From contig NC_000964.3 of assembly GCF_000009045.1 (NCBI RefSeq), positions 2,170,001 to 2,234,000 on the forward strand: a stretch of 64,000 bases of DNA. The letters run 5' to 3'. This DNA comes from Bacillus subtilis subsp. subtilis str. 168 (GTDB taxonomy: Bacteria; Bacillota; Bacilli; Bacillales; Bacillaceae). Positions 1 through 64,000 of this stretch are shown here, one piece after another (the first letter of the stretch is position 1; each line of letters opens with the position of its first letter). A model generated the notes under the pieces. That model did no database searches and was not told the origin of the DNA. It saw only the letters and a program-made list of their open reading frames with translations. The position numbers were made by a program, and so were the translations under genes.

Positions 1-16
1 TATTTTTACATTTGTA

Positions 17-32
17 TAAAAGGAATATTTTA
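17..32. repeat. TAAAA-N6-TTTTA boundary site
   Basis: TAAAAggaataTTTTA; supplies the yorZ stop codon. Confidence 0.7.
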
Positions 33-242
33 TCCTCTTATTTTGTATTTGATATTTAATCCTAAATGTTCTAATGTCTTCTTAACACTTAAATTGCTGC
101 ATTCATTTTTCACTTTATCGGAATAACCCTTTGCACAACTTTCACAACAGTTGAAGTCTACATAAGTTTTTTCATCGCTGATCCTAAGACAAATTGTTTT
201 TCCGCTTATGTACTCCTTACAGATGTCACATATATGATTCAT
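30..242 (-). CDS. yorZ: Small Cys-rich phage protein (70 aa)
   Basis: ORF MNHICDIC... with AAGGAG RBS; two CxxC motifs. Confidence 0.8.
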   Translation of the reverse strand: MNHICDICKEYISGKTICLRISDEKTYVDFNCCESCAKGYSDKVKNECSNLSVKKTLEHLGLNIKYKIRG

Positions 243-272
243 TAACACTCTCCTTCGCCTCAACGTAAATTT

Positions 273-301
273 ATTATATACATATTATTTGTTTTTGTCT
301 A
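273..301 (-). promoter_or_regulatory. SPbeta repeated element (SPBRE): SigA promoter with embedded MrpR operator
   Basis: TAGACA-AAAACAAATAATATGTA-TATAAT, 17-nt spacer, upstream of yorZ. Confidence 0.85.
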
Positions 302-308
302 TCGGTTT

Positions 309-491
309 TTAAATAATTTCTTTAATATTTTTCAGCTTTGCAAAAACAGACATTATATCTTTATCACACCGCTCCCAAACACGCTTTTCTTCAGGCCTTA
401 AAGTGTTTTCTAAATAAACATAAAGCTTATCCAATACTCCTTCAGCAGCATCTATATCATCAATTACAAGATCCCTAACAATATCCTTAAT
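309..491 (-). CDS. yorY: Hypothetical phage protein (60 aa, ATT start)
   Basis: Hand-translated (M)KDIVRDLV...KEII; GGGAGAGG RBS upstream of ATT; missed by the ORF track. Confidence 0.75.
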
Positions 492-503
492 GATACCCTC
501 TCC

Positions 504-731
504 CTATGAAAATATGGTTATTGCTTTTCCATTGTCATTTTTTATGTATGGGGAATATTTTCGGTCTAGGCAATTCTTCGACTTTCCTTCTCCCAGGCTT
601 ACATTATAAATATCCCCTACCTCATAAACTTCGTATGCTTGTTCTTTTGCATGTTCAGGTGATAGCGCCTCAATAACTAGAGACGCATTTTCACCTTTGC
701 TGTCTTTACACCTTACATAATACTTTTTCAA
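504..731 (-). CDS. yorX: Hypothetical phage protein (75 aa)
   Basis: ORF track; position in SPbeta gene order. Confidence 0.8.
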   Translation of the reverse strand: MKKYYVRCKDSKGENASLVIEALSPEHAKEQAYEVYEVGDIYNVSLGEGKSKNCLDRKYSPYIKNDNGKAITIFS

Positions 732-770
732 TAAACATCCCTTTATCCTTTCATTTTTTCTCGAAACAAT

Positions 771-1136
771 TTAATGAATCAAGCCTTGATATGTATTTGG
801 TTTAATATTGTGTAGATTGTTTAGGTTAGTTAACCGCTCGATTTCCTTACTCATCGCATAACATTGATCAACATAAAATTTCTTTGGCATAATCACAAAC
901 TGGCCATCTTTAAATCCTTCCGCACCGGCTTCTTGCATTGCTGCTGGAAAGATATCAATTAGACTACCTTTCTTAAAGCTCTCAATATACTCATCTACTG
1001 AAATAGTGTGCAAAACCTTAGCTAATACTCCATTAGTCTTTTCATCGTTATGTACGTAAATGCTTTGTGTATGTGGTTCAATAACTACAAAATCAAGAGC
1101 GTTTACCAAGTCAATTTTTTCTTGATCAGTTAGCAT
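771..1136 (-). CDS. yorW: Hypothetical phage protein (121 aa)
   Basis: AAAGGAG RBS before MLTDQ. Confidence 0.8.
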   Translation of the reverse strand: MLTDQEKIDLVNALDFVVIEPHTQSIYVHNDEKTNGVLAKVLHTISVDEYIESFKKGSLIDIFPAAMQEAGAEGFKDGQFVIMPKKFYVDQCYAMSKEIERLTNLNNLHNIKPNTYQGLIH

Positions 1137-1138
1137 AT

Positions 1139-1357
1139 TCACTCTCCTTTTAAATACGACTTGAAAAACTCACTTAAGTTATCAGCCATAGCTGCAGCAA
1201 CTTCAGAAAAGTATTTATGTCTTTTCTCCTCTGATTTCAAAAACTCAACTGTCGTTTCTGCAATTTCTTTAATCTTGTCTTCTTTGATATTTCCATTCCT
1301 AACACGCTCTTTAATCTCCTCTGTCTCTTTTTTTAGGGACTCTGGGTAACTATCCAA
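1139..1357 (-). CDS. yorV: Hypothetical phage protein (72 aa, TTG start)
   Basis: AGAGGAG RBS before TTG at 1357. Confidence 0.75.
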   Translation of the reverse strand: MDSYPESLKKETEEIKERVRNGNIKEDKIKEIAETTVEFLKSEEKRHKYFSEVAAAMADNLSEFFKSYLKGE

Positions 1358-1400
1358 TCGATCCACTCCTCTTATTTTATATTTGTTTAAAAGACAAATT

Positions 1401-2732
1401 TTATTCAGATTCTTTATTAACATATGTATGTATTAATTCTTGAAATATAGACTCAAGCACACTAACTGTAATTGAATTACCGGCTTGCTTGTATAATTGT
1501 GAGTTACTTATTCCTGCTGCAAAAGCTTTTTCAAAATCTTCGTCATCAAATGCTTGGAGTCTCCAACATTCTAATGGAGAGAGCTTTCTAATTTTATATT
1601 TTGGGTATTCTCCGATTGCTACACCATGTCGATCAATTGTATTAACCGTGAAAGCCGGTTCTCCGTTTTCTTTAAAACGTCTTCCATTCTGTCTTTTCTC
1701 TTCTCTTTCTGGCGTTAACACTGCCCTTACTTCTTTCTGCTTTTCTGCGATTTTAGGTTCTCTGTGACCGCCGCCCATTGTAGTTAATGTCGGTGAAAGT
1801 CCTTCAGGCGAGTAAACTCTTTTGATGGCATCGTGACCTTTTAAATCCACGTGTCCCACCATTAACGGCTCCCTTACTTCTTGTTTTTGTAGCGGTGCGG
1901 TTCCTAGTTGCTCAACAAGTTTCTTCGTCTTTTCTTCATTTAAGTAATACTTCTCATCAACAAAATCCTCAAGAATTTCTCTCAACCTCTTTGTGACAGT
2001 GTCTTGTAAAGGCCATTTAAAATTAAAACTCTTTATATTTATTTCTTGCAATCTCTTTTTACCTTTACTCAGAACATCGTTTCGCTTCTGACCTACAACC
2101 CATTGTTCATTTTCAACCAAATCTTCTCTAATGCCAATTATGTATACCCGTTCACGATTCTGTGGAACATTGAAAAACTTTGAATTAAGTAGCTCTAGGT
2201 CAATCCTATAGCCTATATTGTTCATAGTCTCACTAATTATTCTTAACACTTGTCCATTGCCACTATTAATTAGCCCTTTTACATTTTCTAATATCACAAA
2301 TTTCGGCTTCTTCTCTTCTGCTAACAAAGCTGTTTCAAAAAAGAGCGTTCCCCGTTCATCTTTAGCCTTAGAAACAGCTTCACACTTCGGGCATTTGACT
2401 CCCTTCTTATAATCCTCATAAGTAATTAAATGCTCGTGCGAACAATTGCTACACTTATATTCCATACCATCACGGCCGCCGGCTACTGAAAAAGTGGGAC
2501 AAGGAAATCCACTTGTTAACAAATCAAAATATGGAATATTATCTTTCTTAGCTTTACTTATGTCTCCAACATTCAATGTTTCACTTACATTATGAATTGC
2601 ACAATAAGATTTGATTGCATATTTATCTATTTCACTAAAGCCAATCAGTTCATAATCAACGCCTATGTTTCTTAATGCAGCTTCAAATGCACCAATTCCA
2701 CTAAAAAGGCTCATTACACGTAGTTTACTCAA
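1401..2732 (-). CDS. mtbP: Multispecific C5-cytosine DNA methyltransferase (M.SPbeta)
   Basis: Motif I FSGIGAFE, catalytic GFPC, ENV, two TRD-like segments, QAGNS motif X; GGAGG RBS 7 nt before TTG. Confidence 0.97.
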   Translation of the reverse strand: MSKLRVMSLFSGIGAFEAALRNIGVDYELIGFSEIDKYAIKSYCAIHNVSETLNVGDISKAKKDNIPYFDLLTSGFPCPTFSVAGGRDGMEYKCSNCSHEHLITYEDYKKGVKCPKCEAVSKAKDERGTLFFETALLAEEKKPKFVILENVKGLINSGNGQVLRIISETMNNIGYRIDLELLNSKFFNVPQNRERVYIIGIREDLVENEQWVVGQKRNDVLSKGKKRLQEINIKSFNFKWPLQDTVTKRLREILEDFVDEKYYLNEEKTKKLVEQLGTAPLQKQEVREPLMVGHVDLKGHDAIKRVYSPEGLSPTLTTMGGGHREPKIAEKQKEVRAVLTPEREEKRQNGRRFKENGEPAFTVNTIDRHGVAIGEYPKYKIRKLSPLECWRLQAFDDEDFEKAFAAGISNSQLYKQAGNSITVSVLESIFQELIHTYVNKESE

Positions 2733-2767
2733 CAAACAACCTCCATATATTTTATTTTTACTCTAAA

Positions 2768-2783
2768 TAAAATTGATCTTTTA
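2768..2783. repeat. TAAAA-N6-TTTTA boundary site
   Basis: TAAAAttgatcTTTTA; supplies the yorT stop codon, upstream of mtbP. Confidence 0.7.
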
Positions 2784-2900
2784 TTTTAATTTCTTTAGCA
2801 CTTTTTCAAACTCTGTTTTTGCTTCGTTCATAATTTGATATACCTTGTGATGAATTGTTGACTCACAAGAAGCTGACAGTCTTTTAATAAAACGTTCCAC
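2781..2900 (-). CDS. yorT: Hypothetical protein (39 aa, GTG start)
   Basis: Hand-translated MERFIKRLS...KKLK with AAAGGAG RBS. Confidence 0.7.
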   Translation of the reverse strand: MERFIKRLSASCESTIHHKVYQIMNEAKTEFEKVLKKLK

Positions 2901-2931
2901 TGTTTTCTCCTTTCTGGATAAATGAGATATT

Positions 2932-3450
2932 TTAAAGTAATTTTCGTTCAATCTCTTCCCAATTCATAACACGAATAAATCTATTTTCATTCCTGTTATG
3001 GGGAGCATCAAATAGTATCTTCATTCCTTCAAATGATTCTAAGTTATGTATTCCATCATCGATCATGATGTCTGCTTTAATTATGTTTTTATTGCCACAA
3101 AGCACAACATTGCTATGAGGAATAAATGGAAAATATTCTGTAAGCCATTCAAGCTTTGCTTTAAGGGAATCTGGATGGTTTGTTGCTGTAGTCACAACAT
3201 ACACTTCATATTTCTTCATCAGCTCTTTTGTCACTCTTTGGCTACCTTCTATAACATTTAGATTTCTGAACAAATCGTAATCTAAATGTCTATAAACATT
3301 ATTGTTGGTATTTGTATATTTTTTTATATCCCAACATAGGATGTCTTTCTCTTTGAGAAAAGGATCATCGTATGTGTTAATGTAAGCTACCCAATCACTT
3401 AGTAAATCAGCTAAGACCTGATCCATGTCAATCGCAATTACTTTTTTCAT
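2932..3450 (-). CDS. yorS: 5'(3')-deoxyribonucleotidase, HAD family
   Basis: DMDQVLAD HAD motif I; MIDD motif. Confidence 0.92.
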   Translation of the reverse strand: MKKVIAIDMDQVLADLLSDWVAYINTYDDPFLKEKDILCWDIKKYTNTNNNVYRHLDYDLFRNLNVIEGSQRVTKELMKKYEVYVVTTATNHPDSLKAKLEWLTEYFPFIPHSNVVLCGNKNIIKADIMIDDGIHNLESFEGMKILFDAPHNRNENRFIRVMNWEEIERKLL

Positions 3451-3458
3451 AAATTCCC

Positions 3459-3956
3459 CTATTCCACTAAAAAGATTATGTCTTTAGCAATTTCGTCACT
3501 TGACCATTGTCCAGTATCCCATGAATATGTATGTAATCCCGCATTGCTCATAACTTCTCTGTACAACTCTAAAATTGAATCAATGTCTTTTCCCTCTATA
3601 TACTCATCTCCACGTACCCTCAACCTTTTCTTAATAACGCTTGGATCAGCGTGTAAGTATACAACCTTCGCTTTTGCTTTAATTTTATCCTCAATAAATC
3701 TAAGCTGTCGCTCTGTAAGGATCGAGTAATCTTTGAATTTCTTTGCATATACCAAGTTAGAATAAACAAACCTGTCAATAATCACGTTGTCTTCATCAGC
3801 TAGTTTATTGAAGTGTTCAAATAACTTCTCATTTCCGCTTTTGGCCAACTCAAAGCTTGAACCTTTGATAATTGGATACTTCAGTTCTTTACTTAGCTTT
3901 GCTGCAACTGTTGATTTAAAGCAGCAATCAGGCCCCTCCAAGATAATTAATGTCAT
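3459..3956 (-). CDS. yorR: Nucleotide (thymidylate-like) kinase
   Basis: P-loop ILEGPDCCFKST; DRF motif. Confidence 0.9.
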   Translation of the reverse strand: MTLIILEGPDCCFKSTVAAKLSKELKYPIIKGSSFELAKSGNEKLFEHFNKLADEDNVIIDRFVYSNLVYAKKFKDYSILTERQLRFIEDKIKAKAKVVYLHADPSVIKKRLRVRGDEYIEGKDIDSILELYREVMSNAGLHTYSWDTGQWSSDEIAKDIIFLVE

Positions 3957-4111
3957 TAATCCTCCACCTTCCTTACTTTATGAAATCCAACAACCTGGTA
4001 AGTGCCATCAGGATACTTTACTTCTATCTGGTTGTATCGATAATCAACTTTCGCAACAGCTCCAATCTCATCTGTAAAATCAACAATTACCTTTTGACCT
4101 TTTTTAAACAT
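3956..4111 (-). CDS. yorQ: Small SH3/KOW-like protein (51 aa)
   Basis: Hand-translated MFKKGQKVIV...KVED; GGAGG RBS; stop overlaps the yorR start. Confidence 0.8.
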   Translation of the reverse strand: MFKKGQKVIVDFTDEIGAVAKVDYRYNQIEVKYPDGTYQVVGFHKVRKVED

Positions 4112-4319
4112 AAGCTAAACCTCCCTTTAGTGGTGTTAATTCATGTTCTTTAAAGTAAGTAATGTCACCTGTTTCATCGCTAACTGCATAGTCATATGTA
4201 GCTGAATGTAAATGCTCGATAATCTTTCCTTTTCTCCCCACATGATGTGGGCATCCATATCGTGCATTATTGTTAATTTCTACAGCTAGTCCAACAGGAT
4301 AACTCCAGTATTTAGGCAA
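4104..4319 (-). CDS. yorP: YorP-family small protein (71 aa, TTG start)
   Basis: GGAGG-type RBS before TTG; MPKYWSY... Confidence 0.8.
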   Translation of the reverse strand: MPKYWSYPVGLAVEINNNARYGCPHHVGRKGKIIEHLHSATYDYAVSDETGDITYFKEHELTPLKGGLAYV

Positions 4320-4351
4320 TTTAATACCACCTCCCCTCAATAAAAAACCTC

Positions 4352-4549
4352 TTAATCTTCTGTTACTATTCTCGAAACCTGTTTTTCATTAAACCCAAGG
4401 GACGACAAGAACCTCTTAAAATCATCTAGCAACAATCTAGGGATTTCCCCTTTATGTTCTTCAATAATCGACGGTTTATAAGTCTTATTTAATCTGGTCA
4501 CCTGTCCATATTCGTCTGTGAATGACATTTCAATTTGAATACACTTCAA
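4352..4549 (-). CDS. yorO: Hypothetical protein (65 aa)
   Basis: ORF track; gene order. Confidence 0.75.
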   Translation of the reverse strand: MKCIQIEMSFTDEYGQVTRLNKTYKPSIIEEHKGEIPRLLLDDFKRFLSSLGFNEKQVSRIVTED

Positions 4550-4584
4550 TTATCTCACCCTATTTTTTATTTTTGTCATGCATT

Positions 4585-4743
4585 TTAACTGCTTGTTGCC
4601 ATAACAACATCATCAAAACGTCTTTCATCATAAGTTCCATCATAATAACAGAGTTCTACTGTTTCTGTTTCAGGATAGATCGCTTCAATAATCCCACGCT
4701 CTCCAGTTGATTTTACCTTAGCCTCTTTATCCAAAATGAACAT
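4585..4743 (-). CDS. yorN: Small SH3-like protein (49-52 aa)
   Basis: Hand-translated MFILDKEAKV...ATSS; exact start uncertain. Confidence 0.7.
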   Translation of the reverse strand: MFILDKEAKVKSTGERGIIEAIYPETETVELCYYDGTYDERRFDDVVMATSS

Positions 4744-4851
4744 CCTCTTCACTCTCTCTATGTAATAGTTTTCCTTGGGATAAATTTCATGTTATGTATT
4801 GCATCGAACGAATTGTTGAAATGTTTATACCTTTCAGTCATTTGGATCGAT

Positions 4852-5568
4852 TTACCAGCTTACTCTTACATTTTTACGACCAAATGCATTTGCTTCTTGC
4901 TCACTGTCCATTAGAATATCAATACGATTGTTTTTAATGTCCCCTCCTGTATCTATTGCATATGCTTGAAAGCTATTTCCTTCATATGAAACTTGCACTA
5001 ATGAATACAAAGGAATTACTTCTGGATCAACAGCAATTATTCTTTTTCCATTGTAATAGGATGTGTTTGATACATCGTAGCCGGTTCTTGTTTTCCCTGT
5101 GCACCCTGTAGAGCAAAACGCAGTATAAGCAGTAGCAACAACTTCATGACTCTTCACTGCCTTTGCATTTGTACTTTTTGAAACTGCTTTATCAAGATTT
5201 CTCTTTGTATTGGTTTTTTGCACTTTTTTTGTTTTTGTATGTTTTGCTGCTTTTTTATTTTCTTCTGTTAGATATGTAATTGTCGCATTAAGATACTTTT
5301 TTCTACTTTCAGCCTGCTTTTCTTCCTCACTCTTTAGCCTAGGAAGGATTCTTGGAACGTCAATTTCGTGAATAAGTTTTTGCCTCACCTCTTTTTTATT
5401 TAAATAAAATGACTTTTTTATTGAGACTTGATTATCTTGATGTGTATACAAGTTTTTAGCGCTATATACGAGCCCTACTCCTAACAAACCAATTGTAGCA
5501 AAAAGTGCCATTTTGTTAATTCTATGATATACATATTTTTTATGTTTGTCTATAAGTTTTTTGAAAAT
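4852..5568 (-). CDS. yorM: Membrane-anchored 3D-domain peptidoglycan hydrolase
   Basis: Hydrophobic N-terminal segment, Lys-rich linker, C-terminal 3D domain (ATAY..AVDP..IPL..DTGG..RIDI); frame is open upstream to an ATT at 5568 with a GGAGAG RBS. Confidence 0.85.
   Translation of the reverse strand: MFKKLIDKHKKYVYHRINKMALFATIGLLGVGLVYSAKNLYTHQDNQVSIKKSFYLNKKEVRQKLIHEIDVPRILPRLKSEEEKQAESRKKYLNATITYLTEENKKAAKHTKTKKVQKTNTKRNLDKAVSKSTNAKAVKSHEVVATAYTAFCSTGCTGKTRTGYDVSNTSYYNGKRIIAVDPEVIPLYSLVQVSYEGNSFQAYAIDTGGDIKNNRIDILMDSEQEANAFGRKNVRVSW
5524..5552 (-). promoter_or_regulatory. SPBRE promoter/operator
   Basis: TAGACA-AACATAAAAAATATGTA-TATCAT; lies inside the 5' end of the long yorM frame. Confidence 0.8.
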
Positions 5569-5595
5569 TTTTATCTCTCCTATATCAGTTAAGAT

Positions 5596-8500
5596 TTATA
5601 TTTCTGCCCTTTTAGTTGTCAAACTCATACTTCCTTCATTATCAACAAAATCTATTCTGCAGACTGTGTGATTATATATGCTATCTTTATAGACCTTCGG
5701 AATAAAATTGTTACCTCTTCTGAAACCAGTAAACATGAGCAATGTTCCTCTGGTATACCAAGATTTCTCGATTACCTCTTTCTTTCCGCCACCAATTGAT
5801 CTAGAAATCTGTTTATTGTAATGACTAAAGCTGCCCGACCACTGTTTAACTGTAACCACCCCTGTAGGTGTTAGAAGAGTAATTGCATGTTTGTTTTTAT
5901 CCCTATCTAAAACAGTGCCTATAATCCGTGTAGTCTCATATTCATAGAGAGTTTTCCCTCTCCATTGATAAGGTTTACCTTTGACCGGCTCTGCTGGCAG
6001 TTTATAAAAGTCAGCAATATCATACTTGGCAAAGTTTACACCAGAAAGCTCATGGTCATTATAATAATAGCTCAATGAATCCATTTCCCACTTTCCTAAT
6101 GACCCATCGGCGTATTTTTCCCACTCTTTTATTAATAAACAATCATTCAATTTCTTCAGTGGTTCTTCTGTTGTTATCCAGGACTTTATATTAGACATCT
6201 TGTTATCATATTCTTTTTTAAAAGCTTTTTCAGAAATGACAAGCTGCCCGTTTAACATGTCAACTACACTATCCTCACTGAAATGCTGGTTATAAAACGA
6301 AGCTGATACATCGTCCAATAAAAAAAGTTTATCTTTTGGCGACTTTAATGTTTTGTACACCTTTTTGCTGATGTAATCTTTAAAACGAAAGAATCTCACT
6401 TCTTGTGCAAATTCTGAAGGAACAATGTTGTTTTCAATTAGCATTTTTAAATTAGACAACGTAAGCTTACTTTTTGGTTCTGATATTAAGCTAATAAAGG
6501 CCTTCATGATTTCTTGCCTGTTTCCAAAAGAATCAAAGCAGCCTCCTTTTATTAATTGGATTACTTGTCCTTTCTTAATAATGCCGCTCTTAAACATTCT
6601 TTCAATAAAGTCGTTAAAGTCACTATATGGTCTATTTAGAACTATATGATGAATAACATCGTCTCCAATTCCATTCATTCCTTTAAGTCCAAATAAAATT
6701 GAATTGTTGTTAATATCAGTCCTAAAACCAAAATCAGCCTTATTTATATCTGGGAGGTCTATTTTAATCCCTCTTTGTCTAATGTTTCCGATGGCTGAAG
6801 CAACTTTTCCGTAGTTTGTAGCAGCTGTCTTTTTGTTGTCTTTTGTATCCTCGGTATCTATTCCTCCGCTGTTTACCGTTAAACAAGCAGTATTCCAGTA
6901 TAAAGGATTATATCGATAGTTTAAGTTCAATTCCTGTAATGCAATAATTGAATATGCCAAGGTATGAAGTAAACTAAAACTGTAGCCAAACTGTCTTTTA
7001 AATTGAACATTCCAGACATAATTCAACAGGTTATCAGAAGTGCCAATCTCCTTTCCTTTTTTAAAAAACAATTCTTCCACTTCTTTTAGTACATCTTCTT
7101 TCTTTTTTGCTATGGATTTCCTAAGATAATTTGATTCTTTAATGTCAAAGTTAGCTATATCTTTATCCATAACCATCTGCATAACCACTTCTTGAGTATC
7201 AGCAACACCATAAATGTCCTTAAGGTGCCTCTCCATTACTCTGATTTCCTTTTCGCTTAGACCGTACCGTGTCATTTCTTCATACCATTTATTAAGGTTA
7301 TTTTTGTATTTAACATATGTATCTACAGGCTGTTCTTCACCGTCTGACATAAGCCTCATTAAAGAATTGGTTACTGCTGCTTCAAGTAAGTTCTTAGGTT
7401 TTACTTTGACAACTGATTGATGACCGACTTCAGTTGAGAACTGGAATAAATCCATGATTTCCCCATTACCAGCCATTTCCCATAGCTTATCATCTTCATA
7501 CTCAATTACGTCTGGATGGATGTATTTGTTGTATGTTTCCTTCAAGCTTCCTTGCCATTCAATTTCATTATTCTCGATTAATTGGTCTAATGTTACTCTA
7601 ATCTTATCTAAAGCTTCAATTGTAAGAAGGTCAAACTTTACTGAGCCCATGGCTTCACTGTCACCCATATTAAACTGTGTAATATAAGCTCCTTTAGGAG
7701 TTTTCATCATTGCATTCGACTTTGTATATTCATCGTTAAAGATAATTACTCCGGCTGCATGAGAAGAGCGCTTATTAGTTAACCCTTCAATTTTTAAAGC
7801 TGTTTCTTTAAGATTAGGGTATTGTTCAACCTCCCTAATAAACTCTTTAATTGGCTTCCTGCCAGTTTCTTTGTCACCATAAAAACAATGCTTCAAAGGC
7901 CAGTTAGATCCTCTTTCAAATGGAATCATTCCACTTAAATACTGGGATATATCATTATCGATTCCTAAGCCTCTACATGCTGTCTGAAGCGCTGATTTTG
8001 AACCCTCAGTTCCAAAAGTAGCAATTTGAAGAACACGCTTGTCTCCAAACCTTTCTCTTAGTGCCTTAAGAATTTTTTGTCTTTTTGATCCTTCAGTATC
8101 AATATCGATATCTGGTAGGTCAGGTCTCGATTTATGTATATGTCTCCAATGTGGTAAATCATATTGCATTGGATTAATTTGAGTATTGTCGAGTAGATAA
8201 TTAACTAAGTAACCTGCAGCACTTCCCCTGGCTGCCCCAACTAAACTATCTCCTCCACACTCATCATCCCAAATAATATTAATGATTTCTCTAACTGTTA
8301 TGTAATAAGAAGACATAGACTGATTCAGCTTTTGGCTGATTTCCCAAAGTTCACCCAGTTCAACGTTAATCCTGTTCAATATTTTATGAAAAGCTTCTCT
8401 CGTTAGTTCGCTTGTTTTTAATTTCTCTTCAAATCCGTCCTCAATTAACTTAAGGAGATATCTATCTTGTTCATCTGCTGATTCAGACATCTTTTTTATA

Positions 8501-9513
8501 TATTCATATTGATCATATGCTGGTTTAAATAAATGTCTTAATTTAAAGTTAGGAAGCTCCATCTTAGGGATAATTGGTTCGTGCTCTATAGTATAGTCTT
8601 CAATCATCTCACCAATGAGCATTGTATTTTTTATGGCCTGATCGATGACTTCTTTATCAATGTAGTCCATTCTCTCGTGAATTTCATCAACGTTTTGAAC
8701 GAAACAGGCTTCATAAAAGGAATCAACTTCTCTTTCTCCATCCTTAGCGTTTAAAAAGGCTTGATGAATTGCTCTATCTTCTGGTCTTAGATAGTGAGCA
8801 TCTGTTGTAACAATCATTTGCAAGTCATACCCGTTGGCTATATCTATCAGCTTCTTGTTACAGTAAATCTGTTCTTCACTCAGTGCAGGTTGAAGCTCGA
8901 TAAAAAACTTATCCTTCCCAAAAACCTCTATACACCAAGTTATAAACTCATGAATCTTTAGTTTGTGCTGCTTAATTGACTGAGAATCACCAGTTTCTTC
9001 AAAAGCCTTTATCTTTAACAGGTGAATGTTTACCTCAGACCCCAAGCAAGCTGTGGTAGCAATGATGTGGCCTGGATCTTTACTTAATAGCTCCTCTACA
9101 TCCTTTTTTACTGTCGGCACTCTTTCCATTGTTCCTGTATAAAATGAGTTTTCCCAGGCTTGAGAAGACAGTATTCTTAACTGCTCATGTCCTTTTGGAT
9201 CCATTGCCAACATCAAGAAATGCGGAAATTTTGTCACTCCCGATTTATAGTTATCTCGAACTTCCTCTAAAGAATCGACTAGGTACGCTTCATTGCCCAA
9301 TATCAGTTTAAAATCTTCTGGCATATCCCCCTTCTTTTTCATTTCTCTAACTGTTCGAATAGCATCTAAATGTGCTGAGAGGACTTCATGGTCTGTTATG
9401 GCCAATCCCTTATATTCCATCTTTACTGCAGTTTTGAGCAGTTCTTTAACTGAGTTTGTTGAGTCTAGAAGCCTTATGTTACTCCTATCTGTGTGACAGT
9501 GACATCCTATCAA
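5596..9513 (-). CDS. yorL: DNA polymerase III alpha subunit (DnaE-type)
   Basis: PHP domain (HCHT, ITDH), RGSAAG, PDIDID catalytic motif, HAAG, KFDLL, C-terminal OB-fold; 1305 aa. Confidence 0.97.
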   Translation of the reverse strand: MIGCHCHTDRSNIRLLDSTNSVKELLKTAVKMEYKGLAITDHEVLSAHLDAIRTVREMKKKGDMPEDFKLILGNEAYLVDSLEEVRDNYKSGVTKFPHFLMLAMDPKGHEQLRILSSQAWENSFYTGTMERVPTVKKDVEELLSKDPGHIIATTACLGSEVNIHLLKIKAFEETGDSQSIKQHKLKIHEFITWCIEVFGKDKFFIELQPALSEEQIYCNKKLIDIANGYDLQMIVTTDAHYLRPEDRAIHQAFLNAKDGEREVDSFYEACFVQNVDEIHERMDYIDKEVIDQAIKNTMLIGEMIEDYTIEHEPIIPKMELPNFKLRHLFKPAYDQYEYIKKMSESADEQDRYLLKLIEDGFEEKLKTSELTREAFHKILNRINVELGELWEISQKLNQSMSSYYITVREIINIIWDDECGGDSLVGAARGSAAGYLVNYLLDNTQINPMQYDLPHWRHIHKSRPDLPDIDIDTEGSKRQKILKALRERFGDKRVLQIATFGTEGSKSALQTACRGLGIDNDISQYLSGMIPFERGSNWPLKHCFYGDKETGRKPIKEFIREVEQYPNLKETALKIEGLTNKRSSHAAGVIIFNDEYTKSNAMMKTPKGAYITQFNMGDSEAMGSVKFDLLTIEALDKIRVTLDQLIENNEIEWQGSLKETYNKYIHPDVIEYEDDKLWEMAGNGEIMDLFQFSTEVGHQSVVKVKPKNLLEAAVTNSLMRLMSDGEEQPVDTYVKYKNNLNKWYEEMTRYGLSEKEIRVMERHLKDIYGVADTQEVVMQMVMDKDIANFDIKESNYLRKSIAKKKEDVLKEVEELFFKKGKEIGTSDNLLNYVWNVQFKRQFGYSFSLLHTLAYSIIALQELNLNYRYNPLYWNTACLTVNSGGIDTEDTKDNKKTAATNYGKVASAIGNIRQRGIKIDLPDINKADFGFRTDINNNSILFGLKGMNGIGDDVIHHIVLNRPYSDFNDFIERMFKSGIIKKGQVIQLIKGGCFDSFGNRQEIMKAFISLISEPKSKLTLSNLKMLIENNIVPSEFAQEVRFFRFKDYISKKVYKTLKSPKDKLFLLDDVSASFYNQHFSEDSVVDMLNGQLVISEKAFKKEYDNKMSNIKSWITTEEPLKKLNDCLLIKEWEKYADGSLGKWEMDSLSYYYNDHELSGVNFAKYDIADFYKLPAEPVKGKPYQWRGKTLYEYETTRIIGTVLDRDKNKHAITLLTPTGVVTVKQWSGSFSHYNKQISRSIGGGKKEVIEKSWYTRGTLLMFTGFRRGNNFIPKVYKDSIYNHTVCRIDFVDNEGSMSLTTKRAEI

Positions 9514-9525
9514 CTTTTCTCCCCC

Positions 9526-11256
9526 TTAAAACACAAGTTCTTTTTGTTTTGTGCGAACCACCTCCAATTCATAAATCTCGATTTGAGGTGTTTTCTTGCC
9601 TTTGTATTCATTTGCCTTTGCTTTGCCAATTACATTAATGACTAACGTTCCATTTGATGCAGTAAGCTGATTAAAGTAATTCTCATCACTTTTAAACCTT
9701 ATGTATTCAATATCGCCATGCTTAAATTTAACAGTTGTCTTATTCTTTTTCCCTAAATGCTCAATTTGTTCGACTTCAATTTCAAGATCCGTTATAGCTA
9801 TTAAGGGTTCTTCAACTTTGTAACCCCAATAGTCTTTGTAACCATCAAGTTGAAGGATAAATTCTTTTCTCAATCGTTTTGCTGGGATCTCAAAATCAAC
9901 ATTCTGAATATCTTCTTCGATATTTATGTCTTTAAATTTTTCATTCAGCACTTTGTTCACCAGGATTAAGTTCTGTCGTTTAATTGCAAAGCCCGCTGCA
10001 TTTGGGTGACCTTCAACAAACTCAAATAATCCAGTATCTATAAGCTCTTTCTTAAAATCCTTTATAAACCCTTTATCATATCCTCGTATAGAGCCACTCA
10101 AGATATCTTTACCTTTTTCGGGATCGTTTCTGGCTAACAAGACCGGCTTTTTATATTCTTCTGCAAGCTGATTGGCCACCAGTCCAGTTAGGCTTTTATC
10201 TAGAATTCCTTCAATGTAAACAATGAGTACTTTATTCGCTGTTAAACTTTTCTCTTCTATTCTATTTTTAATTTCCACTCCAGCTGCATCTACAATCCGT
10301 TTCTGCTTTGCTTTTAGATTTCCTAGAATCCTAACTGTGTCTTCATGTATTGATACAAGCTCAGTTTCACTTTGCCCACGTTTTTTGTAGGGAACCTTTT
10401 CTTTAGAAAGGAGGAATGCTCTCATCATTTGATCTTTTTCTTCACTGCTTCCAACCCTAATGGCAGCGTTAATTAAAGGGTTAATAAAGAACTGTGTATT
10501 CTGTATGCTCTTGTCACCCTTGGTTGAAAACTCTTGCTTCTTAAACAGCTTCTTTAATAATGGATGTTTTATTTTCTTCAAGCCTTCATTCATAAAATAC
10601 CTGGTTTCAAGGTTTCTTGAATCAGCCGAATCAGCAATGTTACCAATAGATACAAGGTCTAAGAATTGTTCGGCTTCATTTTTATTTAGCTTTTCATCAA
10701 TTGCCTGGCAAAATTTATAGGCCATTCCTGCACCTGTCAGAGTTTTATTCGAATAATTAGGCGAAAGTTGATTATTTACTACGATCGCATGTTCAGACAC
10801 TCGTTCACATTCATGGTGATCAATAACAATTATTTCTGTGCCTCTCTTATTAAGAGCCTCATGTTCCTCAAATTGACTTGAACCTGCATCTGGGATTATG
10901 ACTAAGTCAACATCATCAGGAATTGTATCAATAAAAATCCCATGCTCTTTCCCATCTTGAATTCTGTAGTGTATATTAGCTTTCGGACAAATCTTCTTTA
11001 TGTAATTTATAATGATTGAGCTGGATGTGTATCCATCAACATCACTGTCTACCTGAACAAACAATTTATTTTTATTATTTAAATGCCTGATAAGACAATC
11101 TGCAGCTTTATCAATATTATTAAGCTTTGAATAATGAATAACTGAACTTTGATCAACATTAACAAACAACTTTGGATCTTCTATGCCTCTATTTTTTAAG
11201 ATAGTAGCTAAAGGATCGAAATTATAATCATTGTCGCCAATTAGTCTATACTCCAT
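9526..11256 (-). CDS. yorK: RecJ-like ssDNA exonuclease (DHH family)
   Basis: DSDVDG, PDAG, DHH, GSIRG and GHPNAAG motifs. Confidence 0.95.
   Translation of the reverse strand: MEYRLIGDNDYNFDPLATILKNRGIEDPKLFVNVDQSSVIHYSKLNNIDKAADCLIRHLNNKNKLFVQVDSDVDGYTSSSIIINYIKKICPKANIHYRIQDGKEHGIFIDTIPDDVDLVIIPDAGSSQFEEHEALNKRGTEIIVIDHHECERVSEHAIVVNNQLSPNYSNKTLTGAGMAYKFCQAIDEKLNKNEAEQFLDLVSIGNIADSADSRNLETRYFMNEGLKKIKHPLLKKLFKKQEFSTKGDKSIQNTQFFINPLINAAIRVGSSEEKDQMMRAFLLSKEKVPYKKRGQSETELVSIHEDTVRILGNLKAKQKRIVDAAGVEIKNRIEEKSLTANKVLIVYIEGILDKSLTGLVANQLAEEYKKPVLLARNDPEKGKDILSGSIRGYDKGFIKDFKKELIDTGLFEFVEGHPNAAGFAIKRQNLILVNKVLNEKFKDINIEEDIQNVDFEIPAKRLRKEFILQLDGYKDYWGYKVEEPLIAITDLEIEVEQIEHLGKKNKTTVKFKHGDIEYIRFKSDENYFNQLTASNGTLVINVIGKAKANEYKGKKTPQIEIYELEVVRTKQKELVF
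9528..9541. promoter_or_regulatory. Putative LexA (SOS) box upstream of yorL
   Basis: AGAACTTGTGTTTT on the - strand; one mismatch to GAAC-N4-GTTC. Confidence 0.6.
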
Positions 11257-12392
11257 TAAATTCCCCCTTCATCTGTGCCAATCTCAATTTTCCTTCTCAT
11301 TAGCTCCTCTAGAGTTTCCTTTCCCTTGTCCGCTGGGCTGTCCTTATAATCCAGTAAGCCTTCATAATCCCACAAAACATATACACGAACATAAGGAGTA
11401 AATTTTGCTGCGAGCTTTAGAATTTTCTTCTGATATTCAACCAGTTTTTCTTGATATTTCTCCTCTGTTTCATGTTCTTTTGGTGGTCGATATTTATCAA
11501 GAGCAATAAAAACTTCTTCAACACCAAGAGACAATAAAATGTCACGGTGAAAATTAGAAATATTACTTGAACAAACAGCACAGGTGAAGTTTGATTCACC
11601 GTAAAAGTCTTGGCATTTTAATACTGATTTTTCTGATTCGAAAATCAATACTTTCTTGAACCTTTCTATCGAATTTTTTGTTTTATGTAATCCATATAGA
11701 TTCATCATTGTTTGATGGTTATATAAGATATTGCCTACTTTTAAAGGCATATATTTATAGCCTGCATCAACTTCTTCTTTAATCATTGAGCGCCTACGTA
11801 TACCAATCAACCTATTATTTAAATCTCGATGAGGAATGGTAATCCCTTCTGTATGAGGTCTAAAATAATACCCAATCTCAAACTCTTTTAATGTCTTGTG
11901 ACTTATTCCCTCACCTAGCCACAATTGGTGAGGATAAGGCACAAATACATCTAGAACCGTTTCATTAAAGCTGGGGAGCTCAATATGTATTTTTTTCTTC
12001 TTTTTGAACTTCCCCATCCATTCCCAGTCATCAATCAAATCATTGTTTATGTATGTCTCTCTATTCCCAAATCCAAATGTTCTTCCTGCTATTTTGGCAA
12101 CATATTCGATAGCCTGATTAAAAGAGATATTAATTCCTTTTTGGCTTTTTGCTCTTATAACAAGTTCGAATACATCAAAATTATCCCCACACTCTGTATA
12201 ACAGTGAAACTGTTTTGCTTCATGATAGTAATACAGCTTATAGCTCCCACCAGAAGCATTGTGACAAACGGTTCTGTAAATTGGATTTCCTTGTTGATCC
12301 CACAGATTGTTCTCGCTACCTAAATCTTTTAAAATCTTATGTATATCCTCAATGGTTAGGCTTTCTTTTACTCTGTCTTTATCATACTTCAA
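11256..12392 (-). CDS. yorJ: DNA primase
   Basis: N-terminal Zn finger (CH..CYTEC), Toprim FESEKS and ALD motifs. Confidence 0.88.
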   Translation of the reverse strand: MKYDKDRVKESLTIEDIHKILKDLGSENNLWDQQGNPIYRTVCHNASGGSYKLYYYHEAKQFHCYTECGDNFDVFELVIRAKSQKGINISFNQAIEYVAKIAGRTFGFGNRETYINNDLIDDWEWMGKFKKKKKIHIELPSFNETVLDVFVPYPHQLWLGEGISHKTLKEFEIGYYFRPHTEGITIPHRDLNNRLIGIRRRSMIKEEVDAGYKYMPLKVGNILYNHQTMMNLYGLHKTKNSIERFKKVLIFESEKSVLKCQDFYGESNFTCAVCSSNISNFHRDILLSLGVEEVFIALDKYRPPKEHETEEKYQEKLVEYQKKILKLAAKFTPYVRVYVLWDYEGLLDYKDSPADKGKETLEELMRRKIEIGTDEGGI

Positions 12393-12407
12393 AGGGCGCT
12401 ACACCCC

Positions 12408-13922
12408 TCATCCTGCTTTTATATTCAATTTCTCAACTGTGATTAGTTCATTGTCAAGATTTGTTGTGAAACAGTCCTTTATCCGCATGTTGCCCATATT
12501 GATATGGGAGAAGACTTTAACTTTGTCATACTCATTTCCCCTATTTTTAAATACATGTGTAACAAAATTTGGCTCTGGATAAAATCCTTCTTTTAAAATT
12601 GGATCAATTGCATCCTTCTCTTTTTTACTTAAAGGAAGAATTATCATTGCAGCATCTGTTTTATCTGCGATGGCCTTACTTCCTCTCAAGTAAGAAGCAT
12701 CTATTACTTGTCCTTTTAACCATGCTTCTTTCCAATCACCATTTAGCTGAGTTGCACTCATCATATAGACATCGTATTTGTTACATAAGCCTTTTAACTT
12801 ATCTGACATAAGTAAAAGAATTTGGTCTTCCCTCAAGTTGACACCGCTTTTTTTGCTCATCTCTGAAAAAATGGTTACTGATGAGTGAATATAATCGAAA
12901 TAAACGTACTCTACATTGTTTTTAATGACGTTCTTTTCAATTGTTCTTTCAATCTCCTGAATATTAAAATCAGGCAGATGTTCGAACCATATGTTAGACT
13001 CTTGAAGAACCTTAGCAGCCTTACGAACAAGTTGTTTTTCTTTTTCATTGATTGTGTTTCTAAGGATTTTTTTCTCTTCTACACTACTAATGTAGGCAAG
13101 TGCTAAACTTTGCAATTCTTCGGCCATCATTTCTGTTGAAATAACTGTAGAACTTTCACTCCATGGGTTTGATACCCATTCCTTCTTTTTAGGATCATAA
13201 AGTTCAGTTGCACTTAAGCGACAAGCGTCAGCGACCATGTTTCTTGTTTTACCGCCACCTGTAATACTTGAGCGCAGATAGAACTTTTTCTTCCGTGATC
13301 CCCGAAAAATTGAAGTAAGCATTTCGCTATTTAATGGAACTCCAATATCCGGCGACTCTTCGAATGAATCCAATAATTCATTAATACCTTCTCCACCCTG
13401 GATTCCCACACTTTCAGATGAAGTTCTGAATTTTTCTTTTATGTCTACAATCTTCATTTCATAAGCTGTCAAAATTTCATCAATCGACTTCTTATCAAAC
13501 TGTTCTTGCATCTTTTCTTGTTCTTTTGGGTCAATCAGAGATTCATCATATATTTCCTTAATATCGAATCCCAAGCCATCCATTTCTCTAAGCAGACTAA
13601 ACTTTTTTAATCTTTTATAGTGGTAATCAAAGTTTTCGACAACTGCCAACTCTTGTATTTTTTCTATATATTCAAGACCCTTATTATCATGGAAAATTTT
13701 ATATTGAATATCGTAATCCTTTAGATATCCATCTATTTCAACGTCATTCAATACTTCAGTTCCTTGATGAAATAGGTTGCTCATGGCAAAAAATAATATT
13801 GAATGAAACCTTGAAGGAAAATCATCCGAAGTTATCTTATATTTATTGCTCTCTGACAAGATTGTGGGATCTTTTAAAATGCTCCCTAAAACTTGAATTA
13901 TTGCCTGTTTGTCTTGTAGCAA
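12408..13922 (-). CDS. yorI: Replicative DnaB-like helicase
   Basis: Walker A GGGKT, STEM, FDYI, SATQLN, IADKTD motifs. Confidence 0.92.
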   Translation of the reverse strand: MLQDKQAIIQVLGSILKDPTILSESNKYKITSDDFPSRFHSILFFAMSNLFHQGTEVLNDVEIDGYLKDYDIQYKIFHDNKGLEYIEKIQELAVVENFDYHYKRLKKFSLLREMDGLGFDIKEIYDESLIDPKEQEKMQEQFDKKSIDEILTAYEMKIVDIKEKFRTSSESVGIQGGEGINELLDSFEESPDIGVPLNSEMLTSIFRGSRKKKFYLRSSITGGGKTRNMVADACRLSATELYDPKKKEWVSNPWSESSTVISTEMMAEELQSLALAYISSVEEKKILRNTINEKEKQLVRKAAKVLQESNIWFEHLPDFNIQEIERTIEKNVIKNNVEYVYFDYIHSSVTIFSEMSKKSGVNLREDQILLLMSDKLKGLCNKYDVYMMSATQLNGDWKEAWLKGQVIDASYLRGSKAIADKTDAAMIILPLSKKEKDAIDPILKEGFYPEPNFVTHVFKNRGNEYDKVKVFSHINMGNMRIKDCFTTNLDNELITVEKLNIKAG

Positions 13923-13936
13923 ATGGACTCTCCTTC

Positions 13937-14407
13937 CTATAGCATTGAGATATCAACTAGCCCTCTTTTCTTTCTCATTCCTTTTTTTATGACCAAAGTA
14001 ATTTCTTCTCTTTTATGATTCTTTGGATCTTCAGCTGATTTTCGGATGGCTTTTTGTCTAATGTAATGCCGCTTTGCTTCATCATAAACAAATGGAACGA
14101 TTCCAATGCCATCACCTTCTCTGGGTTGATTATCCAAAGTTTCATAAAAGTACCTAAGCGCTAGTTCAATGCCTTTAAGCTTATACCCATATTCCTCTTG
14201 AAACTCTTTAATTTGTTTCAACATCATGCCAGTTGGAGATGTAAGACCATATAAATTGCATATGTATTGAATTAACTCTTTTCTGTGATCTGATTCTTGC
14301 TTCCAGGTATTAAAACACTTTTCATGGTAATATCTTTTTTTATAAGGAATGGCTGAGTCTTTGTCTAACTTGGTCTCGCAATAAGGACATTTAACTTGTC
14401 TCCCCAA
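13937..14407 (-). CDS. yorH: Zn-binding replication protein (possible helicase loader)
   Basis: CPYC...HEKC motif; sits between yorG and the helicase. Confidence 0.75.
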   Translation of the reverse strand: MGRQVKCPYCETKLDKDSAIPYKKRYYHEKCFNTWKQESDHRKELIQYICNLYGLTSPTGMMLKQIKEFQEEYGYKLKGIELALRYFYETLDNQPREGDGIGIVPFVYDEAKRHYIRQKAIRKSAEDPKNHKREEITLVIKKGMRKKRGLVDISML

Positions 14408-14425
14408 ATAATCACTCCTAATAAG

Positions 14426-14447
14426 GAGGAGAGAATAATCTCTCCTC
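14426..14447 (-). terminator. Hairpin downstream of yorG
   Basis: GAGGAGAGA-ataa-TCTCTCCTC perfect stem. Confidence 0.5.
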
Positions 14448-14449
14448 TT

Positions 14450-15421
14450 TTATTCTGCTAGAAGGTCTTTTAGATCATCTAGAATTACAGACATGACACC
14501 TACTTGCTTACGGCTGCACTCAGTAACTTTTACACCCTTACCTAAATGTTTCTCTGTAATCTCATTAACTTCTTCTAAACGGCCTTCTTCATTAAGCTTC
14601 ATGCCAATTTCTTTAATTTGATCCATTAATGAGTTGAAATCAAGTTCTTCTGAAGCGTTGTTTTGTTTTTGCTCTTCGTATGTAACAGCAACAATTCCTT
14701 CTGCTTGCTCCTGTCTTTCGACTGCCTCAATAATTGCTTTTTCTAAGTTTTCTGCAGTAAATTCAGGAAGATACGTGTCAATGTAATCAAATCGGCTACG
14801 AGCAAAATGCTCTTCAGTTTCAGCTAACCAAGCACTTGATTTGATTACTTTTCTATCTTCATCAACACCATTAGAACTTAGATAGAGAACAATATCGCTG
14901 TTATCAATTACTGGAGCTAAAACTCGTTTATCCCCCTTCGGATATACTTTGCCTTTTTTGTCTTCAGCAGCATGAGCAATAAAGATAACCGTAAATCCTA
15001 CGCCAATTAATTTATTGATTTCTTCCCATACTTCAGTTTCATACTCTTTCCAAAGGCCAAACCCATCATTACCATCTTTAATCCGTTCTACATCATATTG
15101 CTCGCAGACATATCTAGTCGCATATTTAGCAAAAGCGTCTACTTCATCAACAATGATTGTTTGATACATCTCTTTGGCCTTTTCAGCATTTTTGGTTAAC
15201 TGCTTGTTTACCTTTTTAAAATCAGCCCAACTATTGATAGGCATGAATTGGACACCGGCAATAGCATTTAATCCTTTTTCGAATGGCAGATATAACGGTT
15301 TCTTCATCCGAGTGCTTTGCTTAGTTTTACCTAAGTTGTTAGAACCGTAGATTGTGATAACTTTTCCTTCTAATCCTTTTGCTACTACAGAAACTTGTGG
15401 GTTGAAAATATCGATTGCCAT
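14450..15421 (-). CDS. yorG: AAA ATPase, Sak4-like ssDNA annealing protein
   Basis: YGSNNLGKT Walker A, IIVDEVD Walker B, FIAH; next to the SSB-like gene. Confidence 0.85.
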   Translation of the reverse strand: MAIDIFNPQVSVVAKGLEGKVITIYGSNNLGKTKQSTRMKKPLYLPFEKGLNAIAGVQFMPINSWADFKKVNKQLTKNAEKAKEMYQTIIVDEVDAFAKYATRYVCEQYDVERIKDGNDGFGLWKEYETEVWEEINKLIGVGFTVIFIAHAAEDKKGKVYPKGDKRVLAPVIDNSDIVLYLSSNGVDEDRKVIKSSAWLAETEEHFARSRFDYIDTYLPEFTAENLEKAIIEAVERQEQAEGIVAVTYEEQKQNNASEELDFNSLMDQIKEIGMKLNEEGRLEEVNEITEKHLGKGVKVTECSRKQVGVMSVILDDLKDLLAE

Positions 15422-15503
15422 TTCAGTTCTCCTTTTATTTTGAATTTGTTAGGTGAGTCGGAGCTCACCCCAGTTATGTATTAGATTAATGATCTATTTT
15501 ATT

Positions 15504-16418
15504 TTAGAAAGGGAGATCATCATCTGAAATTTCAACCGGCTTTGAAGGCTTGTTATTAGGAGCACTTCCACCAAACCCAGACTTTTTATTGTTTTCTTTA
15601 TTTCCTTCTTTCTTAAGCTCGTCTAGATAAATCTCTCTTTCAGTCAACGCTTTTTTAATTGCATCTGCATTAAAAGCATTCTTACTATCCTCATCATAAG
15701 GATCATTACCACCTGTAATTAGATACTCTCTTCTTGTAATTGAAGTAATTTCTTTCTTATCTTCTCCAAATGCCGCTACTTTGGTTGTTACTTTTTGTTC
15801 TTTATAATTAATGATCTTCCCAAAAACGTTAACGGTAGTTCCCTTTTCATAATTATTTTCAACATATTGTGAGCCTTCTTTTGTGACTACAAATGTAAAA
15901 GGAATTACTTTTCCGTTGTACACAGGAATATAGCCATTTAAATTAACTCTACCTGTTTCTTCCCCTTTTACTTTTTCTTCGGTTACGTTCTTTACAAACA
16001 CCTCAACATCAAATTCTGCTCTGGGATTGAATTCTTCATTAGCATCCAGTCTGTTCACAAAGTTAGCCATTAATTGTGGATATGATTTAAAAATCCCGTG
16101 TGAATAATACTCATTTAAGCTAATTTTACCTTGAGTAATTCTTACTTTGTCAGCTTCATCTCTACCGTGTTTTGCGATTGACTTATACTCGCTTACAATA
16201 GTCTGGTACCCCTTTGCAACTGCATTATCAGTACCATCATCTTTCTTATACTTGGAAAAGCCTTTAACTGTATGTACTTCGTTAGGTGCAACCTCAATGT
16301 CTAATTCAATATTTAGTCCATTTCCATTTTTCCATTCAGTGTGTCGTACTTCAGCTAAAGTTCCTTCAATTGTTACAACGTTTGATGCTTCACGTAATAC
16401 CGTTTTGTTTTCTGTCAT
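15504..16418 (-). CDS. yorF: Putative ssDNA-binding protein
   Basis: Beta-rich tandem domains; acidic C-terminal tail DDDLPF typical of SSBs. Confidence 0.75.
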
Positions 16419-16439
16419 ATTTTTAATCATCCTCTATTT

Positions 16440-16811
16440 TTATTTTTGTTTATTGTGATTTTTCTTTGAATATGTAATTTTTCTAAACTTGCAGTCTTTG
16501 ATTCCAAGTTCTTTACTAAGTTCTATGTACCTTCTTTTTGGGAACTTCCAATCATTTTGGTCAGAAAAGCATCCTGATTTATTTACAATTTCAAATACCT
16601 GCTTTTTTCTGTTAACTTTGATTATCATATTTCCGTAAGCGTACTCTGTGCAAAATAAACGTTTTTTCACTCGCTCAGGATGAGTTTCTTTGACAAGTAG
16701 GACATTCCTTATCATCTTTAACAGTGCCTGATCAGGAGTAATGGTCTTGTTGTCTTTAACGTTTTCTCTGTAATAGTTTAACGCTTTCTCTGTTATCCCA
16801 AGTACCTCCAA
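16440..16811 (-). CDS. yorE: Hypothetical protein (123 aa)
   Basis: ORF with AAGGAGG RBS; first gene after an SPBRE promoter. Confidence 0.85.
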   Translation of the reverse strand: MEVLGITEKALNYYRENVKDNKTITPDQALLKMIRNVLLVKETHPERVKKRLFCTEYAYGNMIIKVNRKKQVFEIVNKSGCFSDQNDWKFPKRRYIELSKELGIKDCKFRKITYSKKNHNKQK

Positions 16812-16843
16812 GTAATTCGCCTCCTTCCCTTTAACTCGATTTT

Positions 16844-16872
16844 ATTATATACATATTTTTTATCTTTGTCTA
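16844..16872 (-). promoter_or_regulatory. SPBRE promoter/operator of the replication operon
   Basis: TAGACA-AAGATAAAAAATATGTA-TATAAT. Confidence 0.88.
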
Positions 16873-16935
16873 CATGTTTTATAAACTTTTATATTTTTTA
16901 TTTTTGTATTTCATTTGCGCTCTTTTTAATTCGAA

Positions 16936-16951
16936 TAAAATTATCATTTTA
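16936..16951. repeat. TAAAA-N6-TTTTA boundary site
   Basis: TAAAAttatcaTTTTA, intergenic yorD/yorE. Confidence 0.7.
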
Positions 16952-16984
16952 TTTAAATTTAAAAGCCCCAATAAGGGACTCTTG

Positions 16985-17299
16985 TTAGTTTGTTCCTTCA
17001 ACCTTACTCGTTAAGTAAGCTACTTGTTTTTCTAAATCAGCAACTCTTTCTTCGAGAGTTTTTGGCTTAGGTGCATTTTTCTTCTCTTCAAGCTCAATTG
17101 CTGCTTTTTCAATTTCCTCTAATGTAGGAATAGGTTCACTTTTTCTCCAGGCAGTAAAGATATGTCTTCCGTTGTCATTTACAAATTCCCAATCATAAGA
17201 TTCGTCTGAACGAGGGAACATATACATTAAAACTTCCGGAAGAATTGATCCATGGATATTCCAAATTTCTGATACGTCTTGTCCAACTTTAAACTCCAC
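16985..17299 (-). CDS. yorD: Phage protein, XkdW-like (104 aa)
   Basis: ORF; W..SEPIPT motif and C-terminal coiled coil. Confidence 0.8.
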   Translation of the reverse strand: MEFKVGQDVSEIWNIHGSILPEVLMYMFPRSDESYDWEFVNDNGRHIFTAWRKSEPIPTLEEIEKAAIELEEKKNAPKPKTLEERVADLEKQVAYLTSKVEGTN

Positions 17300-17375
17300 A
17301 AAAACATCTCCTCAATTATCAATTTCTTCTATATTCTATCATATTTTCATTATATAGGTAAAGAGTTTGCTATTT

Positions 17376-17756
17376 TCAAACAAGCTCACTCCACAACCAC
17401 ATATCCATTGTTTGCAATGAAAAGCCATCAGGCAGCTGCTTCATTTTCACATTTACATTGTATCTTCTGCCTGTTGTTTTATGTACAATAGCCAGTTCTT
17501 CTCCATTAAAGAATCGCACAATGGCCTCATCAAATGCAATTGGCTGATTAACCACATAACCTTCCTTTAAAGCTCTAATAAACAAATAGGGATCATTTTT
17601 ATACAGCTCATAAAGAATGTTCGCATATTGCTCGTTCTTGTCTCTAAGTAGTTCAAAATTAATCAACGGTATGTATAAGTCTTTGTCTGATAAATTTAAT
17701 TTGTTTCTAAAGTATTTAATTGCTTCATCTTGCTCTTTAGAAATGATGTTTGACAT
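17376..17756 (-). CDS. yorC: Hypothetical protein (126 aa)
   Basis: ORF track; gene order. Confidence 0.8.
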   Translation of the reverse strand: MSNIISKEQDEAIKYFRNKLNLSDKDLYIPLINFELLRDKNEQYANILYELYKNDPYLFIRALKEGYVVNQPIAFDEAIVRFFNGEELAIVHKTTGRRYNVNVKMKQLPDGFSLQTMDMWLWSELV

Positions 17757-17818
17757 TCAGTTAACCCCTTTATTCGTATGATAACTAGGCTAATCTTAGA
17801 GACTAGCCCAGCATTGCC

Positions 17819-18115
17819 TTATAAATATTCTACTAGACCATCGTCTTTAGCCCCTTCTGCTATTAGACTATAGGCAGCCAGAAGATACTCTTTGATTTTC
17901 TCTTTAGTTTCTTCCCCGAATGCATCAAAACCAATTTTAACATCGCTTGAGTAATTAATTTTCCTATTCCCTACTTGAACTACATTTTCCTTTTTAATTT
18001 GAGCAATAAAATAAGCATTTGCTAGGTTCTTTCCTAAATACTCCTCTGTTAATGGATCATAATCATCGAAAACCTCATACCGTATTTCTCCGATTCTAAG
18101 CTTCTGCTCACTCAT
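17819..18115 (-). CDS. yorB: SOS-inducible hypothetical protein (98 aa)
   Basis: ORF downstream of a perfect LexA box. Confidence 0.82.
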   Translation of the reverse strand: MSEQKLRIGEIRYEVFDDYDPLTEEYLGKNLANAYFIAQIKKENVVQVGNRKINYSSDVKIGFDAFGEETKEKIKEYLLAAYSLIAEGAKDDGLVEYL

Positions 18116-18176
18116 ACTCTCATCCCCTGTTTTGAAATTTTTGGTACTACTAAATTATATACCAAAACCCATAAAG

Positions 18177-18190
18177 GGAACAAGTGTTCT
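18177..18190. promoter_or_regulatory. LexA box overlapping the -35 of the yorB promoter
   Basis: GGAACAAGTGTTCT; TATAAT -10 on the - strand at 18154-18159. Confidence 0.85.
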
Positions 18191-18203
18191 CGTTAAGAAT
18201 TTT

Positions 18204-19964
18204 TTATTTATAATCGATTACTGTATCATCTAAGGCTAATCTAGGTGTGCCGCTGTCGTATGTATTATGTATTAAAGTTGTACTGGAAGCATTAAACGTT
18301 GCAAATGGATGCGAAAGCACTCTTGCACCAATACCTTGAACATCATTCCTTATTAATCGAACCTTTTTTGTCCCGTTTAAATATATTCCATAGCCTTGAT
18401 CTGAATCTCTGTTAAACATAATTTCATTTCCTCTAACCATATGCTCAGAACCGCCTATTAAGTGGATCGCAATGATTGCTTTGCAATTATAGATCTGGTT
18501 ATCACTTATTCTGATATTGTACATATCAGCTGCCCCCATAATTGCAACATTTCTTGGTTCAAATATCTCATTCCTTGTTAGGAAGACTTCTGAATCTTTA
18601 TCCCAATATATCCCGTAACCTTTTCCACTCAATAAGAAATCGTTTAGCTTAATTCTGACTGCCTGAGATCTCTCACAATATAGACCTCCGTAAAGATTGG
18701 AGAACGTATTATTTAAGAATTTAACGTCATTCGAATCCATCACTTTAATTGCATATGCTGAAGTTGTACCTTTCCCTTTATTATTGCTTACTTTAATATC
18801 TGATGAATTTCTCACCTGGATCTGAATACAATCGCTGTCCTGTATTCTGTTGTTTGAAATGGAAACATCTTCGGCCATATGTGTTGCTATTGCACAATTT
18901 GAAGCGTTCTTTACGGTATTATTATCAATCGATACCCCTTTCCCTCTAATCATCATGCCTATTTTAAACCCTTGAATATTGTTATCAGTTATTTGAATTC
19001 TGTTGCCAGTCTCAGTGCTCGAAACACCTACAGAGTCTATTCCGTACTCTTTAGACCCCCCTTCATTTATTATCTTGTTACCCTTAATACTCACATCTGT
19101 ACTGTAGCCATATGAAATAACATTGTCACAGTAGTTATCTTTGATGGAAACTTTACCGCTTGTATGAGCAGTAACCGAACCACGACCATTTTTTCTAAAC
19201 CTGCAATCCGATATCGTTAACTCATAAGGATGATCATACTTTCTTCCGTTTTCTCCGTAGCCCTCTAAATCAATACCTAGTTGAGGGCCAATTGTATCTC
19301 CTCCAGCTTCCTCTATATCACAGTCTTCAACCAATAATCCTTCACAACCGTTAGTAGCTAAATTGTTCCGTCTCCCTCTTTTTAGTTCGCATTTTCTTAC
19401 GGTAACACTTTTGGAAGGCGTATAAACCATCCCTGGGTAATTCATCATTCCGTGAGCTGCAATCCAAATGTTGTCTCCAATACAATCTGAGATTTGTACA
19501 TTTTCAATCAAAACATTTTTGCTTCCATGAACATGTATTCCAAATCCCCATTCATGTGTTTTTCTATCGGTATCAATTAGAGAATAATCATGTTGATACC
19601 GGTCACCTATAATACGACCTCCTCTAATTATTACGTTCTCTGCAAGCCCAATATAAAAACAAGAATAGCCCTGATACCCATTAGGGTTAACTTGAAACAC
19701 TGCTTCTGGATCCAAAAGGAGCTCCATATTTGATGGGATTTTAATTCCCCCACCAATTTCAGGATTTCGTTGATTTAATGTATTTACTGAATCAATAATA
19801 AAATTCCCTTTTGGAACTTCAACAATAGGAAAGTTGTTCTCTGATGCATATATAAGAGCTTCATTAAATCCTTTAGTTGTTTCAATTGGATTCGAGTTAA
19901 ATGCATTTATTCCCCACTGATCAAAGTCAACATAGTATCGTATGGATTTATTCAACAATGTCAT
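18204..19964 (-). CDS. yorA: Right-handed beta-helix (pectate-lyase-like) polysaccharide depolymerase
   Basis: Many parallel beta-helix repeats (V.I..N.I, G.GI); 586 aa. Confidence 0.85.
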   Translation of the reverse strand: MTLLNKSIRYYVDFDQWGINAFNSNPIETTKGFNEALIYASENNFPIVEVPKGNFIIDSVNTLNQRNPEIGGGIKIPSNMELLLDPEAVFQVNPNGYQGYSCFYIGLAENVIIRGGRIIGDRYQHDYSLIDTDRKTHEWGFGIHVHGSKNVLIENVQISDCIGDNIWIAAHGMMNYPGMVYTPSKSVTVRKCELKRGRRNNLATNGCEGLLVEDCDIEEAGGDTIGPQLGIDLEGYGENGRKYDHPYELTISDCRFRKNGRGSVTAHTSGKVSIKDNYCDNVISYGYSTDVSIKGNKIINEGGSKEYGIDSVGVSSTETGNRIQITDNNIQGFKIGMMIRGKGVSIDNNTVKNASNCAIATHMAEDVSISNNRIQDSDCIQIQVRNSSDIKVSNNKGKGTTSAYAIKVMDSNDVKFLNNTFSNLYGGLYCERSQAVRIKLNDFLLSGKGYGIYWDKDSEVFLTRNEIFEPRNVAIMGAADMYNIRISDNQIYNCKAIIAIHLIGGSEHMVRGNEIMFNRDSDQGYGIYLNGTKKVRLIRNDVQGIGARVLSHPFATFNASSTTLIHNTYDSGTPRLALDDTVIDYK

Positions 19965-20785
19965 GGTGCTACACCAGCCATACAATACACATTTTCATTA
20001 ATGAATTTAGTTAGAACAGCAATATAGTCATAAAAAACTTGATTCTGCGTTCCATTGCGTCCAGCCAGTGTAAAAGTATTAAACATTTCTCTTCGTTGTT
20101 CAGTGCTTATTTCAAGTTGAATACTCATACCAGTGCTATTTTTATTAGCAATGTTCTGCTCATTTGTGCCTGCTAAACGGGAATCTTCAGACAGTAATTC
20201 TGCAGAAAAGCCTGCATCGGTAAGTAATGATGTGATCTTTGCTGCTTTTTCTCTGTCTGTCCCACCAACTAAAGTGTGTTTCTTACTTGATGCATACCCA
20301 TGAATTGAGATTGTTAAATCATGCTTACTCAATAAATCTAAAGCTTGAGGTTCATCGAAATTCGTACTTGTAATATGCAACTCAGAAGCTCCTGGTATCC
20401 TTAAACCTTCAAATAGATAGGCAGAGTAAGACTTACTTAATTCTCTTGCAAGCTCACTAGTCCCTCCTTCAATACCTCCACCATGGGGTGCCAGAATAAG
20501 CACTCTCCTGTCAACATCGGTAGTTAGAATGTTATAGCTCAAAGGTGACTCATTTTCTTTCAACTCTTCAAAATTACTATACTTATCTGCAGCTAGAACT
20601 GAATTGGGATTAAACAATGCAAACAATGAAGTAACTAGGATTGGAAAAGACTTCTTGTCTGTGATATACTTATATAGCTTCGTAACCTTGCGAAGTGTGC
20701 GGTAGAGAAGGACTGGCCCGCCAAAGCTTGCCTTCTCTGCCCCCTTAACTCTTTTTTCTACTATTCTGTTTTTAAACTTTAACAA
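19961..20785 (-). CDS. yoqZ: Poly-gamma-glutamate hydrolase (phage PghP family)
   Basis: APHGGGIEGGTSE, LHITST.FDEP, ISIHG, IQLEIS motifs. Confidence 0.9.
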   Translation of the reverse strand: MLKFKNRIVEKRVKGAEKASFGGPVLLYRTLRKVTKLYKYITDKKSFPILVTSLFALFNPNSVLAADKYSNFEELKENESPLSYNILTTDVDRRVLILAPHGGGIEGGTSELARELSKSYSAYLFEGLRIPGASELHITSTNFDEPQALDLLSKHDLTISIHGYASSKKHTLVGGTDREKAAKITSLLTDAGFSAELLSEDSRLAGTNEQNIANKNSTGMSIQLEISTEQRREMFNTFTLAGRNGTQNQVFYDYIAVLTKFINENVYCMAGVAP

Positions 20786-20870
20786 TCAACAACTCTCCTT
20801 AAATAGGTTTATTTTTATTTTTTACTTTCATCTTATAAGCAATCACATTAGTACCACCCCCTTCTCCGAA

Positions 20871-20886
20871 TAAAAAATTACTTTTA
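20871..20886. repeat. TAAAA-N6-TTTTA boundary site
   Basis: TAAAAaattacTTTTA; supplies the yoqY stop codon. Confidence 0.75.
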
Positions 20887-21279
20887 TGCAGACTCAATAC
20901 TGATGCCAGTATCTTTTAACAATTCAATTTGTTCCGATGGAATATCCGATTTCACCATACTCCACCCGACTAAGGTCATTCCGTAATAAAGATCGGTTAG
21001 TTCAACTTCATCATTCAACTCACCTTTTAATCGAATCATTCGATCTTTATATTTTTCATGACCAACAATATCAAAGCTCTGATTATAAATTGCATATGTT
21101 TTACCGTTTGCTTCGTTGTCTTGATATGGGGTATAGACTGCCCTGCCGTCAGACAAGCTCGGATCAGTTTTCAACCATTCATATACCTCTTCATCAGATT
21201 GAGCAAGCAAATATGTAAAGATACCCCGCTCACTTCCCTTGGGTGCAAAGTGCTCTAACATAATTTCATATAAGTTCAT
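20884..21279 (-). CDS. yoqY: Hypothetical protein (131 aa)
   Basis: ORF with GGAGG RBS, flanked by two boundary sites. Confidence 0.85.
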   Translation of the reverse strand: MNLYEIMLEHFAPKGSERGIFTYLLAQSDEEVYEWLKTDPSLSDGRAVYTPYQDNEANGKTYAIYNQSFDIVGHEKYKDRMIRLKGELNDEVELTDLYYGMTLVGWSMVKSDIPSEQIELLKDTGISIESA

Positions 21280-21304
21280 TTCAATTACCTCCCTGGATTC
21301 TGGT

Positions 21305-21320
21305 TAAAATATCGTTTTTA
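21305..21320. repeat. TAAAA-N6-TTTTA boundary site
   Basis: TAAAAtatcgtTTTTA, intergenic yoqY/yoqX. Confidence 0.75.
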
Positions 21321-21333
21321 TCTAGATTTCTGT

Positions 21334-21555
21334 TTACTTATTTCTTCTAATTTTATTTTTATCCAACAAATCAATAATGTAAGTTTCAAACATGTCATCC
21401 CAATAAGGATCTGTTCTCGCTATGTATTTCTTTGTTCTTCCGTTCTCCTCAATCTTAAAGGTTTGCCCCTTTTGAATATCGGTGAACTTTTTCTTTCTCC
21501 ATATTCCCCTAATCAACACATCAACTTCTTTAACCTCAACTGTTTGCTGCGGCAT
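21334..21555 (-). CDS. yoqX: Hypothetical protein (73 aa)
   Basis: AAGGAGG RBS before MPQQ. Confidence 0.78.
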
Positions 21556-21625
21556 CACATTCCTCCTTTTTGATTTTCGTGTATCAAGCCTGTACAATAT
21601 TCAAAAACCCTAAAGGATGATGAAC

Positions 21626-22300
21626 ATGTGTGGCAGGTTCACTTTATTTTCTGAGTTTGATGACATCATTGAGCAATTCAATATAGATCAATTCTTACCT
21701 GAAGGTGAATATCACCCTAGCTATAATGTCGCTCCTTCACAAAACATCCTGACAATCATCAACGATGGATCCAATAACCGTCTGGGCAAACTTAGATGGG
21801 GTCTTATCCCTCCATGGGCTAAAGACGAAAAGATCGGCTATAAAATGATTAATGCCCGTGCTGAAACATTGTCCGAGAAACCCAGCTTTCGAAAGCCGCT
21901 CGTAAGCAAACGTTGTATCATACCGGCTGACAGTTTTTATGAATGGAAACGCCTTGATCCAAAGACTAAGATTCCTATGCGGATTAAACTTAAATCGTCC
22001 AATCTCTTCGCTTTTGCAGGCTTATACGAAAAGTGGAACACACCAGAAGGCAATCCTTTATACACTTGCACAATCATTACAACAAAGCCTAATGAGCTTA
22101 TGGAAGACATCCATGATCGGATGCCGGTTATCCTTACTGATGAGAACGAAAAGGAATGGCTCAACCCTAAAAATACTGATCCTGATTATCTACAAAGCTT
22201 ACTGCAGCCATATGATGCTGATGACATGGAAGCATACCAGGTTTCATCTTTAGTGAATTCACCTAAAAACAATTCACCTGAGCTCATTGAATCCCATTAA
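21626..22300 (+). CDS. yoqW: SRAP/HMCES-family abasic-site processing protein
   Basis: N-terminal MCGRF, YNVAP, WGLIP, INARAET, IHDRMP motifs. Confidence 0.95.
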   Translation: MCGRFTLFSEFDDIIEQFNIDQFLPEGEYHPSYNVAPSQNILTIINDGSNNRLGKLRWGLIPPWAKDEKIGYKMINARAETLSEKPSFRKPLVSKRCIIPADSFYEWKRLDPKTKIPMRIKLKSSNLFAFAGLYEKWNTPEGNPLYTCTIITTKPNELMEDIHDRMPVILTDENEKEWLNPKNTDPDYLQSLLQPYDADDMEAYQVSSLVNSPKNNSPELIESH

Positions 22301-22369
22301 GTACCACTGCCATATCGCTTTATATATCACCTTCGCTTAGCTAATATGTTCTAAGTAGGAGGTGATATT

Positions 22370-23182
22370 TTGTTTGTATCGCCAATGCTATTGCATTCAA
22401 TAAAAGAGCCTTTTAACGACGAGAACTATATCACTGAGCTCAAATTTGATGGAATCAGACTCATCCTTTCTAAATTTGATAATCAGATTAAGCTATACAC
22501 TCGTCACAACAACGAAGTAACAAGTAAGTTCCCAGAACTCATGGACTTAGATATTCCAGATGGAACAGTGCTCGATGGTGAAGTTATTGTAGCTGCCTCA
22601 GGTGGTGCTCCTGACTTTGAGGCTGTAATGGAACGTTTTATGTCCAAAAAATCAGCTCATAATATTGTTTACTGTGTCTTTGATGTTATCTACAAAGACG
22701 GTCAATCAATTGCAGCTAAGCCACTCACTGAGCGTAAGACAGTTCTGAATTCACTTGAACTGGATCATCCTAATGTCTTTGTTATAGAGGGAACTCAAGG
22801 TAACGGTCTTGCTTACTTCAACCTGGCCAAAGAAAAGAATTTAGAGGGAATCGTAATCAAGAAAGCTAACTCCCCTTATGAGATCAATAAACGTTCGCAT
22901 AATTGGCTTAAAGTGATTAATTACGATTACACTGAGGTTCTCATAACTGGCTACACCAAAAAGGATATAAAATTCCTTCTGTCTTATCCTGATGGAACTT
23001 CAGCTGGATTTATGGAATTTATGCCACATGCAGAACGAACTAAGTTCCACTCTATGAAACAAGTTAAGTCTGAATCTGATGAATATGTATTTATCGAACC
23101 TATCTTATGTAACGTTAAGCACAGATTTAAGACTAAGCACGGTAAACTCCGCATACCTTCCTTTGAATCCTGGAGAGTGTAA
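22370..23182 (+). CDS. ligB: ATP-dependent DNA ligase
   Basis: ELKFDGIR adenylation motif, LDGE, VFDV, EGIVIK. Confidence 0.95.
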   Translation: MFVSPMLLHSIKEPFNDENYITELKFDGIRLILSKFDNQIKLYTRHNNEVTSKFPELMDLDIPDGTVLDGEVIVAASGGAPDFEAVMERFMSKKSAHNIVYCVFDVIYKDGQSIAAKPLTERKTVLNSLELDHPNVFVIEGTQGNGLAYFNLAKEKNLEGIVIKKANSPYEINKRSHNWLKVINYDYTEVLITGYTKKDIKFLLSYPDGTSAGFMEFMPHAERTKFHSMKQVKSESDEYVFIEPILCNVKHRFKTKHGKLRIPSFESWRV

Positions 23183-23247
23183 TCTCTCCGTTACATAACT
23201 TCTTAGAGCCTAGCCTTTTAAAATTCAATGAAAATTTAGTACATGGA

Positions 23248-23661
23248 TCAATTAGTATTCATCCATTCATCGAAGCTATAAGGATAATCAACAGTCTCTA
23301 TAAACCCTATTTCTTTTGCCTTCTGACGGATTTTCATACATCCTTCATAGCTGTAAGCCCATATTTCTTTATAATCCCTCAGCTCGCCGCATTTCCCTGT
23401 TATGATGAACTTTCTAAAACTGTTGACCAGTTGCCACATGTTGCCTCCATGCGAAAAGCCGTTTGGACTCCCGTATCCCATTTCATACGGATAAACGTCA
23501 TCACCCGTGTAATCATCAACGAAGAACAGTTTTTTCTTAAACCTGAAATACGCTATACGATCCTTTGACTTGCGGTAGAATGTACGATGATCAATGCTTG
23601 CAATAAGCTTTATCAGATCATTAATATCGTTCATGCGTTTTATTTGCTCTTGATTTGGCAC
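23248..23661 (-). CDS. yoqU: Hypothetical protein (137 aa, GTG start)
   Basis: AAGGAGG RBS just after a boundary site. Confidence 0.82.
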   Translation of the reverse strand: MPNQEQIKRMNDINDLIKLIASIDHRTFYRKSKDRIAYFRFKKKLFFVDDYTGDDVYPYEMGYGSPNGFSHGGNMWQLVNSFRKFIITGKCGELRDYKEIWAYSYEGCMKIRQKAKEIGFIETVDYPYSFDEWMNTN

Positions 23662-23680
23662 TACGGTTACCTCCTTCCAT

Positions 23681-23696
23681 TAAAATAAATATTTTA
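23681..23696. repeat. TAAAA-N6-TTTTA boundary site
   Basis: TAAAAtaaataTTTTA. Confidence 0.75.
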
Positions 23697-23826
23697 TTTT
23701 AAATGCTATTTTTCTTTAAACCTTTTTAAATTTCCAAGCTTCATTTCACCTTTATTACTGCAAGCAGGTTGTCATACGCTTGCCATATAAAAGAGACTGG
23801 ACATTTTTGTCTCGGAGGTGAAATAA

Positions 23827-23976
23827 ATGGAATTAATCTTAGATTGTTTCGTGAATTGGTCATTTGACAAAATCATGGACTACATCTTAATTGCAGGACT
23901 TTATTTTGTGTTCAAATCGAAATCTAAACAGAATTATCCTGATCACTTCGAAGAAAAACGCCGGCATAGAAATTAA
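23827..23976 (+). CDS. yoqT: Small membrane protein (49 aa)
   Basis: Hand-translated MELILDCF...RRHRN; GGAGGTG RBS; one hydrophobic segment and a basic tail. Confidence 0.75.
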   Translation: MELILDCFVNWSFDKIMDYILIAGLYFVFKSKSKQNYPDHFEEKRRHRN

Positions 23977-24039
23977 TACTTTATGATCGTTATCGATACG
24001 TGTGCTTTTTCGATAACGATCCATCCTAATATGTTTAGT

Positions 24040-24055
24040 TAAAAACTATCTTTTA
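24040..24055. repeat. TAAAA-N6-TTTTA boundary site
   Basis: TAAAAactatcTTTTA; supplies the yoqS stop codon. Confidence 0.75.
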
Positions 24056-24400
24056 TTCAATCTCTATATTCAACCCAGTTGATCCAACTTTGATTTCCCT
24101 CATCTCTCCAATCTGTGGCATATATAAATGTTTCTTTTCATTAGAAACAATTTCACCCTTCCAACAACCGTTTTGCACAAAGGATTTTGTCCCGATTGGT
24201 AAAGTTTGAAGATCTGCGTTCTCTATGTATTCTCCCTCCTCTCTATAAATATCTCCTTGTTCAGAAATCCTCCTTTTCGAAACTTTAATGTCGATTTTGT
24301 AAAGTGAATTTTCATCCTCAATCATTAATTTATATAGCCAATCAGTTATTTTTGATTGCTCTTCACTACCGTTAACCATATCGAAAATCTTCCTGTACAT
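24053..24400 (-). CDS. yoqS: Hypothetical protein (115 aa)
   Basis: ORF track; gene order. Confidence 0.8.
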   Translation of the reverse strand: MYRKIFDMVNGSEEQSKITDWLYKLMIEDENSLYKIDIKVSKRRISEQGDIYREEGEYIENADLQTLPIGTKSFVQNGCWKGEIVSNEKKHLYMPQIGEMREIKVGSTGLNIEIE

Positions 24401-24401
24401 G

Positions 24402-24758
24402 TCATTCCTCTTCTTTTGAAAAATACTTGTCTACCACTTGTTTTTCTAAGTAAACGACACCGTCTATCAATATGCCTCTATGTATATCTACATCTTCAAC
24501 AGTAACGGTTCCGCCTTTCCAGAAGTTATTTAGGCAATCTTCTTTAACAGTTAATGTTTGACCCTTATAATAATCATTCGAATCTTCTTTATTACTATTC
24601 AATTCAAGAATCTGGTCATTAAATTGAATTGTCACACCATCAGCAATTATCTTATCTCGCCCAACTTTACTTAGCGAATCCGCTAAAATAACAAACTCCT
24701 GATTATATTCTCCTCCATTAACATCCACTGTAATTGAGTATTGATTTCTTTTTTTCAT
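24402..24758 (-). CDS. yoqR: Hypothetical protein (118 aa)
   Basis: AAGGGA RBS before MKKRN. Confidence 0.78.
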
Positions 24759-25059
24759 TGATTTCCCTTCCGACCCCATCAGCTTGTCTAATAGTGTCTA
24801 ACAACTCTTTCTTCTTGAAATAGGTCTTTTCCAAACGATTTACTTCCTTTTGCAATTCAGTAGCAGCATCATACTTAACGATCCATTCTCCTACTCCACA
24901 GACTTCTCTTTGTTCTTTCTCAAACGTTTTTATGTGATGGCCTTCAAACCAAACCCTTACTCTTGTTCCGTTTTCAAATTCATTATTAAAAGCAGCTGCT
25001 TTCTCAGTTCCCGCATAAATACATTTATACTTGCTGTCATCGACTACATAAGTGTTCAT
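24718..25059 (-). CDS. yoqP: Hypothetical protein (113 aa)
   Basis: GGAG RBS; 3' end overlaps the yoqR start. Confidence 0.78.
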
Positions 25060-25172
25060 TATCTCCGCTCCTTTAAATCACGATTTTAATTTAACTTTAA
25101 TGTGTATCATCTTGAGAAAATCCCCTTTAATTGGTAAACTCATACTTAACTTACATAAGAGTAGGTGATTCC

Positions 25173-25547
25173 TTGAGTAAAACAATCGGTATTACTGGAT
25201 TTTTCTTAAGCATAGTAGTGCAATCATTTTCGGCGAATGATTCGCTATCCCACAAGATCGCTACGGGTTTATTATTTGTATCAATAGCAATTTATAATTT
25301 TGACCACGCTAAAGATTATTCCAAAGCATCCCTTGTCGTAATATGCCTCACCTTTTTCGTACTTGCCTTGGGTATTCATAAGCTTCTTTCCTTTTCGAGT
25401 GACTTATTTGACAATGTGAATATAAATTTCGGAGTAATATTCATCCTCCAAATCACATTAATAATTGGATCTGTTGCAATAGCTATCAGTATAATGAAAT
25501 TTATCTGTGATCGTCTAAAAAAGAAACCTAACGGTAAAGAGTGTTAA
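25173..25547 (+). CDS. yoqO: Multi-pass membrane protein (124 aa, TTG start)
   Basis: AGGTGA RBS; four hydrophobic segments; antisense to its neighbours. Confidence 0.8.
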   Translation: MSKTIGITGFFLSIVVQSFSANDSLSHKIATGLLFVSIAIYNFDHAKDYSKASLVVICLTFFVLALGIHKLLSFSSDLFDNVNINFGVIFILQITLIIGSVAIAISIMKFICDRLKKKPNGKEC

Positions 25548-25563
25548 TTCCTCTTTGCCTTTT

Positions 25564-25782
25564 TTATGCTAAATACTTCTTCTTATGTGGTCTTCTATGT
25601 ACAAAATCAAATGCTATATCAACTTTTGCATTTTCCTTCTCCTCTGCTACTCGCTCCGTAACAACGATTAGTTGTCCATTTTCCTGGCGGTCAATGCTAT
25701 GGACTGAATATCCTTTAGCAGCGTAATATTCTCCGATAATCTCATCAACGTGGTTGCTAAGCAGATTCCTCTTTATCACCAA
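25564..25782 (-). CDS. yoqN: Hypothetical protein (about 72 aa)
   Basis: GGAGG RBS; start uncertain. Confidence 0.72.
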   Translation of the reverse strand: MVIKRNLLSNHVDEIIGEYYAAKGYSVHSIDRQENGQLIVVTERVAEEKENAKVDIAFDFVHRRPHKKKYLA

Positions 25783-25985
25783 CATAACCTCCACTTATTT
25801 TATTTTTATTCTATAGTTTTTTATGATTCCATCCTATAATCCATCTCTCCATTTGCCTTCTCATCTATCACGACATTAACCGACACACAATTTCCATATG
25901 TATGGGAGTAATTTCGCTATTTTGCCTTCTTTAAAAACCATATAATGTAATTGCAATACATTAAAAGGAAATGGAGATGGTTCAA

Positions 25986-26264
25986 ATGAAATTAAGAAAA
26001 GTATTGACTGGTTCTGTTTTATCTCTTGGATTACTCGTTTCTGCTTCTCCTGCATTCGCTACTAGCCCATCTGCTATGGTTAAAGAGAATAACATTGTTC
26101 AAGACGAAATAAGTGTGAAAGAATTGCATACAAAGTATATTTACCATCACAATATTAATGATTTTAAAAATATTGAGAAAGACGAAAACGGTAGAAACTG
26201 GTACTTAAAAGGCATTGAATATAAAGATGGATGGTATGTAGGGAAGTACCAAGCAAATTATTGA
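25986..26264 (+). CDS. yoqM: Secreted protein, LCI-type antimicrobial peptide-like precursor
   Basis: Signal peptide ending AFA; aromatic C-terminus GRNWYLKGIEYKDGWYVGKY. Confidence 0.8.
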   Translation: MKLRKVLTGSVLSLGLLVSASPAFATSPSAMVKENNIVQDEISVKELHTKYIYHHNINDFKNIEKDENGRNWYLKGIEYKDGWYVGKYQANY

Positions 26265-26388
26265 TTTATCGAGGGGGTGTTCCCCCCTCTTTCATTTTTA
26301 GGAGATTTTTTGCGCTCAATGTTTTCAAATTCCCCTCTATTTACTTGTGCAAGTATCATTACAGTATCAATTATGTATTTGTTGCAGC

Positions 26389-27081
26389 CTATCCTTTTGT
26401 CCTCCATTCTGAATCTTGTCGTTCCTCTTTAAAACGATTTAGCCACTCTTTGATCTTTAGTAATCTTTCGGATGAAAAGTTTTTGTTTGATGAGTTGTAC
26501 CACTCTTCAAATGCAAAGTCGTGCTTTGAGCTATTGCAAGATTTACAAGCAGGTATGCAGTTGCTTATATCATTAGCCCCTTTGTGATCTACATGCTCTT
26601 TATGAAAATCACTTTGTATATAGGTTCCTTTGAATAATATCTTATGATCTTCAATTTTCAGCCCGCAATAGGAACACTTGTTGTTAAAATAGTCTTTGCA
26701 CTTTTGCCACTGTACATCTGTAATGTTATGTTTCTTGTGAGCATCTCTTTGTAAACGGTAGTTTTTTAATTTTAGCTTGTTCTTTTCTTGCCAGATTTGT
26801 TGTGTTTTTTTCTTTTTCAAACTTGAGTTGTATTTCTTTTTGGCCTCTTTCATCCCTGGAAGAAGATTTCTTTCCCTCATTCGTTCAAGCTGTTTGTCAT
26901 AATTCTTCAACATGCTTTCTTTAGCCTTTTTTAATACACAAGCTTTACAGTATGAATGAAGTCCATCCTTATTTTTCTTCACAGAGTAAAAATTCTCTTC
27001 AGTTGCCGGTAACCAGCTTTTACAACTTATACAATTCTTGTGATAATATCCGTTTATTATTTTATGCTTTTTACTATCAAT
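26389..27081 (-). CDS. yoqL: HNH endonuclease with N-terminal Zn finger (230 aa, ATT start)
   Basis: CSYCG...HKEHV...SNCIPACKSCNSSK HNH motif; frame extends past the track start to an ATT with AGGTGA RBS. Confidence 0.88.
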   Translation of the reverse strand: MDSKKHKIINGYYHKNCISCKSWLPATEENFYSVKKNKDGLHSYCKACVLKKAKESMLKNYDKQLERMRERNLLPGMKEAKKKYNSSLKKKKTQQIWQEKNKLKLKNYRLQRDAHKKHNITDVQWQKCKDYFNNKCSYCGLKIEDHKILFKGTYIQSDFHKEHVDHKGANDISNCIPACKSCNSSKHDFAFEEWYNSSNKNFSSERLLKIKEWLNRFKEERQDSEWRTKG

Positions 27082-27120
27082 TAATTTTTCACCTATATTA
27101 ATTGCCCCCTGCTCTTTAGT

Positions 27121-27324
27121 CTATCTGTTAAACACATAATCATCAGTTAATTCCCTCTTGAATCGATAAAACTGTTTTATTTGATTTAGATCAATCCCAA
27201 CCCAGCAATTGTCCACCATCCACCCTTTTGGTTTTAATTCACTTACGAAATGCTTTCTGGCTTCAATATCATCAGAATATATGTACAATCGTTCTTCATA
27301 TGTTCTTTCTTCTATTAGTTTCAG
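27121..27324 (-). CDS. yoqK: Hypothetical protein (67 aa, CTG start)
   Basis: Hand-translated (M)KLIEERTYEE...VFNR; GGAGAGGTGA RBS before CTG; missed by the track. Confidence 0.7.
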   Translation of the reverse strand: MKLIEERTYEERLYIYSDDIEARKHFVSELKPKGWMVDNCWVGIDLNQIKQFYRFKRELTDDYVFNR

Positions 27325-27343
27325 AAAAGTTCACCTCTCCTTA

Positions 27344-27970
27344 TCATCCAACAAAATACGTAATATCTAATTCAAAATTAAAATCAGGATGAAGTCTCCA
27401 TAGCTGATGTCCTAAGTAAGTTTTCTTGGCGTAATTTAAGCAGTTTCTTGTACCACTTTTACTTCCATCATAAACAGCTACTATTGCCTCACTGTGATCA
27501 ATCATGTATTCATTTCGCTTTTGCATCTTAGCTGGCGAAAACTCTCCTGGTTTCTCTCCACTAACTTTATATTTATCTAATTCTTCAACATTAATAATCT
27601 CATCTGCTACATTAAGCATACGTTTGTACCACATTTTTTGGTCTGCAGACCAAACTTTATCTTGTTCTTTGAAAGGTGTGGCAATTATGTTTTTGATATG
27701 AGGGTGTTTCTTCTTTAGAATATGCACACACCAACAAGCAGCCTGATCAGTTCCTAACGCTCCTCCAGTTATAAACCTATACTTGTTTTCCTTAGTGATT
27801 AATTCTTCAATTACTGCAAGCAGCTTATCTTTGAGTTTAAGCATTGTTGGATTTTTCATATCGTATCCACCCAATTTGTTCGGCCTATGACCAGTGAAGC
27901 ACACAGTTTTCTTTCTTATAGACTCCTTTTCTTGATATATCCGCTCACGTTCATTTCTCTCAATTTCCAT
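27344..27970 (-). CDS. yoqJ: YspA/SLOG-family nucleotide-binding protein
   Basis: VCFTGHRP, ITGGALGTDQ, MQKRNEYMID, SGTRNC motifs; start may lie further upstream (ATA at 28015). Confidence 0.88.
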   Translation of the reverse strand: MEIERNERERIYQEKESIRKKTVCFTGHRPNKLGGYDMKNPTMLKLKDKLLAVIEELITKENKYRFITGGALGTDQAACWCVHILKKKHPHIKNIIATPFKEQDKVWSADQKMWYKRMLNVADEIINVEELDKYKVSGEKPGEFSPAKMQKRNEYMIDHSEAIVAVYDGSKSGTRNCLNYAKKTYLGHQLWRLHPDFNFELDITYFVG

Positions 27971-28033
27971 CTGCTTAATATATTCTGGATCACTAAGTTT
28001 TTTGAAATTGACTATCGGTTCTCACCCTTTCTT

Positions 28034-28049
28034 TAAAACAGTCTTTTTA
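28034..28049. repeat. TAAAA-N6-TTTTA boundary site
   Basis: TAAAAcagtctTTTTA, intergenic yoqI/yoqJ. Confidence 0.75.
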
Positions 28050-28069
28050 TTCAACCATTATTAACAGAC

Positions 28070-28264
28070 CTATTCATACTCAACAATGACTTCATGGTTA
28101 TCTACAAATAGATCATTCCCATTTGATAAGTGTACCCAGAAAGCTTCTTCTGGTTCTTCTCTATAGTCATAAATAGCAATTACCTTTGTATTTGATTCAT
28201 CATTTATCGGTTTACCTACAGTTATTTTTGTGTTTTCTTCAGGTAAAATAATCGATTTAATCAT
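28070..28264 (-). CDS. yoqI: Hypothetical protein (64 aa)
   Basis: ORF track; gene order. Confidence 0.72.
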   Translation of the reverse strand: MIKSIILPEENTKITVGKPINDESNTKVIAIYDYREEPEEAFWVHLSNGNDLFVDNHEVIVEYE

Positions 28265-28312
28265 TTACATCAATCCAATCCAAGTTTGTTTTACACTGTT
28301 GCCCCAAGACAT

Positions 28313-28765
28313 TCAATAACAGGACTCAATATTTTTCGTTAATATACTTGGCCCCAACTTTTGTGTGCTAGAATTTGACAGACGCACTTGCACTTTAACA
28401 TTCTTCATTTCGGCCGAAATTGTGTCAATTCTTCCCGCCCAACTAGGACTCTCTTCCTCAGGAGTAGGATAAAGTTTAAACCGCCAACTAATCTCACCTG
28501 GTTTAGTAGCAAATCCTTCGTAACTGTCGTAATTTCCAAAAGAAGAAGGTGCAGGAAGATGGACAGCAAGAATACTTATATTGGTTCTGGCAGCACTCGG
28601 TGGGTTCAATTGCACCTTATAGATTAATGCTACACCTTTAGCATTTTTAAGATTTTTATCTACCGGCTCCAGTATTACACTGCAAGGCATTGGACTGGCG
28701 TTTGTTTGAATGGGATAGGCAACAATAATACTTAAAAAGGATAAAACTAAAATAAATCGTTTCAT
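28313..28765 (-). CDS. yoqH: Secreted protein (150 aa)
   Basis: N-terminal signal peptide; GAGGA RBS. Confidence 0.85.
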   Translation of the reverse strand: MKRFILVLSFLSIIVAYPIQTNASPMPCSVILEPVDKNLKNAKGVALIYKVQLNPPSAARTNISILAVHLPAPSSFGNYDSYEGFATKPGEISWRFKLYPTPEEESPSWAGRIDTISAEMKNVKVQVRLSNSSTQKLGPSILTKNIESCY

Positions 28766-28834
28766 TGAAAATTCCTCACAATTTTTTTAGTTAATTTCCC
28801 TTATTTCTGGATTGATTATTCATTTGTATTTGAT

Positions 28835-28850
28835 TAAAACTTCAATTTTA
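28835..28850. repeat. TAAAA-N6-TTTTA boundary site
   Basis: TAAAActtcaaTTTTA; supplies the yoqG stop codon. Confidence 0.75.
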
Positions 28851-29105
28851 TTTTGATTTAATCTCAACAATTAGACTGTCAGGATAGTTTTTCAAATCAA
28901 GTGCGTTTACATGACAGTGACCTACATATCCTTCTTTATCAACGTAATTATAATAAAACTTTTCCCCATTATTAATGATAACTTCGCCATTATGTGTATA
29001 CTCCATCTCTGTTCCTTTATACCAAGTTACTTGAACTTTTGTGCCAGGTTTGATTTTATTTAAATCAAATATTGTTATTTCTTTTAGCAGGTTCATTTTC
29101 TCCAT
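28848..29105 (-). CDS. yoqG: Hypothetical protein (85 aa)
   Basis: GGGGGA RBS before MEKMN. Confidence 0.78.
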   Translation of the reverse strand: MEKMNLLKEITIFDLNKIKPGTKVQVTWYKGTEMEYTHNGEVIINNGEKFYYNYVDKEGYVGHCHVNALDLKNYPDSLIVEIKSK

Positions 29106-29149
29106 TTTTATTCCCCCGATTCTCATTAAACTTCAATTAGACTCTGTTT

Positions 29150-29353
29150 TTAATCCCAATTAAAATGTTTGGGTCTAGCGACAAATTCGTAGTTCTCCTC
29201 CCAATCAAATTGTCTCAAACCATCTTCTTCAAATTCCCAGCATTCGCCGAGTAAAGGATCGTCTAATTCAGGAACTCTTTTTTTTAAAGTTCGAAGTTTG
29301 TTGAGATGACTAGCTGTTTTAAATTTAACTTTATCCATTGGTGCAAATTTCAT
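29150..29353 (-). CDS. yoqF: Hypothetical protein (67 aa)
   Basis: ORF track; gene order. Confidence 0.72.
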   Translation of the reverse strand: MKFAPMDKVKFKTASHLNKLRTLKKRVPELDDPLLGECWEFEEDGLRQFDWEENYEFVARPKHFNWD

Positions 29354-29361
29354 TTTTCCAT

Positions 29362-29526
29362 CTACTTTCTTTTAATTTTTCTTATTTCAAAACGCCATTT
29401 GTATGCATCTGTACCAATTCGATTGAATAGCTCTTTTCTTGCTTTTGTTTTTGAAGGCTCCTCAATTCCAAAGCAAAACTTTCGTGATCTAGTACTGTAA
29501 ACTCCGTATAAAACATTATTCTCCAT
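29362..29526 (-). CDS. yoqE: Hypothetical protein (54 aa)
   Basis: GGAGG RBS before MENNV. Confidence 0.72.
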   Translation of the reverse strand: MENNVLYGVYSTRSRKFCFGIEEPSKTKARKELFNRIGTDAYKWRFEIRKIKRK

Positions 29527-29547
29527 CTTCCATCCTCCGATTCTCTT

Positions 29548-29563
29548 TAAAATTTTACTTTTA
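29548..29563. repeat. TAAAA-N6-TTTTA boundary site
   Basis: TAAAAttttacTTTTA, intergenic yoqD/yoqE. Confidence 0.75.
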
Positions 29564-29579
29564 TCTAAAGTTTTCAAAT

Positions 29580-30335
29580 CTATGATGCTATTTCTCTTTT
29601 GTGCCCATGTTTCTTTAGAAGATCAACAATAAAATCGGCACCTTTAGGAGTAACAAGAGTAATTGTTTTAATTCCAACACTTGTCTCCTGGGTCTTCACT
29701 TGAAAGAATCCTCTTTCTACATATTTTTGATATGGGGCGTTTTTGTTTGTTCCATCAATAAGAACTTTATTTTCCCTCAAAAAGCGAAATAAATTGTTTT
29801 GGCCCATTCCTTTTATGCCAATTGCTTTTGCCACTTGTCCTATTTTCATTAATCCATCTGTATTAAGAAAGCGATCATATTTCTCCACTTTTGGTTCAGC
29901 CAATGTTAATTGCTCCTGCAATTCTCGTTTTGCTTTTCTTTCAGTGAAATAAGCAATGGCACGTTCATCTTCATTCATATCTAGATATGTATCAATTAGG
30001 GACGGTCTTGCTTTTAACGCCTTCTCCATTTCTTCAAATTTAGAAACATATTGAGCTGTGAATAATACCCCTTTAGCACCAGTCATTTTATTAGCAACCA
30101 TATCGCATCCTTTTCGGGTTAAATGGAAATGCTTCAATGAGCGACCAGTTGCATCTTTATATGTACTTTCTAAGAAAAATTCCACTGAACGCAATTTTGC
30201 GTTTAGTAAGATCGCTACATATCCATCAATACTTCTAAGTAAATCTGTATGTCTCTTACCTACCATCTCTGCCACTTCACGGCTGTCAACCAAAAGCTGT
30301 CCATTCTGTTCAATTACTGTTAGATAACTTTCCAT
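29580..30335 (-). CDS. yoqD: Phage antirepressor (Rha-like N-terminus plus KilAC/ANT C-terminus)
   Basis: DSREVAEMVGKRH, LTRKGCDMV; C-terminal PKV..YD..L...Y..RG.F..K..TPKG. Confidence 0.9.
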   Translation of the reverse strand: MESYLTVIEQNGQLLVDSREVAEMVGKRHTDLLRSIDGYVAILLNAKLRSVEFFLESTYKDATGRSLKHFHLTRKGCDMVANKMTGAKGVLFTAQYVSKFEEMEKALKARPSLIDTYLDMNEDERAIAYFTERKAKRELQEQLTLAEPKVEKYDRFLNTDGLMKIGQVAKAIGIKGMGQNNLFRFLRENKVLIDGTNKNAPYQKYVERGFFQVKTQETSVGIKTITLVTPKGADFIVDLLKKHGHKREIAS

Positions 30336-30359
30336 TAAATACCTCCGTCTCATTTAATT

Positions 30360-30375
30360 TAAAATGCATCTTTTA
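30360..30375. repeat. TAAAA-N6-TTTTA boundary site
   Basis: TAAAAtgcatcTTTTA, directly after the yoqC stop. Confidence 0.75.
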
Positions 30376-30783
30376 TCACTTCTTTGCAGCATAGCTCTCA
30401 AAGAATTCTTCAACTGATCTTAGATAACGGTATTTATTTGGATCTTCTGGGTTTCTGAATCTCTTCGATAACACCAATGACCAATTAAACATCAATGGGG
30501 AAAATCTTGCCCATTTGCTAAAGCTTAACTGTAGGCCTTTCCATTCCCTACCCGCTAGTTCTGCTAATTCTAGAATCTGATCTTCTTTTATGTTCACTTC
30601 GTCTTCAAACATCACTTGAATTTCTTCGTATGGTTTATGCCCAAAACAACAGTGGCGTGTTTTTAATCCAATTTTGAAATTTAAAATATCAATTAAATGA
30701 ATCATTTGTGTATCAAGTTCATCATATGGGATACCATTTCGGATGAATTTTTCTCTTTGGTTTGTTTTCACATTAACCTCCAA
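30376..30783 (-). CDS. yoqC: Hypothetical protein (135 aa)
   Basis: ORF; [12 protein letters not shown] motif. Confidence 0.82.
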
Positions 30784-30789
30784 TAACAG

Positions 30790-31128
30790 TTACACCTCCT
30801 GGCCACTCCACGCTTCAAATTTTTCTATTGCAGCCTTTTGTTTATTTTCATGATTAATTTGCTCCTTTATGGAGTTTTCATAGTTAATAACTTCATTGAT
30901 TGCCATCTGTATGTAATCGTAATCCCACTTTTCTTCGAAATAACTCGGAGCGAAGTCTCCTTCTCTTGTAAGACACTTGAATTTTTCTTTCCTGAAAAAA
31001 CCGCGCACCTTTTTATATAAAGATACTTTGACAAAACCTTTTGAGTGTCTATCGTTATAAATGCTAACGGCATACTCATTCCCTTCAACTGATGTCACGG
31101 GATATTTGTGCAAATGAAATTCCTTCAT
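30790..31128 (-). CDS. yoqB: Hypothetical protein (112 aa)
   Basis: ORF; overlaps the yoqA stop. Confidence 0.8.
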   Translation of the reverse strand: MKEFHLHKYPVTSVEGNEYAVSIYNDRHSKGFVKVSLYKKVRGFFRKEKFKCLTREGDFAPSYFEEKWDYDYIQMAINEVINYENSIKEQINHENKQKAAIEKFEAWSGQEV

Positions 31129-31475
31129 TCCACGTCCTCCTCATAAAGTCGTTTGTATCTTTGAACTGCTTTTCCTTTCGAATATAAAAATTCAGGTTTA
31201 TATAAGATTAAAACCGGTAGTTTGTCTATGGTCAGAACAGTGTTGTCGTCCTTATCTACGACTAATTCAGCCCGTTCAATTGTTTCCTCCAACGGTACGT
31301 TACAGTGTTCAAATGCTTTTTTAATCTCTGCATCGAAAACCCGTTTCTGTTCATCAAACGTCTTCCAAATATCATTTTGCCAGCCTTCAATAGGTGCAGA
31401 ATTAACCAGAAATGATTCTCCATCCGGCGTAATCATTCGGAACTTCAATTCGTTGTTATCTATTTCCTCCATCAC
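31125..31475 (-). CDS. yoqA: Hypothetical protein (116 aa)
   Basis: ORF with GGAGG RBS. Confidence 0.8.
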   Translation of the reverse strand: MMEEIDNNELKFRMITPDGESFLVNSAPIEGWQNDIWKTFDEQKRVFDAEIKKAFEHCNVPLEETIERAELVVDKDDNTVLTIDKLPVLILYKPEFLYSKGKAVQRYKRLYEEDVE

Positions 31476-31487
31476 TCAACGCCCTCC

Positions 31488-31691
31488 TTATCCCCAAAGG
31501 TATTTTATAGCACTAACAATTCCATAAACGATCCAGGATGAAGCGAAAAACAACAGTCTCCAATTTTGAGTGACGATCTGTTTGTTCTGACATTCGACCG
31601 TCTGCCCTAATTCCTCATTCCTGCGACGCAATTCCTTATTTTCTTTTTCGATAACGTCGATCTGTGCCTGTAATTGCATTTCACTTGTCAC
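31488..31691 (-). CDS. yopZ: Coiled-coil protein with C-terminal TM segment (67 aa)
   Basis: Heptad-rich N-terminus, hydrophobic C-terminus. Confidence 0.78.
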   Translation of the reverse strand: MTSEMQLQAQIDVIEKENKELRRRNEELGQTVECQNKQIVTQNWRLLFFASSWIVYGIVSAIKYLWG

Positions 31692-31704
31692 TCCGCGCCC
31701 TCCT

Positions 31705-31983
31705 TTACTCTTTCCATTGGAACCCGATATTTAAATTCACCTGTTTCGGACTTAATATCTTAATTCGGCTCCAATCTTCAAACAAACTTTTCAAATCGTT
31801 CTTTGTTGATACAGTTTTAACATGGAACGTCTCTAAATCGATTAAATGTATCTTATTTCTATTTGTAACATCCATTTTCACAATCCAAACATCGTCATTT
31901 CTTAAAATGAAGTATCCATCTTGGATATCATTAATTGATAACCCTTTGCGCTTCTCTTGTTTTACTTTCAAATTGATTGTCAT
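31705..31983 (-). CDS. yopY: Hypothetical protein (92 aa)
   Basis: ORF coupled to yopX. Confidence 0.78.
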   Translation of the reverse strand: MTINLKVKQEKRKGLSINDIQDGYFILRNDDVWIVKMDVTNRNKIHLIDLETFHVKTVSTKNDLKSLFEDWSRIKILSPKQVNLNIGFQWKE

Positions 31984-32384
31984 TTCACACCCTCCAATAA
32001 CTCAGGATTTTGATAAACGTCTCCGATTACTTCAATAGTTGCATATTCCACCCACCCGACGGCAGTCACGTCATAATCAGCGGAAATTTTTGATACATCT
32101 ACTTGGAAAACGCCATCTGAAAACTTAACTTCGCAAACATCTGATGATTCTTTATCATCACTCGTTATTTTTACTATAGACCTATCATAAATAAATTTGC
32201 CTCTTACCTTTGCTCCCCACATGAGAGCCGCGTTTCTATTCGTGCTGTCTACAACCGGAACCAAAACATCTGTGTATAAACGTTTCAAAGTCCAATCGCC
32301 GTTGCTTTTGATGATAAGGCTCAAACCTTCATCATCCCAATAATGCATCTGCTCGCCGTCCCAAACTCTGTATGCTGTGTTCAT
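31980..32384 (-). CDS. yopX: YopX-family phage protein
   Basis: YRVWDG at the N-terminus and EVIGDVYQNPELL at the C-terminus. Confidence 0.92.
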   Translation of the reverse strand: MNTAYRVWDGEQMHYWDDEGLSLIIKSNGDWTLKRLYTDVLVPVVDSTNRNAALMWGAKVRGKFIYDRSIVKITSDDKESSDVCEVKFSDGVFQVDVSKISADYDVTAVGWVEYATIEVIGDVYQNPELLEGVK

Positions 32385-32716
32385 TCAACTGGATCCTCCT
32401 CATCCGTATTTATGATTGCTCCAATTAGCTTAGTTAAATGAATCACTTGATCTTTATTTACAGCTGTGATTGCACCATACGGATGCTCTATGAAACATAC
32501 TTCATTATTTTCATTGGTATATAAAGTACAATTACATGTAGTACACACATAATTTTCGTTAATCGTTTGGTCTGCTAAATTAATTAAAGACCCTTCATCA
32601 TGATCCAGCACTTCAATTTTCTTACCTTCTTCATAATCACTGATTTCAAGTTTTAACTCACCGAAAAACACTAATGGTTTAAGACAGAGCTTCAATTCAT
32701 CTAATGATAATTCCAA
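32381..32716 (-). CDS. yopW: Hypothetical protein (111 aa)
   Basis: GGAGG RBS, TTG start. Confidence 0.8.
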   Translation of the reverse strand: MELSLDELKLCLKPLVFFGELKLEISDYEEGKKIEVLDHDEGSLINLADQTINENYVCTTCNCTLYTNENNEVCFIEHPYGAITAVNKDQVIHLTKLIGAIINTDEEDPVE

Positions 32717-32804
32717 GTGATATCCCCCTCCAATTCGAATCTCGATGAAACTTACATTTTATCCACTAATTTTAATTTTGTTACCTTAGTGAAAATTACA
32801 CAAT

Positions 32805-32999
32805 TCAATATGTACTTACTTCTTTGCCCTTACTTTCTTCTTCTCTTAACATATCTTCAGCTATATACATCCCCTCGTAAGCATAATCAATTATTGAATG
32901 AAATTCTCCGATGACTCTTCGTAAATTTTCCTCTTCTTTGTATGCTTTTAATCGCAGAATCGTTTTCATTAATTTATCGAGCTTTTCATCAAGCAACAT
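32805..32999 (-). CDS. yopV: Hypothetical protein (about 64 aa)
   Basis: ORF track; start uncertain (33014 or 32999). Confidence 0.72.
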   Translation of the reverse strand: MLLDEKLDKLMKTILRLKAYKEEENLRRVIGEFHSIIDYAYEGMYIAEDMLREEESKGKEVSTY

Positions 33000-33017
33000 A
33001 GCTCTCTTTACCATCTC

Positions 33018-33046
33018 CTATATACATATTATTTGTATTTGAATAA
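33018..33046 (-). promoter_or_regulatory. SPBRE operator (degenerate promoter boxes) upstream of yopV
   Basis: AAATACAAATAATATGTATATAGG. Confidence 0.75.
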
Positions 33047-33073
33047 ACTATAACCCATCATTTAATATCTGTC

Positions 33074-33110
33074 AATTAGATTCGGCCAATTTATGTGACC
33101 GAATCTAATT
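33074..33110. terminator. Inverted repeat after yopU
   Basis: AATTAGATTCGG ... CCGAATCTAATT. Confidence 0.6.
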
Positions 33111-33308
33111 TTAATCTGAGAACATAAAGATCAATTCATTGATGTCATCCCTAAGCTTAACGAGGCTTTGTGGTGTAACTGAAATTGTAATATCTAATTT
33201 CTCTCCCTTGAAACAAAGTAGGAATTGATAATGTTCTGAAGTCAGCAATTTTTTTGTAAGTTTCAGACTAACCTCTTTGTAATTATCTTGATCAACAAAT
33301 ATATTCAA
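33111..33308 (-). CDS. yopU: Hypothetical protein (65 aa)
   Basis: ORF track; gene order. Confidence 0.72.
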   Translation of the reverse strand: MNIFVDQDNYKEVSLKLTKKLLTSEHYQFLLCFKGEKLDITISVTPQSLVKLRDDINELIFMFSD

Positions 33309-33377
33309 AACAATACCTTCATTCTCCTCTTGCTGCTGATTACATTATGTTTAATGGAGTCTTTCTTTTTTTTATTT

Positions 33378-33596
33378 TTACTCAGGCAATTCTTCTGTAT
33401 TTGTTATTTCATATTCCATATCACTTAATTTAAAATTTTCAACTGATCCGTCAGCTTTTAAAAACGAGACTTCTTTAGATAAAAGTAAATTTTCACAAAT
33501 CCTGGTTACTAATGTTTCAGAGACTTCTGGACTATCTGCTTTGTTTTTGAGTACAATCTCCAGATTCAGTGCAATATTGTTTAAATAACCTGCCAT
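33378..33596 (-). CDS. yopT: SOS-regulated small protein (72 aa)
   Basis: ORF downstream of a perfect LexA box. Confidence 0.8.
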   Translation of the reverse strand: MAGYLNNIALNLEIVLKNKADSPEVSETLVTRICENLLLSKEVSFLKADGSVENFKLSDMEYEITNTEELPE

Positions 33597-33646
33597 CCTC
33601 ATTCTCCTATGTTCAATTTTCTGTGATAAACCCTTAAGGTGTTAAG

Positions 33647-33660
33647 GGAACGTGCGTTCT
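33647..33660. promoter_or_regulatory. LexA box between yopT and yopS
   Basis: GGAACGTGCGTTCT, perfect GAAC-N4-GTTC. Confidence 0.85.
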
Positions 33661-33778
33661 GTTTTGTATAATCATTATACATAGAAAGTAGGTGTTATGC
33701 TAGTGGTTATTTATCGGCTTCGTATGGTATGATATGTATTATGTCTTTCCATAACAGAACGCAGGAGGATGTCCGATT

Positions 33779-34003
33779 ATGATTAAAGTTGAGATCGGGC
33801 AATGCTTGATACCTGAATTATGTAGAAAGAAAGACATTACAATCAATGAACTTTCAGAGATAACTGGGATTAAGAAACAGCAGCTGAGCGACTATAATCG
33901 ATTAGTTAAAGTAGATATGTCTATTCGAACTGCAAAAAGAATTGCTGCTGCTTTAGATTGTAATGTCGAAGACCTCTATGAATTCAAGGTTGAAAGGCAT
34001 TGA
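33779..34003 (+). CDS. yopS: XRE-family HTH transcription regulator
   Basis: ITINELSEITGIKKQQLSDY...IAAALDCNVEDLY. Confidence 0.9.
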   Translation: MIKVEIGQCLIPELCRKKDITINELSEITGIKKQQLSDYNRLVKVDMSIRTAKRIAAALDCNVEDLYEFKVERH

Positions 34004-34152
34004 AACGACTAAGACTTTGGTCTTGGTCTCCTCCTTAGTAAACCATATGGTTTACATGACCATCTTACTACATTTAAACATGTATTTAAAGTGATTATTT
34101 TGTCTATTTTTGTCGAAATGCGAATTTTTTCACAATTTTTTGAGATAAAAGA

Positions 34153-34186
34153 AAAATCCATTTAACCAAAATAGTCAAATGGATTT
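34153..34186. terminator. Hairpin between convergent yopS and yopR
   Basis: AAATCCATTT ... AAATGGATTT. Confidence 0.55.
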
Positions 34187-34191
34187 CATAT

Positions 34192-35169
34192 TTAAATGGT
34201 CGTCTCTTTTAGACCTAGTTCTTCTGCGTAATATTTATTAACTTCTTCCTCATTAATATAATCTTGCATTGAATAAACTGCTCGATATTTGGATTTTACC
34301 CTTAAATTAAAGTCATCTATAATCTGATACCTTACAGAGTTATCAATAACCCCTTTTTCTTTATAAAGCTGATATGCTCTATACAAATGACCAGATCTAA
34401 CAATAGTATTTGGTGTTAAAAAGTTAATTTTAAAGAACTCAGATATATCAGTAATTAGATTAGTTATGACAAATTTACTTGCTTGGCCGTCTCCTTTGTT
34501 GGACGTTCTTTTTGTTTTAACTACATAATCATTTTCAACTAAAAAGACTTCTTTTGTTTGGCCTTTTGCCTTCCCATTCTTTAATTTATATTTAGTTTCC
34601 TGAGCTGCATTTAAGGCAATAACAAGACATTCACTACTAACTTTTAGTTTTCGTTCACCGTGCTTTGAATCATAGAGGGTTAAAACGTTACCGTTAAGCA
34701 TTGCATCCTCAACTTGCTTCTTCGTTAAACTTAGCAATTCAGAATGAGCTAAACCAGAAACTCCTTCAAAAAGTAGTCTTAACACAGCCTTAGATTGATA
34801 ATTAACTAATTGATTTTCCATTTCCTCTAATTCACTATAAGTAATATATAATTTTTTGTCCCCGAGACATTCATAAAGCTCTTCTTCAGAAATAGTTCTT
34901 GCTAAATTGGTTAATCCTTTACTTAACTTATATGAAATTGCCCAATCAATATACAATGACAATAATGCTAAGGTTCTTCGAACACTACCGATAGTGGTTT
35001 GATCGAATGATCGTATAAGTTCTAAAATTTGCATTGATGTGAAATCATAAATGTCTTTATTATATAAAGTCTCAGTAATCTCTGCTTTTGCAAAAATAGG
35101 CCTCATCTGCATAACCATACCCTCAGATAAGGTATCTAAATATTTTTCCTTAATCTCACTATTGAACAT
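34192..35169 (-). CDS. yopR: Master repressor MrpR (SroF), catalytically degenerate tyrosine-recombinase fold
   Basis: Recombinase-like layout lacking the R..E, HxxR and GH motifs; last gene of the sro operon. Confidence 0.9.
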   Translation of the reverse strand: MFNSEIKEKYLDTLSEGMVMQMRPIFAKAEITETLYNKDIYDFTSMQILELIRSFDQTTIGSVRRTLALLSLYIDWAISYKLSKGLTNLARTISEEELYECLGDKKLYITYSELEEMENQLVNYQSKAVLRLLFEGVSGLAHSELLSLTKKQVEDAMLNGNVLTLYDSKHGERKLKVSSECLVIALNAAQETKYKLKNGKAKGQTKEVFLVENDYVVKTKRTSNKGDGQASKFVITNLITDISEFFKINFLTPNTIVRSGHLYRAYQLYKEKGVIDNSVRYQIIDDFNLRVKSKYRAVYSMQDYINEEEVNKYYAEELGLKETTI

Positions 35170-35192
35170 TGCAACAAACAACTCCTAAGTAA

Positions 35193-36575
35193 TTACTCGT
35201 CTATTTTTAAATTATTGAAGAAATTCCATATCTTTTGTGGTGATTTAGCATTTCCATTCTTGTCTACTACACCTAATTCATCCCACAACTTATTTTTCTT
35301 ACTAAAATCTATAGAGCCTAAAACATCAGTAATCTTACTTTCCAACTCGTCTAGGCTTACCCCATCTAATTGCAATTTCTTAGCTAATCCCACATAACCA
35401 TTAAAGAACAAATAGTTGTTTACAAAACTTCTCTTCCGTTCTTTTGCTATATCACCTAAGAACTCATCTACATATTGTGTAGCTAAAGCATCAAAGAAAG
35501 ATGTAAGGTATCTTGCAGTTTTTAAGATGTCTGCTTGAGTAGAAAAATCTTTTTTAGAATAGCTTCTTTCAATTGCCTTTTTGAAGTCAGAAAAAGTTAT
35601 AAGTAAGTTTTGATTCTGATTTATCCAGTCTCCATTTGTCTTTATATAATCACCAATTATGCTATTGTCCTGAATAAACTTAACAATTTTATTTGAATAA
35701 ACATTTTGACTCATCTCAGCCACTTTAGATTTTTTAACTGGGTTTATTGTGTTTTGTTGCCCAAAATGCTCTCTCGCCCTTTTTTGAGTGTAGTTATAGA
35801 TGTCCACTTTAAAGGTTTCTTCAAACAAATGATCTAACTCAGGATGTTGTCTTATAGCCATAGTAATGCCTATTAGCCGGTGATACCCGTCTAAAACGTC
35901 TAAAATGGTGTCTTCAGTCACTGTAAGAGACATAGTGTCGTCATCATATTTTAATTCTTCGCCACAACTTGCGCTTCCAACACGTGCATTAAACGTAAAA
36001 ACTGATTTAATTAATTTCCCATCTAAGAACAGTTCCTTTATTTCTTCAACCGATTGTTTATTGAGCTGCGGTACAGGTATCTCAATATCTGAGCCCTCTA
36101 GTTTTTTCGTTTTGTTCGTTCTTTGAGCATTAGGATTATAGTGCAATAACTTATTTTCAAATAGCATAAACAACTCTTTAGCAGTGATGGGGAAGAAATA
36201 ATTATCATCCGAATACTTTACAACTTGTTTGAATGTATACGGAAATTTTATATCTTCCTCCACAGATCCTTCCCATAACGTTTCAATTTCTCTCATATCC
36301 GTTTCTGTGAAGTAATTTCGTGGATTAAACCTTTCACTTTCAAGAACTGAGTATAGGGACTTGGCTAAAAAGTACATATATTCTTTAGAAATTTCGACTT
36401 CTGGATTTTCTATATCATAAATTAATTTTTGTGTTGTCCCTGGAGTAATTTTATTTTTAGCCATCTCTAATTGAATATCGTTAATAAAAGATCTTATGTG
36501 TTTATTTTTCGAGATAGCATCTTTCATTTCTGAAAGCAGTTTCTCATTTGCAGACTGATCAAAGATCACTGTCAT
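35193..36575 (-). CDS. yopQ: DndB/DGQHR-domain protein (SroE)
   Basis: LDVLDGYHRL motif; F...NT..PV. Confidence 0.85.
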   Translation of the reverse strand: MTVIFDQSANEKLLSEMKDAISKNKHIRSFINDIQLEMAKNKITPGTTQKLIYDIENPEVEISKEYMYFLAKSLYSVLESERFNPRNYFTETDMREIETLWEGSVEEDIKFPYTFKQVVKYSDDNYFFPITAKELFMLFENKLLHYNPNAQRTNKTKKLEGSDIEIPVPQLNKQSVEEIKELFLDGKLIKSVFTFNARVGSASCGEELKYDDDTMSLTVTEDTILDVLDGYHRLIGITMAIRQHPELDHLFEETFKVDIYNYTQKRAREHFGQQNTINPVKKSKVAEMSQNVYSNKIVKFIQDNSIIGDYIKTNGDWINQNQNLLITFSDFKKAIERSYSKKDFSTQADILKTARYLTSFFDALATQYVDEFLGDIAKERKRSFVNNYLFFNGYVGLAKKLQLDGVSLDELESKITDVLGSIDFSKKNKLWDELGVVDKNGNAKSPQKIWNFFNNLKIDE

Positions 36576-36681
36576 ATAGCCTTTCACCTCATGTCATGTT
36601 GCTAAATTTAAAGTTACCAAAGGCAATCTGGTTAATCAAGAAGAATTATCATTTGAACTGAGTAATATACCGAAAAAATGA

Positions 36682-37758
36682 TTATCGCTCATTTACATGC
36701 TTTATAAACTTTTTTAATGTAACAAGATCAGCGTTTTCAAAAAAACTAATAAAATCCTCTTGGGTTGCTTCATATAGTGGATTTAAATCGATTTTTTCAT
36801 CCATTGTTACACCAGCAGAGTTCGCTATGTTAATCTTTCTGCTCATATATCTCTCTGTTGTTAATGTGTTTTTATGATTTCCTTGTTCTTTTGCTGCAAG
36901 TAAATCGTGACCAGAATTCTCATAGACATAGTCAATTCCTACACCCTTAAATGAGTGTAAGACTAATTCTCTTTCAGGAGGTATTCCTAACCTTTTTTTC
37001 GACCTTTTTAAGGAGTGTCGTAAAGATTGTTCCGAAAGCCCCTGAAAAACCAATTCAGTTTCGCTGTCATCCTCTTCCTTCAGCTGCAACAATTCCTCAT
37101 AAAATACCTGGTTAATGCCTGTAGACACAACCTGAGATCCTTTATCAATAACTGTTACTATATAATGGCCTGTACTTTCATCAAGCTGTATGTCTTTCCA
37201 TCTTACTCGCAAAATCGCACTTACACGAAAAGAAGTTCTGATGGCGAATTTAACAAACAGCTTTTTCATTAAAGGTTTCTGTCTTTCATTTATATACATA
37301 TCCTGAGCGATTCTTTCGGCTTCTGTCTGGGTTGTTTTATCCCAGTTTTTAGTTACTGTTTTAAGCCTTTCGACAGTATTAAACACCGACAAGTCAATAT
37401 AGTCCTTATAATCATGCTCCAAATATGTATAGAGCATCTTCAAGGAGGTCATTTTTCTGTTAATACTATTATTAACTAATCCCTTTTCCTGAAGATACTT
37501 CACATAGTTGCTTAATTCGCTTTTACTTACAACTAAATCATCGGGAACTAAACTTTTGACATCTTTACCTTTAATCACACTAAAGAACTGCTTAATATCC
37601 CCTTCATAATTCTTTCTGGTGTTCGACACCCTTCTAGTTGATGAAGGCATCATATAGTTAGAATTCCCTGAGCTACTTCTTATATCTTTATTGATTAAAA
37701 AGCCCTCGATATCATCGTAAACCGCATAATTTTTTAATTGTTTAATTTTATTTTGCAT
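36682..37758 (-). CDS. yopP: Tyrosine recombinase-like protein (SroD)
   Basis: FRVSA (R), DKG (K), LHSFK, QGNH, TERY motifs. Confidence 0.9.
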   Translation of the reverse strand: MQNKIKQLKNYAVYDDIEGFLINKDIRSSSGNSNYMMPSSTRRVSNTRKNYEGDIKQFFSVIKGKDVKSLVPDDLVVSKSELSNYVKYLQEKGLVNNSINRKMTSLKMLYTYLEHDYKDYIDLSVFNTVERLKTVTKNWDKTTQTEAERIAQDMYINERQKPLMKKLFVKFAIRTSFRVSAILRVRWKDIQLDESTGHYIVTVIDKGSQVVSTGINQVFYEELLQLKEEDDSETELVFQGLSEQSLRHSLKRSKKRLGIPPERELVLHSFKGVGIDYVYENSGHDLLAAKEQGNHKNTLTTERYMSRKINIANSAGVTMDEKIDLNPLYEATQEDFISFFENADLVTLKKFIKHVNER

Positions 37759-37960
37759 TATCTTCTCCTCCTTTCTCATCTAATAACTCATCAATAGAGA
37801 CATTCAACACCAGAGCGATAAGCTTTATGGTTGTAACATCTGATTCATCTGGCATTTCAATGATTTTGTTTAATGTCTGCATATCAATCATTGTCTCCCT
37901 CGACAATTCCTCTATTGTGATGCCACGTTTGACCATTAGCTGTTTTATTCGCTCTGACAT
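37748..37960 (-). CDS. yopO: XRE-family HTH regulator (SroC)
   Basis: ITIEELSRETMIDMQTLNKI...IALVLNVSIDEL. Confidence 0.88.
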   Translation of the reverse strand: MSERIKQLMVKRGITIEELSRETMIDMQTLNKIIEMPDESDVTTIKLIALVLNVSIDELLDEKGGEDNAK

Positions 37961-38007
37961 GTCAACCTCCTATTTTTATGTATACTATAGACTGCAGTGC
38001 GTATATG

Positions 38008-38328
38008 TTATGGTTGATAAATAAACTCTTCAAATTCAATTGCAATGTGTCGTTTTAAATTCTTCACAAAATGTATTAGGGATCTAAAATGCGGATTATT
38101 TTCAATGCTTCTTTTTAATCCATCTCCACCTAATAATACTCTATTTAGATCTTTTAATAATGCTGCTATCTCTATTTTTGCACCATGTAGATCATCTTCA
38201 GTTTTTGCATTAACAATCATTTTCCTAATGTTTAGTACACTCTCTATGTAAGTTTGTTTAGCATTTAATACAAAATCGGCATCAATATCTTTATGATTTG
38301 TAGACCTAAGTTCTACAACATGCATCAT
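38008..38328 (-). CDS. yopN: Lysogeny-promoting protein (SroB)
   Basis: ORF coupled to the yopM stop (TAATG). Confidence 0.82.
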
Positions 38329-38528
38329 TAATCCTCCTTGTATTCGCTTAGCAATTTCATGTATCCTTTAGTTAGTTGTTTTCGAACATTTTCATTCTTC
38401 ATTATTTTTGACTTTTCAATGCTTTTTTCATGAAAAAACAAATCATTTTTAACTAAGCTTTCAACTTTCTTTTGGTAAATGGTTTTATGCATTGTCATAC
38501 TGTTTTTTAAGTAACTAATTGCGGACAT
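38328..38528 (-). CDS. yopM: Small basic protein (SroA)
   Basis: GGAGG RBS; first gene of the sro operon. Confidence 0.8.
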
Positions 38529-38539
38529 ACCACCAACCT

Positions 38540-38568
38540 CCTATATACATATTTTTTATCTTTTGCAT
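38540..38568 (-). promoter_or_regulatory. SPBRE operator abutting the yopM RBS
   Basis: AAAAGATAAAAAATATGTATATAGGAGG. Confidence 0.75.
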
Positions 38569-38581
38569 CTATAGCAATTGT

Positions 38582-38690
38582 AATGCATTACAAAAGGGAA
38601 GTAAAGATTTTTTTAACGACAAATAGCACATTCTACGCAATTTTTTTGCGAATGTGCTGCTTTGTAATGCATTTCATTTAATTAGGGTGT
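38582..38690 (-). ncRNA. aimX: aimX transcript region (AimR-activated), long stem-loop
   Basis: Directly downstream of the AimR operator; nested inverted repeats AATGCATTACAAA/TTTGTAATGCATT and AGCACATTC/GAATGTGCT; ends approximate. Confidence 0.6.
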
Positions 38691-38705
38691 ATGTATTTGA
38701 AGTTG

Positions 38706-38742
38706 ATCACTAGATGTTATTAAAACCTAATATTTAAGTGAT
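38706..38742. promoter_or_regulatory. AimR operator
   Basis: ATCACT-N25-AGTGAT inverted repeat, the known SPbeta AimR site geometry. Confidence 0.9.
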
Positions 38743-38758
38743 GGCCTTAAAACTACAA

Positions 38759-38790
38759 AAGACGCTTAGCTCAAAAGAGCCAAACGTCTT
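38759..38790 (-). terminator. Terminator after aimP
   Basis: AAGACG..CTC-aaaa-GAG..CGTCTT hairpin with a U-run on the - strand. Confidence 0.6.
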
Positions 38791-38854
38791 CCTTTTCTCT
38801 GTTTAATTTAATTAAATAAATAATAATACTAATAACTTTATGTGTCAATGGATT

Positions 38855-38980
38855 TTATGCTCCACGTGGCATTCCAGCAACCTCATAATCACCTGAAGCT
38901 TGTTGGATTGAAGAATCTGCACTTATGTAAGAAGTGCCTAGTGCGCCCAAGATAACTAAAGCCATAATAAGTTTTTTCAT
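38855..38980 (-). CDS. aimP: Arbitrium peptide precursor (mature GMPRGA)
   Basis: Hand-translated 41 aa MKKLIMAL...EVAGMPRGA; AAGGAGGTGA RBS; missed by the track. Confidence 0.97.
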   Translation of the reverse strand: MKKLIMALVILGALGTSYISADSSIQQASGDYEVAGMPRGA

Positions 38981-38993
38981 TGTCTCACCTCCT

Positions 38994-40154
38994 TTAAAGT
39001 AAAAGTAATTCTAAAAGTTTTTGATTTTCACCCATCTTTTGCAGTTCTAACAGTGGCAGCCTAATAAGGAATTTGTCATTAGACTTTTTAAAATACTCGA
39101 TTGAAGAATAGAAACATGCTTTATTTTGTTCGAGTCTTCCTTTCAAATAATAATGCATTGCAAGCTCATTATCGTTGTGAACTAAAAGATCTAGTTTATC
39201 CAAAACTTCTTTTGCTTTGGAATTTTCATTAAAGTTGATAAAACAATGAGCTTGCTCCTGCAAATCCATAATTGAATCAGATTCAAAATTAATCCACTTA
39301 TTTTCTTTGCGCCATACATTATTTAAGAAGCACAAAGCCTGCTGGAAAATCATGTTGTAATTTTCATTTTGAACAGAAATGCTTAGCCCTTTTAAAAAGT
39401 TTTCTTGAGCCAATTCATAATTCGAAAATAATAGAGAGTTGCCAATAGTTAAGTAGCTGAAAACCTGAAATCTCAGGATATTTGTACTTTCCAATGCCTT
39501 TTTAGAGTACTCTCTGCACTCCTCTAATGAATTTTCATTTAACTTTATATTAGACATTAGAACATGAACTCTTGTTTGATATGTATTTCTAATGTACATG
39601 TTCTCAGAAATCTCACTTAGGTCAATTTGTTTTATAAGTTGGGCCATCGGAGAAAAGTTACCAGTGCTTAAATAATGATAAAGCAGCAAGAGTCTTGAGA
39701 AAGAATTCATTTCAGGTGTTTTTATATTTAATTTGCCGAGTCTTTTCACTGCCTCAAATTCAGTAATAACACTGTTAGACAGTTCTCTATGTATTTTATA
39801 CACTTTTCCATATTCTTTACTTTTCATATTGCTGCAAGAAATCATTGAATCTATTAAAACATCTTCTATTTCAAAAAACATATTTGCATCAGCATACTCC
39901 AATGCACTTCTTGCTGCCTTTGTCTTAACATCTAGGTTTAAACAGTAATCTTTCATTAATTCATATTCACGGTCTGGATACTGACTCTTAACAATGTTGA
40001 CTATTGAAGAAAATTCATTAAATGTTTTCCCATCATGGTTTAAGAAGTCATAAAGAGGATTGGGGTTTTTAAGGCCAGCTACTGTTGCCCATTTATTCAT
40101 TAAAGAGTTGTCATTTTCCAAGTCTTTCTTCATAGCTATCCTTATTAACTCCAT
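38994..40154 (-). CDS. aimR: Arbitrium receptor/transcription factor (RRNPP, TPR)
   Basis: 386-aa helical protein directly upstream of aimP. Confidence 0.95.
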   Translation of the reverse strand: MELIRIAMKKDLENDNSLMNKWATVAGLKNPNPLYDFLNHDGKTFNEFSSIVNIVKSQYPDREYELMKDYCLNLDVKTKAARSALEYADANMFFEIEDVLIDSMISCSNMKSKEYGKVYKIHRELSNSVITEFEAVKRLGKLNIKTPEMNSFSRLLLLYHYLSTGNFSPMAQLIKQIDLSEISENMYIRNTYQTRVHVLMSNIKLNENSLEECREYSKKALESTNILRFQVFSYLTIGNSLLFSNYELAQENFLKGLSISVQNENYNMIFQQALCFLNNVWRKENKWINFESDSIMDLQEQAHCFINFNENSKAKEVLDKLDLLVHNDNELAMHYYLKGRLEQNKACFYSSIEYFKKSNDKFLIRLPLLELQKMGENQKLLELLLL

Positions 40155-40197
40155 TATTTCCCCTCATTTCTTTTTGTTGTCTTTATTGGTTAACTTA

Positions 40198-40257
40198 ATA
40201 ATACTATAGATCACATTACGAGTCAATTATTTTATACATATTTTTTGTATTTGTAAT
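40198..40257 (-). promoter_or_regulatory. SPBRE followed by the aimR SigA promoter
   Basis: ATTACA-AATACAAAAAATATGTA-TAAAAT, then 2 nt, then TTGACT-N17-TATTAT. Confidence 0.78.
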
Positions 40258-40262
40258 CTCTT

Positions 40263-40278
40263 TAAAATTCCAATTTTA
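40263..40278. repeat. TAAAA-N6-TTTTA boundary site
   Basis: TAAAAttccaaTTTTA, between the yopJ terminator and the aimR promoter. Confidence 0.75.
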
Positions 40279-40281
40279 ACT

Positions 40282-40314
40282 AGACACAATGAGGACTAAA
40301 CCTCATTGTGTTCT
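40282..40314 (-). terminator. Terminator after yopJ
   Basis: ACACAATGAGG-actaaa-CCTCATTGTGT. Confidence 0.6.
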
Positions 40315-40330
40315 TCTAAAGCAAAAGGTC

Positions 40331-40747
40331 CTACTTAAGGCTATAATACACCTCTTCCGCAATATCCTTTGCAAACCTAGCGAAAATTTCTCTATCAAAA
40401 CTTCTTAAGCATTTAGCTAAGGACAGGATATTCTGCACATGGTCAAGTGTATTAGTCAAATCTAATGCCGTTACCAAAGAAAGCAACATGTCTTTGTAGT
40501 TCATATCTCCGGCAACGCCTTTATAAACCACATGTTGCCGTTCATCGAAAACTGGGGCATTCTCAGATAGGTGTATATCAAATTTCGCAGCGATATCCTC
40601 CCGCTCTATAGATATCAACTCTTTAATTAACTCTACTAATTGCTGTTCACTCAAATTAGAATAACTTGCTCTCAATAAATTAAAGGAATCAACACCTATT
40701 TCACCATGGAGGTCTTCCCATCTAAAATATAAAAATGTGTTTTTCAT
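40331..40747 (-). CDS. yopJ: Hypothetical protein (138 aa)
   Basis: ORF track; gene order. Confidence 0.82.
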   Translation of the reverse strand: MKNTFLYFRWEDLHGEIGVDSFNLLRASYSNLSEQQLVELIKELISIEREDIAAKFDIHLSENAPVFDERQHVVYKGVAGDMNYKDMLLSLVTALDLTNTLDHVQNILSLAKCLRSFDREIFARFAKDIAEEVYYSLK

Positions 40748-40748
40748 T

Positions 40749-41282
40749 TTAAAACTCCCCTAAGAATACTTTGTACATTTTCCCGTTATGATCTTTTGCC
40801 TCAAGATAAACCCTATTGCATTTTTTCACTTGTTTAGTTTCCTTTTCGTTTAAAAATTTTATTATATTAATAGCGATGATTTGCTTAGAAGGCAAATTAA
40901 TATTAAATAACTTATCCCTGTAATAGCCAAACTCAGCAAACTCTTCAGTTGTTGCTTTATCATCAGGGGTAACAGAAACAATTAAATTTGTGTTTTTGTA
41001 AAAGCAAAATTTAATTTCCCGTAGAACCTTGGGGATCTCAGCGCCATTGTATATTTCAATCTGGGAGTGTATTTCTATTTGCTTTGCTTCATCTTTAGAT
41101 GGCATAACATTAGTTCCCCAACCATCATTATCGGTTTTAAAATATATTTCAAAGTCAACTATATAAAATTTAATTTGCCCAAAGTGCTTTAATATGTGAG
41201 TAAGAATTAAAGTGACTATAACTCCCAATAAAGCCCCAATGATACCTTCAAAATTAGAAATTATTTCTCCTATATTATTCAA
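40749..41282 (-). CDS. yopI: N-terminally membrane-anchored protein (177 aa)
   Basis: TM segment GIIGALLGVIVTLIL. Confidence 0.82.
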   Translation of the reverse strand: MNNIGEIISNFEGIIGALLGVIVTLILTHILKHFGQIKFYIVDFEIYFKTDNDGWGTNVMPSKDEAKQIEIHSQIEIYNGAEIPKVLREIKFCFYKNTNLIVSVTPDDKATTEEFAEFGYYRDKLFNINLPSKQIIAINIIKFLNEKETKQVKKCNRVYLEAKDHNGKMYKVFLGEF

Positions 41283-41308
41283 ATTTGAATATTTCCTTTC
41301 TGTATGTC

Positions 41309-41845
41309 TTATAAGATGTGATCTATTGACTCATGTAATAAATGCTTGTTTTTTGTTAAATATCCCCTCGCCCAAGGCTGTATGTTGTATGCAAAATAAG
41401 AACCACGATTACTAATATTAGAACTTCTATAAATAATCTTTAAATGTTCTAATTCCTGAGCTGTCCCATCAGTTATACTTAATTCCACAGACCGAACATC
41501 GTCAAAGATGTAGGGGCTTAATATTTGTTTTTCCCTCCTATTAAGATTTCGGAGTCTTTCTTTTTGCAGTTTATAACTGTATTTTTGGTCAATTTTATTT
41601 TTTATCCCCAAACTTATCCACCAAATAAAGTGAGATAAAATGAAACTGGTTGATGCTAAGAAAACAAGCCCTAGGTAAAGTTTATAGCTATTTATAGCAT
41701 CTTTTATACCAAGTGTTTTTCCTAATCCAACATTCCCTAACCAAAGCCCAATTCCAGAAAAAACTGCTAGTCCCAATAAATATTTAGGGCTCAGCTTAAT
41801 AATGTCACCTACCCATGAAGGACTTTTTTCATTTTGGTCACTCAT
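41309..41845 (-). CDS. yopH: Superinfection exclusion B (SieB)-like membrane protein
   Basis: Two TM segments, then [12 protein letters not shown]...IIYR...[11 protein letters not shown], typical of the SieB family. Confidence 0.72.
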
Positions 41846-41883
41846 ATAATCAACCACCTCATATTTATAGAATAGTGAAGATG

Positions 41884-42015
41884 TTATAGCCGCTTCCATT
41901 CAACATACTCGAACCGCTTCTGATACAAGTCTTCAAGTATAGCAGCCCATTCAATCCAACCTTCTGCAACAATGTTTTTCTTTTCTCCATTCTCAATCCA
42001 CTCTATCCAATACAC
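41884..42015 (-). CDS. yopG: Trp-rich small protein (43 aa, GTG start)
   Basis: Hand-translated MYWIEWIE...WKRL; AGGAG RBS. Confidence 0.75.
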
Positions 42016-42025
42016 CTGAACACTC

Positions 42026-42241
42026 CTAACGCTTTACGACTTGAATTTCCCTTACCTCACATTGCACATTACACTTCGTTTTAAGCTCACTTGCTACCTC
42101 GATGACTTCTAACATATTATGTATTTTAGAAGCTTCATGGAGGTCGCTAGATGTCAAATAACCACTCTCATCTAATTTAAATGCTTTAAAGTATTCCTTG
42201 TTTTCAAACTGCAGTACATAAAAATAATCAATCAAAGGCAT
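42026..42241 (-). CDS. yopF: Hypothetical protein (71 aa)
   Basis: ORF track; gene order. Confidence 0.78.
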   Translation of the reverse strand: MPLIDYFYVLQFENKEYFKAFKLDESGYLTSSDLHEASKIHNMLEVIEVASELKTKCNVQCEVREIQVVKR

Positions 42242-42244
42242 AAA

Positions 42245-42496
42245 TCAACCTCTTTTAAATAATTTTGTAATCCTCATTGCCAATGGCAGTAAACCAATTA
42301 ACATAAAAAAAGCAATCACATTAAGCTTATTTTTGAAAAACAGGCTGGCCAAATTCCTTTCCATGCCCGCTGCTGTTTCTTTATCCATGAGTTCTTTAAA
42401 CTCTTCATCATAGACCTGATCAACAAAAATAAACTTAATGCCAGTCAATAATCCAACTCCAAGCCAAATAATTAAAAAATAAGCTAATCCAATCAT
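42245..42496 (-). CDS. yopE: Two-TM membrane protein (83 aa)
   Basis: Hydrophobic segments; GGGAGG RBS. Confidence 0.8.
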   Translation of the reverse strand: MIGLAYFLIIWLGVGLLTGIKFIFVDQVYDEEFKELMDKETAAGMERNLASLFFKNKLNVIAFFMLIGLLPLAMRITKLFKRG

Positions 42497-42566
42497 TTGT
42501 TCCCTCCCTATATCGAACGAAATTTGGTATTCTTGAGTATGTTGAATAAATTATGTAGGTGATCTT

Positions 42567-42746
42567 GTGGAAGAGAAATACGAAACAAACGGATATGACA
42601 CTTCAATCGTATATGATTACAAAGAATATCCTGATGTAAAATACGGCCGCTGCGACAATTGTGATTACACTTTGTTTAAAAGCTCTGTGAAGAGTGGAAT
42701 ATTTTTACGTGAATGCAGAAGGTGTGGCATGAAAAAGAGCATTTAG
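42567..42746 (+). CDS. yoyH: Zn-ribbon protein (59 aa, GTG start)
   Basis: Hand-translated, CDNC...CRRC; AGGTGA RBS; followed by a terminator. Confidence 0.72.
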   Translation: MEEKYETNGYDTSIVYDYKEYPDVKYGRCDNCDYTLFKSSVKSGIFLRECRRCGMKKSI

Positions 42747-42761
42747 TGTAATGCTCTTTTT
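42732..42761. terminator. Terminator after yoyH
   Basis: AAAAAGAGC ... GCTCTTTTT. Confidence 0.65.
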
Positions 42762-42764
42762 GTT

Positions 42765-42780
42765 TAAAACACTTCTTTTA
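42765..42780. repeat. TAAAA-N6-TTTTA boundary site
   Basis: TAAAAcacttcTTTTA. Confidence 0.75.
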
Positions 42781-42847
42781 TCTTGATTCTTTATGCTCTC
42801 GGATTAAGACGCGTAATCGTGTTAAGGTTAGCATAAGGAGTGATACC

Positions 42848-43078
42848 TTGCTAAAAGTTGCAAAAATTTCGGTTTCTTGCATTGTATTAGTCTTGTGCAT
42901 ATACTCATTGTTCAATCAAAATGAATTATTGTTGATTGTTGTGCAATTATTTGTTGCCGCCCTTTTATCATTAGTCGGAGTTGAAGCGATATTAAGCAAA
43001 CAAAAACTGTCCGAATATTTACTGTTTGGATCAGCAGCCTTCTTACTTGTTGTAAACGGTGTGAAATTCATAATTTAA
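42848..43078 (+). CDS. yoyI: Small membrane protein (76 aa)
   Basis: Three hydrophobic segments; AAGGAGTGA RBS. Confidence 0.75.
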   Translation: MLKVAKISVSCIVLVLCIYSLFNQNELLLIVVQLFVAALLSLVGVEAILSKQKLSEYLLFGSAAFLLVVNGVKFII

Positions 43079-43082
43079 TATG

Positions 43083-43478
43083 TTAATTTCGTAGGAATAT
43101 CGAATCCCAAAACCAATAAATAAACGCAGCTACAATACTCATAATGTAATACTCAAAGCTTCTGAACATGGTAAGAGCATTTGGCGGATAATCAACAAAC
43201 CAGAACAAAAACACAGCTGAAAAGGCCACTGCAATATAAATTAAAAAATTGATCAAACTGAATTTTCTGCGCCTTCTTCTTAGCCACACTTGCAAAGGGG
43301 CAGCAAACACCAAGTAAGTGATTAAAGCGTAAAATGCAATGATGGCAATTGTGACTAATGCTATTGCCATAAATCCAGAGTAAACAAACAGATACAGACC
43401 AAAAATTAGACCAAATGACAAACTTGAAAACGCCAGAGTATAAACATAACTGTTTAACGCTTTTTGATTGAGGCTCAA
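43083..43478 (-). CDS. yopD: Multi-pass membrane protein (131 aa)
   Basis: Four hydrophobic segments; GGAGGTG RBS. Confidence 0.82.
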   Translation of the reverse strand: MSLNQKALNSYVYTLAFSSLSFGLIFGLYLFVYSGFMAIALVTIAIIAFYALITYLVFAAPLQVWLRRRRRKFSLINFLIYIAVAFSAVFLFWFVDYPPNALTMFRSFEYYIMSIVAAFIYWFWDSIFLRN

Positions 43479-43535
43479 ATCAGCACCTCCGCTTGTTTCA
43501 CATTTCCCTTTAAAATCGTAGTTTTTAGATTTCAG

Positions 43536-44864
43536 TTACAGTTGGTCTTTAACAACTGATCTATATCTAATTAAAAAGGCCTCTAGTCTCCCCAACTCTG
43601 TTTTATGGTAATCATGATGAGTCCCTTCGGTTTCTGGAAATAATGGATTTTTGATAGGAAGCGATTCTGGTGAGTCCTTATGACTTTGGAACGTTTCCCA
43701 AGCTACGGGGTCAGATATTTGGAATGTCTCGCCCAATAACGAACAATGTCCACTGTCTTTTCTTTGCCTAACAGGAATAGCATAATTCTTATATAGCTTG
43801 TAATTTTCAATTGTTTGTCTGTTAATCTTAGAAGACAAATAACAGATTCCCCAGTATTCCGAAGACTCTGTCTGTTTAACCCATTCAAGCAAAAATTGAG
43901 GAATGATATATTCTGGTTTAAAAATGTCTTTTTGTTTTTTTACTCTAATTAGGCATGCAGATATTAAAATCCATGTCATAAAGTATGCATTAAATTTATA
44001 TATTTTTCTTCTAAATGTTATTTCAAAAAATTTCTTTAGATTATCTGCCAGTTCCGTAGGTGAAACACTTAAATCCAGAATTTTTATATCTTCATCCTCA
44101 AGGTGAAAAACCGAAGTGTAGGTAGTATTTAAGTCAGGCCTTCCTAGTTCTTCCCAACAAACAAGTGATGAACTTCCAAGGTAAAGACATGGAAATCCTG
44201 GTATACTAAAACGATTTGTGCGTATTATTCCTCTCTTCTCAAATGGTATATGAAACATATCATCTTTAGAAAAAACCTCTGTGTTACTGGTTCTCATTCT
44301 AAAGAATTTACAAGGAATACGAATACTATCAATGTTATATAAGAGCAGCTCTTCAATGTTAACCTCTTCAGAAAAGATATTCATTCCTTTATCAAATTCA
44401 GCATATGCTAAATGCACATAACCATCTAAGTAAAGTTCAATTGTTTTAGTAATTTGTTGCGCAAAAGATTCTATCTTTGTGATTTTTGATGAATCGAATG
44501 ATTTTCTATTTGGTAGCTTATGCAATTCTTCTATATATTCTGTATAAACATTCTCCATAAAAGCATCTAAATCATCCCCACCCGTTCTTTCTATTGGAAT
44601 ATCGCATTTATCAATAATAAAACTTAATATTGGATCTATTTCAATAGTCCATTCAATTAAAATGTCTAACCTTTCTTTATTTGAAAAGGTGCTGGTGTTA
44701 ATTTTTTCCTCCCCAATAACATCATTGGTGTTTTTGTCTATAAATTCAGGTTTTACTGTTAACTCTTTAAAAATATCAAATGCAAGCTCTTTCAAAGAAT
44801 CATTAATTTCCTCATGTTTCGATAATTCTTTTTTTAGCCTTTTAGCTTTTCTATACAAATCCAT
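43536..44864 (-). CDS. yopC: RES-domain protein (predicted NAD+-consuming toxin)
   Basis: NRFSIPGFPCLYLG..CWEE, EYIIPQFLLEWV, GICYLSS RES motifs. Confidence 0.82.
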   Translation of the reverse strand: MDLYRKAKRLKKELSKHEEINDSLKELAFDIFKELTVKPEFIDKNTNDVIGEEKINTSTFSNKERLDILIEWTIEIDPILSFIIDKCDIPIERTGGDDLDAFMENVYTEYIEELHKLPNRKSFDSSKITKIESFAQQITKTIELYLDGYVHLAYAEFDKGMNIFSEEVNIEELLLYNIDSIRIPCKFFRMRTSNTEVFSKDDMFHIPFEKRGIIRTNRFSIPGFPCLYLGSSSLVCWEELGRPDLNTTYTSVFHLEDEDIKILDLSVSPTELADNLKKFFEITFRRKIYKFNAYFMTWILISACLIRVKKQKDIFKPEYIIPQFLLEWVKQTESSEYWGICYLSSKINRQTIENYKLYKNYAIPVRQRKDSGHCSLLGETFQISDPVAWETFQSHKDSPESLPIKNPLFPETEGTHHDYHKTELGRLEAFLIRYRSVVKDQL

Positions 44865-44971
44865 TTATGTTCTCCTTATTAATTTTTCACCTTTTCCATA
44901 TAAGTACGATTTTATGTAGACCTGGAAAACTTGTAATTCCTTCCTATGCTTGTAACTTTAGTATACCATTT

Positions 44972-45199
44972 TCATCCTGAGTGATCGATATGGTTATGGC
45001 TTTTTTCGAATATCAGCAATTCCTGCAGCTCGATGTTTAGGTATGTACAGACTTTATCTAACAGATCTCTTGGATACCGCTCCATTTCGTCATTATAAAG
45101 CTTTCTGACAGTTGGATACTCATGATCAATATCTCTAGATAGCTTCCGGATACTGATCTTTCTTTCGTCTATTATGGACTTTAAATTTGATCTAATCAT
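44972..45199 (-). CDS. yopB: XRE-family HTH regulator
   Basis: [21 protein letters not shown]...[13 protein letters not shown]. Confidence 0.88.
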
Positions 45200-45459
45200 A
45201 ATTCCACTCTTTTCATTTGTCTTTTATTGATACCTTATAGTAATCAACTGATACATAAAAAAGACCAAGATAAGACTTGGTCAATAATGCATAAATCTAA
45301 GTTCGTTTTATCGTTCTTATTCGTGATCTAAATCGAAAACCGTTTAAACCTTTTTAACTTCTTACAACATAGATACTTAGTCAAAAGCAAATGTTTTTTG
45401 TATGGCAACTCTGAGAAATTTTTATCGCCAACTGACTGTAAATCCTTATAAAGACATTT

Positions 45460-46785
45460 TTAATTGTCTCTTGTTTTCCAAGGGACAAATTCATATACTC
45501 CTTCTATTATAGGTACCTTTAAACGGTTTACATAACTTCCTTCATATCCCAATATTCCAAGTGTTAGTAATTCAAGATACCAAACACCAAGATAAAGTAC
45601 ATGGAGCTTATCTATCGGATTGTCAAAATCAAGTTCCCTTGTAGGATGGACTATCTTATTCCTAAATACAGTAAAAAGGTGTGGGCCATCGTCATAATTA
45701 TCCTTAATGTCAATAAAGAGTTTTGGTATTGATAAGTCAATTGAAAATCTAGATAATATTTCTCTAAATTTCTCTGCTGCATTCATATACTTATATTTCG
45801 ATTTACTAATATTGGATTTTCTGTCTACAATAAGATACACCCACGCCAAAGTTTCCAATGCAACCTGAACAGATACCACCTTGTTTTCTACTATACTTGA
45901 TGAATGTGCTTGGGAGTACCAACTCAACACTTCCCATAAAACTTTATTCCAAAAAGGATCTTCTTGCTTCTCAATCACCTTTGGAAATAAATGTTCTAAG
46001 GATGGAGATTTTTGTTTTGGAAACCAAGTAATATTATTAGTCCAGCCATCTATTAATGGAACTTGGTATTTACTCCATATTACCTCCTCGTTGTGGTATC
46101 CTTCCAATGTAGGGATAGCAACATGTCTACCTGCTGAAAAGGATAATAACCAATAAAGCCCTGAAATAAGTGGTTCTACTTCTTTAGTATCAAATAATTT
46201 ATCATCCACTCTTTTTAAATATCCCACATGTGTTATTAAGTATCCACCCGAATTTTTTAATCTATCAAAGATTTTTTTGTTTGAATAGTCATATCGCTTA
46301 TCCAAAATTATTTCCCAATCTTTATATTTTAATTTTGTTCTCCCTGAAAATTTAAACCTTCCATGCACAATCCTTCTACCTAAATCATTCACGAAGTTAA
46401 CCACCGTGAATTCCATTCTATTCACTTTAGTTTCAGCTGAGGTTAAAATAGATCGTTTTAGTATCCCTGATACTTTGTTCCCTTTACTTCCGTCTGTTAT
46501 ACCTGAAATAAGAACTTCAGATTTCATAAATCCAGGTACATTAATCATCATATTATTACTTTTCATTGCCTTTTCAAATTCGAAAAGCTTGCTAAGATTG
46601 CCTGAAATGGCTCCTTCAAATATTAGTCTAGCTTTTGGTAAAAATGCAATTTTAACTTCTCCCAAGATTTCAAAAAAATCATCAGCAACTTCAATTGTAA
46701 AGTGGCCGGTATAGATTTTAATCGGTTCATTAATATCGTACTCTAAAAAGGAGGATTCAAGAGCTATATTTTCCAAATTTATCAC
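45460..46785 (-). CDS. yopA: HEPN-domain protein, ApeA-like
   Basis: C-terminal RNKIVH (Rx4H) motif preceded by VALETL; beta-rich N-terminus. Confidence 0.75.
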   Translation of the reverse strand: MINLENIALESSFLEYDINEPIKIYTGHFTIEVADDFFEILGEVKIAFLPKARLIFEGAISGNLSKLFEFEKAMKSNNMMINVPGFMKSEVLISGITDGSKGNKVSGILKRSILTSAETKVNRMEFTVVNFVNDLGRRIVHGRFKFSGRTKLKYKDWEIILDKRYDYSNKKIFDRLKNSGGYLITHVGYLKRVDDKLFDTKEVEPLISGLYWLLSFSAGRHVAIPTLEGYHNEEVIWSKYQVPLIDGWTNNITWFPKQKSPSLEHLFPKVIEKQEDPFWNKVLWEVLSWYSQAHSSSIVENKVVSVQVALETLAWVYLIVDRKSNISKSKYKYMNAAEKFREILSRFSIDLSIPKLFIDIKDNYDDGPHLFTVFRNKIVHPTRELDFDNPIDKLHVLYLGVWYLELLTLGILGYEGSYVNRLKVPIIEGVYEFVPWKTRDN

Positions 46786-46804
46786 CTAATTATTTTCTCA
46801 AATT

Positions 46805-46960
46805 TTAAAGTCTATTATTTAAGTTCTTCATTACTTTTGCAATTCCTTCACTAAGGAGGTCATTCCCCATAGAGTTCCAAACCTGCTTCTTTTCTTTTAA
46901 TTCTCTGTCCCTAATTCTATGCGATTATTTAATGAACCTGTCTTCTTGAAGATCAATCAT
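46805..46960 (-). pseudogene. Small ORF (about 51 codons) interrupted by an in-frame TAA
   Basis: GGAG RBS, ATG at 46960, TAA at codon 12, frame stays open to 46805. Confidence 0.4.
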
Positions 46961-47009
46961 GACCATCTCCAATTTTGTTCTGTACAGCTTTCACTATCCA
47001 TATTCTATT

Positions 47010-47025
47010 TAAAATATGCATTTTA
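47010..47025. repeat. TAAAA-N6-TTTTA boundary site
   Basis: TAAAAtatgcaTTTTA. Confidence 0.75.
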
Positions 47026-47132
47026 TTTTGATATATATCTGAAGCTAAACATTCTTTATTCAAGAAAAGAATCGCTGCTTTGAACTATTGTGACTCATTT
47101 AAAACGGTATAATCACTTGTTAAAGCTAATTC

Positions 47133-47639
47133 CTATCCTTCCCAGGTAATAATATAATTGAGTGGTTCTAACCCCTTTTCTAAACAAAGAACCGTGTACT
47201 CAAATTCTAAATCAAGGATTTCTCCTTCCCATGCCTCATCGAAATTCCCTGACCCTCTTTCTTTTCGATCAATGAAATAGTCCCTCTTCATCTCAATGAT
47301 TTGTTTTTCAAGATCTTCAAATCCCGTAGAATAATCTTGATCAGTATTATGAATTTCTTCATCAATTTTATCGAGTGCAGCGTAAACTTCTTCGTCAGAC
47401 ATGCAATCAACTTGTGAATGCGTGTATCCCAGATTAAGCAGGTCATTTCGGCAGTTATTTGAAATGCTTCCTTGTAATCTATTTGTAAGACTAGACTCAA
47501 ATTTTTCAAGCTGTGATTCCAGCTCAATACGATTGGATTTAAGAGCATCAAGATTAGTATCTAACTCACAGTATTGTGTATTAATTTCATTTTCCAATTC
47601 ATCAAGTCTAGACTCCAGATTAAAAAGTTGCGCATTCAT
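47133..47639 (-). CDS. yonX: Acidic coiled-coil protein (168 aa)
   Basis: GGAGG RBS; heptad-rich N-terminus. Confidence 0.85.
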   Translation of the reverse strand: MNAQLFNLESRLDELENEINTQYCELDTNLDALKSNRIELESQLEKFESSLTNRLQGSISNNCRNDLLNLGYTHSQVDCMSDEEVYAALDKIDEEIHNTDQDYSTGFEDLEKQIIEMKRDYFIDRKERGSGNFDEAWEGEILDLEFEYTVLCLEKGLEPLNYIITWEG

Positions 47640-47654
47640 TTTAACTACCTCCTG

Positions 47655-47747
47655 TTTTTATACATATTATTTGTATTTGTTATTTATATTATAACTTGAT
47701 AATCTATAATAATCAATAATTAAATACATATTTTTTGTATTTGATAT
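47655..47747 (-). promoter_or_regulatory. Two SPBRE copies flanking the yonX SigA promoter
   Basis: SPBRE 47719-47747, then TTGATT-N17-TATAAT (47688-47716), then SPBRE 47655-47683. Confidence 0.78.
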
Positions 47748-47966
47748 AGCGTTAATATTAATTGCTCATGAGGGGGTTTGGGGGTGGTGTGAGCAAAAAT
47801 TGTTCAGGTGAGGAACGAACCGTTTTGAACAATTAGCAGCACCCCCATTCTCTTATTTTATTATTTAATTTATTTACTTCTTTTCTTCTACGAGAGACCC
47901 CTATAAAACCCTTATGTACCAAGGGTTTCAAAAACGATTTATTGCTTTTTTTTTCATACGCTATTC

Positions 47967-49199
47967 TTATCTCTGGTTCTCTAACCAATCCATTAACAGC
48001 TTTCTCATTCGTGATGATGGGACATATATATTAATATCCTGTCCATTTCTTATAGCTGATCTCCAAATCCATTGAATCATCTCAGATAAAGCAAAATTGT
48101 CCTCGTTTATGATTATTCCCTTGGATCTAAAATAATCATCAATTGCAGGATTAACGAATCTGTTTATTGAATAAACCAAAGATCTTTTGTGACTGTATTC
48201 GTTCGTTGCTTTGATGTTACAGGCTAAAAAGCCTTTCGTATAACCTTTCCCACTTAGTTTACTTTTATGTGATTTAAAAGTTGTCCAAAGATTACCCTTA
48301 GACTTTGATTTAAGTATATTCTGGTAGTAATTCAGAATATTATTCTTAAGCCGTTTATGTAACACTGAACGTTTTTCAAACCAGTTTTTTGATAATGCAT
48401 AATAATCATCACCAATTTTATTCAAGTCACCTTCATATATTTTAATTTTATGTCTTAGGACATCCTTCTTTGCTTTATCAAATTGCCTACTGTGCTGCAT
48501 TAATTTATAACTGTCATTGTCTTTGACTACTGCATAAAGTTCATATTCTATTCCGTTAATGTCATAATAATATTTCTGAATCTGAGCATCAAACAAATAT
48601 GTAAGATTATAGACCTGTTTAAATTGGGCAAAGATGTCTGCAGGAAACTGCCAAAACAATACAGACTCATTATGCAAAATTAAGTTTTTACTCTTGGCCA
48701 AATGTTTAAGTGTTTGGAACTCTCCTTTATATTCCCTATTAAGATTTCTTTCTTGTTCATCATTCCAAATGATTGTGCCATTATTGTTCTTAATCCATTC
48801 ATTTTGGAACAGCATATCCAGATCATCCTTGGATATATTTAATTTCTTAACCACTTCCATAGTTTCATCCAGGATAAGAGTATAATTGCCTGAGTAAATC
48901 AATTCTTTAGTTGTTTCATTAGCCATACTGAATAAAGCATGAGTTGTTACAATGTCATTGTTATCTGCTAAATGTTTATGTAATGAATCCAGTTTATAGA
49001 GCGTTTCCCCTTCCTCACTATGTATTTTTGGTTCGTAAAACTTTCTATTCGTACATGACCTCTTTATTCTTGTTACCTCATCAAGATATGGTGTGATAAA
49101 GATAAAATGCTCATTCTTTGGTGCCTCATTCATCATCTTAATAATGTAAGTTGTTTTACCAGATCCCATAATAGAATCGATAACTTTAACTCTTTCCAT
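47967..49199 (-). CDS. yonV: SF2-like P-loop helicase/ATPase
   Basis: IMGSGKTT Walker A, LILDE Walker B, C-terminal QWIWRSAIR. Confidence 0.82.
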   Translation of the reverse strand: MERVKVIDSIMGSGKTTYIIKMMNEAPKNEHFIFITPYLDEVTRIKRSCTNRKFYEPKIHSEEGETLYKLDSLHKHLADNNDIVTTHALFSMANETTKELIYSGNYTLILDETMEVVKKLNISKDDLDMLFQNEWIKNNNGTIIWNDEQERNLNREYKGEFQTLKHLAKSKNLILHNESVLFWQFPADIFAQFKQVYNLTYLFDAQIQKYYYDINGIEYELYAVVKDNDSYKLMQHSRQFDKAKKDVLRHKIKIYEGDLNKIGDDYYALSKNWFEKRSVLHKRLKNNILNYYQNILKSKSKGNLWTTFKSHKSKLSGKGYTKGFLACNIKATNEYSHKRSLVYSINRFVNPAIDDYFRSKGIIINEDNFALSEMIQWIWRSAIRNGQDINIYVPSSRMRKLLMDWLENQR

Positions 49200-49280
49200 A
49201 TATCCTCCTTATATTTTAATTTTGTATCGAAAAATAAGGAACGATAATTGCCTTACCGCTCCCTTATTTATAACGCATAT

Positions 49281-49469
49281 TTAATTATCCTTGTGTTGCT
49301 GCATGATTAATACTGAATCATCTTGTTTTACTTTGCTTATCTCTTCTCTGTACTCTAAAAGGTCTTTATCAATTCTGACAGTTGCTTCTTTGATGGAGTC
49401 AATATCTTTCTTGAGCATTTCCAATTCCTTTGTTAGCTGCTGAATAGCATCCAGGAATTTTTTCTCCAA
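49281..49469 (-). CDS. yonU: Small coiled-coil protein (62 aa)
   Basis: GAGGTGA RBS, TTG start. Confidence 0.78.
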   Translation of the reverse strand: MEKKFLDAIQQLTKELEMLKKDIDSIKEATVRIDKDLLEYREEISKVKQDDSVLIMQQHKDN

Positions 49470-49513
49470 TCATCTCACCTCAATGATTTAATTATACCAT
49501 GAGGCCTATATGA

Positions 49514-49765
49514 TTAGTGTGACTTGTTTCTTAGTTTAAGGAATACACAATAGATGATCCATAACAATATGGCAATGATACATGTGACAACAAAAATTGT
49601 GTTGATTAGCGCCTGTCCTTCGCTGCTGAAGTAATCTTTGATGAGTTGAAACATTAAGAATAAGCCAATGAATGTGATATGGGTAAACCATAATGAGAAT
49701 CGTTTCATGTTTGCAATGTGCTTGATCATGTTATAATATGGGTAGGAACTAAAGGAGAAGTTCAT
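49514..49765 (-). CDS. yoyJ: Membrane protein, second gene of the yonT TA locus
   Basis: 83 aa, two TM segments, directly downstream of yonT. Confidence 0.78.
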   Translation of the reverse strand: MNFSFSSYPYYNMIKHIANMKRFSLWFTHITFIGLFLMFQLIKDYFSSEGQALINTIFVVTCIIAILLWIIYCVFLKLRNKSH

Positions 49766-49845
49766 TCCCCTTTAGCTTAGCTCTCATCGGCGTATACGTT
49801 GGCGTTGTCTCTTTGGTCGGAGCCGCTTGCGTATACGCTTTTTCT
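49744..49845 (+). ncRNA. SR6 antisense antitoxin RNA
   Basis: Extended -10 TGtTATAAT at 49729-49737; overlaps the yoyJ start and yonT 3' end; ends in a GCGTATACG hairpin plus T-run; known SR6 arrangement; ends approximate. Confidence 0.6.
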
Positions 49846-49960
49846 TTTTGCTTGTCCCATTCTTTAGGTTTCTTACCTTCTCAACTATTGTTAGACTGTT
49901 GATTGTAAGAACCGTTAAAGATATGAGGAAAGCAACTACGATACCCATTTTCTCAAGCAC
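49784..49960 (-). CDS. yonT: Type I toxin (58 aa, GTG start)
   Basis: One TM helix plus very basic tail; AGGAGGTG RBS. Confidence 0.9.
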   Translation of the reverse strand: MLEKMGIVVAFLISLTVLTINSLTIVEKVRNLKNGTSKKKKRIRKRLRPKRQRQRIRR

Positions 49961-50008
49961 TATGTACACCTCCTTTCCTATGACTCTATTATAACATAAT
50001 TCATGATT

Positions 50009-50037
50009 TTTATATACATATTTTTTATATTTGTGGT
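50009..50037 (-). promoter_or_regulatory. SPBRE upstream of yonT
   Basis: ACCACA-AATATAAAAAATATGTA-TATAAA. Confidence 0.72.
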
Positions 50038-50279
50038 AAGTTATTTGTGTGTTGATGGATGGTATTAAGATGCCTTGTGTGCTGTTTGAATGAACAAGAA
50101 TACAATTGGATTGGGAATTGATTAAGGATGCTTAGAGAGGTGTTATATTGGCTCTGAGAGCGTGTTAATGTATGAGTGTGATTAGGTGGAATGTATGATG
50201 GGATCCGGTGTAAATTTTTCGTCTTCTTTCCTCAAGAAGTGAAATATGATACAAGGTAAAGCCTCCTACCAACAAAATA

Positions 50280-50293
50280 AAAACTTATGTTCG
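50280..50293. promoter_or_regulatory. Putative LexA box between yonS and yonT
   Basis: CGAACATAAGTTTT on the - strand, one mismatch. Confidence 0.6.
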
Positions 50294-50310
50294 ACTTTAT
50301 TTTCTAAAGA

Positions 50311-50336
50311 AAAGCCCCAAAATAGGGCTTGTTTTT
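50311..50336 (-). terminator. Terminator after yonS
   Basis: AAGCCC-caaaata-GGGCTT with flanking A/T runs. Confidence 0.6.
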
Positions 50337-50946
50337 AATGCTCTAAGTTAATTTTTAAGTCTAGCTTGTCCCCTAAATTCTTTAAGTCCTCATTAAATGG
50401 AGAAGAGATTCTCAGCCGAATTGATTCTAAATCTTTTATATCCTCTTCGTTATCAAAAACATATATGATGGATCCACTATCATTTACTTTTCCTACGTAC
50501 TCGTCGAGAAGCCTGTCACTTTCCAACAATGATGGCTCATCGATTTGTACCCCAGTGCTTGTTGCTAATTGTGCTAGACTTGGTCTGAAACGAACTACTT
50601 CATCAGATGTATTTTCTGATTCAATTTGAACATCAATAAAAGGTAGTTGTTCGTTGGCAACAGCGGCAATTACTTTTTTTACAGTAAATTGGATCGGGCC
50701 AGTTTTCACAGTGGTTTCTTTATTGCTGATGGCCATTACTTTAGCTGTACCACCATCAATTTCATAAACATCCCCAACTTTTTCAGGACCATTAACTGAG
50801 ATGTCTTGGCTTTCTGATGTGTTGGTATCAGTTGCATTGTTTGTGTCTTCTGATGATGAAGAAGACTCTTCACTATTTTTGCAAGCTGCGAGCAATATCA
50901 GTGAAGTGATTAATAGTAAAATCCCCAATTTTTTAAACAATTTCAT
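50335..50946 (-). CDS. yonS: Lipoprotein (203 aa)
   Basis: Lipobox LLAAC; Ser/Thr-rich linker. Confidence 0.88.
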   Translation of the reverse strand: MKLFKKLGILLLITSLILLAACKNSEESSSSSEDTNNATDTNTSESQDISVNGPEKVGDVYEIDGGTAKVMAISNKETTVKTGPIQFTVKKVIAAVANEQLPFIDVQIESENTSDEVVRFRPSLAQLATSTGVQIDEPSLLESDRLLDEYVGKVNDSGSIIYVFDNEEDIKDLESIRLRISSPFNEDLKNLGDKLDLKINLEH

Positions 50947-51060
50947 TTCCCCTTTTTACTCCAGTTATTTTTTCTTTTCTTTCATTTAACTTAATGGTGT
51001 TAAACAGTTTGTTTTCTTTTTATTAAACAAATGTTTTACCAGAAGAATTAAGAATAGCTA

Positions 51061-51387
51061 CTAATGTTCTTCGAACTCTTTTTTTAAAAGATAATACAGT
51101 AACTCTTTAGCTTGCTCTTCCGAGATCATTCCATTATATCCAGCAATTAAAGTCTCTGGATCATTTAATATCTCATCGAGATCAAATTGTGCATGTGTGC
51201 CTTTTAGAAGAAAGTCAGTAGATACTCCTAATATATTGCTTAATTTAGTAAGGGTTTTTAAATCAGGTTCAGCCTTACCAATTTCATATTTCCCATATCC
51301 CTGTCTCGTAATTCCTAAGAAATCCGCCATCCGTTGCTGGCTATATCCTTTGGAGGTACGGCATTTTTTTAAACGTTCTCCAAACAT
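51061..51387 (-). CDS. yonR: XRE/CI-like HTH repressor (108 aa)
   Basis: MFGERLKKCR..YSQQRMADFLGITRQGYGKYE.G..EPD. Confidence 0.92.
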   Translation of the reverse strand: MFGERLKKCRTSKGYSQQRMADFLGITRQGYGKYEIGKAEPDLKTLTKLSNILGVSTDFLLKGTHAQFDLDEILNDPETLIAGYNGMISEEQAKELLYYLLKKEFEEH

Positions 51388-52284
51388 AGTAGGTTCCTCA
51401 CTTTGACAATTATTATATAAGCAAATAGTTTCGTAAACAAAAAGAAGCAAAAAGTTTCATAAAATATATCGGGAGAAACTAAAGGTTTCTTTAATTGTTA
51501 ACAGTGTAGAAACAAACTGTTTACAGAAGGAGATGTTGATTTGAAAAAGAGAACCTTAGTTAAAGACAAGTTGCTGACTACCTTTCAAGGCTGAGATGGT
51601 CAGTAAATACAAGGGTTATATATGAAGATATGATATAGTAATGTAAGTGGATAAGAATAAATTATGTCTTCGATTCCCTCGGATTCGTTATAAATACGAT
51701 TATTTTTAATGAATGGTTATTCATTTTTAAATTGAAAAACAATTTATTTTTTAAAAATTAATTCTTGTGTTTGACCTGGAATTATGATAGCATTGGTGCA
51801 GACCTGCCCAAGTCATTAAATGCACGTATAATGTTCCTTATACACGCATTACAATACCAATATATGGGGGTATATTTACATCTAATGGTAAAATTAAGGG
51901 AACAGATGTACCCATAGCACTTCCATTTCCACACCCTATCCAAATTTTCATTTTCCTAATTCCACCTCAAAATCACCCTTTTTCACATCGTAATCGCTAT
52001 CGTAAAAGCCTTAAATATCAACATTTTCCCCTCTTCAAATTTACTCGATTTCTTCAATATTTAGATAAAGCAACCACTTTCCCCTACTCTCACTTATGTT
52101 TTACGATCGTTTATCCCCTAATCACCATTCGATACAGCAAATCTCCTTATGTTTACTGGCTTTTTAAACTCTTTAATATTTTTTACGATAAGCATGTTTT
52201 TAGATTACGATAATCCCCCCTTCTCTAAATGCTTCAGAATTCACCTCTTAACCTGGAGCTATTAACACACTAGCGAAAAAACAA

Positions 52285-52313
52285 TAGACAAATACAAATA
52301 ATATGTATATAAT
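52285..52313 (+). promoter_or_regulatory. SPBRE promoter/operator driving yonP-yonO
   Basis: TAGACA-AATACAAATAATATGTA-TATAAT; degenerate copy at 52533-52551 just before yonO. Confidence 0.88.
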
Positions 52314-52339
52314 AAATCCATAAGTGAGGAGGTGAGATA

Positions 52340-52534
52340 ATGCAAAAGGATTCAGAGAAAGTAACGTACATGTTTAGTAATTTAATTGGATTTTTAGAGA
52401 CTGCTATTATTGAAGGAACTGCTTCACAAGAAGAAAACACTCTTTATGAGGACTATAAACTATTTGGAACAATCGATAAAAAGAGCTATACATATAAAAA
52501 TCTTGTACATAAGTATCTAAAAAGCGATTATTAA
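52340..52534 (+). CDS. yonP: Hypothetical protein (64 aa)
   Basis: GAGGAGGTGA RBS. Confidence 0.82.
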   Translation: MQKDSEKVTYMFSNLIGFLETAIIEGTASQEENTLYEDYKLFGTIDKKSYTYKNLVHKYLKSDY

Positions 52535-52573
52535 ATCAAAAAATATGCATAAAAGTAATAAGGGGAGAATTTA

Positions 52574-55093
52574 TTGAAAGGAAAAAAAGACGGCCTAAAT
52601 AAACAAGTACATATTTACAGTATTGACACTTCTGCTTTTTATAATGATCAAGAAAACAAATTACATAACAAGATTTTAAAATCATATAGGTACAGAGATC
52701 ATCTCAGAAAACTTGAACATGTTGATAAAAAACATAAGAAGTACATAACGCAAAGGATTATTTCCTTAAAAGAAAAGCTTTATAACGCCTTTAACGATCA
52801 TAATCAAATAAGAACACTTAGAACAGATTCTCTGAAAGATAATAATGTGATTTCATTATTTGATTCAGTCTTAACTCGAACGCTGGGAATCAAAGAAAAC
52901 TCTCTCTCTGAAGAGATCATGGTTGTCCAAACTTATCACTTTCAAATTTTAAGGGACATTATTGATAAAGGATTCATACATAACAATGAGAAATACGTTT
53001 ATTTCACTAGCAGTGCCGGTCAAATAAGAACAAAAAAATCTTGTTTTATCAAACAAAGCACCTTAGATAAGTATCAAAATGCTTTAACTTGTGGTCTTAG
53101 TGTGGAGCATATCAATGCTCAAGGTGGAAGCAGCATAAACAAATGGAATAGCTACATGGCCTTATCGAATAGCGCCAGCAGTTCATGGGAAATTGATATT
53201 GATAAAGCAATTGTCGTAAATGACTTAGAAACAAATGTTTCCAGCCTAGTTGATTATATTGACCGGGATACATATGAAATCACACGTAAGATTATGGATA
53301 TTCCTATAGAACATACAGATGGTTGTGGAATGATGCTCCCTAGTTTGAGTCAGAAAAGCTTTATGGTCAGATTACCTTGGGTTAAGGGTCTACTTGTTCC
53401 ATTTGACTTTAGAAAGTTTGCTGAAAAACACAGTTCATTTATAGTTAAAGACGTCTACGGTAAAGAATGGGACATTATTAAAGATGATATCCAAATAATT
53501 TTTACGAAAAGCCAGTTTAAGATGTGGAAGTACTATGATTCTTGGGATGATTATCGCTATAAATTTAAAAAGTATGGATGTTTAGGAGCTAAATTAAATG
53601 AAGAAGATCCATCTGTTGAGGGAAAACTGACTTACCAGATGCTACAAACACTCACGGATATCACAGATGAGGAATTGAAACAAATCAGCTCAAAGACTGT
53701 TAGTGAGATTACTCAATTAGGCACTGATAAAGAAACAATGATGAAAGTTTTAGGGGCTACCGAGAAAAATAAACATAAGACAAGCCTTCAAGAAGCTCTA
53801 CTAATATATCCTGAGCTGCTAAATGATGATCACACCAAAGAAATCATTAAGAATAAGAAGAAGAGTATGATTAAGGACGCCAAATCAGGAAAATTACTTG
53901 TCAGTGACGCCCGGTATACATATTTATGTCCTGACCTATATGCTTTTTGTGAAAGATTGTTTCTTGGAATTGAGAGTCCAAAAGGACTACTTTCAGGAAG
54001 CGATGTCCATTGTTCTTTATATGATGAAGGGTATATTGATATCCTCCGCTCCCCTCACCTATTCAGAGAGCATGGTGTTAGGTGGAACAAGAAAAATGAG
54101 GAATATGAAAAGTGGTTCATTACCCCAGGTGTTTATACCAGCATTCATGATCCGATATCCAAGCTGCTGCAGTTTGACAATGACGGGGATAAGGCCTTAA
54201 TTATTTCTGATGAGCTAATCGTCAATATTGCCAAGCGTAATATGGCGGACATCGTTCCTTTGTATTATGAAATGTCTGTAGCCCAGAAACAAGAGATTAA
54301 TAGCAGAAACATCTATGAAGCACTAACTCTTGCTTATGGAATCAATATCGGGGAGTACAGTAACAACATCACTAAGATATGGAACAGTGACAATATAAAC
54401 CTGGACGTGATCAAATGGTTATGCATGGAGAATAACTTTACTATCGATTTTGCAAAAACCTTATTCATGCCCACCCGCCCTGATCACGTTGATGAGAAAA
54501 TCAAAGATTACATAAAAAATAAAGTGCCCCACTTCTTCATCAATGCAAAGGATAAAGAAGAACATAGCGTAGAATCGATTAATGAAAGTACAGTAAATAA
54601 GTTAGACTCCATTATCCCTTCTGACCGAATCAACTTTGCTGCAGTTGCAGGAAAATTTGATTACCGCTTCTTACTCAAAAACAAAGAGATTAAACTTAAT
54701 GAAGCCGTAATAAATGAATATAAACGTCTTGATCGAAATAAAAAATGGCTTATGAATGATGAAGAAGCTAAACCAGGACAAAAACTTTATGTCTATAAGA
54801 TTATCAAACAAAAACTATTGGAAATACATAATGATGACGGATTTATTACAGATGTATTGGTAAAACATCTATATAAGAAAAAAAGTAAATACAAATCGAC
54901 ACTGTGGGAGTGCTTTGGCGATATTGTACTGGAGAACATTAAGCATAATTTAAAGACCTTTAAAGGATGCTGTATTTGTGGAAAAGCTTTTAAGCCAACA
55001 TCTAACAAAGCGAAGTACTGTCAGTCTTGTGGAAAGAAAAAAGAACGTGACAAATACAAAAAATATAACAAAAAGAGAATTAACCACCGTTAG
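52574..55093 (+). CDS. yonO: Single-subunit DNA-dependent RNA polymerase (late transcription)
   Basis: TDGCG, LRSPH and catalytic FDNDGD motifs; C-terminal CxxC/CxxC; 839 aa. Confidence 0.95.
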
Positions 55094-55336
55094 AAAGTGC
55101 CTTGAGCCTTACTCCCCCAAGGTGTACAGCGATTTTACCGAAAAAAACTTCAACAAAAAAGTGTCTTTATCCCTTGGTGCTACTGGGTTGAGAGCACTTT
55201 TGGAGATAATCGTCATAAGGGAGACAGAAAGCTAATTTCCACATAAAAGGGCTAGTACGTTTCCCCCGTCTATATAAAAGACAATCTTTATTGTTCATTT
55301 AGAATAAATTTAATAATACTTAGGAGGAAATTGATT

Positions 55337-55615
55337 ATGAATAAAACAGAACTAATCGCTAAAGTGGCAGAAAAACAAGGGGTATCTAAAAAAGAAGGAG
55401 CTCCCAGTGTCGAAAAAGTCTTTGACACTATTTCAGAGGCATTAAAAAGTGGAGAAAAAGTAAGTATTCCTGGTTTCGGAACATTTGAAGTTCGTGAACG
55501 CGCAGCTCGTAAAGGGAGAAATCCCCAGACAGGAGAGGAAATTGATATTCCGGCTACAAAAGCACCTGCATTTAAGCCAGCAAAAGCACTTAAAGACGCA
55601 GTCAAAGCTAAATAA
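55337..55615 (+). CDS. yonN: HU-like DNA-binding protein
   Basis: [33 protein letters not shown]. Confidence 0.97.
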
Positions 55616-55619
55616 TCAG

Positions 55620-57280
55620 TTAATGAGGACGACAGGAAAGGCTACCTGCACGCTTTGTCACAAAGAGCTTATGCTCCTAAAAGTGGCAGAGTTGGAAGTT
55701 ATGGAGGAAATTGTCGACCTCCCCTCTTTTCGCTTTTCATCTTCAACTCCGGGTTAATTAATTATAGTTATTTATTTATGGCATGGGGGTGCCGTCAATA
55801 ATTAGTTGATTACTGATATTTGGGATATCAGTTCTCGACTAATGTTCATTTATGAAGGTAAAGACTAATCTAAATGAATATTAGTGGAGATTCCTCTCCA
55901 GTGTGAACTAGCTTTTCTCGATTAAACAATATCTACTCCCTTCTTTTCTGTATCATTCTGACACAAAACTGCGGCTGGTCATTGCAGTTAGTCGGATAAT
56001 AGTCATTTATGAGGGTGCGAGGTTAACTCGGATGTCTGTATCTTCAGGAGACAGATAAATGGCTATTATCGGGCTAAACATGTCGGTAAGACCTTTGCTA
56101 CTCAAGTTTTTTATGTAGGGTGAATCCCATCACAGTCTTACTATGGGTGACATGTATCCCTGAATATTAATTGCGGTGTACTGCTTCGGCTTACACTTAG
56201 GGAATGTAGATGCGTCTCCCTTCCCTTTAAATAATGCCCTTGTAAGCTTCGATGCTTATTATGCGGTCAACAAAATTTTTCCGGGTAAACGAGGCTTTGA
56301 AATTACATACCCTCGTAAAATAAGTGATATGGTTTTGGGCGCTTGATCACCGCTGTCATTTCACAGAAAAGGATTATTTTCGGTCTTGCCTTTTCCTTTC
56401 ACTTAGTAACATATTCGCTACTTTTCCTTCAAGAAACTTACCTTTCCCATGCACATACCTCCTTACACGGGTCAGAGAAAACTGTGCAAAATAAATGGCG
56501 AGAGTTTGAGACGCTTTGTTTCTCAATAAGGCGTGTAACCTGACAAGAGAGACTGAAAACGCCATTGAGAAGGCTTATAATGGGTCTTTCCTTCTCATTA
56601 TTGGTGTTTCGCCACCATAATGTGTCGAGGTTTAGAGTTAGTATTTCATTGTCTGATCGAGAGTAGCCGATTAATCCCGCGTGGGGGACACTAAAGATAC
56701 CGCGATACGTCCAGCTTTGGGATTCCTTCCATTGCCGCTACTAATCAAGGCTTCACTGTGAATTCAGAGATTTTACACAGTTCTTAAATGAATTAGCTCA
56801 TCTGCCATGTGCAGAAGGAGAATCAGTTTTCGCACAGCGATTACCGGTTTATATGCTCATGTACCATGATGTACAAGGAGTTCCTGAAGACGTTATTTTG
56901 GCGTCTTTTGATATTTCGACTTACTTATAGTTTGTCAACTGCAAAGGTTTCAGTCGCTGAACCCGTAATCAGCGTAATCCCTGTCGATCTGAAGGCTTGC
57001 GTCCCAACGTGAGCTAATGACGTAGGTGAAACGGGGTTAGAATGTAATCAGAACAAGGTCATCTAAATCGTTAGAAGGCCTTTTTGTGCTTGCGTTTTAC
57101 TGATCAGCCGGAATGTGTTTACGAGCCTTCCGGTACGCAAGTTATCAATAATCTCCTTCGGGCGTTTCCCCAACGCCTATCCGACTTATCTTTCATCTCC
57201 TTTATATCCCCTTCTCGGACGTTACCGATGCTTCGGATCATCGGGCTTCCGAAGGAGCTTATTGTACGTAAATAGAAAAT
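55620..57280 (+). ncRNA. Putative large structured non-coding RNA (about 1.7 kb)
   Basis: No credible ORF; many stems with + strand G-U pairs, UUCG loops and long-range helices (see findings); ends approximate. Confidence 0.6.
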
Positions 57281-57296
57281 TATTGGAGGAATTTAA

Positions 57297-57488
57297 ATGG
57301 CAAGCAAAAAAGTACATCAAATTAATGTTAAAGGCTTTTTTGATATGGACGTAATGGAAGTTACTGAACAAACTAAAGAAGCTGAATACACATATGATTT
57401 CAAAGAAATTCTTTCAGAGTTTAATGGAAAAAATGTTTCAATTACTGTAAAAGAAGAAAATGAACTTCCTGTTAAAGGCGTTGAGTAA
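57297..57488 (+). CDS. yonK: Hypothetical protein (63 aa)
   Basis: GGAGG RBS. Confidence 0.85.
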   Translation: MASKKVHQINVKGFFDMDVMEVTEQTKEAEYTYDFKEILSEFNGKNVSITVKEENELPVKGVE

Positions 57489-57504
57489 GGAGATGACTGA
57501 CTGA

Positions 57505-58722
57505 ATGATCGATCCTGTTCAAACTAAGCGTCACTCAGATGAAAACCTTAAAGAATGGAAAATAAGAATCTGCTCTAATAAAGACATTTATAATCTAAAC
57601 TGGGAAGAAATCAAAGAGTTAATCAACAAGGAAACTGGTGAATCTAAAGGTGAATCAGCTTATAGAAAATGGTTCAACAACTTCATTGAAGGAGTTGAAT
57701 ACCAACGAGAAAGGTCAGATGAATCAAATAATTCTCTCCTTGAATTGGAACTGAAAAAGGTTGAAATCATGGAAGAGAGAAAAAAGCTTCAAGCTGTAAA
57801 GCATGAAATACATAAAAACACACGCGTCAAAGGCCGAACAGAGCTGCTATATGAAAATGTAACTGAAGCAATTGAGAAAGTAGGTACTCTCCCTCCCCCT
57901 TCCTTCTATCCATTAAATAAGAACGAAAGAAAAAGAGCTGCTGTTCTAGGGTTTGGAGATGAACACTTCGGGAAGCAATTTAAAAGCAACAACAATGAAT
58001 ACAACGAACAGATTTATTTGCAGCGTATGAATCAGATTCTTTCTGAAACTGTTGAGTACATTCAAAAAGAAAATTTAGATGAGCTGGTCGTGTTAAATGG
58101 TGCTGACAGTGTTGAAGGTATGGCATTGCGCGTATCGCAATTAACTGCCCTTCAGTACGGGTTTATTGACCAAGTGATAAAATACTCTAGGTACAAAGCT
58201 GAATGGCTTTTAGAACTTTCTAAGCACGTCAAAATTAAGTACATACATATCCCTTCTGCAAATCATACTGAACTAAGATTACATAATACAAATCGCTCGG
58301 AAATGCCTAAAGAAGATGTAGAGCGTATTATAGCTACTTATATCCATGACGTACTCAAAGACAATGAGCGAATTGAAGTTCCTTTATACGACGAAGGAAT
58401 TGTGGATTTTAAATTACTTGAATTTGAAATTGTCGCATGTCACGGACACCAGATTAAAAACAAAAAGAATGCCATTCGTGACATCTCACAGATGAAACGA
58501 AAATTCTACGATTACATGTACATCTCCCACTTCCACCACGGAAACATGCTCACTGTAGGTGAAGCAGCCACTCATAATATCCAAGTTATACAACTCCCTT
58601 CTGTAATGGGTTCCGATGAATACAGTGACAGCTTAATGACAGGTGCCAAAGCTGGAGCAAACCTTTCAATTTATGAGTCCGGTAAAGGTCGGATTATTCA
58701 ATACGATTACATATTAAATTAA
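57505..58722 (+). CDS. yonJ: Calcineurin-like metallophosphoesterase
   Basis: GDEHFG, GADSVEG, SANH, CHGH, SHFHH motifs. Confidence 0.85.
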   Translation: MIDPVQTKRHSDENLKEWKIRICSNKDIYNLNWEEIKELINKETGESKGESAYRKWFNNFIEGVEYQRERSDESNNSLLELELKKVEIMEERKKLQAVKHEIHKNTRVKGRTELLYENVTEAIEKVGTLPPPSFYPLNKNERKRAAVLGFGDEHFGKQFKSNNNEYNEQIYLQRMNQILSETVEYIQKENLDELVVLNGADSVEGMALRVSQLTALQYGFIDQVIKYSRYKAEWLLELSKHVKIKYIHIPSANHTELRLHNTNRSEMPKEDVERIIATYIHDVLKDNERIEVPLYDEGIVDFKLLEFEIVACHGHQIKNKKNAIRDISQMKRKFYDYMYISHFHHGNMLTVGEAATHNIQVIQLPSVMGSDEYSDSLMTGAKAGANLSIYESGKGRIIQYDYILN

Positions 58723-58751
58723 AGAAGGCTCCTATTAGGCCTTCTTTAATT
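58717..58751. terminator. Bidirectional terminator between yonJ and yonI
   Basis: AATTAAAGAAGGC ... GCCTTCTTTAATT. Confidence 0.7.
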
Positions 58752-58755
58752 AGGT

Positions 58756-59166
58756 TTATCTTGTAAATCCCTCTAAGTCTTTAACGTGAGTAGATACATC
58801 TTTTATAAAGTCAATTGTTTCAGGCGAATCATTCAAGTAATCAACTGTCAATAATTCCTTTTCTTTAATCTCACTGATGAGATTTCTAATAACATTTTGA
58901 AGCTCAGTTTTTTTATCTGTAATGAAATAATACTTAACTCGATTACCCTCACGTGAAATTCCTAATCGATCAACTGGCTGTGTAGATAATTTATTTAATA
59001 CACCTCGAAGAACTCCATTTCTATATTCACCATTCTTAACAAGTTCAGGTATCTTTTTTGCTAGTTCTTCAAGCAGCTCTTTTTCTGTAAGAGGGTGTTT
59101 TGAACCCTTTAAAATCACTGGTATATTTTTACGTACAAGATCTGATAATGTAACTTTGTTTTCCAT
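58756..59166 (-). CDS. yonI: Putative winged-helix DNA-binding protein (136 aa)
   Basis: GGGGAG RBS; HPLTEKELLEEL helix pattern; antisense within the late region. Confidence 0.75.
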   Translation of the reverse strand: MENKVTLSDLVRKNIPVILKGSKHPLTEKELLEELAKKIPELVKNGEYRNGVLRGVLNKLSTQPVDRLGISREGNRVKYYFITDKKTELQNVIRNLISEIKEKELLTVDYLNDSPETIDFIKDVSTHVKDLEGFTR

Positions 59167-59285
59167 AACGTGATCTCCCCTTTAGATATCGTAATACATA
59201 AATAGTGTAATCCACTTTTTTATCAGATGTCAACATCCAATAGTGGATTTTTAAACCTAAAGTTAAACTATTAATCTTTTTTTGA

Positions 59286-59301
59286 TAAAACTTTAATTTT
59301 A
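59286..59301. repeat. TAAAA-N6-TTTTA boundary site
   Basis: TAAAActttaaTTTTA, intergenic yonI/yonH. Confidence 0.7.
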
Positions 59302-59384
59302 TTTAGATTGGAGTCGCATTAATGGTTGACTGCAAAAAGGTTTATTAAAGTAATACAAAAAAACGATTGAGGATGAAGAAGAAA

Positions 59385-59885
59385 ATGACGAATGAAGACT
59401 TTAAATATCTGAATAAGCACTTAGAAACACTTGCCCAACTCAAGCAGTCTGGATACAAATGTGATAAAGAGATATCTACTGTTATTAGTAAATTACATAA
59501 ACTAATGGGACTTGCATCAAAATCAAAAGTTAATTTTTACACTTTAGGTAGCAATGTTGAAAACGAAAACATTGCTGATTATAAAATAGGCGTAGATTCT
59601 CCAAAAGGAAATAGGTTGTTAATCGTTGATCCCCGGACAGATTGTACAACAGTTTTACTTGTTAATGTTAAAGACTCCAAATTTGAAAATATTAAAAGAA
59701 GAATAGCTTCTCAGACATTCGGATATCAAGCAGACCTATTGGTTCAGATTTTAAAAGAAAAACGCCCTGACAAACTGTTGATTGATACATGTGGAATTGG
59801 TAAAGGGTTAATGGACATGGTGATTGAAAAGTTAAAAACACAAGATATCGAAATGTCTCCCAGTGGTGATTTGACCTATAGTTAA
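59385..59885 (+). CDS. yonH: Protein resembling the terminase RNase-H-like nuclease domain
   Basis: [26 protein letters not shown] aligns by eye with the YonF C-terminal domain. Confidence 0.78.
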
Positions 59886-59898
59886 GCACCTTTTTAGA

Positions 59899-59947
59899 AC
59901 GCCCAGCGAAGATTGCGGTACTCCCCTTCCGCTCTATTGCTGGGCGT
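59899..59947 (+). terminator. Hairpin after yonH
   Basis: ACGCCCAGC ... GCTGGGCGT followed by T's. Confidence 0.5.
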
Positions 59948-59987
59948 TTCGTAAAATGTGTTTACATAAACTTTATGGAGGTGAAAT

Positions 59988-60908
59988 ATGTCTGCTGAAA
60001 AAATAAAATGCTCATGCTGCGGCAAAGAACAAAATGCCAATCAATATTATATATCGGAATCTCCTTTCAATTCTGCAACAGGCAAACTGTCAGTATGTAA
60101 GAGCTGTCTCCAAAATGAATTCCAAAAAGACAAAGATAACTTAAAGAATGTTCAAAACATCTTAAGAATGATTGACCGTCCTTTTGTTTACGACTTGTGG
60201 GTTTCCGCTGTTAATGAATCAGAGTCCAAGAAAAAATCAGCTGGAAATGTGTTAGGTACTTATATGAAAAATATCGGAATGAAAGATTACAAGTCAAAAA
60301 CTTGGGCAGACAGTGAGTTTGACTTTGAAGAAGAACAAGAATATACAACACAATTGTTACTAGCTAAAAGTACAGAAGATATATCTAAGGAAGACATAGA
60401 TGAATTAATGCAATTCTGGGGTCGTGGTCTTGATGTTGAAGATTATATTTGGCTTCAGAATGAGTACATTGACTTCACGAATAGGTATGAATGCGACTCT
60501 AAGGGAATGGAACTTCTTATAAATGAAATATGTTTGACTCGGCTAGATATACGCAAACGGCGTGAAAATGGTGAAAAAGTCGATCAGCAGCAAAAAACTC
60601 TTCAAGATTTACTTGGGTCAAGTAATTTAAAACCCGTTCAAGAAACTGGAGCAAGTGGAGTTGAACAAGAGTCTTTTGGCACTCTGATCAAAAAATATGA
60701 GAATGAGAGACCTATTCCTGAGCCAGAGCCTAGATGGAAAGATCCTGATAAAATCGGGAAATACATTAAGGTATTTTTCCTTGGGCATCTGTCTCGAATG
60801 CTTGGTTTGAAAAATCAATATTCAGAGGAATATTGGGAAGAAATGAATAAGCATACTGTTGAAGAACCTGTTGCAGAAGAAGAGGATCGAGAAAATGACC
60901 TCACATAA
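59988..60908 (+). CDS. yonG: Zn-finger protein, probable terminase small subunit
   Basis: CSCC..CKSC N-terminus; immediately precedes and overlaps the large terminase. Confidence 0.78.
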
Positions 60909-62664
60909 AAATTTTACAACAGATCGCAACAAGCACAGTCGAGGAATCAATATTTTTAAAAAGGGAAACAACTTTAAAAAGAAATCAAAATCTGAAAGAT
61001 TAATGGATGGTATCGGCGCATGGACTTCTTTCTATAGAGCAAACCCACATCGTTTTGTAAAAGAATACTTGGGTATTACACTTAAATTGTTTCAATGTAT
61101 TTTAATTTACATGATGGTACATAACCATTATTTTATGTACCTGGCCAGTCGTGGGCAGGGTAAAACTTGGCTAACCTCTGTATACTGCTGTGTGCAAGCC
61201 ATACTCTTCCCAGGTACTAAAATAGTTATCGCATCGGGCACAAAGGGACAAGCTCGTGAAGTCATAGAGAAAATTGATGACTTACGCAAAGAATCACCTA
61301 ATTTAAGGCGAGAAATTGAAGATTTAAAAACCTCAACAAATGATGCTAAAGTGGAGTTTCATAATGGCAGCTGGATTAAAATCGTAGCCTCAAATGATGG
61401 CGCCCGCTCCAAGCGTGCAAACCTCCTTATTGTAGATGAATTCAGAATGGTTGATTTTGAAATCATCAGTAAAGTACTTCGAAAATTCCTGACAGCTCCC
61501 CGTTCTCCTAAATATCTCGAAAAAGAAGAATACGCTCACTTAAAAGAACGAAACAAAGAAATTTACTTGTCTTCCTGCTGGTACAAGGTTCATTGGTCAT
61601 TTAACAGATTCATAACTTACTACAATGCCATGATGAAAGGATCAAAATATTTTGTGTGTGGTCTCCCTTATCAGATCGCAATTAAAGAAGGTCTTTTGGA
61701 TAAAGATCAGGTTAGAGATGAAATGGCCGAAGAAGACTTTGATCCTATCGGTTGGTCTATGGAAATGGAAGCTCTCTGGTTTGGTGAATCTGAAAAAGCC
61801 TATTTTAAATTCGAAGACATTGAAAAGAACCGCAAGCTTGCTTCTCCCCTCTTCCCTCCTGACTATTACAGTCTAATCAAGGATTCCAACTTCAAATATG
61901 AAGGCAAGAAACCAGGAGAAATTAGACTGGTAAGCAATGATATCGCTGGAATGGCCGGTAAGGATAATGATGCCAGTGTTTACACTGTATTCAGACTGAT
62001 TCCAAACTCCAATGGATATGATCGTCATATTGTATACATGGAGAGCATCGTAGGTGGTCACACAGGAACTCAAGCAACAAGAATTAGACAAATATACGAA
62101 GATTATGATTGCGATTATATTGTATTAGATACTCAAAGTATCGGACTTGGTGTGTATGATGCATTATGCCAGCCTTTATATGATAAAGAACGTGCAAAAG
62201 AATATGAGCCATTTTCATGTATTAACGATGAAAGAATGGCTGCGCGTTGTACTTATCAAAATGCTGAAAAAGTAATTTATAGCATTAAAGGTAATGCACA
62301 ATTGAACAGCGAAATTGCGGTATTACTAAAAGATGGATTCAAACGAGGAAAAATCAAAATTCCTATCAACGAAAATGAAGGAAAAGAATACCTGAAAAGA
62401 TTTAAAGGCTATGAAGGGCTATCTCCTGAAGTTAAAGGAAAATTCCTTTCAAGCTATGCTCAGATTACCCTTCTAATAAATGAAATGATCAACTTAGAAG
62501 CTGAATATAGCGATAACGGACAAGTTAAGCTTAAAGAGCCAAAGAGTAAACGAAAAGACAGATATAGCTCAGTGGCTTATGGCAACTATATTGCTACTGT
62601 ATTAGAAAGACAGTTAAACAAACAAACTGAATATGACGTTGAAGATGAATTAGTCTATTTTTAA
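60895..62664 (+). CDS. yonF: Terminase large subunit
   Basis: ASRGQGKT Walker A, IVDE Walker B, C-terminal KDRYS nuclease motif. Confidence 0.93.
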
Positions 62665-62681
62665 AAGAAATGAGGTGAAAC

Positions 62682-64000
62682 ATGGTAACCTTAAATAAAG
62701 TTGACATTGAGTCTGAAGAGTATAAGCAAATGCTGAATGACTATTCAACTTATACTTCTACATTTGCTTCCGGCTTTATCTCAAATATGTTTTCCAATGG
62801 CATTGTTACGGAAATTGAGGCCGAACAATTAAAGAATTACTTTTCTAACCCCGATGAATTTCAAGAAGAAATTGAAGATCTTGCTCAGTATTTTTACATT
62901 TCGACTGCTGAGATTCACCAATTGTTTGAATTGATTGAAGCCCTCCCTACCCTCAACTATAAAATTGACTCCTTTAATAAAGTTAAGTCTTCAGATAAGC
63001 ATATTTCCCTTTTGAATAAATCCTTACATAAGGTTAAGCACAAAAGACTTACTAGGGATCTGTTAAAACAGGTAGCTACAGCTGGTACTCTTGTTGGTAT
63101 ATGGCTTGGGGATGCTAAGAGCCCGTATCCGTTTATTTTTGATGAAATTAAATATGTATTCCCCTCCTTTAGAAGAAACGGAGACTGGGTATGTGTAGTT
63201 GACATGGAGCTGTTCACTAAGTATAAAGATGATCAAAGAAACGAATTGTTAAAAAGCCTCTCCCCTTATATTAAACAAAGCGATTATGAAAACTTCATGA
63301 AAGATCGAGAGAAATATCGGTTTAAGGAATTGCCACAAGAAAGAACTTTTCCACTACGCACAGGGACGCTAAAAAGAAATCAAGGATTGGGAACATCTTG
63401 GGTTACACCAGGTCTATATGACGTTCTCCATAAAAAGAAACTTAAAGATGTTGAAAGATCGATTGCAAATAAAATTATTAACGCTGTTGCAGTTCTAACG
63501 ATTGGAACAGATAAAGGTAATGGCGAATACACAAACATGAAGCTGCCTAAAGCAGTTAAACAAAAAATTCATGGTGGCGTTAAAACGGCTTTGGAAAAAA
63601 ACCAAAAAGATGGAGTGACTGTAGTATCAATCCCTGACTTTGCTGATATCAATTTTCCAGATGTTAAAGCAGATGGATTAGATGGAGCAAAATTTGATCA
63701 TATCAATAGCGACATTCAATCTGCTTACGGATTATCCGGCTCTCTTTTAAATGGTGATGGCGGTAACTACGCAACTTCGTCATTAAACTTGGATACATTT
63801 TATAAGCGTATTGGCGTTTTAATGGAGGATATTGAACAAGAGGTTTATCAAAAGTTATTCAACCTTGTTTTGCCTGCTGCCCAAAAAGACAATTACTATA
63901 TGAATTACGATAAAGACAAGCCGCTCACTCTTAAAGAAAAAATGGACATCTTAATTAAATTAAACGATAAGGGCTGGTCTATTAAGCACGTAGTTGACAA
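62682..64000 (+). CDS. yonE: Portal protein (runs off the window end)
   Basis: GAGGTGA RBS, ATG at 62682, open frame to the window edge, follows the terminase. Confidence 0.8.
   Translation, partial: MVTLNKVDIESEEYKQMLNDYSTYTSTFASGFISNMFSNGIVTEIEAEQLKNYFSNPDEFQEEIEDLAQYFYISTAEIHQLFELIEALPTLNYKIDSFNKVKSSDKHISLLNKSLHKVKHKRLTRDLLKQVATAGTLVGIWLGDAKSPYPFIFDEIKYVFPSFRRNGDWVCVVDMELFTKYKDDQRNELLKSLSPYIKQSDYENFMKDREKYRFKELPQERTFPLRTGTLKRNQGLGTSWVTPGLYDVLHKKKLKDVERSIANKIINAVAVLTIGTDKGNGEYTNMKLPKAVKQKIHGGVKTALEKNQKDGVTVVSIPDFADINFPDVKADGLDGAKFDHINSDIQSAYGLSGSLLNGDGGNYATSSLNLDTFYKRIGVLMEDIEQEVYQKLFNLVLPAAQKDNYYMNYDKDKPLTLKEKMDILIKLNDKGWSIKHVVD

Follow-up and report, generated by a model that had tools for sequence, protein, structure and literature searches.

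Phage P1 carries loxP once, with 13-bp inverted arms around a short asymmetric spacer of 8 bp (13-8-13). At lox sites the identity of the spacer sets the choice of partner, so that many sites with different spacers can coexist in one DNA without deletion, and blocks lying between two different lox or FRT sites can be exchanged in register, a reaction termed recombinase-mediated cassette exchange. Arrays of such heterospecific sites are a laboratory design, and we know of no natural system that has been described. The dif site of XerCD spans 28 bp, of which each arm takes up 11 bp and the central region 6 bp; it occurs once per replicon and serves dimer resolution. Integrons consist of promoterless blocks arranged in an operon as site-RBS-gene-site, with a content that varies among relatives; their attC sites act as folded single strands in which structure rather than sequence is conserved, and since mobile cassettes are all taken up at a single attI, their order reflects history. 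ComK boxes of B. subtilis are pairs of AAAA-N5-TTTT. In T4-type phages, short repeated intergenic motifs called PeSLs, each comprising a sigma70-like promoter and a terminator hairpin, border variable genes, and insertions, deletions and replacements end at these motifs through homologous recombination between copies (PMC2839356, PMC4122927). The SPβ genome has a repeated element of its own in SPBRE (tAGACAAAnAcAAAwAATATGTATAwA), which is asymmetric, bound by a monomer, and overlaps about 10 sigmaA-type early promoters (PMC10516654; bioRxiv 10.1101/2025.11.27.690993).

Here we analysed a window of 64,000 nucleotides of the B. subtilis 168 chromosome (NC_000964.3, positions 2,170,001 to 2,234,000), which is wild-type SPβ prophage and contains a recurrent palindrome, TAAAA-N6-TTTTA. 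Like loxP, it consists of two inverted arms that enclose a short spacer without symmetry, but with 11-6-11 dimensions (core 5-6-5) and about 30 copies per genome in SPβ and its relatives; the outcome of lox cassette exchange matches the conserved order and the flank reassortment described below. Its dimensions are those of dif, and the phage protein YopP is annotated as XerC-like, but its sequence is unrelated to B. subtilis dif, and the family has many sites with different centres. The integron-cassette logic proposed in a sequence-only reading of this DNA shares the arrangement of sites and genes, but as a mechanism it is not supported: the SPβ sites have neither a common attI nor a folded attC, and instead show no stable fold, sequence-invariant arms, one address per position and a fixed order. 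Unlike PeSLs, they have no promoter consensus and no stable hairpin, and they are strict palindromes with position-specific spacers. ComK boxes likewise combine an A-tract with a T-tract at a distance of roughly one helical turn, but the SPβ sites are single and strictly N6, with conserved flanking T/A and outer arms. Identity with SPBRE, the operator of MrpR/YopR/SroF, whose binder has a tyrosine-recombinase fold, was rejected, since SPBRE is asymmetric and varies with immunity type (6–10 copies in SPβ-type phages vs 0–2 in phi3T-type phages), whereas the palindrome is the same in both.

Sequence and setting of the palindrome

The exact motif occurs 20 times in the window, compared with 1.15 ± 1.04 expected from dinucleotide shuffles (highest shuffle, 4). 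Scanning gaps from N0 to N15 across the window gave 20 matches at N6 and 0–2 at each other spacing, and neither everted nor direct arrangements of the arms were enriched there. With 5-mer frequencies fixed, the window's intergenic DNA had 16 matches where 0.34 were expected, and its coding DNA had 4 where 0.9 were expected. The whole SPBc2 genome contains 34 exact sites, making this by far its most frequent 5-N6-5 palindrome, and 1 Mb of relatives yielded 415 matches at N6 against 11–30 at other spacings. An origin by chance from A/T-rich composition and TAA stop codons would suit a genome of 34% G+C and the chance-like look of three intragenic copies; set against these counts, the N6 specificity and the conservation of the motif in 56 relatives and Geobacillus virus E3, it has next to no probability, and both the scan of gap lengths and the comparison with relatives refute it.

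TAAAA-N6-TTTTA forms the centre of a longer, imperfect palindrome of 28 bp, ARTYTNRA-TAAAA-N6-TTTTA-WNNARA, whose outer arms are symmetric (TYT at -6..-4, ARA at +19..+21), so that the tyrosine-recombinase geometry (11-bp arms, 6-bp spacer) is closer than the sequence-only reading had it. Scored with a flank matrix, 28 of the 34 exact SPBc2 sites exceed the 99th percentile of background. All sites share the same, nearly invariant arms, in which the only changes tolerated are mirrored transitions, TTTCA (53 vs 5.5 in background) and TGAAA (41 vs 7.7), which points to a symmetric protein reading double-stranded DNA. Mirrored flank positions showed no covariation across 117 unique sites, the free energy of an arm hairpin is 0 to +1.2 kcal/mol, so that no stable hairpin forms, and the sites had no Rfam match; mirror symmetry of the outer arms persists even where the left arm lies in coding sequence. 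The palindrome is thus read at the DNA level and not as a hairpin. We infer that it is bound by a symmetric, probably dimeric, protein of the phage family; a dimeric DNA-binding protein, listed previously as an alternative, is compatible with the data and figures in the favoured explanation as well as in the leading rival to it.

About 17 of the 20 exact copies in the window are genuine intergenic sites, and the remaining three, which are intragenic, look like chance matches (Table 1). All 15 perfect copies listed previously, as well as the intragenic ones at 5405 and 34417, are exact matches; overlooked were 1388 (after mtbP), 12580 (in yorI) and 46639 (in yopA). Of the two intragenic copies suspected of being background, 34417, like 12580 and 46639, has background-like flanks and is probably a chance match. 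Copy 5405 is not: the 5' end annotated for yorM contains an SPBRE promoter, upstream of the site, which places 5405 in the 5' UTR and not in the CDS, and a good RBS follows, so that yorM probably starts further downstream than annotated. Among the degenerate copies, 25073 is the SPβ version of a conserved slot, and membership of 29137 (two arm mismatches) and 43511 (N7) is not supported. Two further degenerate copies, at 2919 and 32746, were added.

Sites are present in early and late operons, typically after the stop codon that closes a gene block and ahead of the RBS of the following block, and some lie upstream of promoters or after terminators. As reported from the sequence, the first arm can be the upstream TAA stop, which holds here for yorZ, mtbP, yorT, yoqY, yoqS and yoqG, and, chance hits excepted, both the sro operon and the spaces between core replisome genes are free of sites. 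An RBS within 5–35 nt, stated to be usual, follows about half of the sites; a Shine-Dalgarno sequence 3–15 nt after sites is seen in SPβ, and especially in E3.

Table 1 Palindromic sites and candidate recombinase genes. Positions are those of the window unless stated; flank classes are counted over 50 prophages.
Position	Strand	Type	Spacer or sequence	Flank score	Setting	Relatives
17..32	-	exact	TATTCC (sense strand)	13.7	left arm is yorZ stop	identical 16-mer in phi3Ts (MT366945 107397-107412)
1388..1403	-	exact	TTTGTC	21.0	left arm is mtbP stop; yorV start 30 nt downstream	16-mer also in SPbetaL5 and BUCT083; BUCT083 left flank differs
2768..2783	-	exact	GATCAA		left arm is yorT stop; mtbP next	16-mer also in L4, L2, BUCT083; four different left flanks
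2919..2934	-	degenerate, arm ATTTA	TAAAATATCTCATTTA		after yorS; added in this analysis	exact at the orthologous place in phi3T and L5; end of an SPβ/phi3T homology block
5405..5420	-	exact	AAGTCA	19.1	yorM 5' UTR	
16936..16951	-	exact	TGATAA		after yorD and terminator, upstream of yorE SPBRE promoter	12/50 loci; 5 different left flanks
20871..20886	-	exact	GTAATT		left arm is yoqY stop	22 loci; 7 left and 9 right classes; four-gamete positive
21305..21320	-	exact	ACGATA		between yoqX and yoqY; downstream boundary of anti-Gabija Gad1/Gad2 slot	38 loci; 9 left x 10 right classes
23681..23696	-	exact	TATTTA		directly upstream of yoqU	adjoins nip-phi3T_121 cassette in phi3T (nip position per PMC11984713)
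24040..24055	-	exact	GATAGT		left arm is yoqS stop	25 loci; 10 left x 15 right classes; four-gamete positive
25073..25088	-	degenerate, arm TTTAA	TAAAATCGTGATTTAA		SPβ copy of TCGTGA slot	TCGTGA exact in 21 loci
28034..28049	-	exact	AGACTG		after yoqI	42/50 loci; 18 left x 12 right classes; four-gamete positive; end of site-to-site indel vs phi3T and L4
28835..28850	-	exact	TTGAAG		left arm is yoqG stop	9 loci
29548..29563	-	exact	GTAAAA		between yoqD and yoqE	25 loci; 9 left x 11 right classes; four-gamete positive
30360..30375	-	exact	GATGCA		adjoins yoqC TGA stop, then yoqD	42/50 loci; 13 left x 19 right classes, 34 combinations
32746..32761	-	variant, arm TTTCA	TAAAATGTAAGTTTCA		between yopV and yopW; SPβ copy of TGTAAG slot	TGTAAG exact in 40 loci; SPβ/phi3T homology block begins here
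40263..40278	-	exact	TTGGAA		after yopJ terminator, 17 nt upstream of aimR SPBRE promoter	TAGGAA at orthologous place in L4 and L2
42765..42780	-	exact	GAAGTG		between yopD and yopE	homology block begins 4 nt past site; L4 has same 16-mer, other left flank
47010..47025	-	exact	TGCATA		between yonX and yopA	identical 16-mer in phi3T
59286..59301	.	exact		12.3	late-gene region, between yonI and yonH	
36682..37758	-	candidate gene			yopP, Xer-like tyrosine-recombinase homologue	Pfam Phage_integrase, E = 1.8e-10
SPBc2 40301-41302		candidate gene			yomM, Cre-like; outside window	core gene of family

Spacers and flanking genes among relatives

All SPβ-like phages examined carry the motif, as do phi3T and, at a greater distance, Geobacillus virus E3. 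Within a genome the 6-bp spacer differs at every position, but it is the same at the matching position in other phages: the 415 sites of 50 related prophages use only 47 spacers, no spacer is duplicated within any of the genomes, and spacer order is conserved in all loci. Each spacer is therefore a fixed address, contrary to the idea of cassettes moving between positions.

What changes is the surrounding DNA. Across 56 related phages and prophages, the 16-mer including its spacer is kept at each position while unrelated genes replace one or both sides, bearing out the earlier suggestion that sites bound exchangeable blocks. In the 50 prophages, one 16-mer can be joined to as many as 18 unrelated left flanks and up to 19 unrelated right flanks, and nine spacers passed the four-gamete test. 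At joints with just one flank in common (n = 1,298), an identical 16-mer was kept in 83%; same-spacer pairs without any common flank numbered 49, compared with ~1 expected, and identity usually stops at the edges of the 16-mer.

Whether breakpoints among SPβ relatives fall on the sites had been put forward as a test. Homology blocks end within 8 nt of a site in 91 of 430 cases, and such positions make up 1.06% of the sequence. Seen from the sites, 64 of 102 (63%) have a block end at this distance, compared with 12–24% for other conserved intergenic motifs (SPBRE 3/25, phi3T-type boxes 7/51, RBS 12/49); relatedness among the phages and the derivation of block ends from BLAST deprive these comparisons of independence. 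Just 21% of block ends coincide with an exact site, and for 75 of 165 gaps a site is absent from both ends. Site-to-site indels also exist between sites of different spacers, which have ~7 nt in common; such deletions fit poorly with a strict requirement for spacer identity.

Published recombinants from the SPβ×phi3Ts evolution experiment (Dragos et al., bioRxiv 10.1101/2020.05.06.055103, Suppl. Table 1) include two short-homology junctions, 7 and N1, that map to 16-mers common to SPβ and phi3Ts. Junction 7, which the authors classed as homologous over 30 bp (bioRxiv 10.1101/2020.05.06.055103), maps to 47010..47025 and the identical 16-mer of phi3T. The SPβ endpoint of the ‘non-homologous’ junction N1 lies 1–2 nt from site 17..32, and its printed phi3Ts coordinate is 15 nt off the site. 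The other 15 of the 17 laboratory junctions are ordinary long-homology crossovers. Conserved spacers, reassorted flanks and these laboratory junctions together support the reading of the sites as cassette junctions, and we are highly confident that adjacent gene blocks are exchanged there. The anti-Gabija Gad1/Gad2 locus is one such exchange slot, so that anti-defence genes are among the neighbouring genes swapped between phages.

Candidate reactions and proteins at the sites

We infer site-specific recombination as the reaction, tentatively and with somewhat less than even confidence in a lox-like, spacer-addressed form with YomM or YopP as putative enzyme. A symmetric, probably dimeric, phage-family protein would read the 28-bp palindrome on double-stranded DNA, and crossover at the sites would exchange adjacent blocks between related phages and occasionally delete the DNA between two sites. 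If only same-spacer sites pair productively, exchange would stay in register and slot order would be preserved. The likeliest chemistry would be a tyrosine-recombinase reaction of the lox/dif kind, and the outcome a natural form of recombinase-mediated cassette exchange between heterospecific sites.

A serious contender, to which we give a smaller but still considerable chance, is that the palindrome binds a symmetric protein with another job (silencing, roadblocking, genome organisation or accessory-gene timing) and that exchange is a by-product of short-homology recombination, with YorG and YorK or host RecA using the 16–28 bp of identity in a PeSL-like manner. Homology alone would suffice for same-spacer pairing, and SPβ encodes such an annealase/exonuclease pair (Sak4-like YorG, RecJ-like YorK); the scoring of junction 7 as homologous, the many junctions located elsewhere than at sites and the established precedent of PeSL-mediated shuffling (PMC2839356) all agree with this, as does the absence of Arg-II from YomM and SPβ YopP, MrpR being a same-phage precedent for a recombinase fold that is purely DNA-binding (PMC10516654). 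However, junctions are seldom found at other conserved intergenic motifs that are as long or longer (SPBRE and the phi3T-type boxes, as above), identity is mostly confined to the 16-mer, a very small stretch for homologous recombination to use, and different-spacer deletions share even less; the distinct, conserved spacer at each position would also be left without a reason.

It is unlikely that a homodimeric restriction-like or homing-type endonuclease cuts the site, with breaks in the spacer prompting a co-infecting genome to be used for repair or ligation, and overhangs specific to each spacer holding the joins in register. Homodimeric nucleases typically recognise interrupted palindromes with an unspecified centre, nearly invariant arms suit nuclease sites better than operators, and the phage encodes HNH endonucleases, the DNA ligase LigB and a RusA-like resolvase; but the phage would pay heavily for ~30 cuts in each genome, and no candidate nuclease is conserved together with the motif, the HNH genes varying among phages. 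Slightly less probable still is an mRNA signal for processing, termination or translation, in which the motif merely fills the short gap between stop codon and RBS and overlaps junctions incidentally. The position of sites after stop codons and just ahead of Shine-Dalgarno sequences, in early and late operons alike, is what such a signal would predict. The unstable hairpin, the lack of covariation or Rfam match, the symmetric outer arms within coding sequence and the sites upstream of promoters or after terminators all speak against it, and RNA processing or termination, listed previously as an alternative, is disfavoured accordingly. Moreover, the commonest variant, TAAAA...TTTCA, would give an A-C mismatch in sense RNA, and its mirror image is equally tolerated, which indicates double-stranded DNA symmetry; conserved spacers joined to unrelated flanks would also go unexplained.

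For the lox-like reaction, the known integrase-fold repressor MrpR was rejected as the palindrome's binder, because its ChAP-seq yielded only 10 peaks, all at SPBRE (PMC10516654). The active-site columns of SPβ YopP read R..K..HxxK..H..Y, and its orthologues in phi3T and E3 retain the full catalytic set R-K-HxxR-H-Y; YopP is only 31–33% identical between phages with identical arms. YomM, judged by sequence, is at least as good a candidate for the site recombinase as YopP, which the sequence-only reading had named. Its N-terminal half aligns to Cre with Arg-I in place, although both YomM and SPβ YopP have Lys at the position of Arg-II in tyrosine recombinases. The YomM proteins of SPβ and phi3T match at 100% identity and that of E3 at 82%, compared with 23–60% for all other proteins common to SPβ and E3; a 64%-identity allele exists within B. 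subtilis phages, so the similarity to E3 may stem from transfer and not from constraint. Although a serine recombinase, SprA, carries out integration, the family retains two tyrosine-recombinase paralogues.

The palindrome in SPβ and its relatives

The window contains 20 exact copies of TAAAA-N6-TTTTA where dinucleotide shuffles predict 1.15. A scan of spacings from N0 to N15 gave 20 matches at N6 and 0–2 at every other spacing; arms in everted or direct arrangement stayed at background level. With 5-mer frequencies fixed, intergenic DNA of the window holds 16 copies (0.34 expected) and coding DNA 4 (0.9 expected). In the whole genome of SPBc2, the SPβ record NC_001884, the motif occurs 34 times, far more often than any other 5-N6-5 palindrome (the runner-up has 6); a flank matrix places 28 of these 34 exact sites above the 99th percentile of background, with copies inside yorI, yopR and yopA showing background-like flanks. 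Chance is excluded as the source of the matches. The sequence-only reading had described a recurrent site at gene boundaries, and its suspicion of enrichment over shuffled DNA, intergenic versus coding, is borne out; every coordinate it listed is correct, although copies at 1388, 12580 and 46639 were overlooked. It had also set aside two copies as intragenic and possibly background. This holds for the copy in yopR, whereas the one in yorM really lies in the 5' UTR, because an SPBRE, the promoter-associated operator of the repressor MrpR/YopR, sits within the annotated yorM start; a good ribosome-binding site follows the palindrome, and the gene probably starts further downstream than annotated.

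Read on the sense strand, the full motif is A-R-T-Y-T-N-R-A-TAAAA-N6-TTTTA-W-N-N-A-R-A, and its A at +21 occurs in 20 of 20 window sites and, among 117 unique sites drawn from seven phages, in 90%. TYT and ARA, the outer elements, mirror each other, making the site an imperfect palindrome of 28 bp in which 11-bp arms flank a 6-bp spacer. The ten arm positions hardly vary: across 1 Mb of DNA from relatives, the only single-mismatch variants enriched at N6 are TAAAA...TTTCA (53 vs 5.5) and its mirror TGAAA...TTTTA (41 vs 7.7). The left outer arm is kept even when it falls within coding sequence.

Every SPβ-like phage examined carries the motif (phi3T, SPbetaL2, L4, L5 and BUCT083; 11–23 copies per 48 kb). 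Deep sampling was limited to the region around ligB, where 50 IMG/VR prophage loci together hold 415 copies at N6 and 11–30 at other spacings. The distant Geobacillus virus E3 has 15 copies in 50 kb (1.8 expected), at N6 only and directly upstream of ribosome-binding sites, and the proteins it shares with SPβ are 23–60% identical, YomM apart. In a Staphylococcus SPbeta-like phage the excess is weak (7 copies, 1.0 expected) and most copies are unconvincing, and no comparable palindrome was found in the first 50 kb of Lactococcus phage 949; on these two phages we rejected a generalisation of the motif to other phages with YomM- or YopP-like 'integrases'. Matching the 28-bp consensus pattern against IMG/VR was uninformative, yielding, among the matches listed, mostly A/T-rich giant-virus contigs.

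Gene-block junctions, spacers and slots

Among related phages, 91 of 430 homology-block ends, as defined by BLAST, lie within 8 nt of a site, a zone comprising 1.06% of the sequence. Block ends, which concentrate at the sites, were found at 64 of 102 palindromes; among the controls they fell at 3 of 25 SPBRE elements, 7 of 51 phi3T-type boxes and, for ribosome-binding sites of the AGGAGG type, 12 of 49. Gaps between collinear blocks (n = 165) have both ends at sites in 18 cases, one end in 72 and neither in 75. Three indels run from site to site, each precisely between sites of different spacers; for example, phi3T has a helicase gene, the TGCATA site (sites are named by their spacers), seven genes and the TCGTAC site where SPbetaL5 has the helicase gene and the TCGTAC site. 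All three keep the downstream spacer, but flank classes with more than one spacer, arising mostly by point changes or deletions, are balanced (left 15/136, right 16/158), and we claim no polarity.

The 415 sites in the 50 loci use only 47 spacers, each occurring once per locus, and no spacer is duplicated within a genome. Their order (TGTAAG, GATGCA, GTAAAA, TTGAAG, AGACTG, GGATTA, TCGTGA, TCTTGT, GATAGT, TATTTA/TAGTTA, CAGAGA, ACGATA, GTAATT, TGATAA/CTGTAG) is conserved in ~48 loci, with neighbours 0.2 to 6 kb apart and certain members missing from certain genomes. Around these spacers, unrelated flanks, assigned to classes at a 75% ungapped-identity cut-off, reassort: for GATGCA (42 loci), 13 classes on the left and 19 on the right give 34 combinations, for AGACTG the numbers are 18 (left) and 12 (right), and nine spacers passed the four-gamete test. 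Similarity between relatives stops at the edges of the 16-mer. The identical 16-mer is retained in 83% of 1,298 pairs of joints (a site with both flanks) that have only one flank in common, these pair counts not being independent events since the phages are related, and six full regions yielded 49 same-spacer pairs without any common flank where ~1 was expected. Spacers mismatch at 0.04–0.05 per nt against 0.064–0.083 in homologous flanks, again among non-independent pairs, which is suggestive only of spacers being under constraint. From these alignments we consider it very likely that related phages swap adjoining gene blocks at the sites and keep the spacer in doing so.

The location of phage mosaic boundaries at gene borders is an old question, usually answered by selection of random illegitimate joins or by recombination at short conserved linkers. 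SPβ-like phages offer a model family with an unusually clean junction system, in which strict palindromes with position-specific centres form a series conserved across dozens of phages and a Geobacillus phage.

Three experimentally validated counter-defence genes, gad1, gad2 and nip, all lie in site-bounded blocks (see table). Where these relatives carry a gad gene, SPβ has the ACGATA site only. Yirmiya et al. [quoted passage not shown] The array explains this locus as one of its slots and puts nip beside another. We predict that more counter-defence genes will be found in variable blocks between addressed sites.

Exchange between SPβ and phi3Ts has also been followed in the laboratory by Dragos et al., who reported 17 unique junctions from experimental evolution, 15 of them within 0.4–20 kb of homology and one, junction 7, with merely 30 bp (bioRxiv 10.1101/2020.05.06.055103, Suppl. 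Table 1). Laboratory junctions are mostly ordinary homologous crossovers. We placed junction 7 and N1, the sole 'non-homologous' junction, whose sequences are not deposited, from published coordinates; the conversion used (record = 2286449 − chromosome) was verified with two landmarks from the literature. For junction 7 this gives the site TAAAATGCATATTTTA, located upstream of yopA, and the identical phi3T 16-mer. The SPβ-side end of N1 lies within 1–2 nt of a site whose identical copy, TAAAATATTCCTTTTA, is present in phi3Ts, but 15 nt off the printed phi3Ts coordinate, which is a caveat to this placement. The deposited hybrids Hyb1–3 contain long-homology junctions only; the site junctions come from epDNA C19 and C25.

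Coordinates of features in the window, SPBc2 and related phages
Feature	Sequence	Position	Strand	Remark
Palindrome at yorM 5' end	window	5405-5420		
SPBRE promoter/operator	window	5526-5540		SPBc2 110909-110923; within annotated yorM CDS
Site at junction 7	window	47010		upstream of yopA
Site at junction N1	window	17-32		
yopR/mrpR gene position 407	window	34763		G (Gly136); A (Glu136) in SPBc2
CT repeat	window	~4758		yorN-yorM intergenic; 2 additional bases vs SPBc2
SR6 antitoxin RNA	window	49746-49849	+	Rfam 128 bits, above gathering score; adjoins yonT toxin region
DUF3800-VIII RNA	window	56975-57040	+	Rfam 47.5 bits, above gathering score
Window counterpart	SPBc2	52449-116446		reverse complement, 99.994% identity
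yomM	SPBc2	40301-41302		outside window
Box-like element	SPBc2	120654-120679		outside window; at most 3 mismatches to the 26-bp box co-crystallised with phi3T SroF
Box-like element	SPBc2	132761-132786		as preceding
gad2	SPbetaL6 (L184)	2798-4000		single-gene block between CAGAGA and ACGATA sites
gad1	SPbetaL4 (L127)	20167-21054		with three small genes, same bounds
nip (phi3T_120)	phi3T (L126)	28666-29505		SpbK inhibitor; block abutting TATTTA site, directly upstream of it
yomM copy	E3 (L185)	24138-25115		
GP146-GP148	E3 (L132)	36015-39465		yopR-yopQ-yopP trio

Probable recognition of the sites and candidate enzymes

The integrase-fold master repressor MrpR binds SPBRE at ten promoters, and all ten of its ChAP-seq peaks lie at SPBRE (PMC10516654); its phi3T counterpart acts as a monomer on a 26-bp box (bioRxiv 10.1101/2025.11.27.690993). 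Derived from the ten MrpR-bound promoters, the SPβ consensus tAGACAAAnAcAAAwAATATGTATAwA is an asymmetric sigmaA-like promoter with operator. It sometimes adjoins the palindrome (aimR, yorE, yosX, yorM), and we rejected an identification of the palindrome as the MrpR operator, since its sequence and positions differ from the 15-bp SPBRE consensus at MrpR peaks in early promoters. SPBRE-like elements number 6–10 in SPβ-type and 0–2 in phi3T-type phages. The phi3T-type box is distributed the opposite way, with 2–4 and 14–15 copies, and an A-rich leader, AGAATAAAAATAAAAT(TA), occurs in 14–15 copies per 46–50 kb in phi3T-type and 2–4 in SPβ-type phages; two of its SPβ copies closely match the 26-bp box (see table). 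Operator sets thus co-vary with immunity type, with a few phi3T-type boxes retained in SPβ. The palindrome and its outer arms are identical in both immunity types.

A role of the palindrome as an RNA signal is less likely. The arms could form a hairpin of five A-U pairs at 0 to +1.2 kcal/mol, and the hairpin reading was rejected for want of stability, of covariation (mirrored flank positions in 117 unique sites pair no oftener than column composition predicts) and of any Rfam family at any site. The TTTCA variant places an A-C mismatch in the sense transcript, and its mirror is equally tolerated. An intrinsic terminator, with its G+C-rich hairpin and U-tract, is not matched by a 5-bp A-U stem of ΔG at least about 0 followed by A-rich sequence. 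The pattern points to a symmetric protein that probably reads the site as double-stranded DNA, rather than to an RNA or DNA hairpin.

SPβ integrates by means of the serine recombinase SprA. Besides MrpR, the family keeps two tyrosine-recombinase homologues, YomM and YopP, which match generic Phage_integrase/SAM-like Pfam models. The N-terminal half of YomM aligns to Cre with Arg-I in place. SPβ and phi3T have the same YomM (100% identity); between SPβ and E3 the protein is 82% identical, against 23–38% for the products of its immediate neighbours, and a 64%-identity allele exists within B. subtilis phages (Goe11-14, L5, L7, L8); the value in E3 may reflect either strong constraint or transfer of this single gene. 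Literature searches returned nothing on yomM. The active-site columns read R-K-HxxK-H-Y (Lys at Arg-II) in YomM and SPβ YopP and a complete R-K-HxxR-H-Y in the phi3T and E3 orthologues of YopP; MrpR has lost the set. YopP is 33% identical between SPβ and phi3T despite identical arms, and its exclusion on this divergence was dropped, since the phi3T and E3 orthologues retain the full catalytic set; YopP remains a candidate. E3 GP146–GP148, encoding an integrase-fold protein, a DndB-like protein and an Xer-like recombinase, form a yopR-yopQ-yopP trio in SPβ order at 31–34% identity. The trio therefore predates the phages of B. subtilis and is independent of arbitrium.

The mechanism we rank first, tentatively and at somewhat less than an even chance, is lox-like, spacer-addressed cassette exchange by a tyrosine recombinase. 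Its ranking follows from the 11-6-11 geometry, invariant arms, conserved centres, absence of duplicated spacers, preserved order and the two further tyrosine-recombinase homologues. Two inverted 11-bp arms around a strict 6-bp spacer are the core-site geometry of this class (norm 6–8 bp), in which heterospecific sites recombine only between partners of the same centre. One conserved Cre/Xer-like recombinase, YomM or YopP, would read the identical arms at ~30 heterospecific lox-like sites, the position-specific spacers would serve as addresses, and co-resident phages could swap cassettes, including gad1, gad2 and nip, in register and without genome scrambling or deletion. That the whole constitutes a natural genome-wide array of this kind read by YomM or YopP, a dedicated engine of mosaicism, we propose with less assurance still. 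The main rival, judged only a little less likely, is that the palindrome is a protein-binding site with some other function, exchange proceeding by short-homology recombination through the phage annealase YorG or RecA. The PeSL motifs of T4-type phages work in this way (PMC2839356), and homology-driven exchange likewise predicts partners with a common centre, as seen at 83% of one-flank joints, although the three indels join different spacers; however, other conserved motifs are seldom junctions, and the shared identity amounts to merely ~16 bp. A nuclease site is less likely.

While the palindrome resembles lox and dif sites in anatomy, it is similar to PeSLs in evolutionary effect: it sits at variable-gene borders, where indels and replacements end, as in PeSL-type cassettes. 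A PeSL, however, combines a strong sigma70-type promoter with a terminator stem-loop, whereas the palindrome has no stable stem and the early sigmaA-type promoters of SPβ are separate SPBRE elements. The integron-like logic proposed in the sequence-only reading did not survive this comparison. Integron attC sites recombine as folded single strands, conserved in structure rather than sequence, in contrast to the unstable, non-covarying and sequence-invariant arms seen here; integron cassettes are mobile and captured at one attI, so that the same cassette can occupy different positions, whereas the SPβ-type array has no common attI, its cassettes keep their positions and its spacer order is fixed.

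Neither literature searches, which did not extend to the 1999 genome paper (Lazarevic et al.), nor GenBank annotation returned a description of the motif. If an enzyme reads the sites, they would represent a natural system of a new kind, in which phage mosaicism is driven enzymatically in the manner of recombinase-mediated cassette exchange, and sites and enzyme together would offer orthogonal recombination targets ready for use. The array also gives a testable role to two orphan tyrosine-recombinase homologues of SPβ-like phages.

The window compared with SPBc2

The window is SPβ prophage from yonE to yorZ, the majority of it early genes on the minus strand. Its mrpR codon is Gly136, the wild-type allele, which identifies the window as wild-type SPβ rather than SPβc2; the SPBc2 record has Glu136, the c2 allele that confers heat sensitivity (PMC10516654). 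It also differs from the record in a short CT repeat and by one base at position 303 of yonJ. Rfam matches in the window include the SR6 antitoxin and DUF3800-VIII RNAs.

Follow-up and report, generated by a model that had tools for sequence, protein, structure and literature searches.

yopA and yopC as separate candidate conflict genes flanking yopB in an early-region cargo slot of Bacillus phage SPβ

We give a probability of roughly 0.55 to the reading that the yopA-yopB-yopC interval of Bacillus phage SPβ is home to two single-gene conflict modules that are unrelated to each other, are exchanged independently, and flank yopB in an early-region cargo hotspot of SPβ-like phages; YopC would be a RES enzyme, YopA a HEPN RNase, and YopB a regulator and anchor. 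The whole 64,000-nt stretch of DNA analyzed (the window) matches SPβ/SPBc2 with 100% identity. In its open reading frame (ORF) list, the three genes lie adjacent on the minus strand and are as an earlier note on this DNA had described them; our literature search, in agreement with that note, found no functional study of YopA or YopC.

43536..44864, minus strand: yopC, 442 aa, N-terminal helical domain plus RES domain
44972..45199, minus strand: yopB, 75 aa, Cro/C1-type helix-turn-helix (HTH)
45460..46776, minus strand: yopA, 438 aa from TTG 46776, type member of Pfam YopA_M/YopA_C

The mechanical ORF of yopA (45460-46785) is 441 aa, counted from GTG 46785; the TTG at 46776 is probably the real start, given that the annotation agrees, that an AGGTGA ribosome-binding site is present, and that homologues begin MENIAL. 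Both yopA and yopC are long by comparison with neighboring genes of 43 to 196 aa, as had been pointed out, and the parallel description of them as AT-rich holds only weakly (GC, 31.5% for yopC and 32.5% for yopA; window mean, 34.3%, sd 2.2 in 1.3-kb windows), which corresponds to roughly the 8th percentile of the window for yopC and the 23rd for yopA. As also claimed, the ORF list contains no small gene directly upstream of yopC besides yopB, which lies 107 bp away on the same strand.

yopA and yopC assort independently around yopB

Among 52 fetched loci, yopA-like and yopC-like genes occur together in SPβ only. One SPβ-like prophage (L031) has yopA and yopB and lacks yopC, and another (L033) has yopB and yopC and lacks yopA. 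The two genes thus assort independently and are separately swappable cargo on either side of yopB. Several elements accompany them:

46777..46965, minus strand: ~190 bp upstream of yopA, traveling with yopA in L031, where blastn places the recombination breakpoint at 46965
46842..46814, minus strand: promoter-like TTGCAA-17-AATAAT, a consensus match only, of a kind found at chance level in the region
45263..45282, minus strand: intrinsic terminator-like stem-loop and T-run after yopA (scan; stem_loop annotated in NC_001884)
44895..44971, minus strand: segment of ~75 nt 3′ of yopB, conserved together with yopB (alignment)
47010..47025, unstranded: palindrome TAAAATATGCATTTTA, TAAAAT-N4-ATTTTA, at the head of the variable segment, conserved in SPβ-like phages

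The segment after yopB carries promoter-like hexamers (TGnTATACT and ATTACA-17-TAAAAT) and two copies of the direct repeat TTACAAG, and it is here that homology to other phages stops, immediately 5′ of the cargo gene's ribosome-binding site. In Goe12, SPbetaL4, phi3T, and SPR, other genes occupy these slots, encoding a KAP NTPase (PADLOC PDC-S49, 7e-14), a NERD nuclease, an Mrr_cat endonuclease, or a DUF5677 protein; since KAP-NTPase, NERD, or Mrr-type genes replace yopA and yopC in other SPβ-like phages, the region is a cargo hotspot. It resembles the prophage defense hotspots of Escherichia coli (P2/P4 cargo slots) in its conserved flanks and interchangeable single-gene or small defense-type cargo, the slot beside yopB housing a RES gene in some phages and one of the four other types in others. 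Unlike the P2/P4 slots, it belongs to the early part of a 134-kb Bacillus phage genome, which is under repressor control, and its defense role is a candidate one.

The earlier note had combined the HEPN, HTH, and RES genes into one cooperating two-effector cassette bracketed by sites at 43511 and 47010. The three genes do adjoin in SPβ, and both large proteins resemble abortive-infection effectors; however, the yopA/yopC pairing is absent outside SPβ, recombination breakpoints part the modules, and yopA and yopB are separated by a terminator. The bracketing fares unevenly. TAAAAT-N4-ATTTTA occurs four times in the window against 0.11 expected, and the 47010 copy is kept at the equivalent position in 13 SPβ-like loci, so this end is a conserved element, one general to SPβ-like phages and unlinked to yopA or yopC. 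The 43511 site (TAAAA-N7-TTTTA) is at chance level, with two copies against 1.07 expected, the second at 46444 inside yopA, and its exact sequence is found in SPβ copies only. Because the two sites differ in sequence and form no pair, they do not delimit the interval as one unit. The comparative data contradict the cooperating cassette, which is largely refuted and keeps very little of our credence. As independently swappable genes, yopA and yopC are good anti-phage candidates individually rather than as one cassette.

YopB itself matches Pfam HTH_26 (3.6e-17), in line with its earlier description as an XRE HTH protein; the HTH spans residues 5 to 66 of 75, and Pfam finds no antitoxin domain. 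In blast searches, 20 other SPβ-like phage records conserve yopB and no other part of the interval, and all SPβ-like phages keep it whether or not yopA or yopC is present. Elsewhere in SPβ-like phages, the yopB-like gene is tightly packed within a same-strand early gene run. Judged by sequence comparison, yopB is a conserved gene that anchors the region and is no dedicated antitoxin, and we propose that it would serve as a phage regulator and recombination anchor.

The earlier note had instead hinted at YopB as an Xre antitoxin. On such a reading, yopB-yopC would be a type II Xre-RES pair in which YopB neutralizes YopC and represses the operon, and YopB decay leads to prophage stabilization or abortive infection. 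Consistent with this, the HTH gene lies directly upstream of the RES gene, the adjacency recurs in L033 (gap, ~117 bp) and in a further locus (L038), and a toxin-antitoxin role has been suggested for phage-borne RES and HTH pairs (PMC9503650). Known Xre-RES systems (MbcTA, ResTA/PrsTA, ParST, NatRT) likewise combine a RES catalytic domain with a same-strand HTH gene upstream; their toxins, however, are small and single-domain, and their antitoxins have a C-terminal toxin-binding domain. RES toxins are ~150 to 200 aa long, whereas YopC has 442 aa and an extra domain of its own, and the extent of the HTH in YopB leaves no room for a C-terminal RES-binding domain, for which there is also no Pfam match. 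Moreover, yopB is 87 to 97% conserved in SPβ-like phages without yopC, one to six genes or up to 3.4 kb separate it from yopC-like genes in Bacillus amyloliquefaciens and Bacillus licheniformis prophages, and YopC relatives outside SPβ have no yopB-like neighbor. We therefore regard a dedicated toxin-antitoxin pair as improbable.

The RES protein YopC and the HEPN candidate YopA

YopC divides into two domains, and the earlier statement that it carries RES motifs is borne out:

44325..44864, minus strand: N-terminal α-helical domain (aa 1 to ~180; helices in AF2 model), putative regulatory or sensor part
43665..44318, minus strand: RES domain (aa ~183-400; Pfam RES over aa 210-347)
44211-44213, minus strand: R218, conserved RES residue
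44181-44183, minus strand: Y228, conserved RES residue
44148-44150, minus strand: E239, conserved RES residue
43833-43835, minus strand: S344, conserved RES residue
43785-43787, minus strand: N360, conserved RES residue

The family has 863 homologues; R218, Y228, E239, and N360 are invariant columns, with at least 90% conservation at S344, matching the RES pattern in which R/E/S residues, plus Y and N, stand in for the ART triad (PMC9503650). YopC scores 22.4 bits against Pfam RES, slightly below the 23.2 cutoff, and 37 of 55 relatives match it (best, 1.6e-8). Aligned by hhalign with three validated aRES proteins, YopC 182-368 pairs with aRES 175-357 (175 columns, E = 3.6e-4) at a probability of just 37% and with every RES motif in register (R215/Y225/E236/S334/N349 in aRES). 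On this evidence the RES domain is real but divergent.

The aRES proteins are a validated defense family of standalone, two-domain RES proteins of 300 to 600 aa, found in defense islands, that deplete NAD+ to ADPR-1P (Osterman et al., bioRxiv 10.64898/2026.01.28.702374). Standalone RES defense is thereby established, and the RES idea in the earlier note has been overtaken by this work. Like YopC, aRES proteins join an N-terminal accessory domain to a C-terminal RES domain and have no operon partner, in defense or mobile islands. The aRES N terminus has a Cys-rich zinc-ribbon-like start (Pfam PF18870), whereas that of YopC has no such match, is left unaligned by hhalign, and shows no sequence relationship to it; Pfam gives no match in this domain for YopC or its relatives. 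YopC also differs in being phage-encoded, and the published aRES gene list does not include the B. subtilis, B. amyloliquefaciens, or B. licheniformis relatives.

YopC relatives occur on 21 phage contigs. Relatives sit as single genes adjoining a BamHI restriction-modification system and integrases, a Dam methyltransferase and AAA_15/21 ATPases, or Schlafen-like and VapE genes, or near an MNT-HepT pair. YopC is probably a RES protein that destroys NAD+. From the analogy with aRES and RES toxins, we infer a standalone, self-regulated enzyme in which a helical domain at the N terminus is joined to a RES NAD+ phosphorylase of ADP-ribosyltransferase fold and which would stay inactive until a phage-derived cue lifts autoinhibition; it would then convert NAD+ to nicotinamide and ADP-ribose-1''-phosphate, and the resulting growth stop would abort infection. 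A point against this is that certain RES toxins do not degrade NAD+ but modify a protein by ADP-ribosylation.

YopA has a different two-part layout, and the RNKIVH motif assigned to it earlier is present:

46027..46776, minus strand: N-terminal β-rich domain (aa 1 to ~250), putative sensor or regulatory part, with conserved GGYxITH and LSFxxGR motifs
45463..46005, minus strand: C-terminal helical domain (aa ~258-438), probable Apea-like HEPN RNase domain
45646..45663, minus strand: RNKIVH (R372-H377), candidate HEPN catalytic motif, conserved in 86 relatives

The YopA family comprises 2,547 representative clusters. In the AF2 model (pLDDT, 95.4) the N-terminal half is β-rich, with conserved columns G181, T185, H186, F216, and G219 (441-aa numbering), and the C-terminal domain contains seven helices, all but one of them 10 residues or longer. 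Across the 86 relatives, the histidine of RNxIVH never varies, and conservation reaches at least 90% at the R and the N. Three HEPN models match the family weakly over the motif-bearing region, among them HEPN_Apea in 8 of the 86 relatives (residues ~332-417), all Pfam HEPN matches being below threshold.

Like YopA, whose HEPN domain is a probable one, ApeA (Gao 2020; Juozapaitis et al., bioRxiv 10.64898/2026.01.26.701840) is a single protein with a C-terminal HEPN domain, and Ec2ApeA is likewise prophage cargo. The YopA helix-1 motif VENKVVSVQVALETL (45841-45888 region) aligns with that of ApeA, RNKIVH has the same form as RNLIVH (R502-H507) of Ec2ApeA, and the two motifs follow in the same order. 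The label "ApeA-type" in the earlier note nevertheless fails: hhalign against Ec1 and Ec2 ApeA gives a probability of 0.25%, PADLOC has no ApeA match, and ApeA is ~580 to 600 aa, nearly all α-helical, and divided into N-terminal, Mid, and split-HEPN domains, versus 438 aa and a β-rich N-terminal half in YopA. We accordingly rejected YopA as a member of the validated ApeA family. Its layout is that of the "ApeA-NTD1 + Apea-like HEPN" proteins, in which an N-terminal domain of ~300 aa, mostly β-strand, precedes an Apea-type HEPN and whose genes often lie beside restriction-modification genes (Anantharaman et al. 2013, PMC3710099); unlike them, neither YopA nor its 86 relatives match Pfam ApeA_NTD1, and Pfam files YopA separately under YopA_M and YopA_C.

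ApeA and DARNA are validated single-protein HEPN defenses that cut tRNA anticodon loops. The logic expected for YopA resembles that of DARNA/PD-T7-3 and AbiD/F-type systems (inactive HEPN dimer, infection cue, tRNA cleavage), although DARNA has an N-terminal HEPN, an α-helical C-terminal sensor, and no sequence match to YopA. YopA relatives are single genes beside integrases, resolvases, and type I restriction gene fragments, and also adjoin UvrD helicase and phage DNA-modification genes; both families occur as single genes in mobile or defense-type neighborhoods, which supports the note's defense reading. YopA is a probable RNA-cutting HEPN protein: its β-rich sensor would be fused to an Apea-like HEPN domain that probably dimerizes to build the active site, and the activated, standalone RNase would cut tRNA or mRNA and abort infection.

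The database checks proposed earlier returned little. PADLOC-DB 2.0 has no match for YopA, YopC, or their relatives; Foldseek searches of the YopA and YopC models (YopC pLDDT, 91.4) against the PDB, a BFVD search with YopA, and profile searches against PDB sequences gave nothing significant or relevant. Because Foldseek retrieved no solved RES toxin or HEPN protein, both folds stand here without structural confirmation. The lack of a significant structural match, the sub-threshold family matches, and the varied chemistry of known RES toxins would suit a reading in which one or both proteins act on another substrate or are not enzymes, YopC being, for instance, a ParT-like protein ADP-ribosyltransferase or YopA a nucleic-acid binder that has the motif and no RNase activity. 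We think such an outcome doubtful, since the full catalytic residue sets, which the note had named as a point of possible failure, are strictly conserved across hundreds of divergent relatives of both proteins, and such conservation argues for retained catalysis.

Early-region control and timing

The yop genes belong to early clusters, with yopA and yopC in early cluster II, and operators of the master repressor MrpR lie just outside the interval:

47660-47679 and 47724-47743, minus strand: two copies of SPBRE (MrpR operator) within the promoter of yonX, 5′ of both yonX and yopA

SPBRE occurs nine times in the window against 0.04 expected, and an MrpR ChAP-seq peak is located at the yonX promoter (PMC10516654); our scan found no terminator-like site between yonX and yopA. 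Lying in an early cluster downstream of this MrpR-bound promoter, yopA and yopC may be silent in the lysogen, which would clash with classical prophage defense and leaves the note's "prophage-borne" defense unsupported.

Both genes might accordingly be lytic-phase weapons, on only after MrpR inactivation or fresh infection. SPβ might, for instance, use them during its own replication to keep out co-infecting phages or satellites or to alter host NAD+ or RNA, or they might act as a fail-safe. MrpR binding in vivo at operators directly upstream, the scan result of no terminator-like site between yonX and yopA, and the packing of yopB-like genes into early runs all point this way. Against it, yopA resembles an autonomous module in carrying 190 bp of upstream DNA along with a terminator of its own; a conserved promoter-like segment follows yopB; unchecked NAD+ loss or RNA cutting would damage the phage's own replication; and relatives also occur in chromosomal islands outside phages. 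We rate lytic-phase use as a minority possibility; it would alter the timing and the beneficiary of YopA and YopC action and keep the biochemistry the same.

Gene order and the cargo slot beside yopB

The window corresponds at 100% identity to Bacillus phage SPβ (SPBc2, NC_001884). All genes of the yopA-yopB-yopC interval are encoded on the minus strand and are transcribed in the order yonX, yopA, yopB, yopC, yopD:

47133-47639, minus strand, yonX
46777-47132, 356-bp gap between yonX and yopA
45460-46776, minus strand, yopA (438-aa annotated product)
45282-45263, minus strand, terminator-like stem-loop with T-run after yopA (found by scan and annotated as stem_loop)
44972-45199, minus strand, yopB (75 aa), separated from yopC by a 107-bp gap
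43536-44864, minus strand, yopC (442 aa)
43083-43478, minus strand, yopD (UPF0715)

The mechanical yopA open reading frame starts at GTG 46785 and the annotated 438-aa product at TTG 46776; because AGGTGA precedes this TTG and YopA homologues begin MENIAL, we adopted the 438-aa numbering. The GC contents of yopA (32.5%) and yopC (31.5%) are slightly below the window mean (34.3%, sd 2.2), so the AT richness claimed in the earlier note is present without being striking. Direct and inverted repeats on either side of the interval were sought, with nothing above chance, and literature searches for yopA, yopB, and yopC matched only Yersinia or unrelated papers.

We compared this gene order with that of related phages and prophages. 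The interval had been proposed to be a two-effector cassette, with yopB as the only small antitoxin-like gene directly upstream of yopC. YopB does have the helix-turn-helix that an Xre-RES toxin-antitoxin pair calls for (HTH_26, residues 5 to 66), but Pfam finds no other domain in it, including the C-terminal RES-binding domain of Xre-RES antitoxins. Nor is the pair conserved: in a megablast search of 50,697 phage records, 20 other SPβ-like phages share only yopB and approximately 75 nt downstream of it (90 to 98% identity), with no conservation of yopA or yopC, and in prophages of B. amyloliquefaciens and B. licheniformis one to six genes intervene between the yopB-like and yopC-like genes. 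Among the loci examined outside SPβ-like phages, no YopC relative has a yopB-like neighbor. The two large genes adjoin the same yopB in SPβ, as a joint cassette would have it, but tblastn over all fetched loci never placed yopA-like and yopC-like genes together outside SPβ copies, and their breakpoints are separate. One prophage (L031) keeps window positions 46965 to 44898 at 93% identity, comprising 190 bp of upstream DNA, yopA, its terminator, and yopB with its tail, and lacks yonX and yopC-yopD; another (L033) keeps 45198 to 43506 (yopB and yopC) at 85% identity and lacks yopA. These comparative data disfavor both the toxin-antitoxin and the two-effector-cassette readings.

On this comparative evidence the interval is instead a yopB-anchored cargo hotspot that in SPβ holds two independent modules, because yopA-like and yopC-like genes do not co-occur outside SPβ copies, their breakpoints are separate, the spacing between yopB-like and yopC-like genes varies, their relatives stand alone, and other conflict-type genes occupy these slots, or lie near them, in related phages:

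L021:2951-4648, Goe12, KAP NTPase (565 aa; PADLOC PDC-S49, 7e-14)
L023:223-1848, SPbetaL4, NERD nuclease-type protein (541 aa)
L002:6542-7495, phi3T, Mrr_cat endonuclease-like phi3T_78 in the yopA slot
L003:417-1538, SPR, DUF5677 protein spr_109

Two more large cargo proteins, one in SPbetaL2 (527 aa) and spr_99 (345 aa), had no matches at all. The yopB homology block runs from the yopB ribosome-binding site to approximately 75 nt past the stop codon, stopping immediately short of the cargo gene's ribosome-binding site. This tail (44895-44971) is kept with yopB in SPβ, Goe12, SPR, and SPbetaL8 and partly in SPbetaL4; it contains a TGnTATACT extended −10-like motif, ATTACA-17-TAAAAT, and the direct repeat TTACAAG (two copies), and may be a fixed promoter driving whichever cargo gene occupies the slot. 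The slot stands as a hotspot whatever the function of its cargo and could be mined across SPβ-like prophages.

The interval was also described as bracketed by sites at 43511 and 47010, and only the second of these is more than a chance occurrence. The 47010 site (TAAAATATGCATTTTA) belongs to the palindrome TAAAAT-N4-ATTTTA, which has four copies in the window against 0.11 expected:

16936, copy of TAAAAT-N4-ATTTTA
23681, copy of TAAAAT-N4-ATTTTA
40263, copy of TAAAAT-N4-ATTTTA
47010, copy of TAAAAT-N4-ATTTTA, between yonX and yopA

The 43511 site (TAAAATCGTAGTTTTTA) is a different sequence that fits TAAAA-N7-TTTTA, and its two copies in the window (the second at 46444) against 1.07 expected are at chance level; exact TAAAATCGTAGTTTTTA was found in SPβ copies only. 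The homology block of L033 ends near this site, at 43506. Thirteen SPβ-like loci carry the 18-mer of the 47010 site, each in a single copy. In an alignment of five phages and one prophage the palindrome precedes a small gene, approximately 20 nt ahead of its ribosome-binding site and ATG; this gene heads the variable segment, and its SPβ copy looks degenerate. The palindrome, a possible operator or promoter element, is not specific to yopA, because L031 has yopA without it. No coding-strand open reading frame of at least 40 aa lies in the 356-bp gap between yonX and yopA, which is not unusually structured (folding z = −0.7), and an Rfam search of the interval, gap included, matched no family; the gap seems to be a remnant of the small gene that other SPβ-like phages keep behind the palindrome.

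YopC and the antiphage RES proteins

YopC matches Pfam RES (PF08808) over residues 210 to 347 at 22.4 bits (cutoff, 23.2; E = 1.4e-4), and 37 of 55 YopC relatives match the same family (best, 1.6e-8). A word-indexed search returned 863 relatives, most of approximately 360 to 460 aa, from Bacillota, Bacteroidota, Myxococcota, and metagenomes. Residues R218, S220, Y228, E239, and N360 are invariant in the 55-sequence alignment and S344 is at least 90% conserved. The residues R, E, and S give RES its name, and in this clade Y and N take the place of the classical ART triad (PMC9503650). In the AlphaFold2 model (pLDDT 91.4) aa 1 to ∼180 are helical, and an α/β domain follows. Foldseek with the full-length, uncropped model against PDB gave a best E value of 2.4, with faint ART-fold matches and no RES toxin (a weak negative), and a profile search of PDB sequences gave nothing relevant. 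Neither returned anything significant, so the RES/ART fold of YopC is a predicted assignment. Matches to a pollen receptor kinase and to designed helical proteins in single-sequence and profile searches of PDB sequences were rejected as spurious.

A close parallel is with aRES, antiphage RES-domain proteins that occur as standalone two-domain proteins in defense islands, protect Escherichia coli, and turn NAD+ into nicotinamide and ADPR-1′′-phosphate in a manner that requires the RES active-site residues (Osterman et al., bioRxiv 10.64898/2026.01.28.702374). We took the three cloned proteins of Table S4 of that preprint as a reference set for profile-profile alignment. YopC residues 182 to 368 aligned with aRES residues 175 to 357 (E = 3.6e-4; probability, 37%), in register at R218, Y228, E239, the EYIIPQ helix, S344, and N360. 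Like YopC (442 aa), aRES are standalone RES proteins of 300 to 600 aa without an operon partner, in defense islands; unlike in the RES domain, the N-terminal domains fail to align. The aRES authors define the group by RES plus PF18870 (HEPN/RES-NTD1) and a length of 300 to 600 aa, using hhsearch (10.64898/2026.01.28.702374). By Pfam search, a different method from theirs, PF18870 was absent from YopC (E ≤ 1) and from its 55 relatives (E ≤ 0.01), and the published aRES list has no entry from B. subtilis, B. amyloliquefaciens, or B. licheniformis. The sequence comparison thus makes YopC aRES-like in layout and probably in chemistry, and places it outside aRES as the authors define them, because the N termini do not align, PF18870 has no match, and these Bacillus proteins are missing from the list. 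What appears to be new is an aRES-like protein whose N-terminal domain differs.

YopC-like genes stand alone beside a BamHI restriction-modification system and integrases; in other neighborhoods they adjoin a Dam methyltransferase and AAA_15/21 ATPases, Schlafen-like and VapE genes, or an MNT-HepT pair. In Sphingobacterium faecium (L027:2845-6098) the open reading frames of a HATPase_c_3 protein (504 aa), a 220-aa protein, and a YopC-like RES protein (365 aa) overlap or abut, and this trio adjoins the Dam methyltransferase and AAA_15/21 ATPase. It could be a three-gene system with a non-standalone RES protein, a possible exception to the standalone pattern. If YopC protects, defense by RES/NAD+ phosphorylases (aRES) gains a second architecture and extends to Gram-positive phages. 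YopC would also be relevant to the NAD+ arms race, given that the NARP1 pathway for rebuilding NAD+ is carried by SPβ-like phages themselves.

YopA, a predicted HEPN-like protein with a β-rich N-terminal half

YopA had no match in our local Pfam copy, NCBIfam, or PADLOC; precomputed Pfam matches place it and its relatives in YopA_M and YopA_C (PF26308 and PF27216), families named after YopA whose models are newer than the local copy. No functional label for YopA or YopC came from PADLOC, NCBIfam, or PHROGs, and none for YopC relatives from PADLOC. The PADLOC and structure-search checks proposed in the earlier note were both run: PADLOC returned nothing for either protein, and Foldseek nothing significant for either. 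Word-indexed searches with YopA, profile included, recovered only five to six relatives, and an exhaustive search was required to see the family: with HMMER it comprised 2,547 representative clusters at a cutoff of E ≤ 1e-3, or 368 at E ≤ 1e-30, and almost all of these are full-length proteins of approximately 430 to 470 aa.

Among 86 YopA relatives the proposed HEPN Rx4H motif holds up: the His of RNKIVH (H380) never varies, and its Arg and Asn (R375 and N376) are each at least 90% conserved (441-aa numbering). Conservation extends to Q307/E311 and to an N-terminal GGYxITH motif. The AlphaFold2 model (pLDDT 95.4) is β-rich from aa 1 to ∼250 and helical from ∼260 to 412, and the motif RNKIVH closes helix 367-379. 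Foldseek with the full-length, uncropped model found no HEPN protein (best, 0.075 in PDB and 0.017 in BFVD, the latter small β-proteins only). Sub-threshold HEPN matches were found in relatives, to HEPN_Apea in 8 of 86 (best, 3e-4), to HEPN_MAE_28990 in one, and to PADLOC CARF_HEPN in one; the Pfam HEPN matches whose coordinates we checked lie within residues ∼297 to 417, the motif-bearing part. Evidence for the predicted HEPN domain is indirect.

YopA had further been called ApeA-type, and this did not survive comparison with full-length Ec1 and Ec2 ApeA, which we took from E. coli genomes via the DNA cloned in the ApeA preprint. In hhalign, the YopA family and these proteins gave a probability of 0.25% (E = 0.24) with only the helix-1 motif aligned; BLASTP found the same helix 1 (E = 0.094 over 35 residues) and, separately, RNKIVH against RNLIVH. 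ApeA is approximately 580 to 600 aa and predominantly α-helical (Juozapaitis et al., bioRxiv 10.64898/2026.01.26.701840). The hallmarks of the family are α-helical N-terminal and Mid domains with a ligand pocket and a doughnut-shaped oligomer, whereas the N-terminal half of YopA is predicted to be β-rich. By these sequence criteria YopA is not a member of the ApeA family, because hhalign probability is so low, BLASTP aligns only short motifs, and ApeA differs in size and α-helical makeup. It resembles the layout described as a β-strand NTD with an Apea-like HEPN domain by Anantharaman et al. 2013 (PMC3710099). We also considered DARNA/PD-T7-3 as a relative and rejected it, since the domain order is opposite and there is no sequence match. 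Ec2ApeA itself (L025:2605-4356), labeled a hypothetical protein in RefSeq where Ec1ApeA is labeled ApeA, lies inside a P2-like prophage between baseplate assembly protein V and virion morphogenesis genes.

With a 12-sequence alignment we retrieved six genome and two viral loci with YopA-like genes. Across the neighborhoods studied, YopA-like genes occur singly and adjoin integrases, resolvases, type I restriction gene fragments, and a UvrD helicase; other neighbors are Y-family polymerase and YolD genes, an HNH endonuclease, and phage 5-hmdU DNA-modification genes. The nearest relatives (47 to 48% identity; L004:7313-7897, L005:1565-2149, L006:3213-3488) each have a small open reading frame ahead of them that encodes a type I restriction R-subunit C-terminal domain (T1RH-like_C or EcoEI_R_C), either a restriction-modification remnant at the insertion site or a recurrent partner. 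In a Bacillota MAG (L019:2869-7093), a distant YopA-like gene (26% identity) directly follows 5-hmdU DNA kinase and thymidylate-synthase-like genes, which belong to phage thymidine hypermodification. Two Paenibacillus species (L015:6167-10052, L016:5911-9266) have Y-family DNA polymerase (IMS) and YolD-like genes and then the YopA-like gene, followed in L015 by a resolvase gene; SPβ itself has a uvrX-yolD pair elsewhere. New here is a putative Apea-like HEPN protein with an uncharacterized β-rich domain, in a large family missing from PADLOC-DB 2.0. If YopA protects, this family of ∼2,500 clusters would acquire a function and a sensor domain of a new type.

Repressor control and proposed mode of action

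The 20-mer ATACATATTATTTGTATTTG (≤3 mismatches) has nine copies in the window against 0.04 expected:

278, 5529, 16849, 33022, 40234, 47660, 47724, and 50014, plus strand, copies of ATACATATTATTTGTATTTG
52289, minus strand, copy of ATACATATTATTTGTATTTG

This sequence is SPBRE, the operator of the SPβ master repressor MrpR, for which ChAP-seq gave a peak at the yonX promoter (PMC10516654). The copies match SPBRE/MrpR sites reported at yonX, aimR, yonT, yonP, and other promoters, and two of them (47660 and 47724) are directly upstream of yonX. SPBRE was considered as the identity of the two sites said to bracket the interval and was rejected, because the nearby copies are at 47660 and 47724 and not at 43511 or 47010. 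At 40263, the copy of TAAAAT-N4-ATTTTA is 10 nt away from the aimR-promoter SPBRE.

Published accounts divide the SPβ genome into two early clusters (I and II) and one late cluster (III), and we take the yop region as part of the early genes because it adjoins lysogeny-control genes. A scan found no terminator-like site between yonX and yopA. Because the MrpR-bound yonX promoter lies upstream with no terminator between, yopA may be repressed in the lysogen unless the 190-bp segment ahead of it holds a promoter. That segment travels with yopA, whose module also has its own terminator, and contains a promoter-like match (46842-46814), though such matches occur in the region at chance frequency. 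Mainly because of this repressor-controlled position in an early region, we keep in play the alternative that YopA and YopC are early-lytic weapons.

Our preferred reading, by analogy with characterized systems, is that YopA and YopC are most likely two autonomous, autoinhibited effectors of the abortive-infection type. YopC would use up NAD+ through phosphorolysis, in the manner of aRES and RES toxins, and YopA would cut RNA through a HEPN dimer; ApeA (bioRxiv 10.64898/2026.01.26.701840) and DARNA are single-protein HEPN systems that cut tRNA. The N-terminal domain of each protein would be its sensor or inhibitor. Directly shown are the gene anatomy, the conserved residues, the separateness of the two modules, and the hotspot, whereas activities, triggers, expression timing, and beneficiary are inferred. 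To a further-reaching reading we assign a probability of about one in four. In it, YopA would found a large single-protein HEPN immune family (>2,500 clusters) outside current catalogues, with a β-rich sensor for which solved and predicted viral structures gave no significant match, and YopC would stand for a second aRES-like clade of NAD+ phosphorylases whose sensor differs. Both would sit in an SPβ-like recombination slot built from yopB, its conserved promoter-like tail, and the conserved palindrome, which would deliver toxic effectors under phage early control and so provide immunity during phage replication rather than from the dormant prophage.

With such a slot in an early region under repressor control, one may ask at what stage abortive-infection genes carried by phages act and to whose benefit. 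The result is unsurprising in kind, but it opens a sizeable uncharacterized family and lends itself to direct tests in a model system. The pair of SPβ and B. subtilis 168 ranks with the most tractable of phages and hosts, and its two sizeable effector-like genes can be tested quickly.

Elsewhere in the window, Rfam matched two RNAs:

49746-49849, plus strand, SR6 antitoxin RNA (128 bits), the yonT/SR6 type I toxin-antitoxin locus
56975-57040, plus strand, DUF3800-VIII RNA (47.5 bits)
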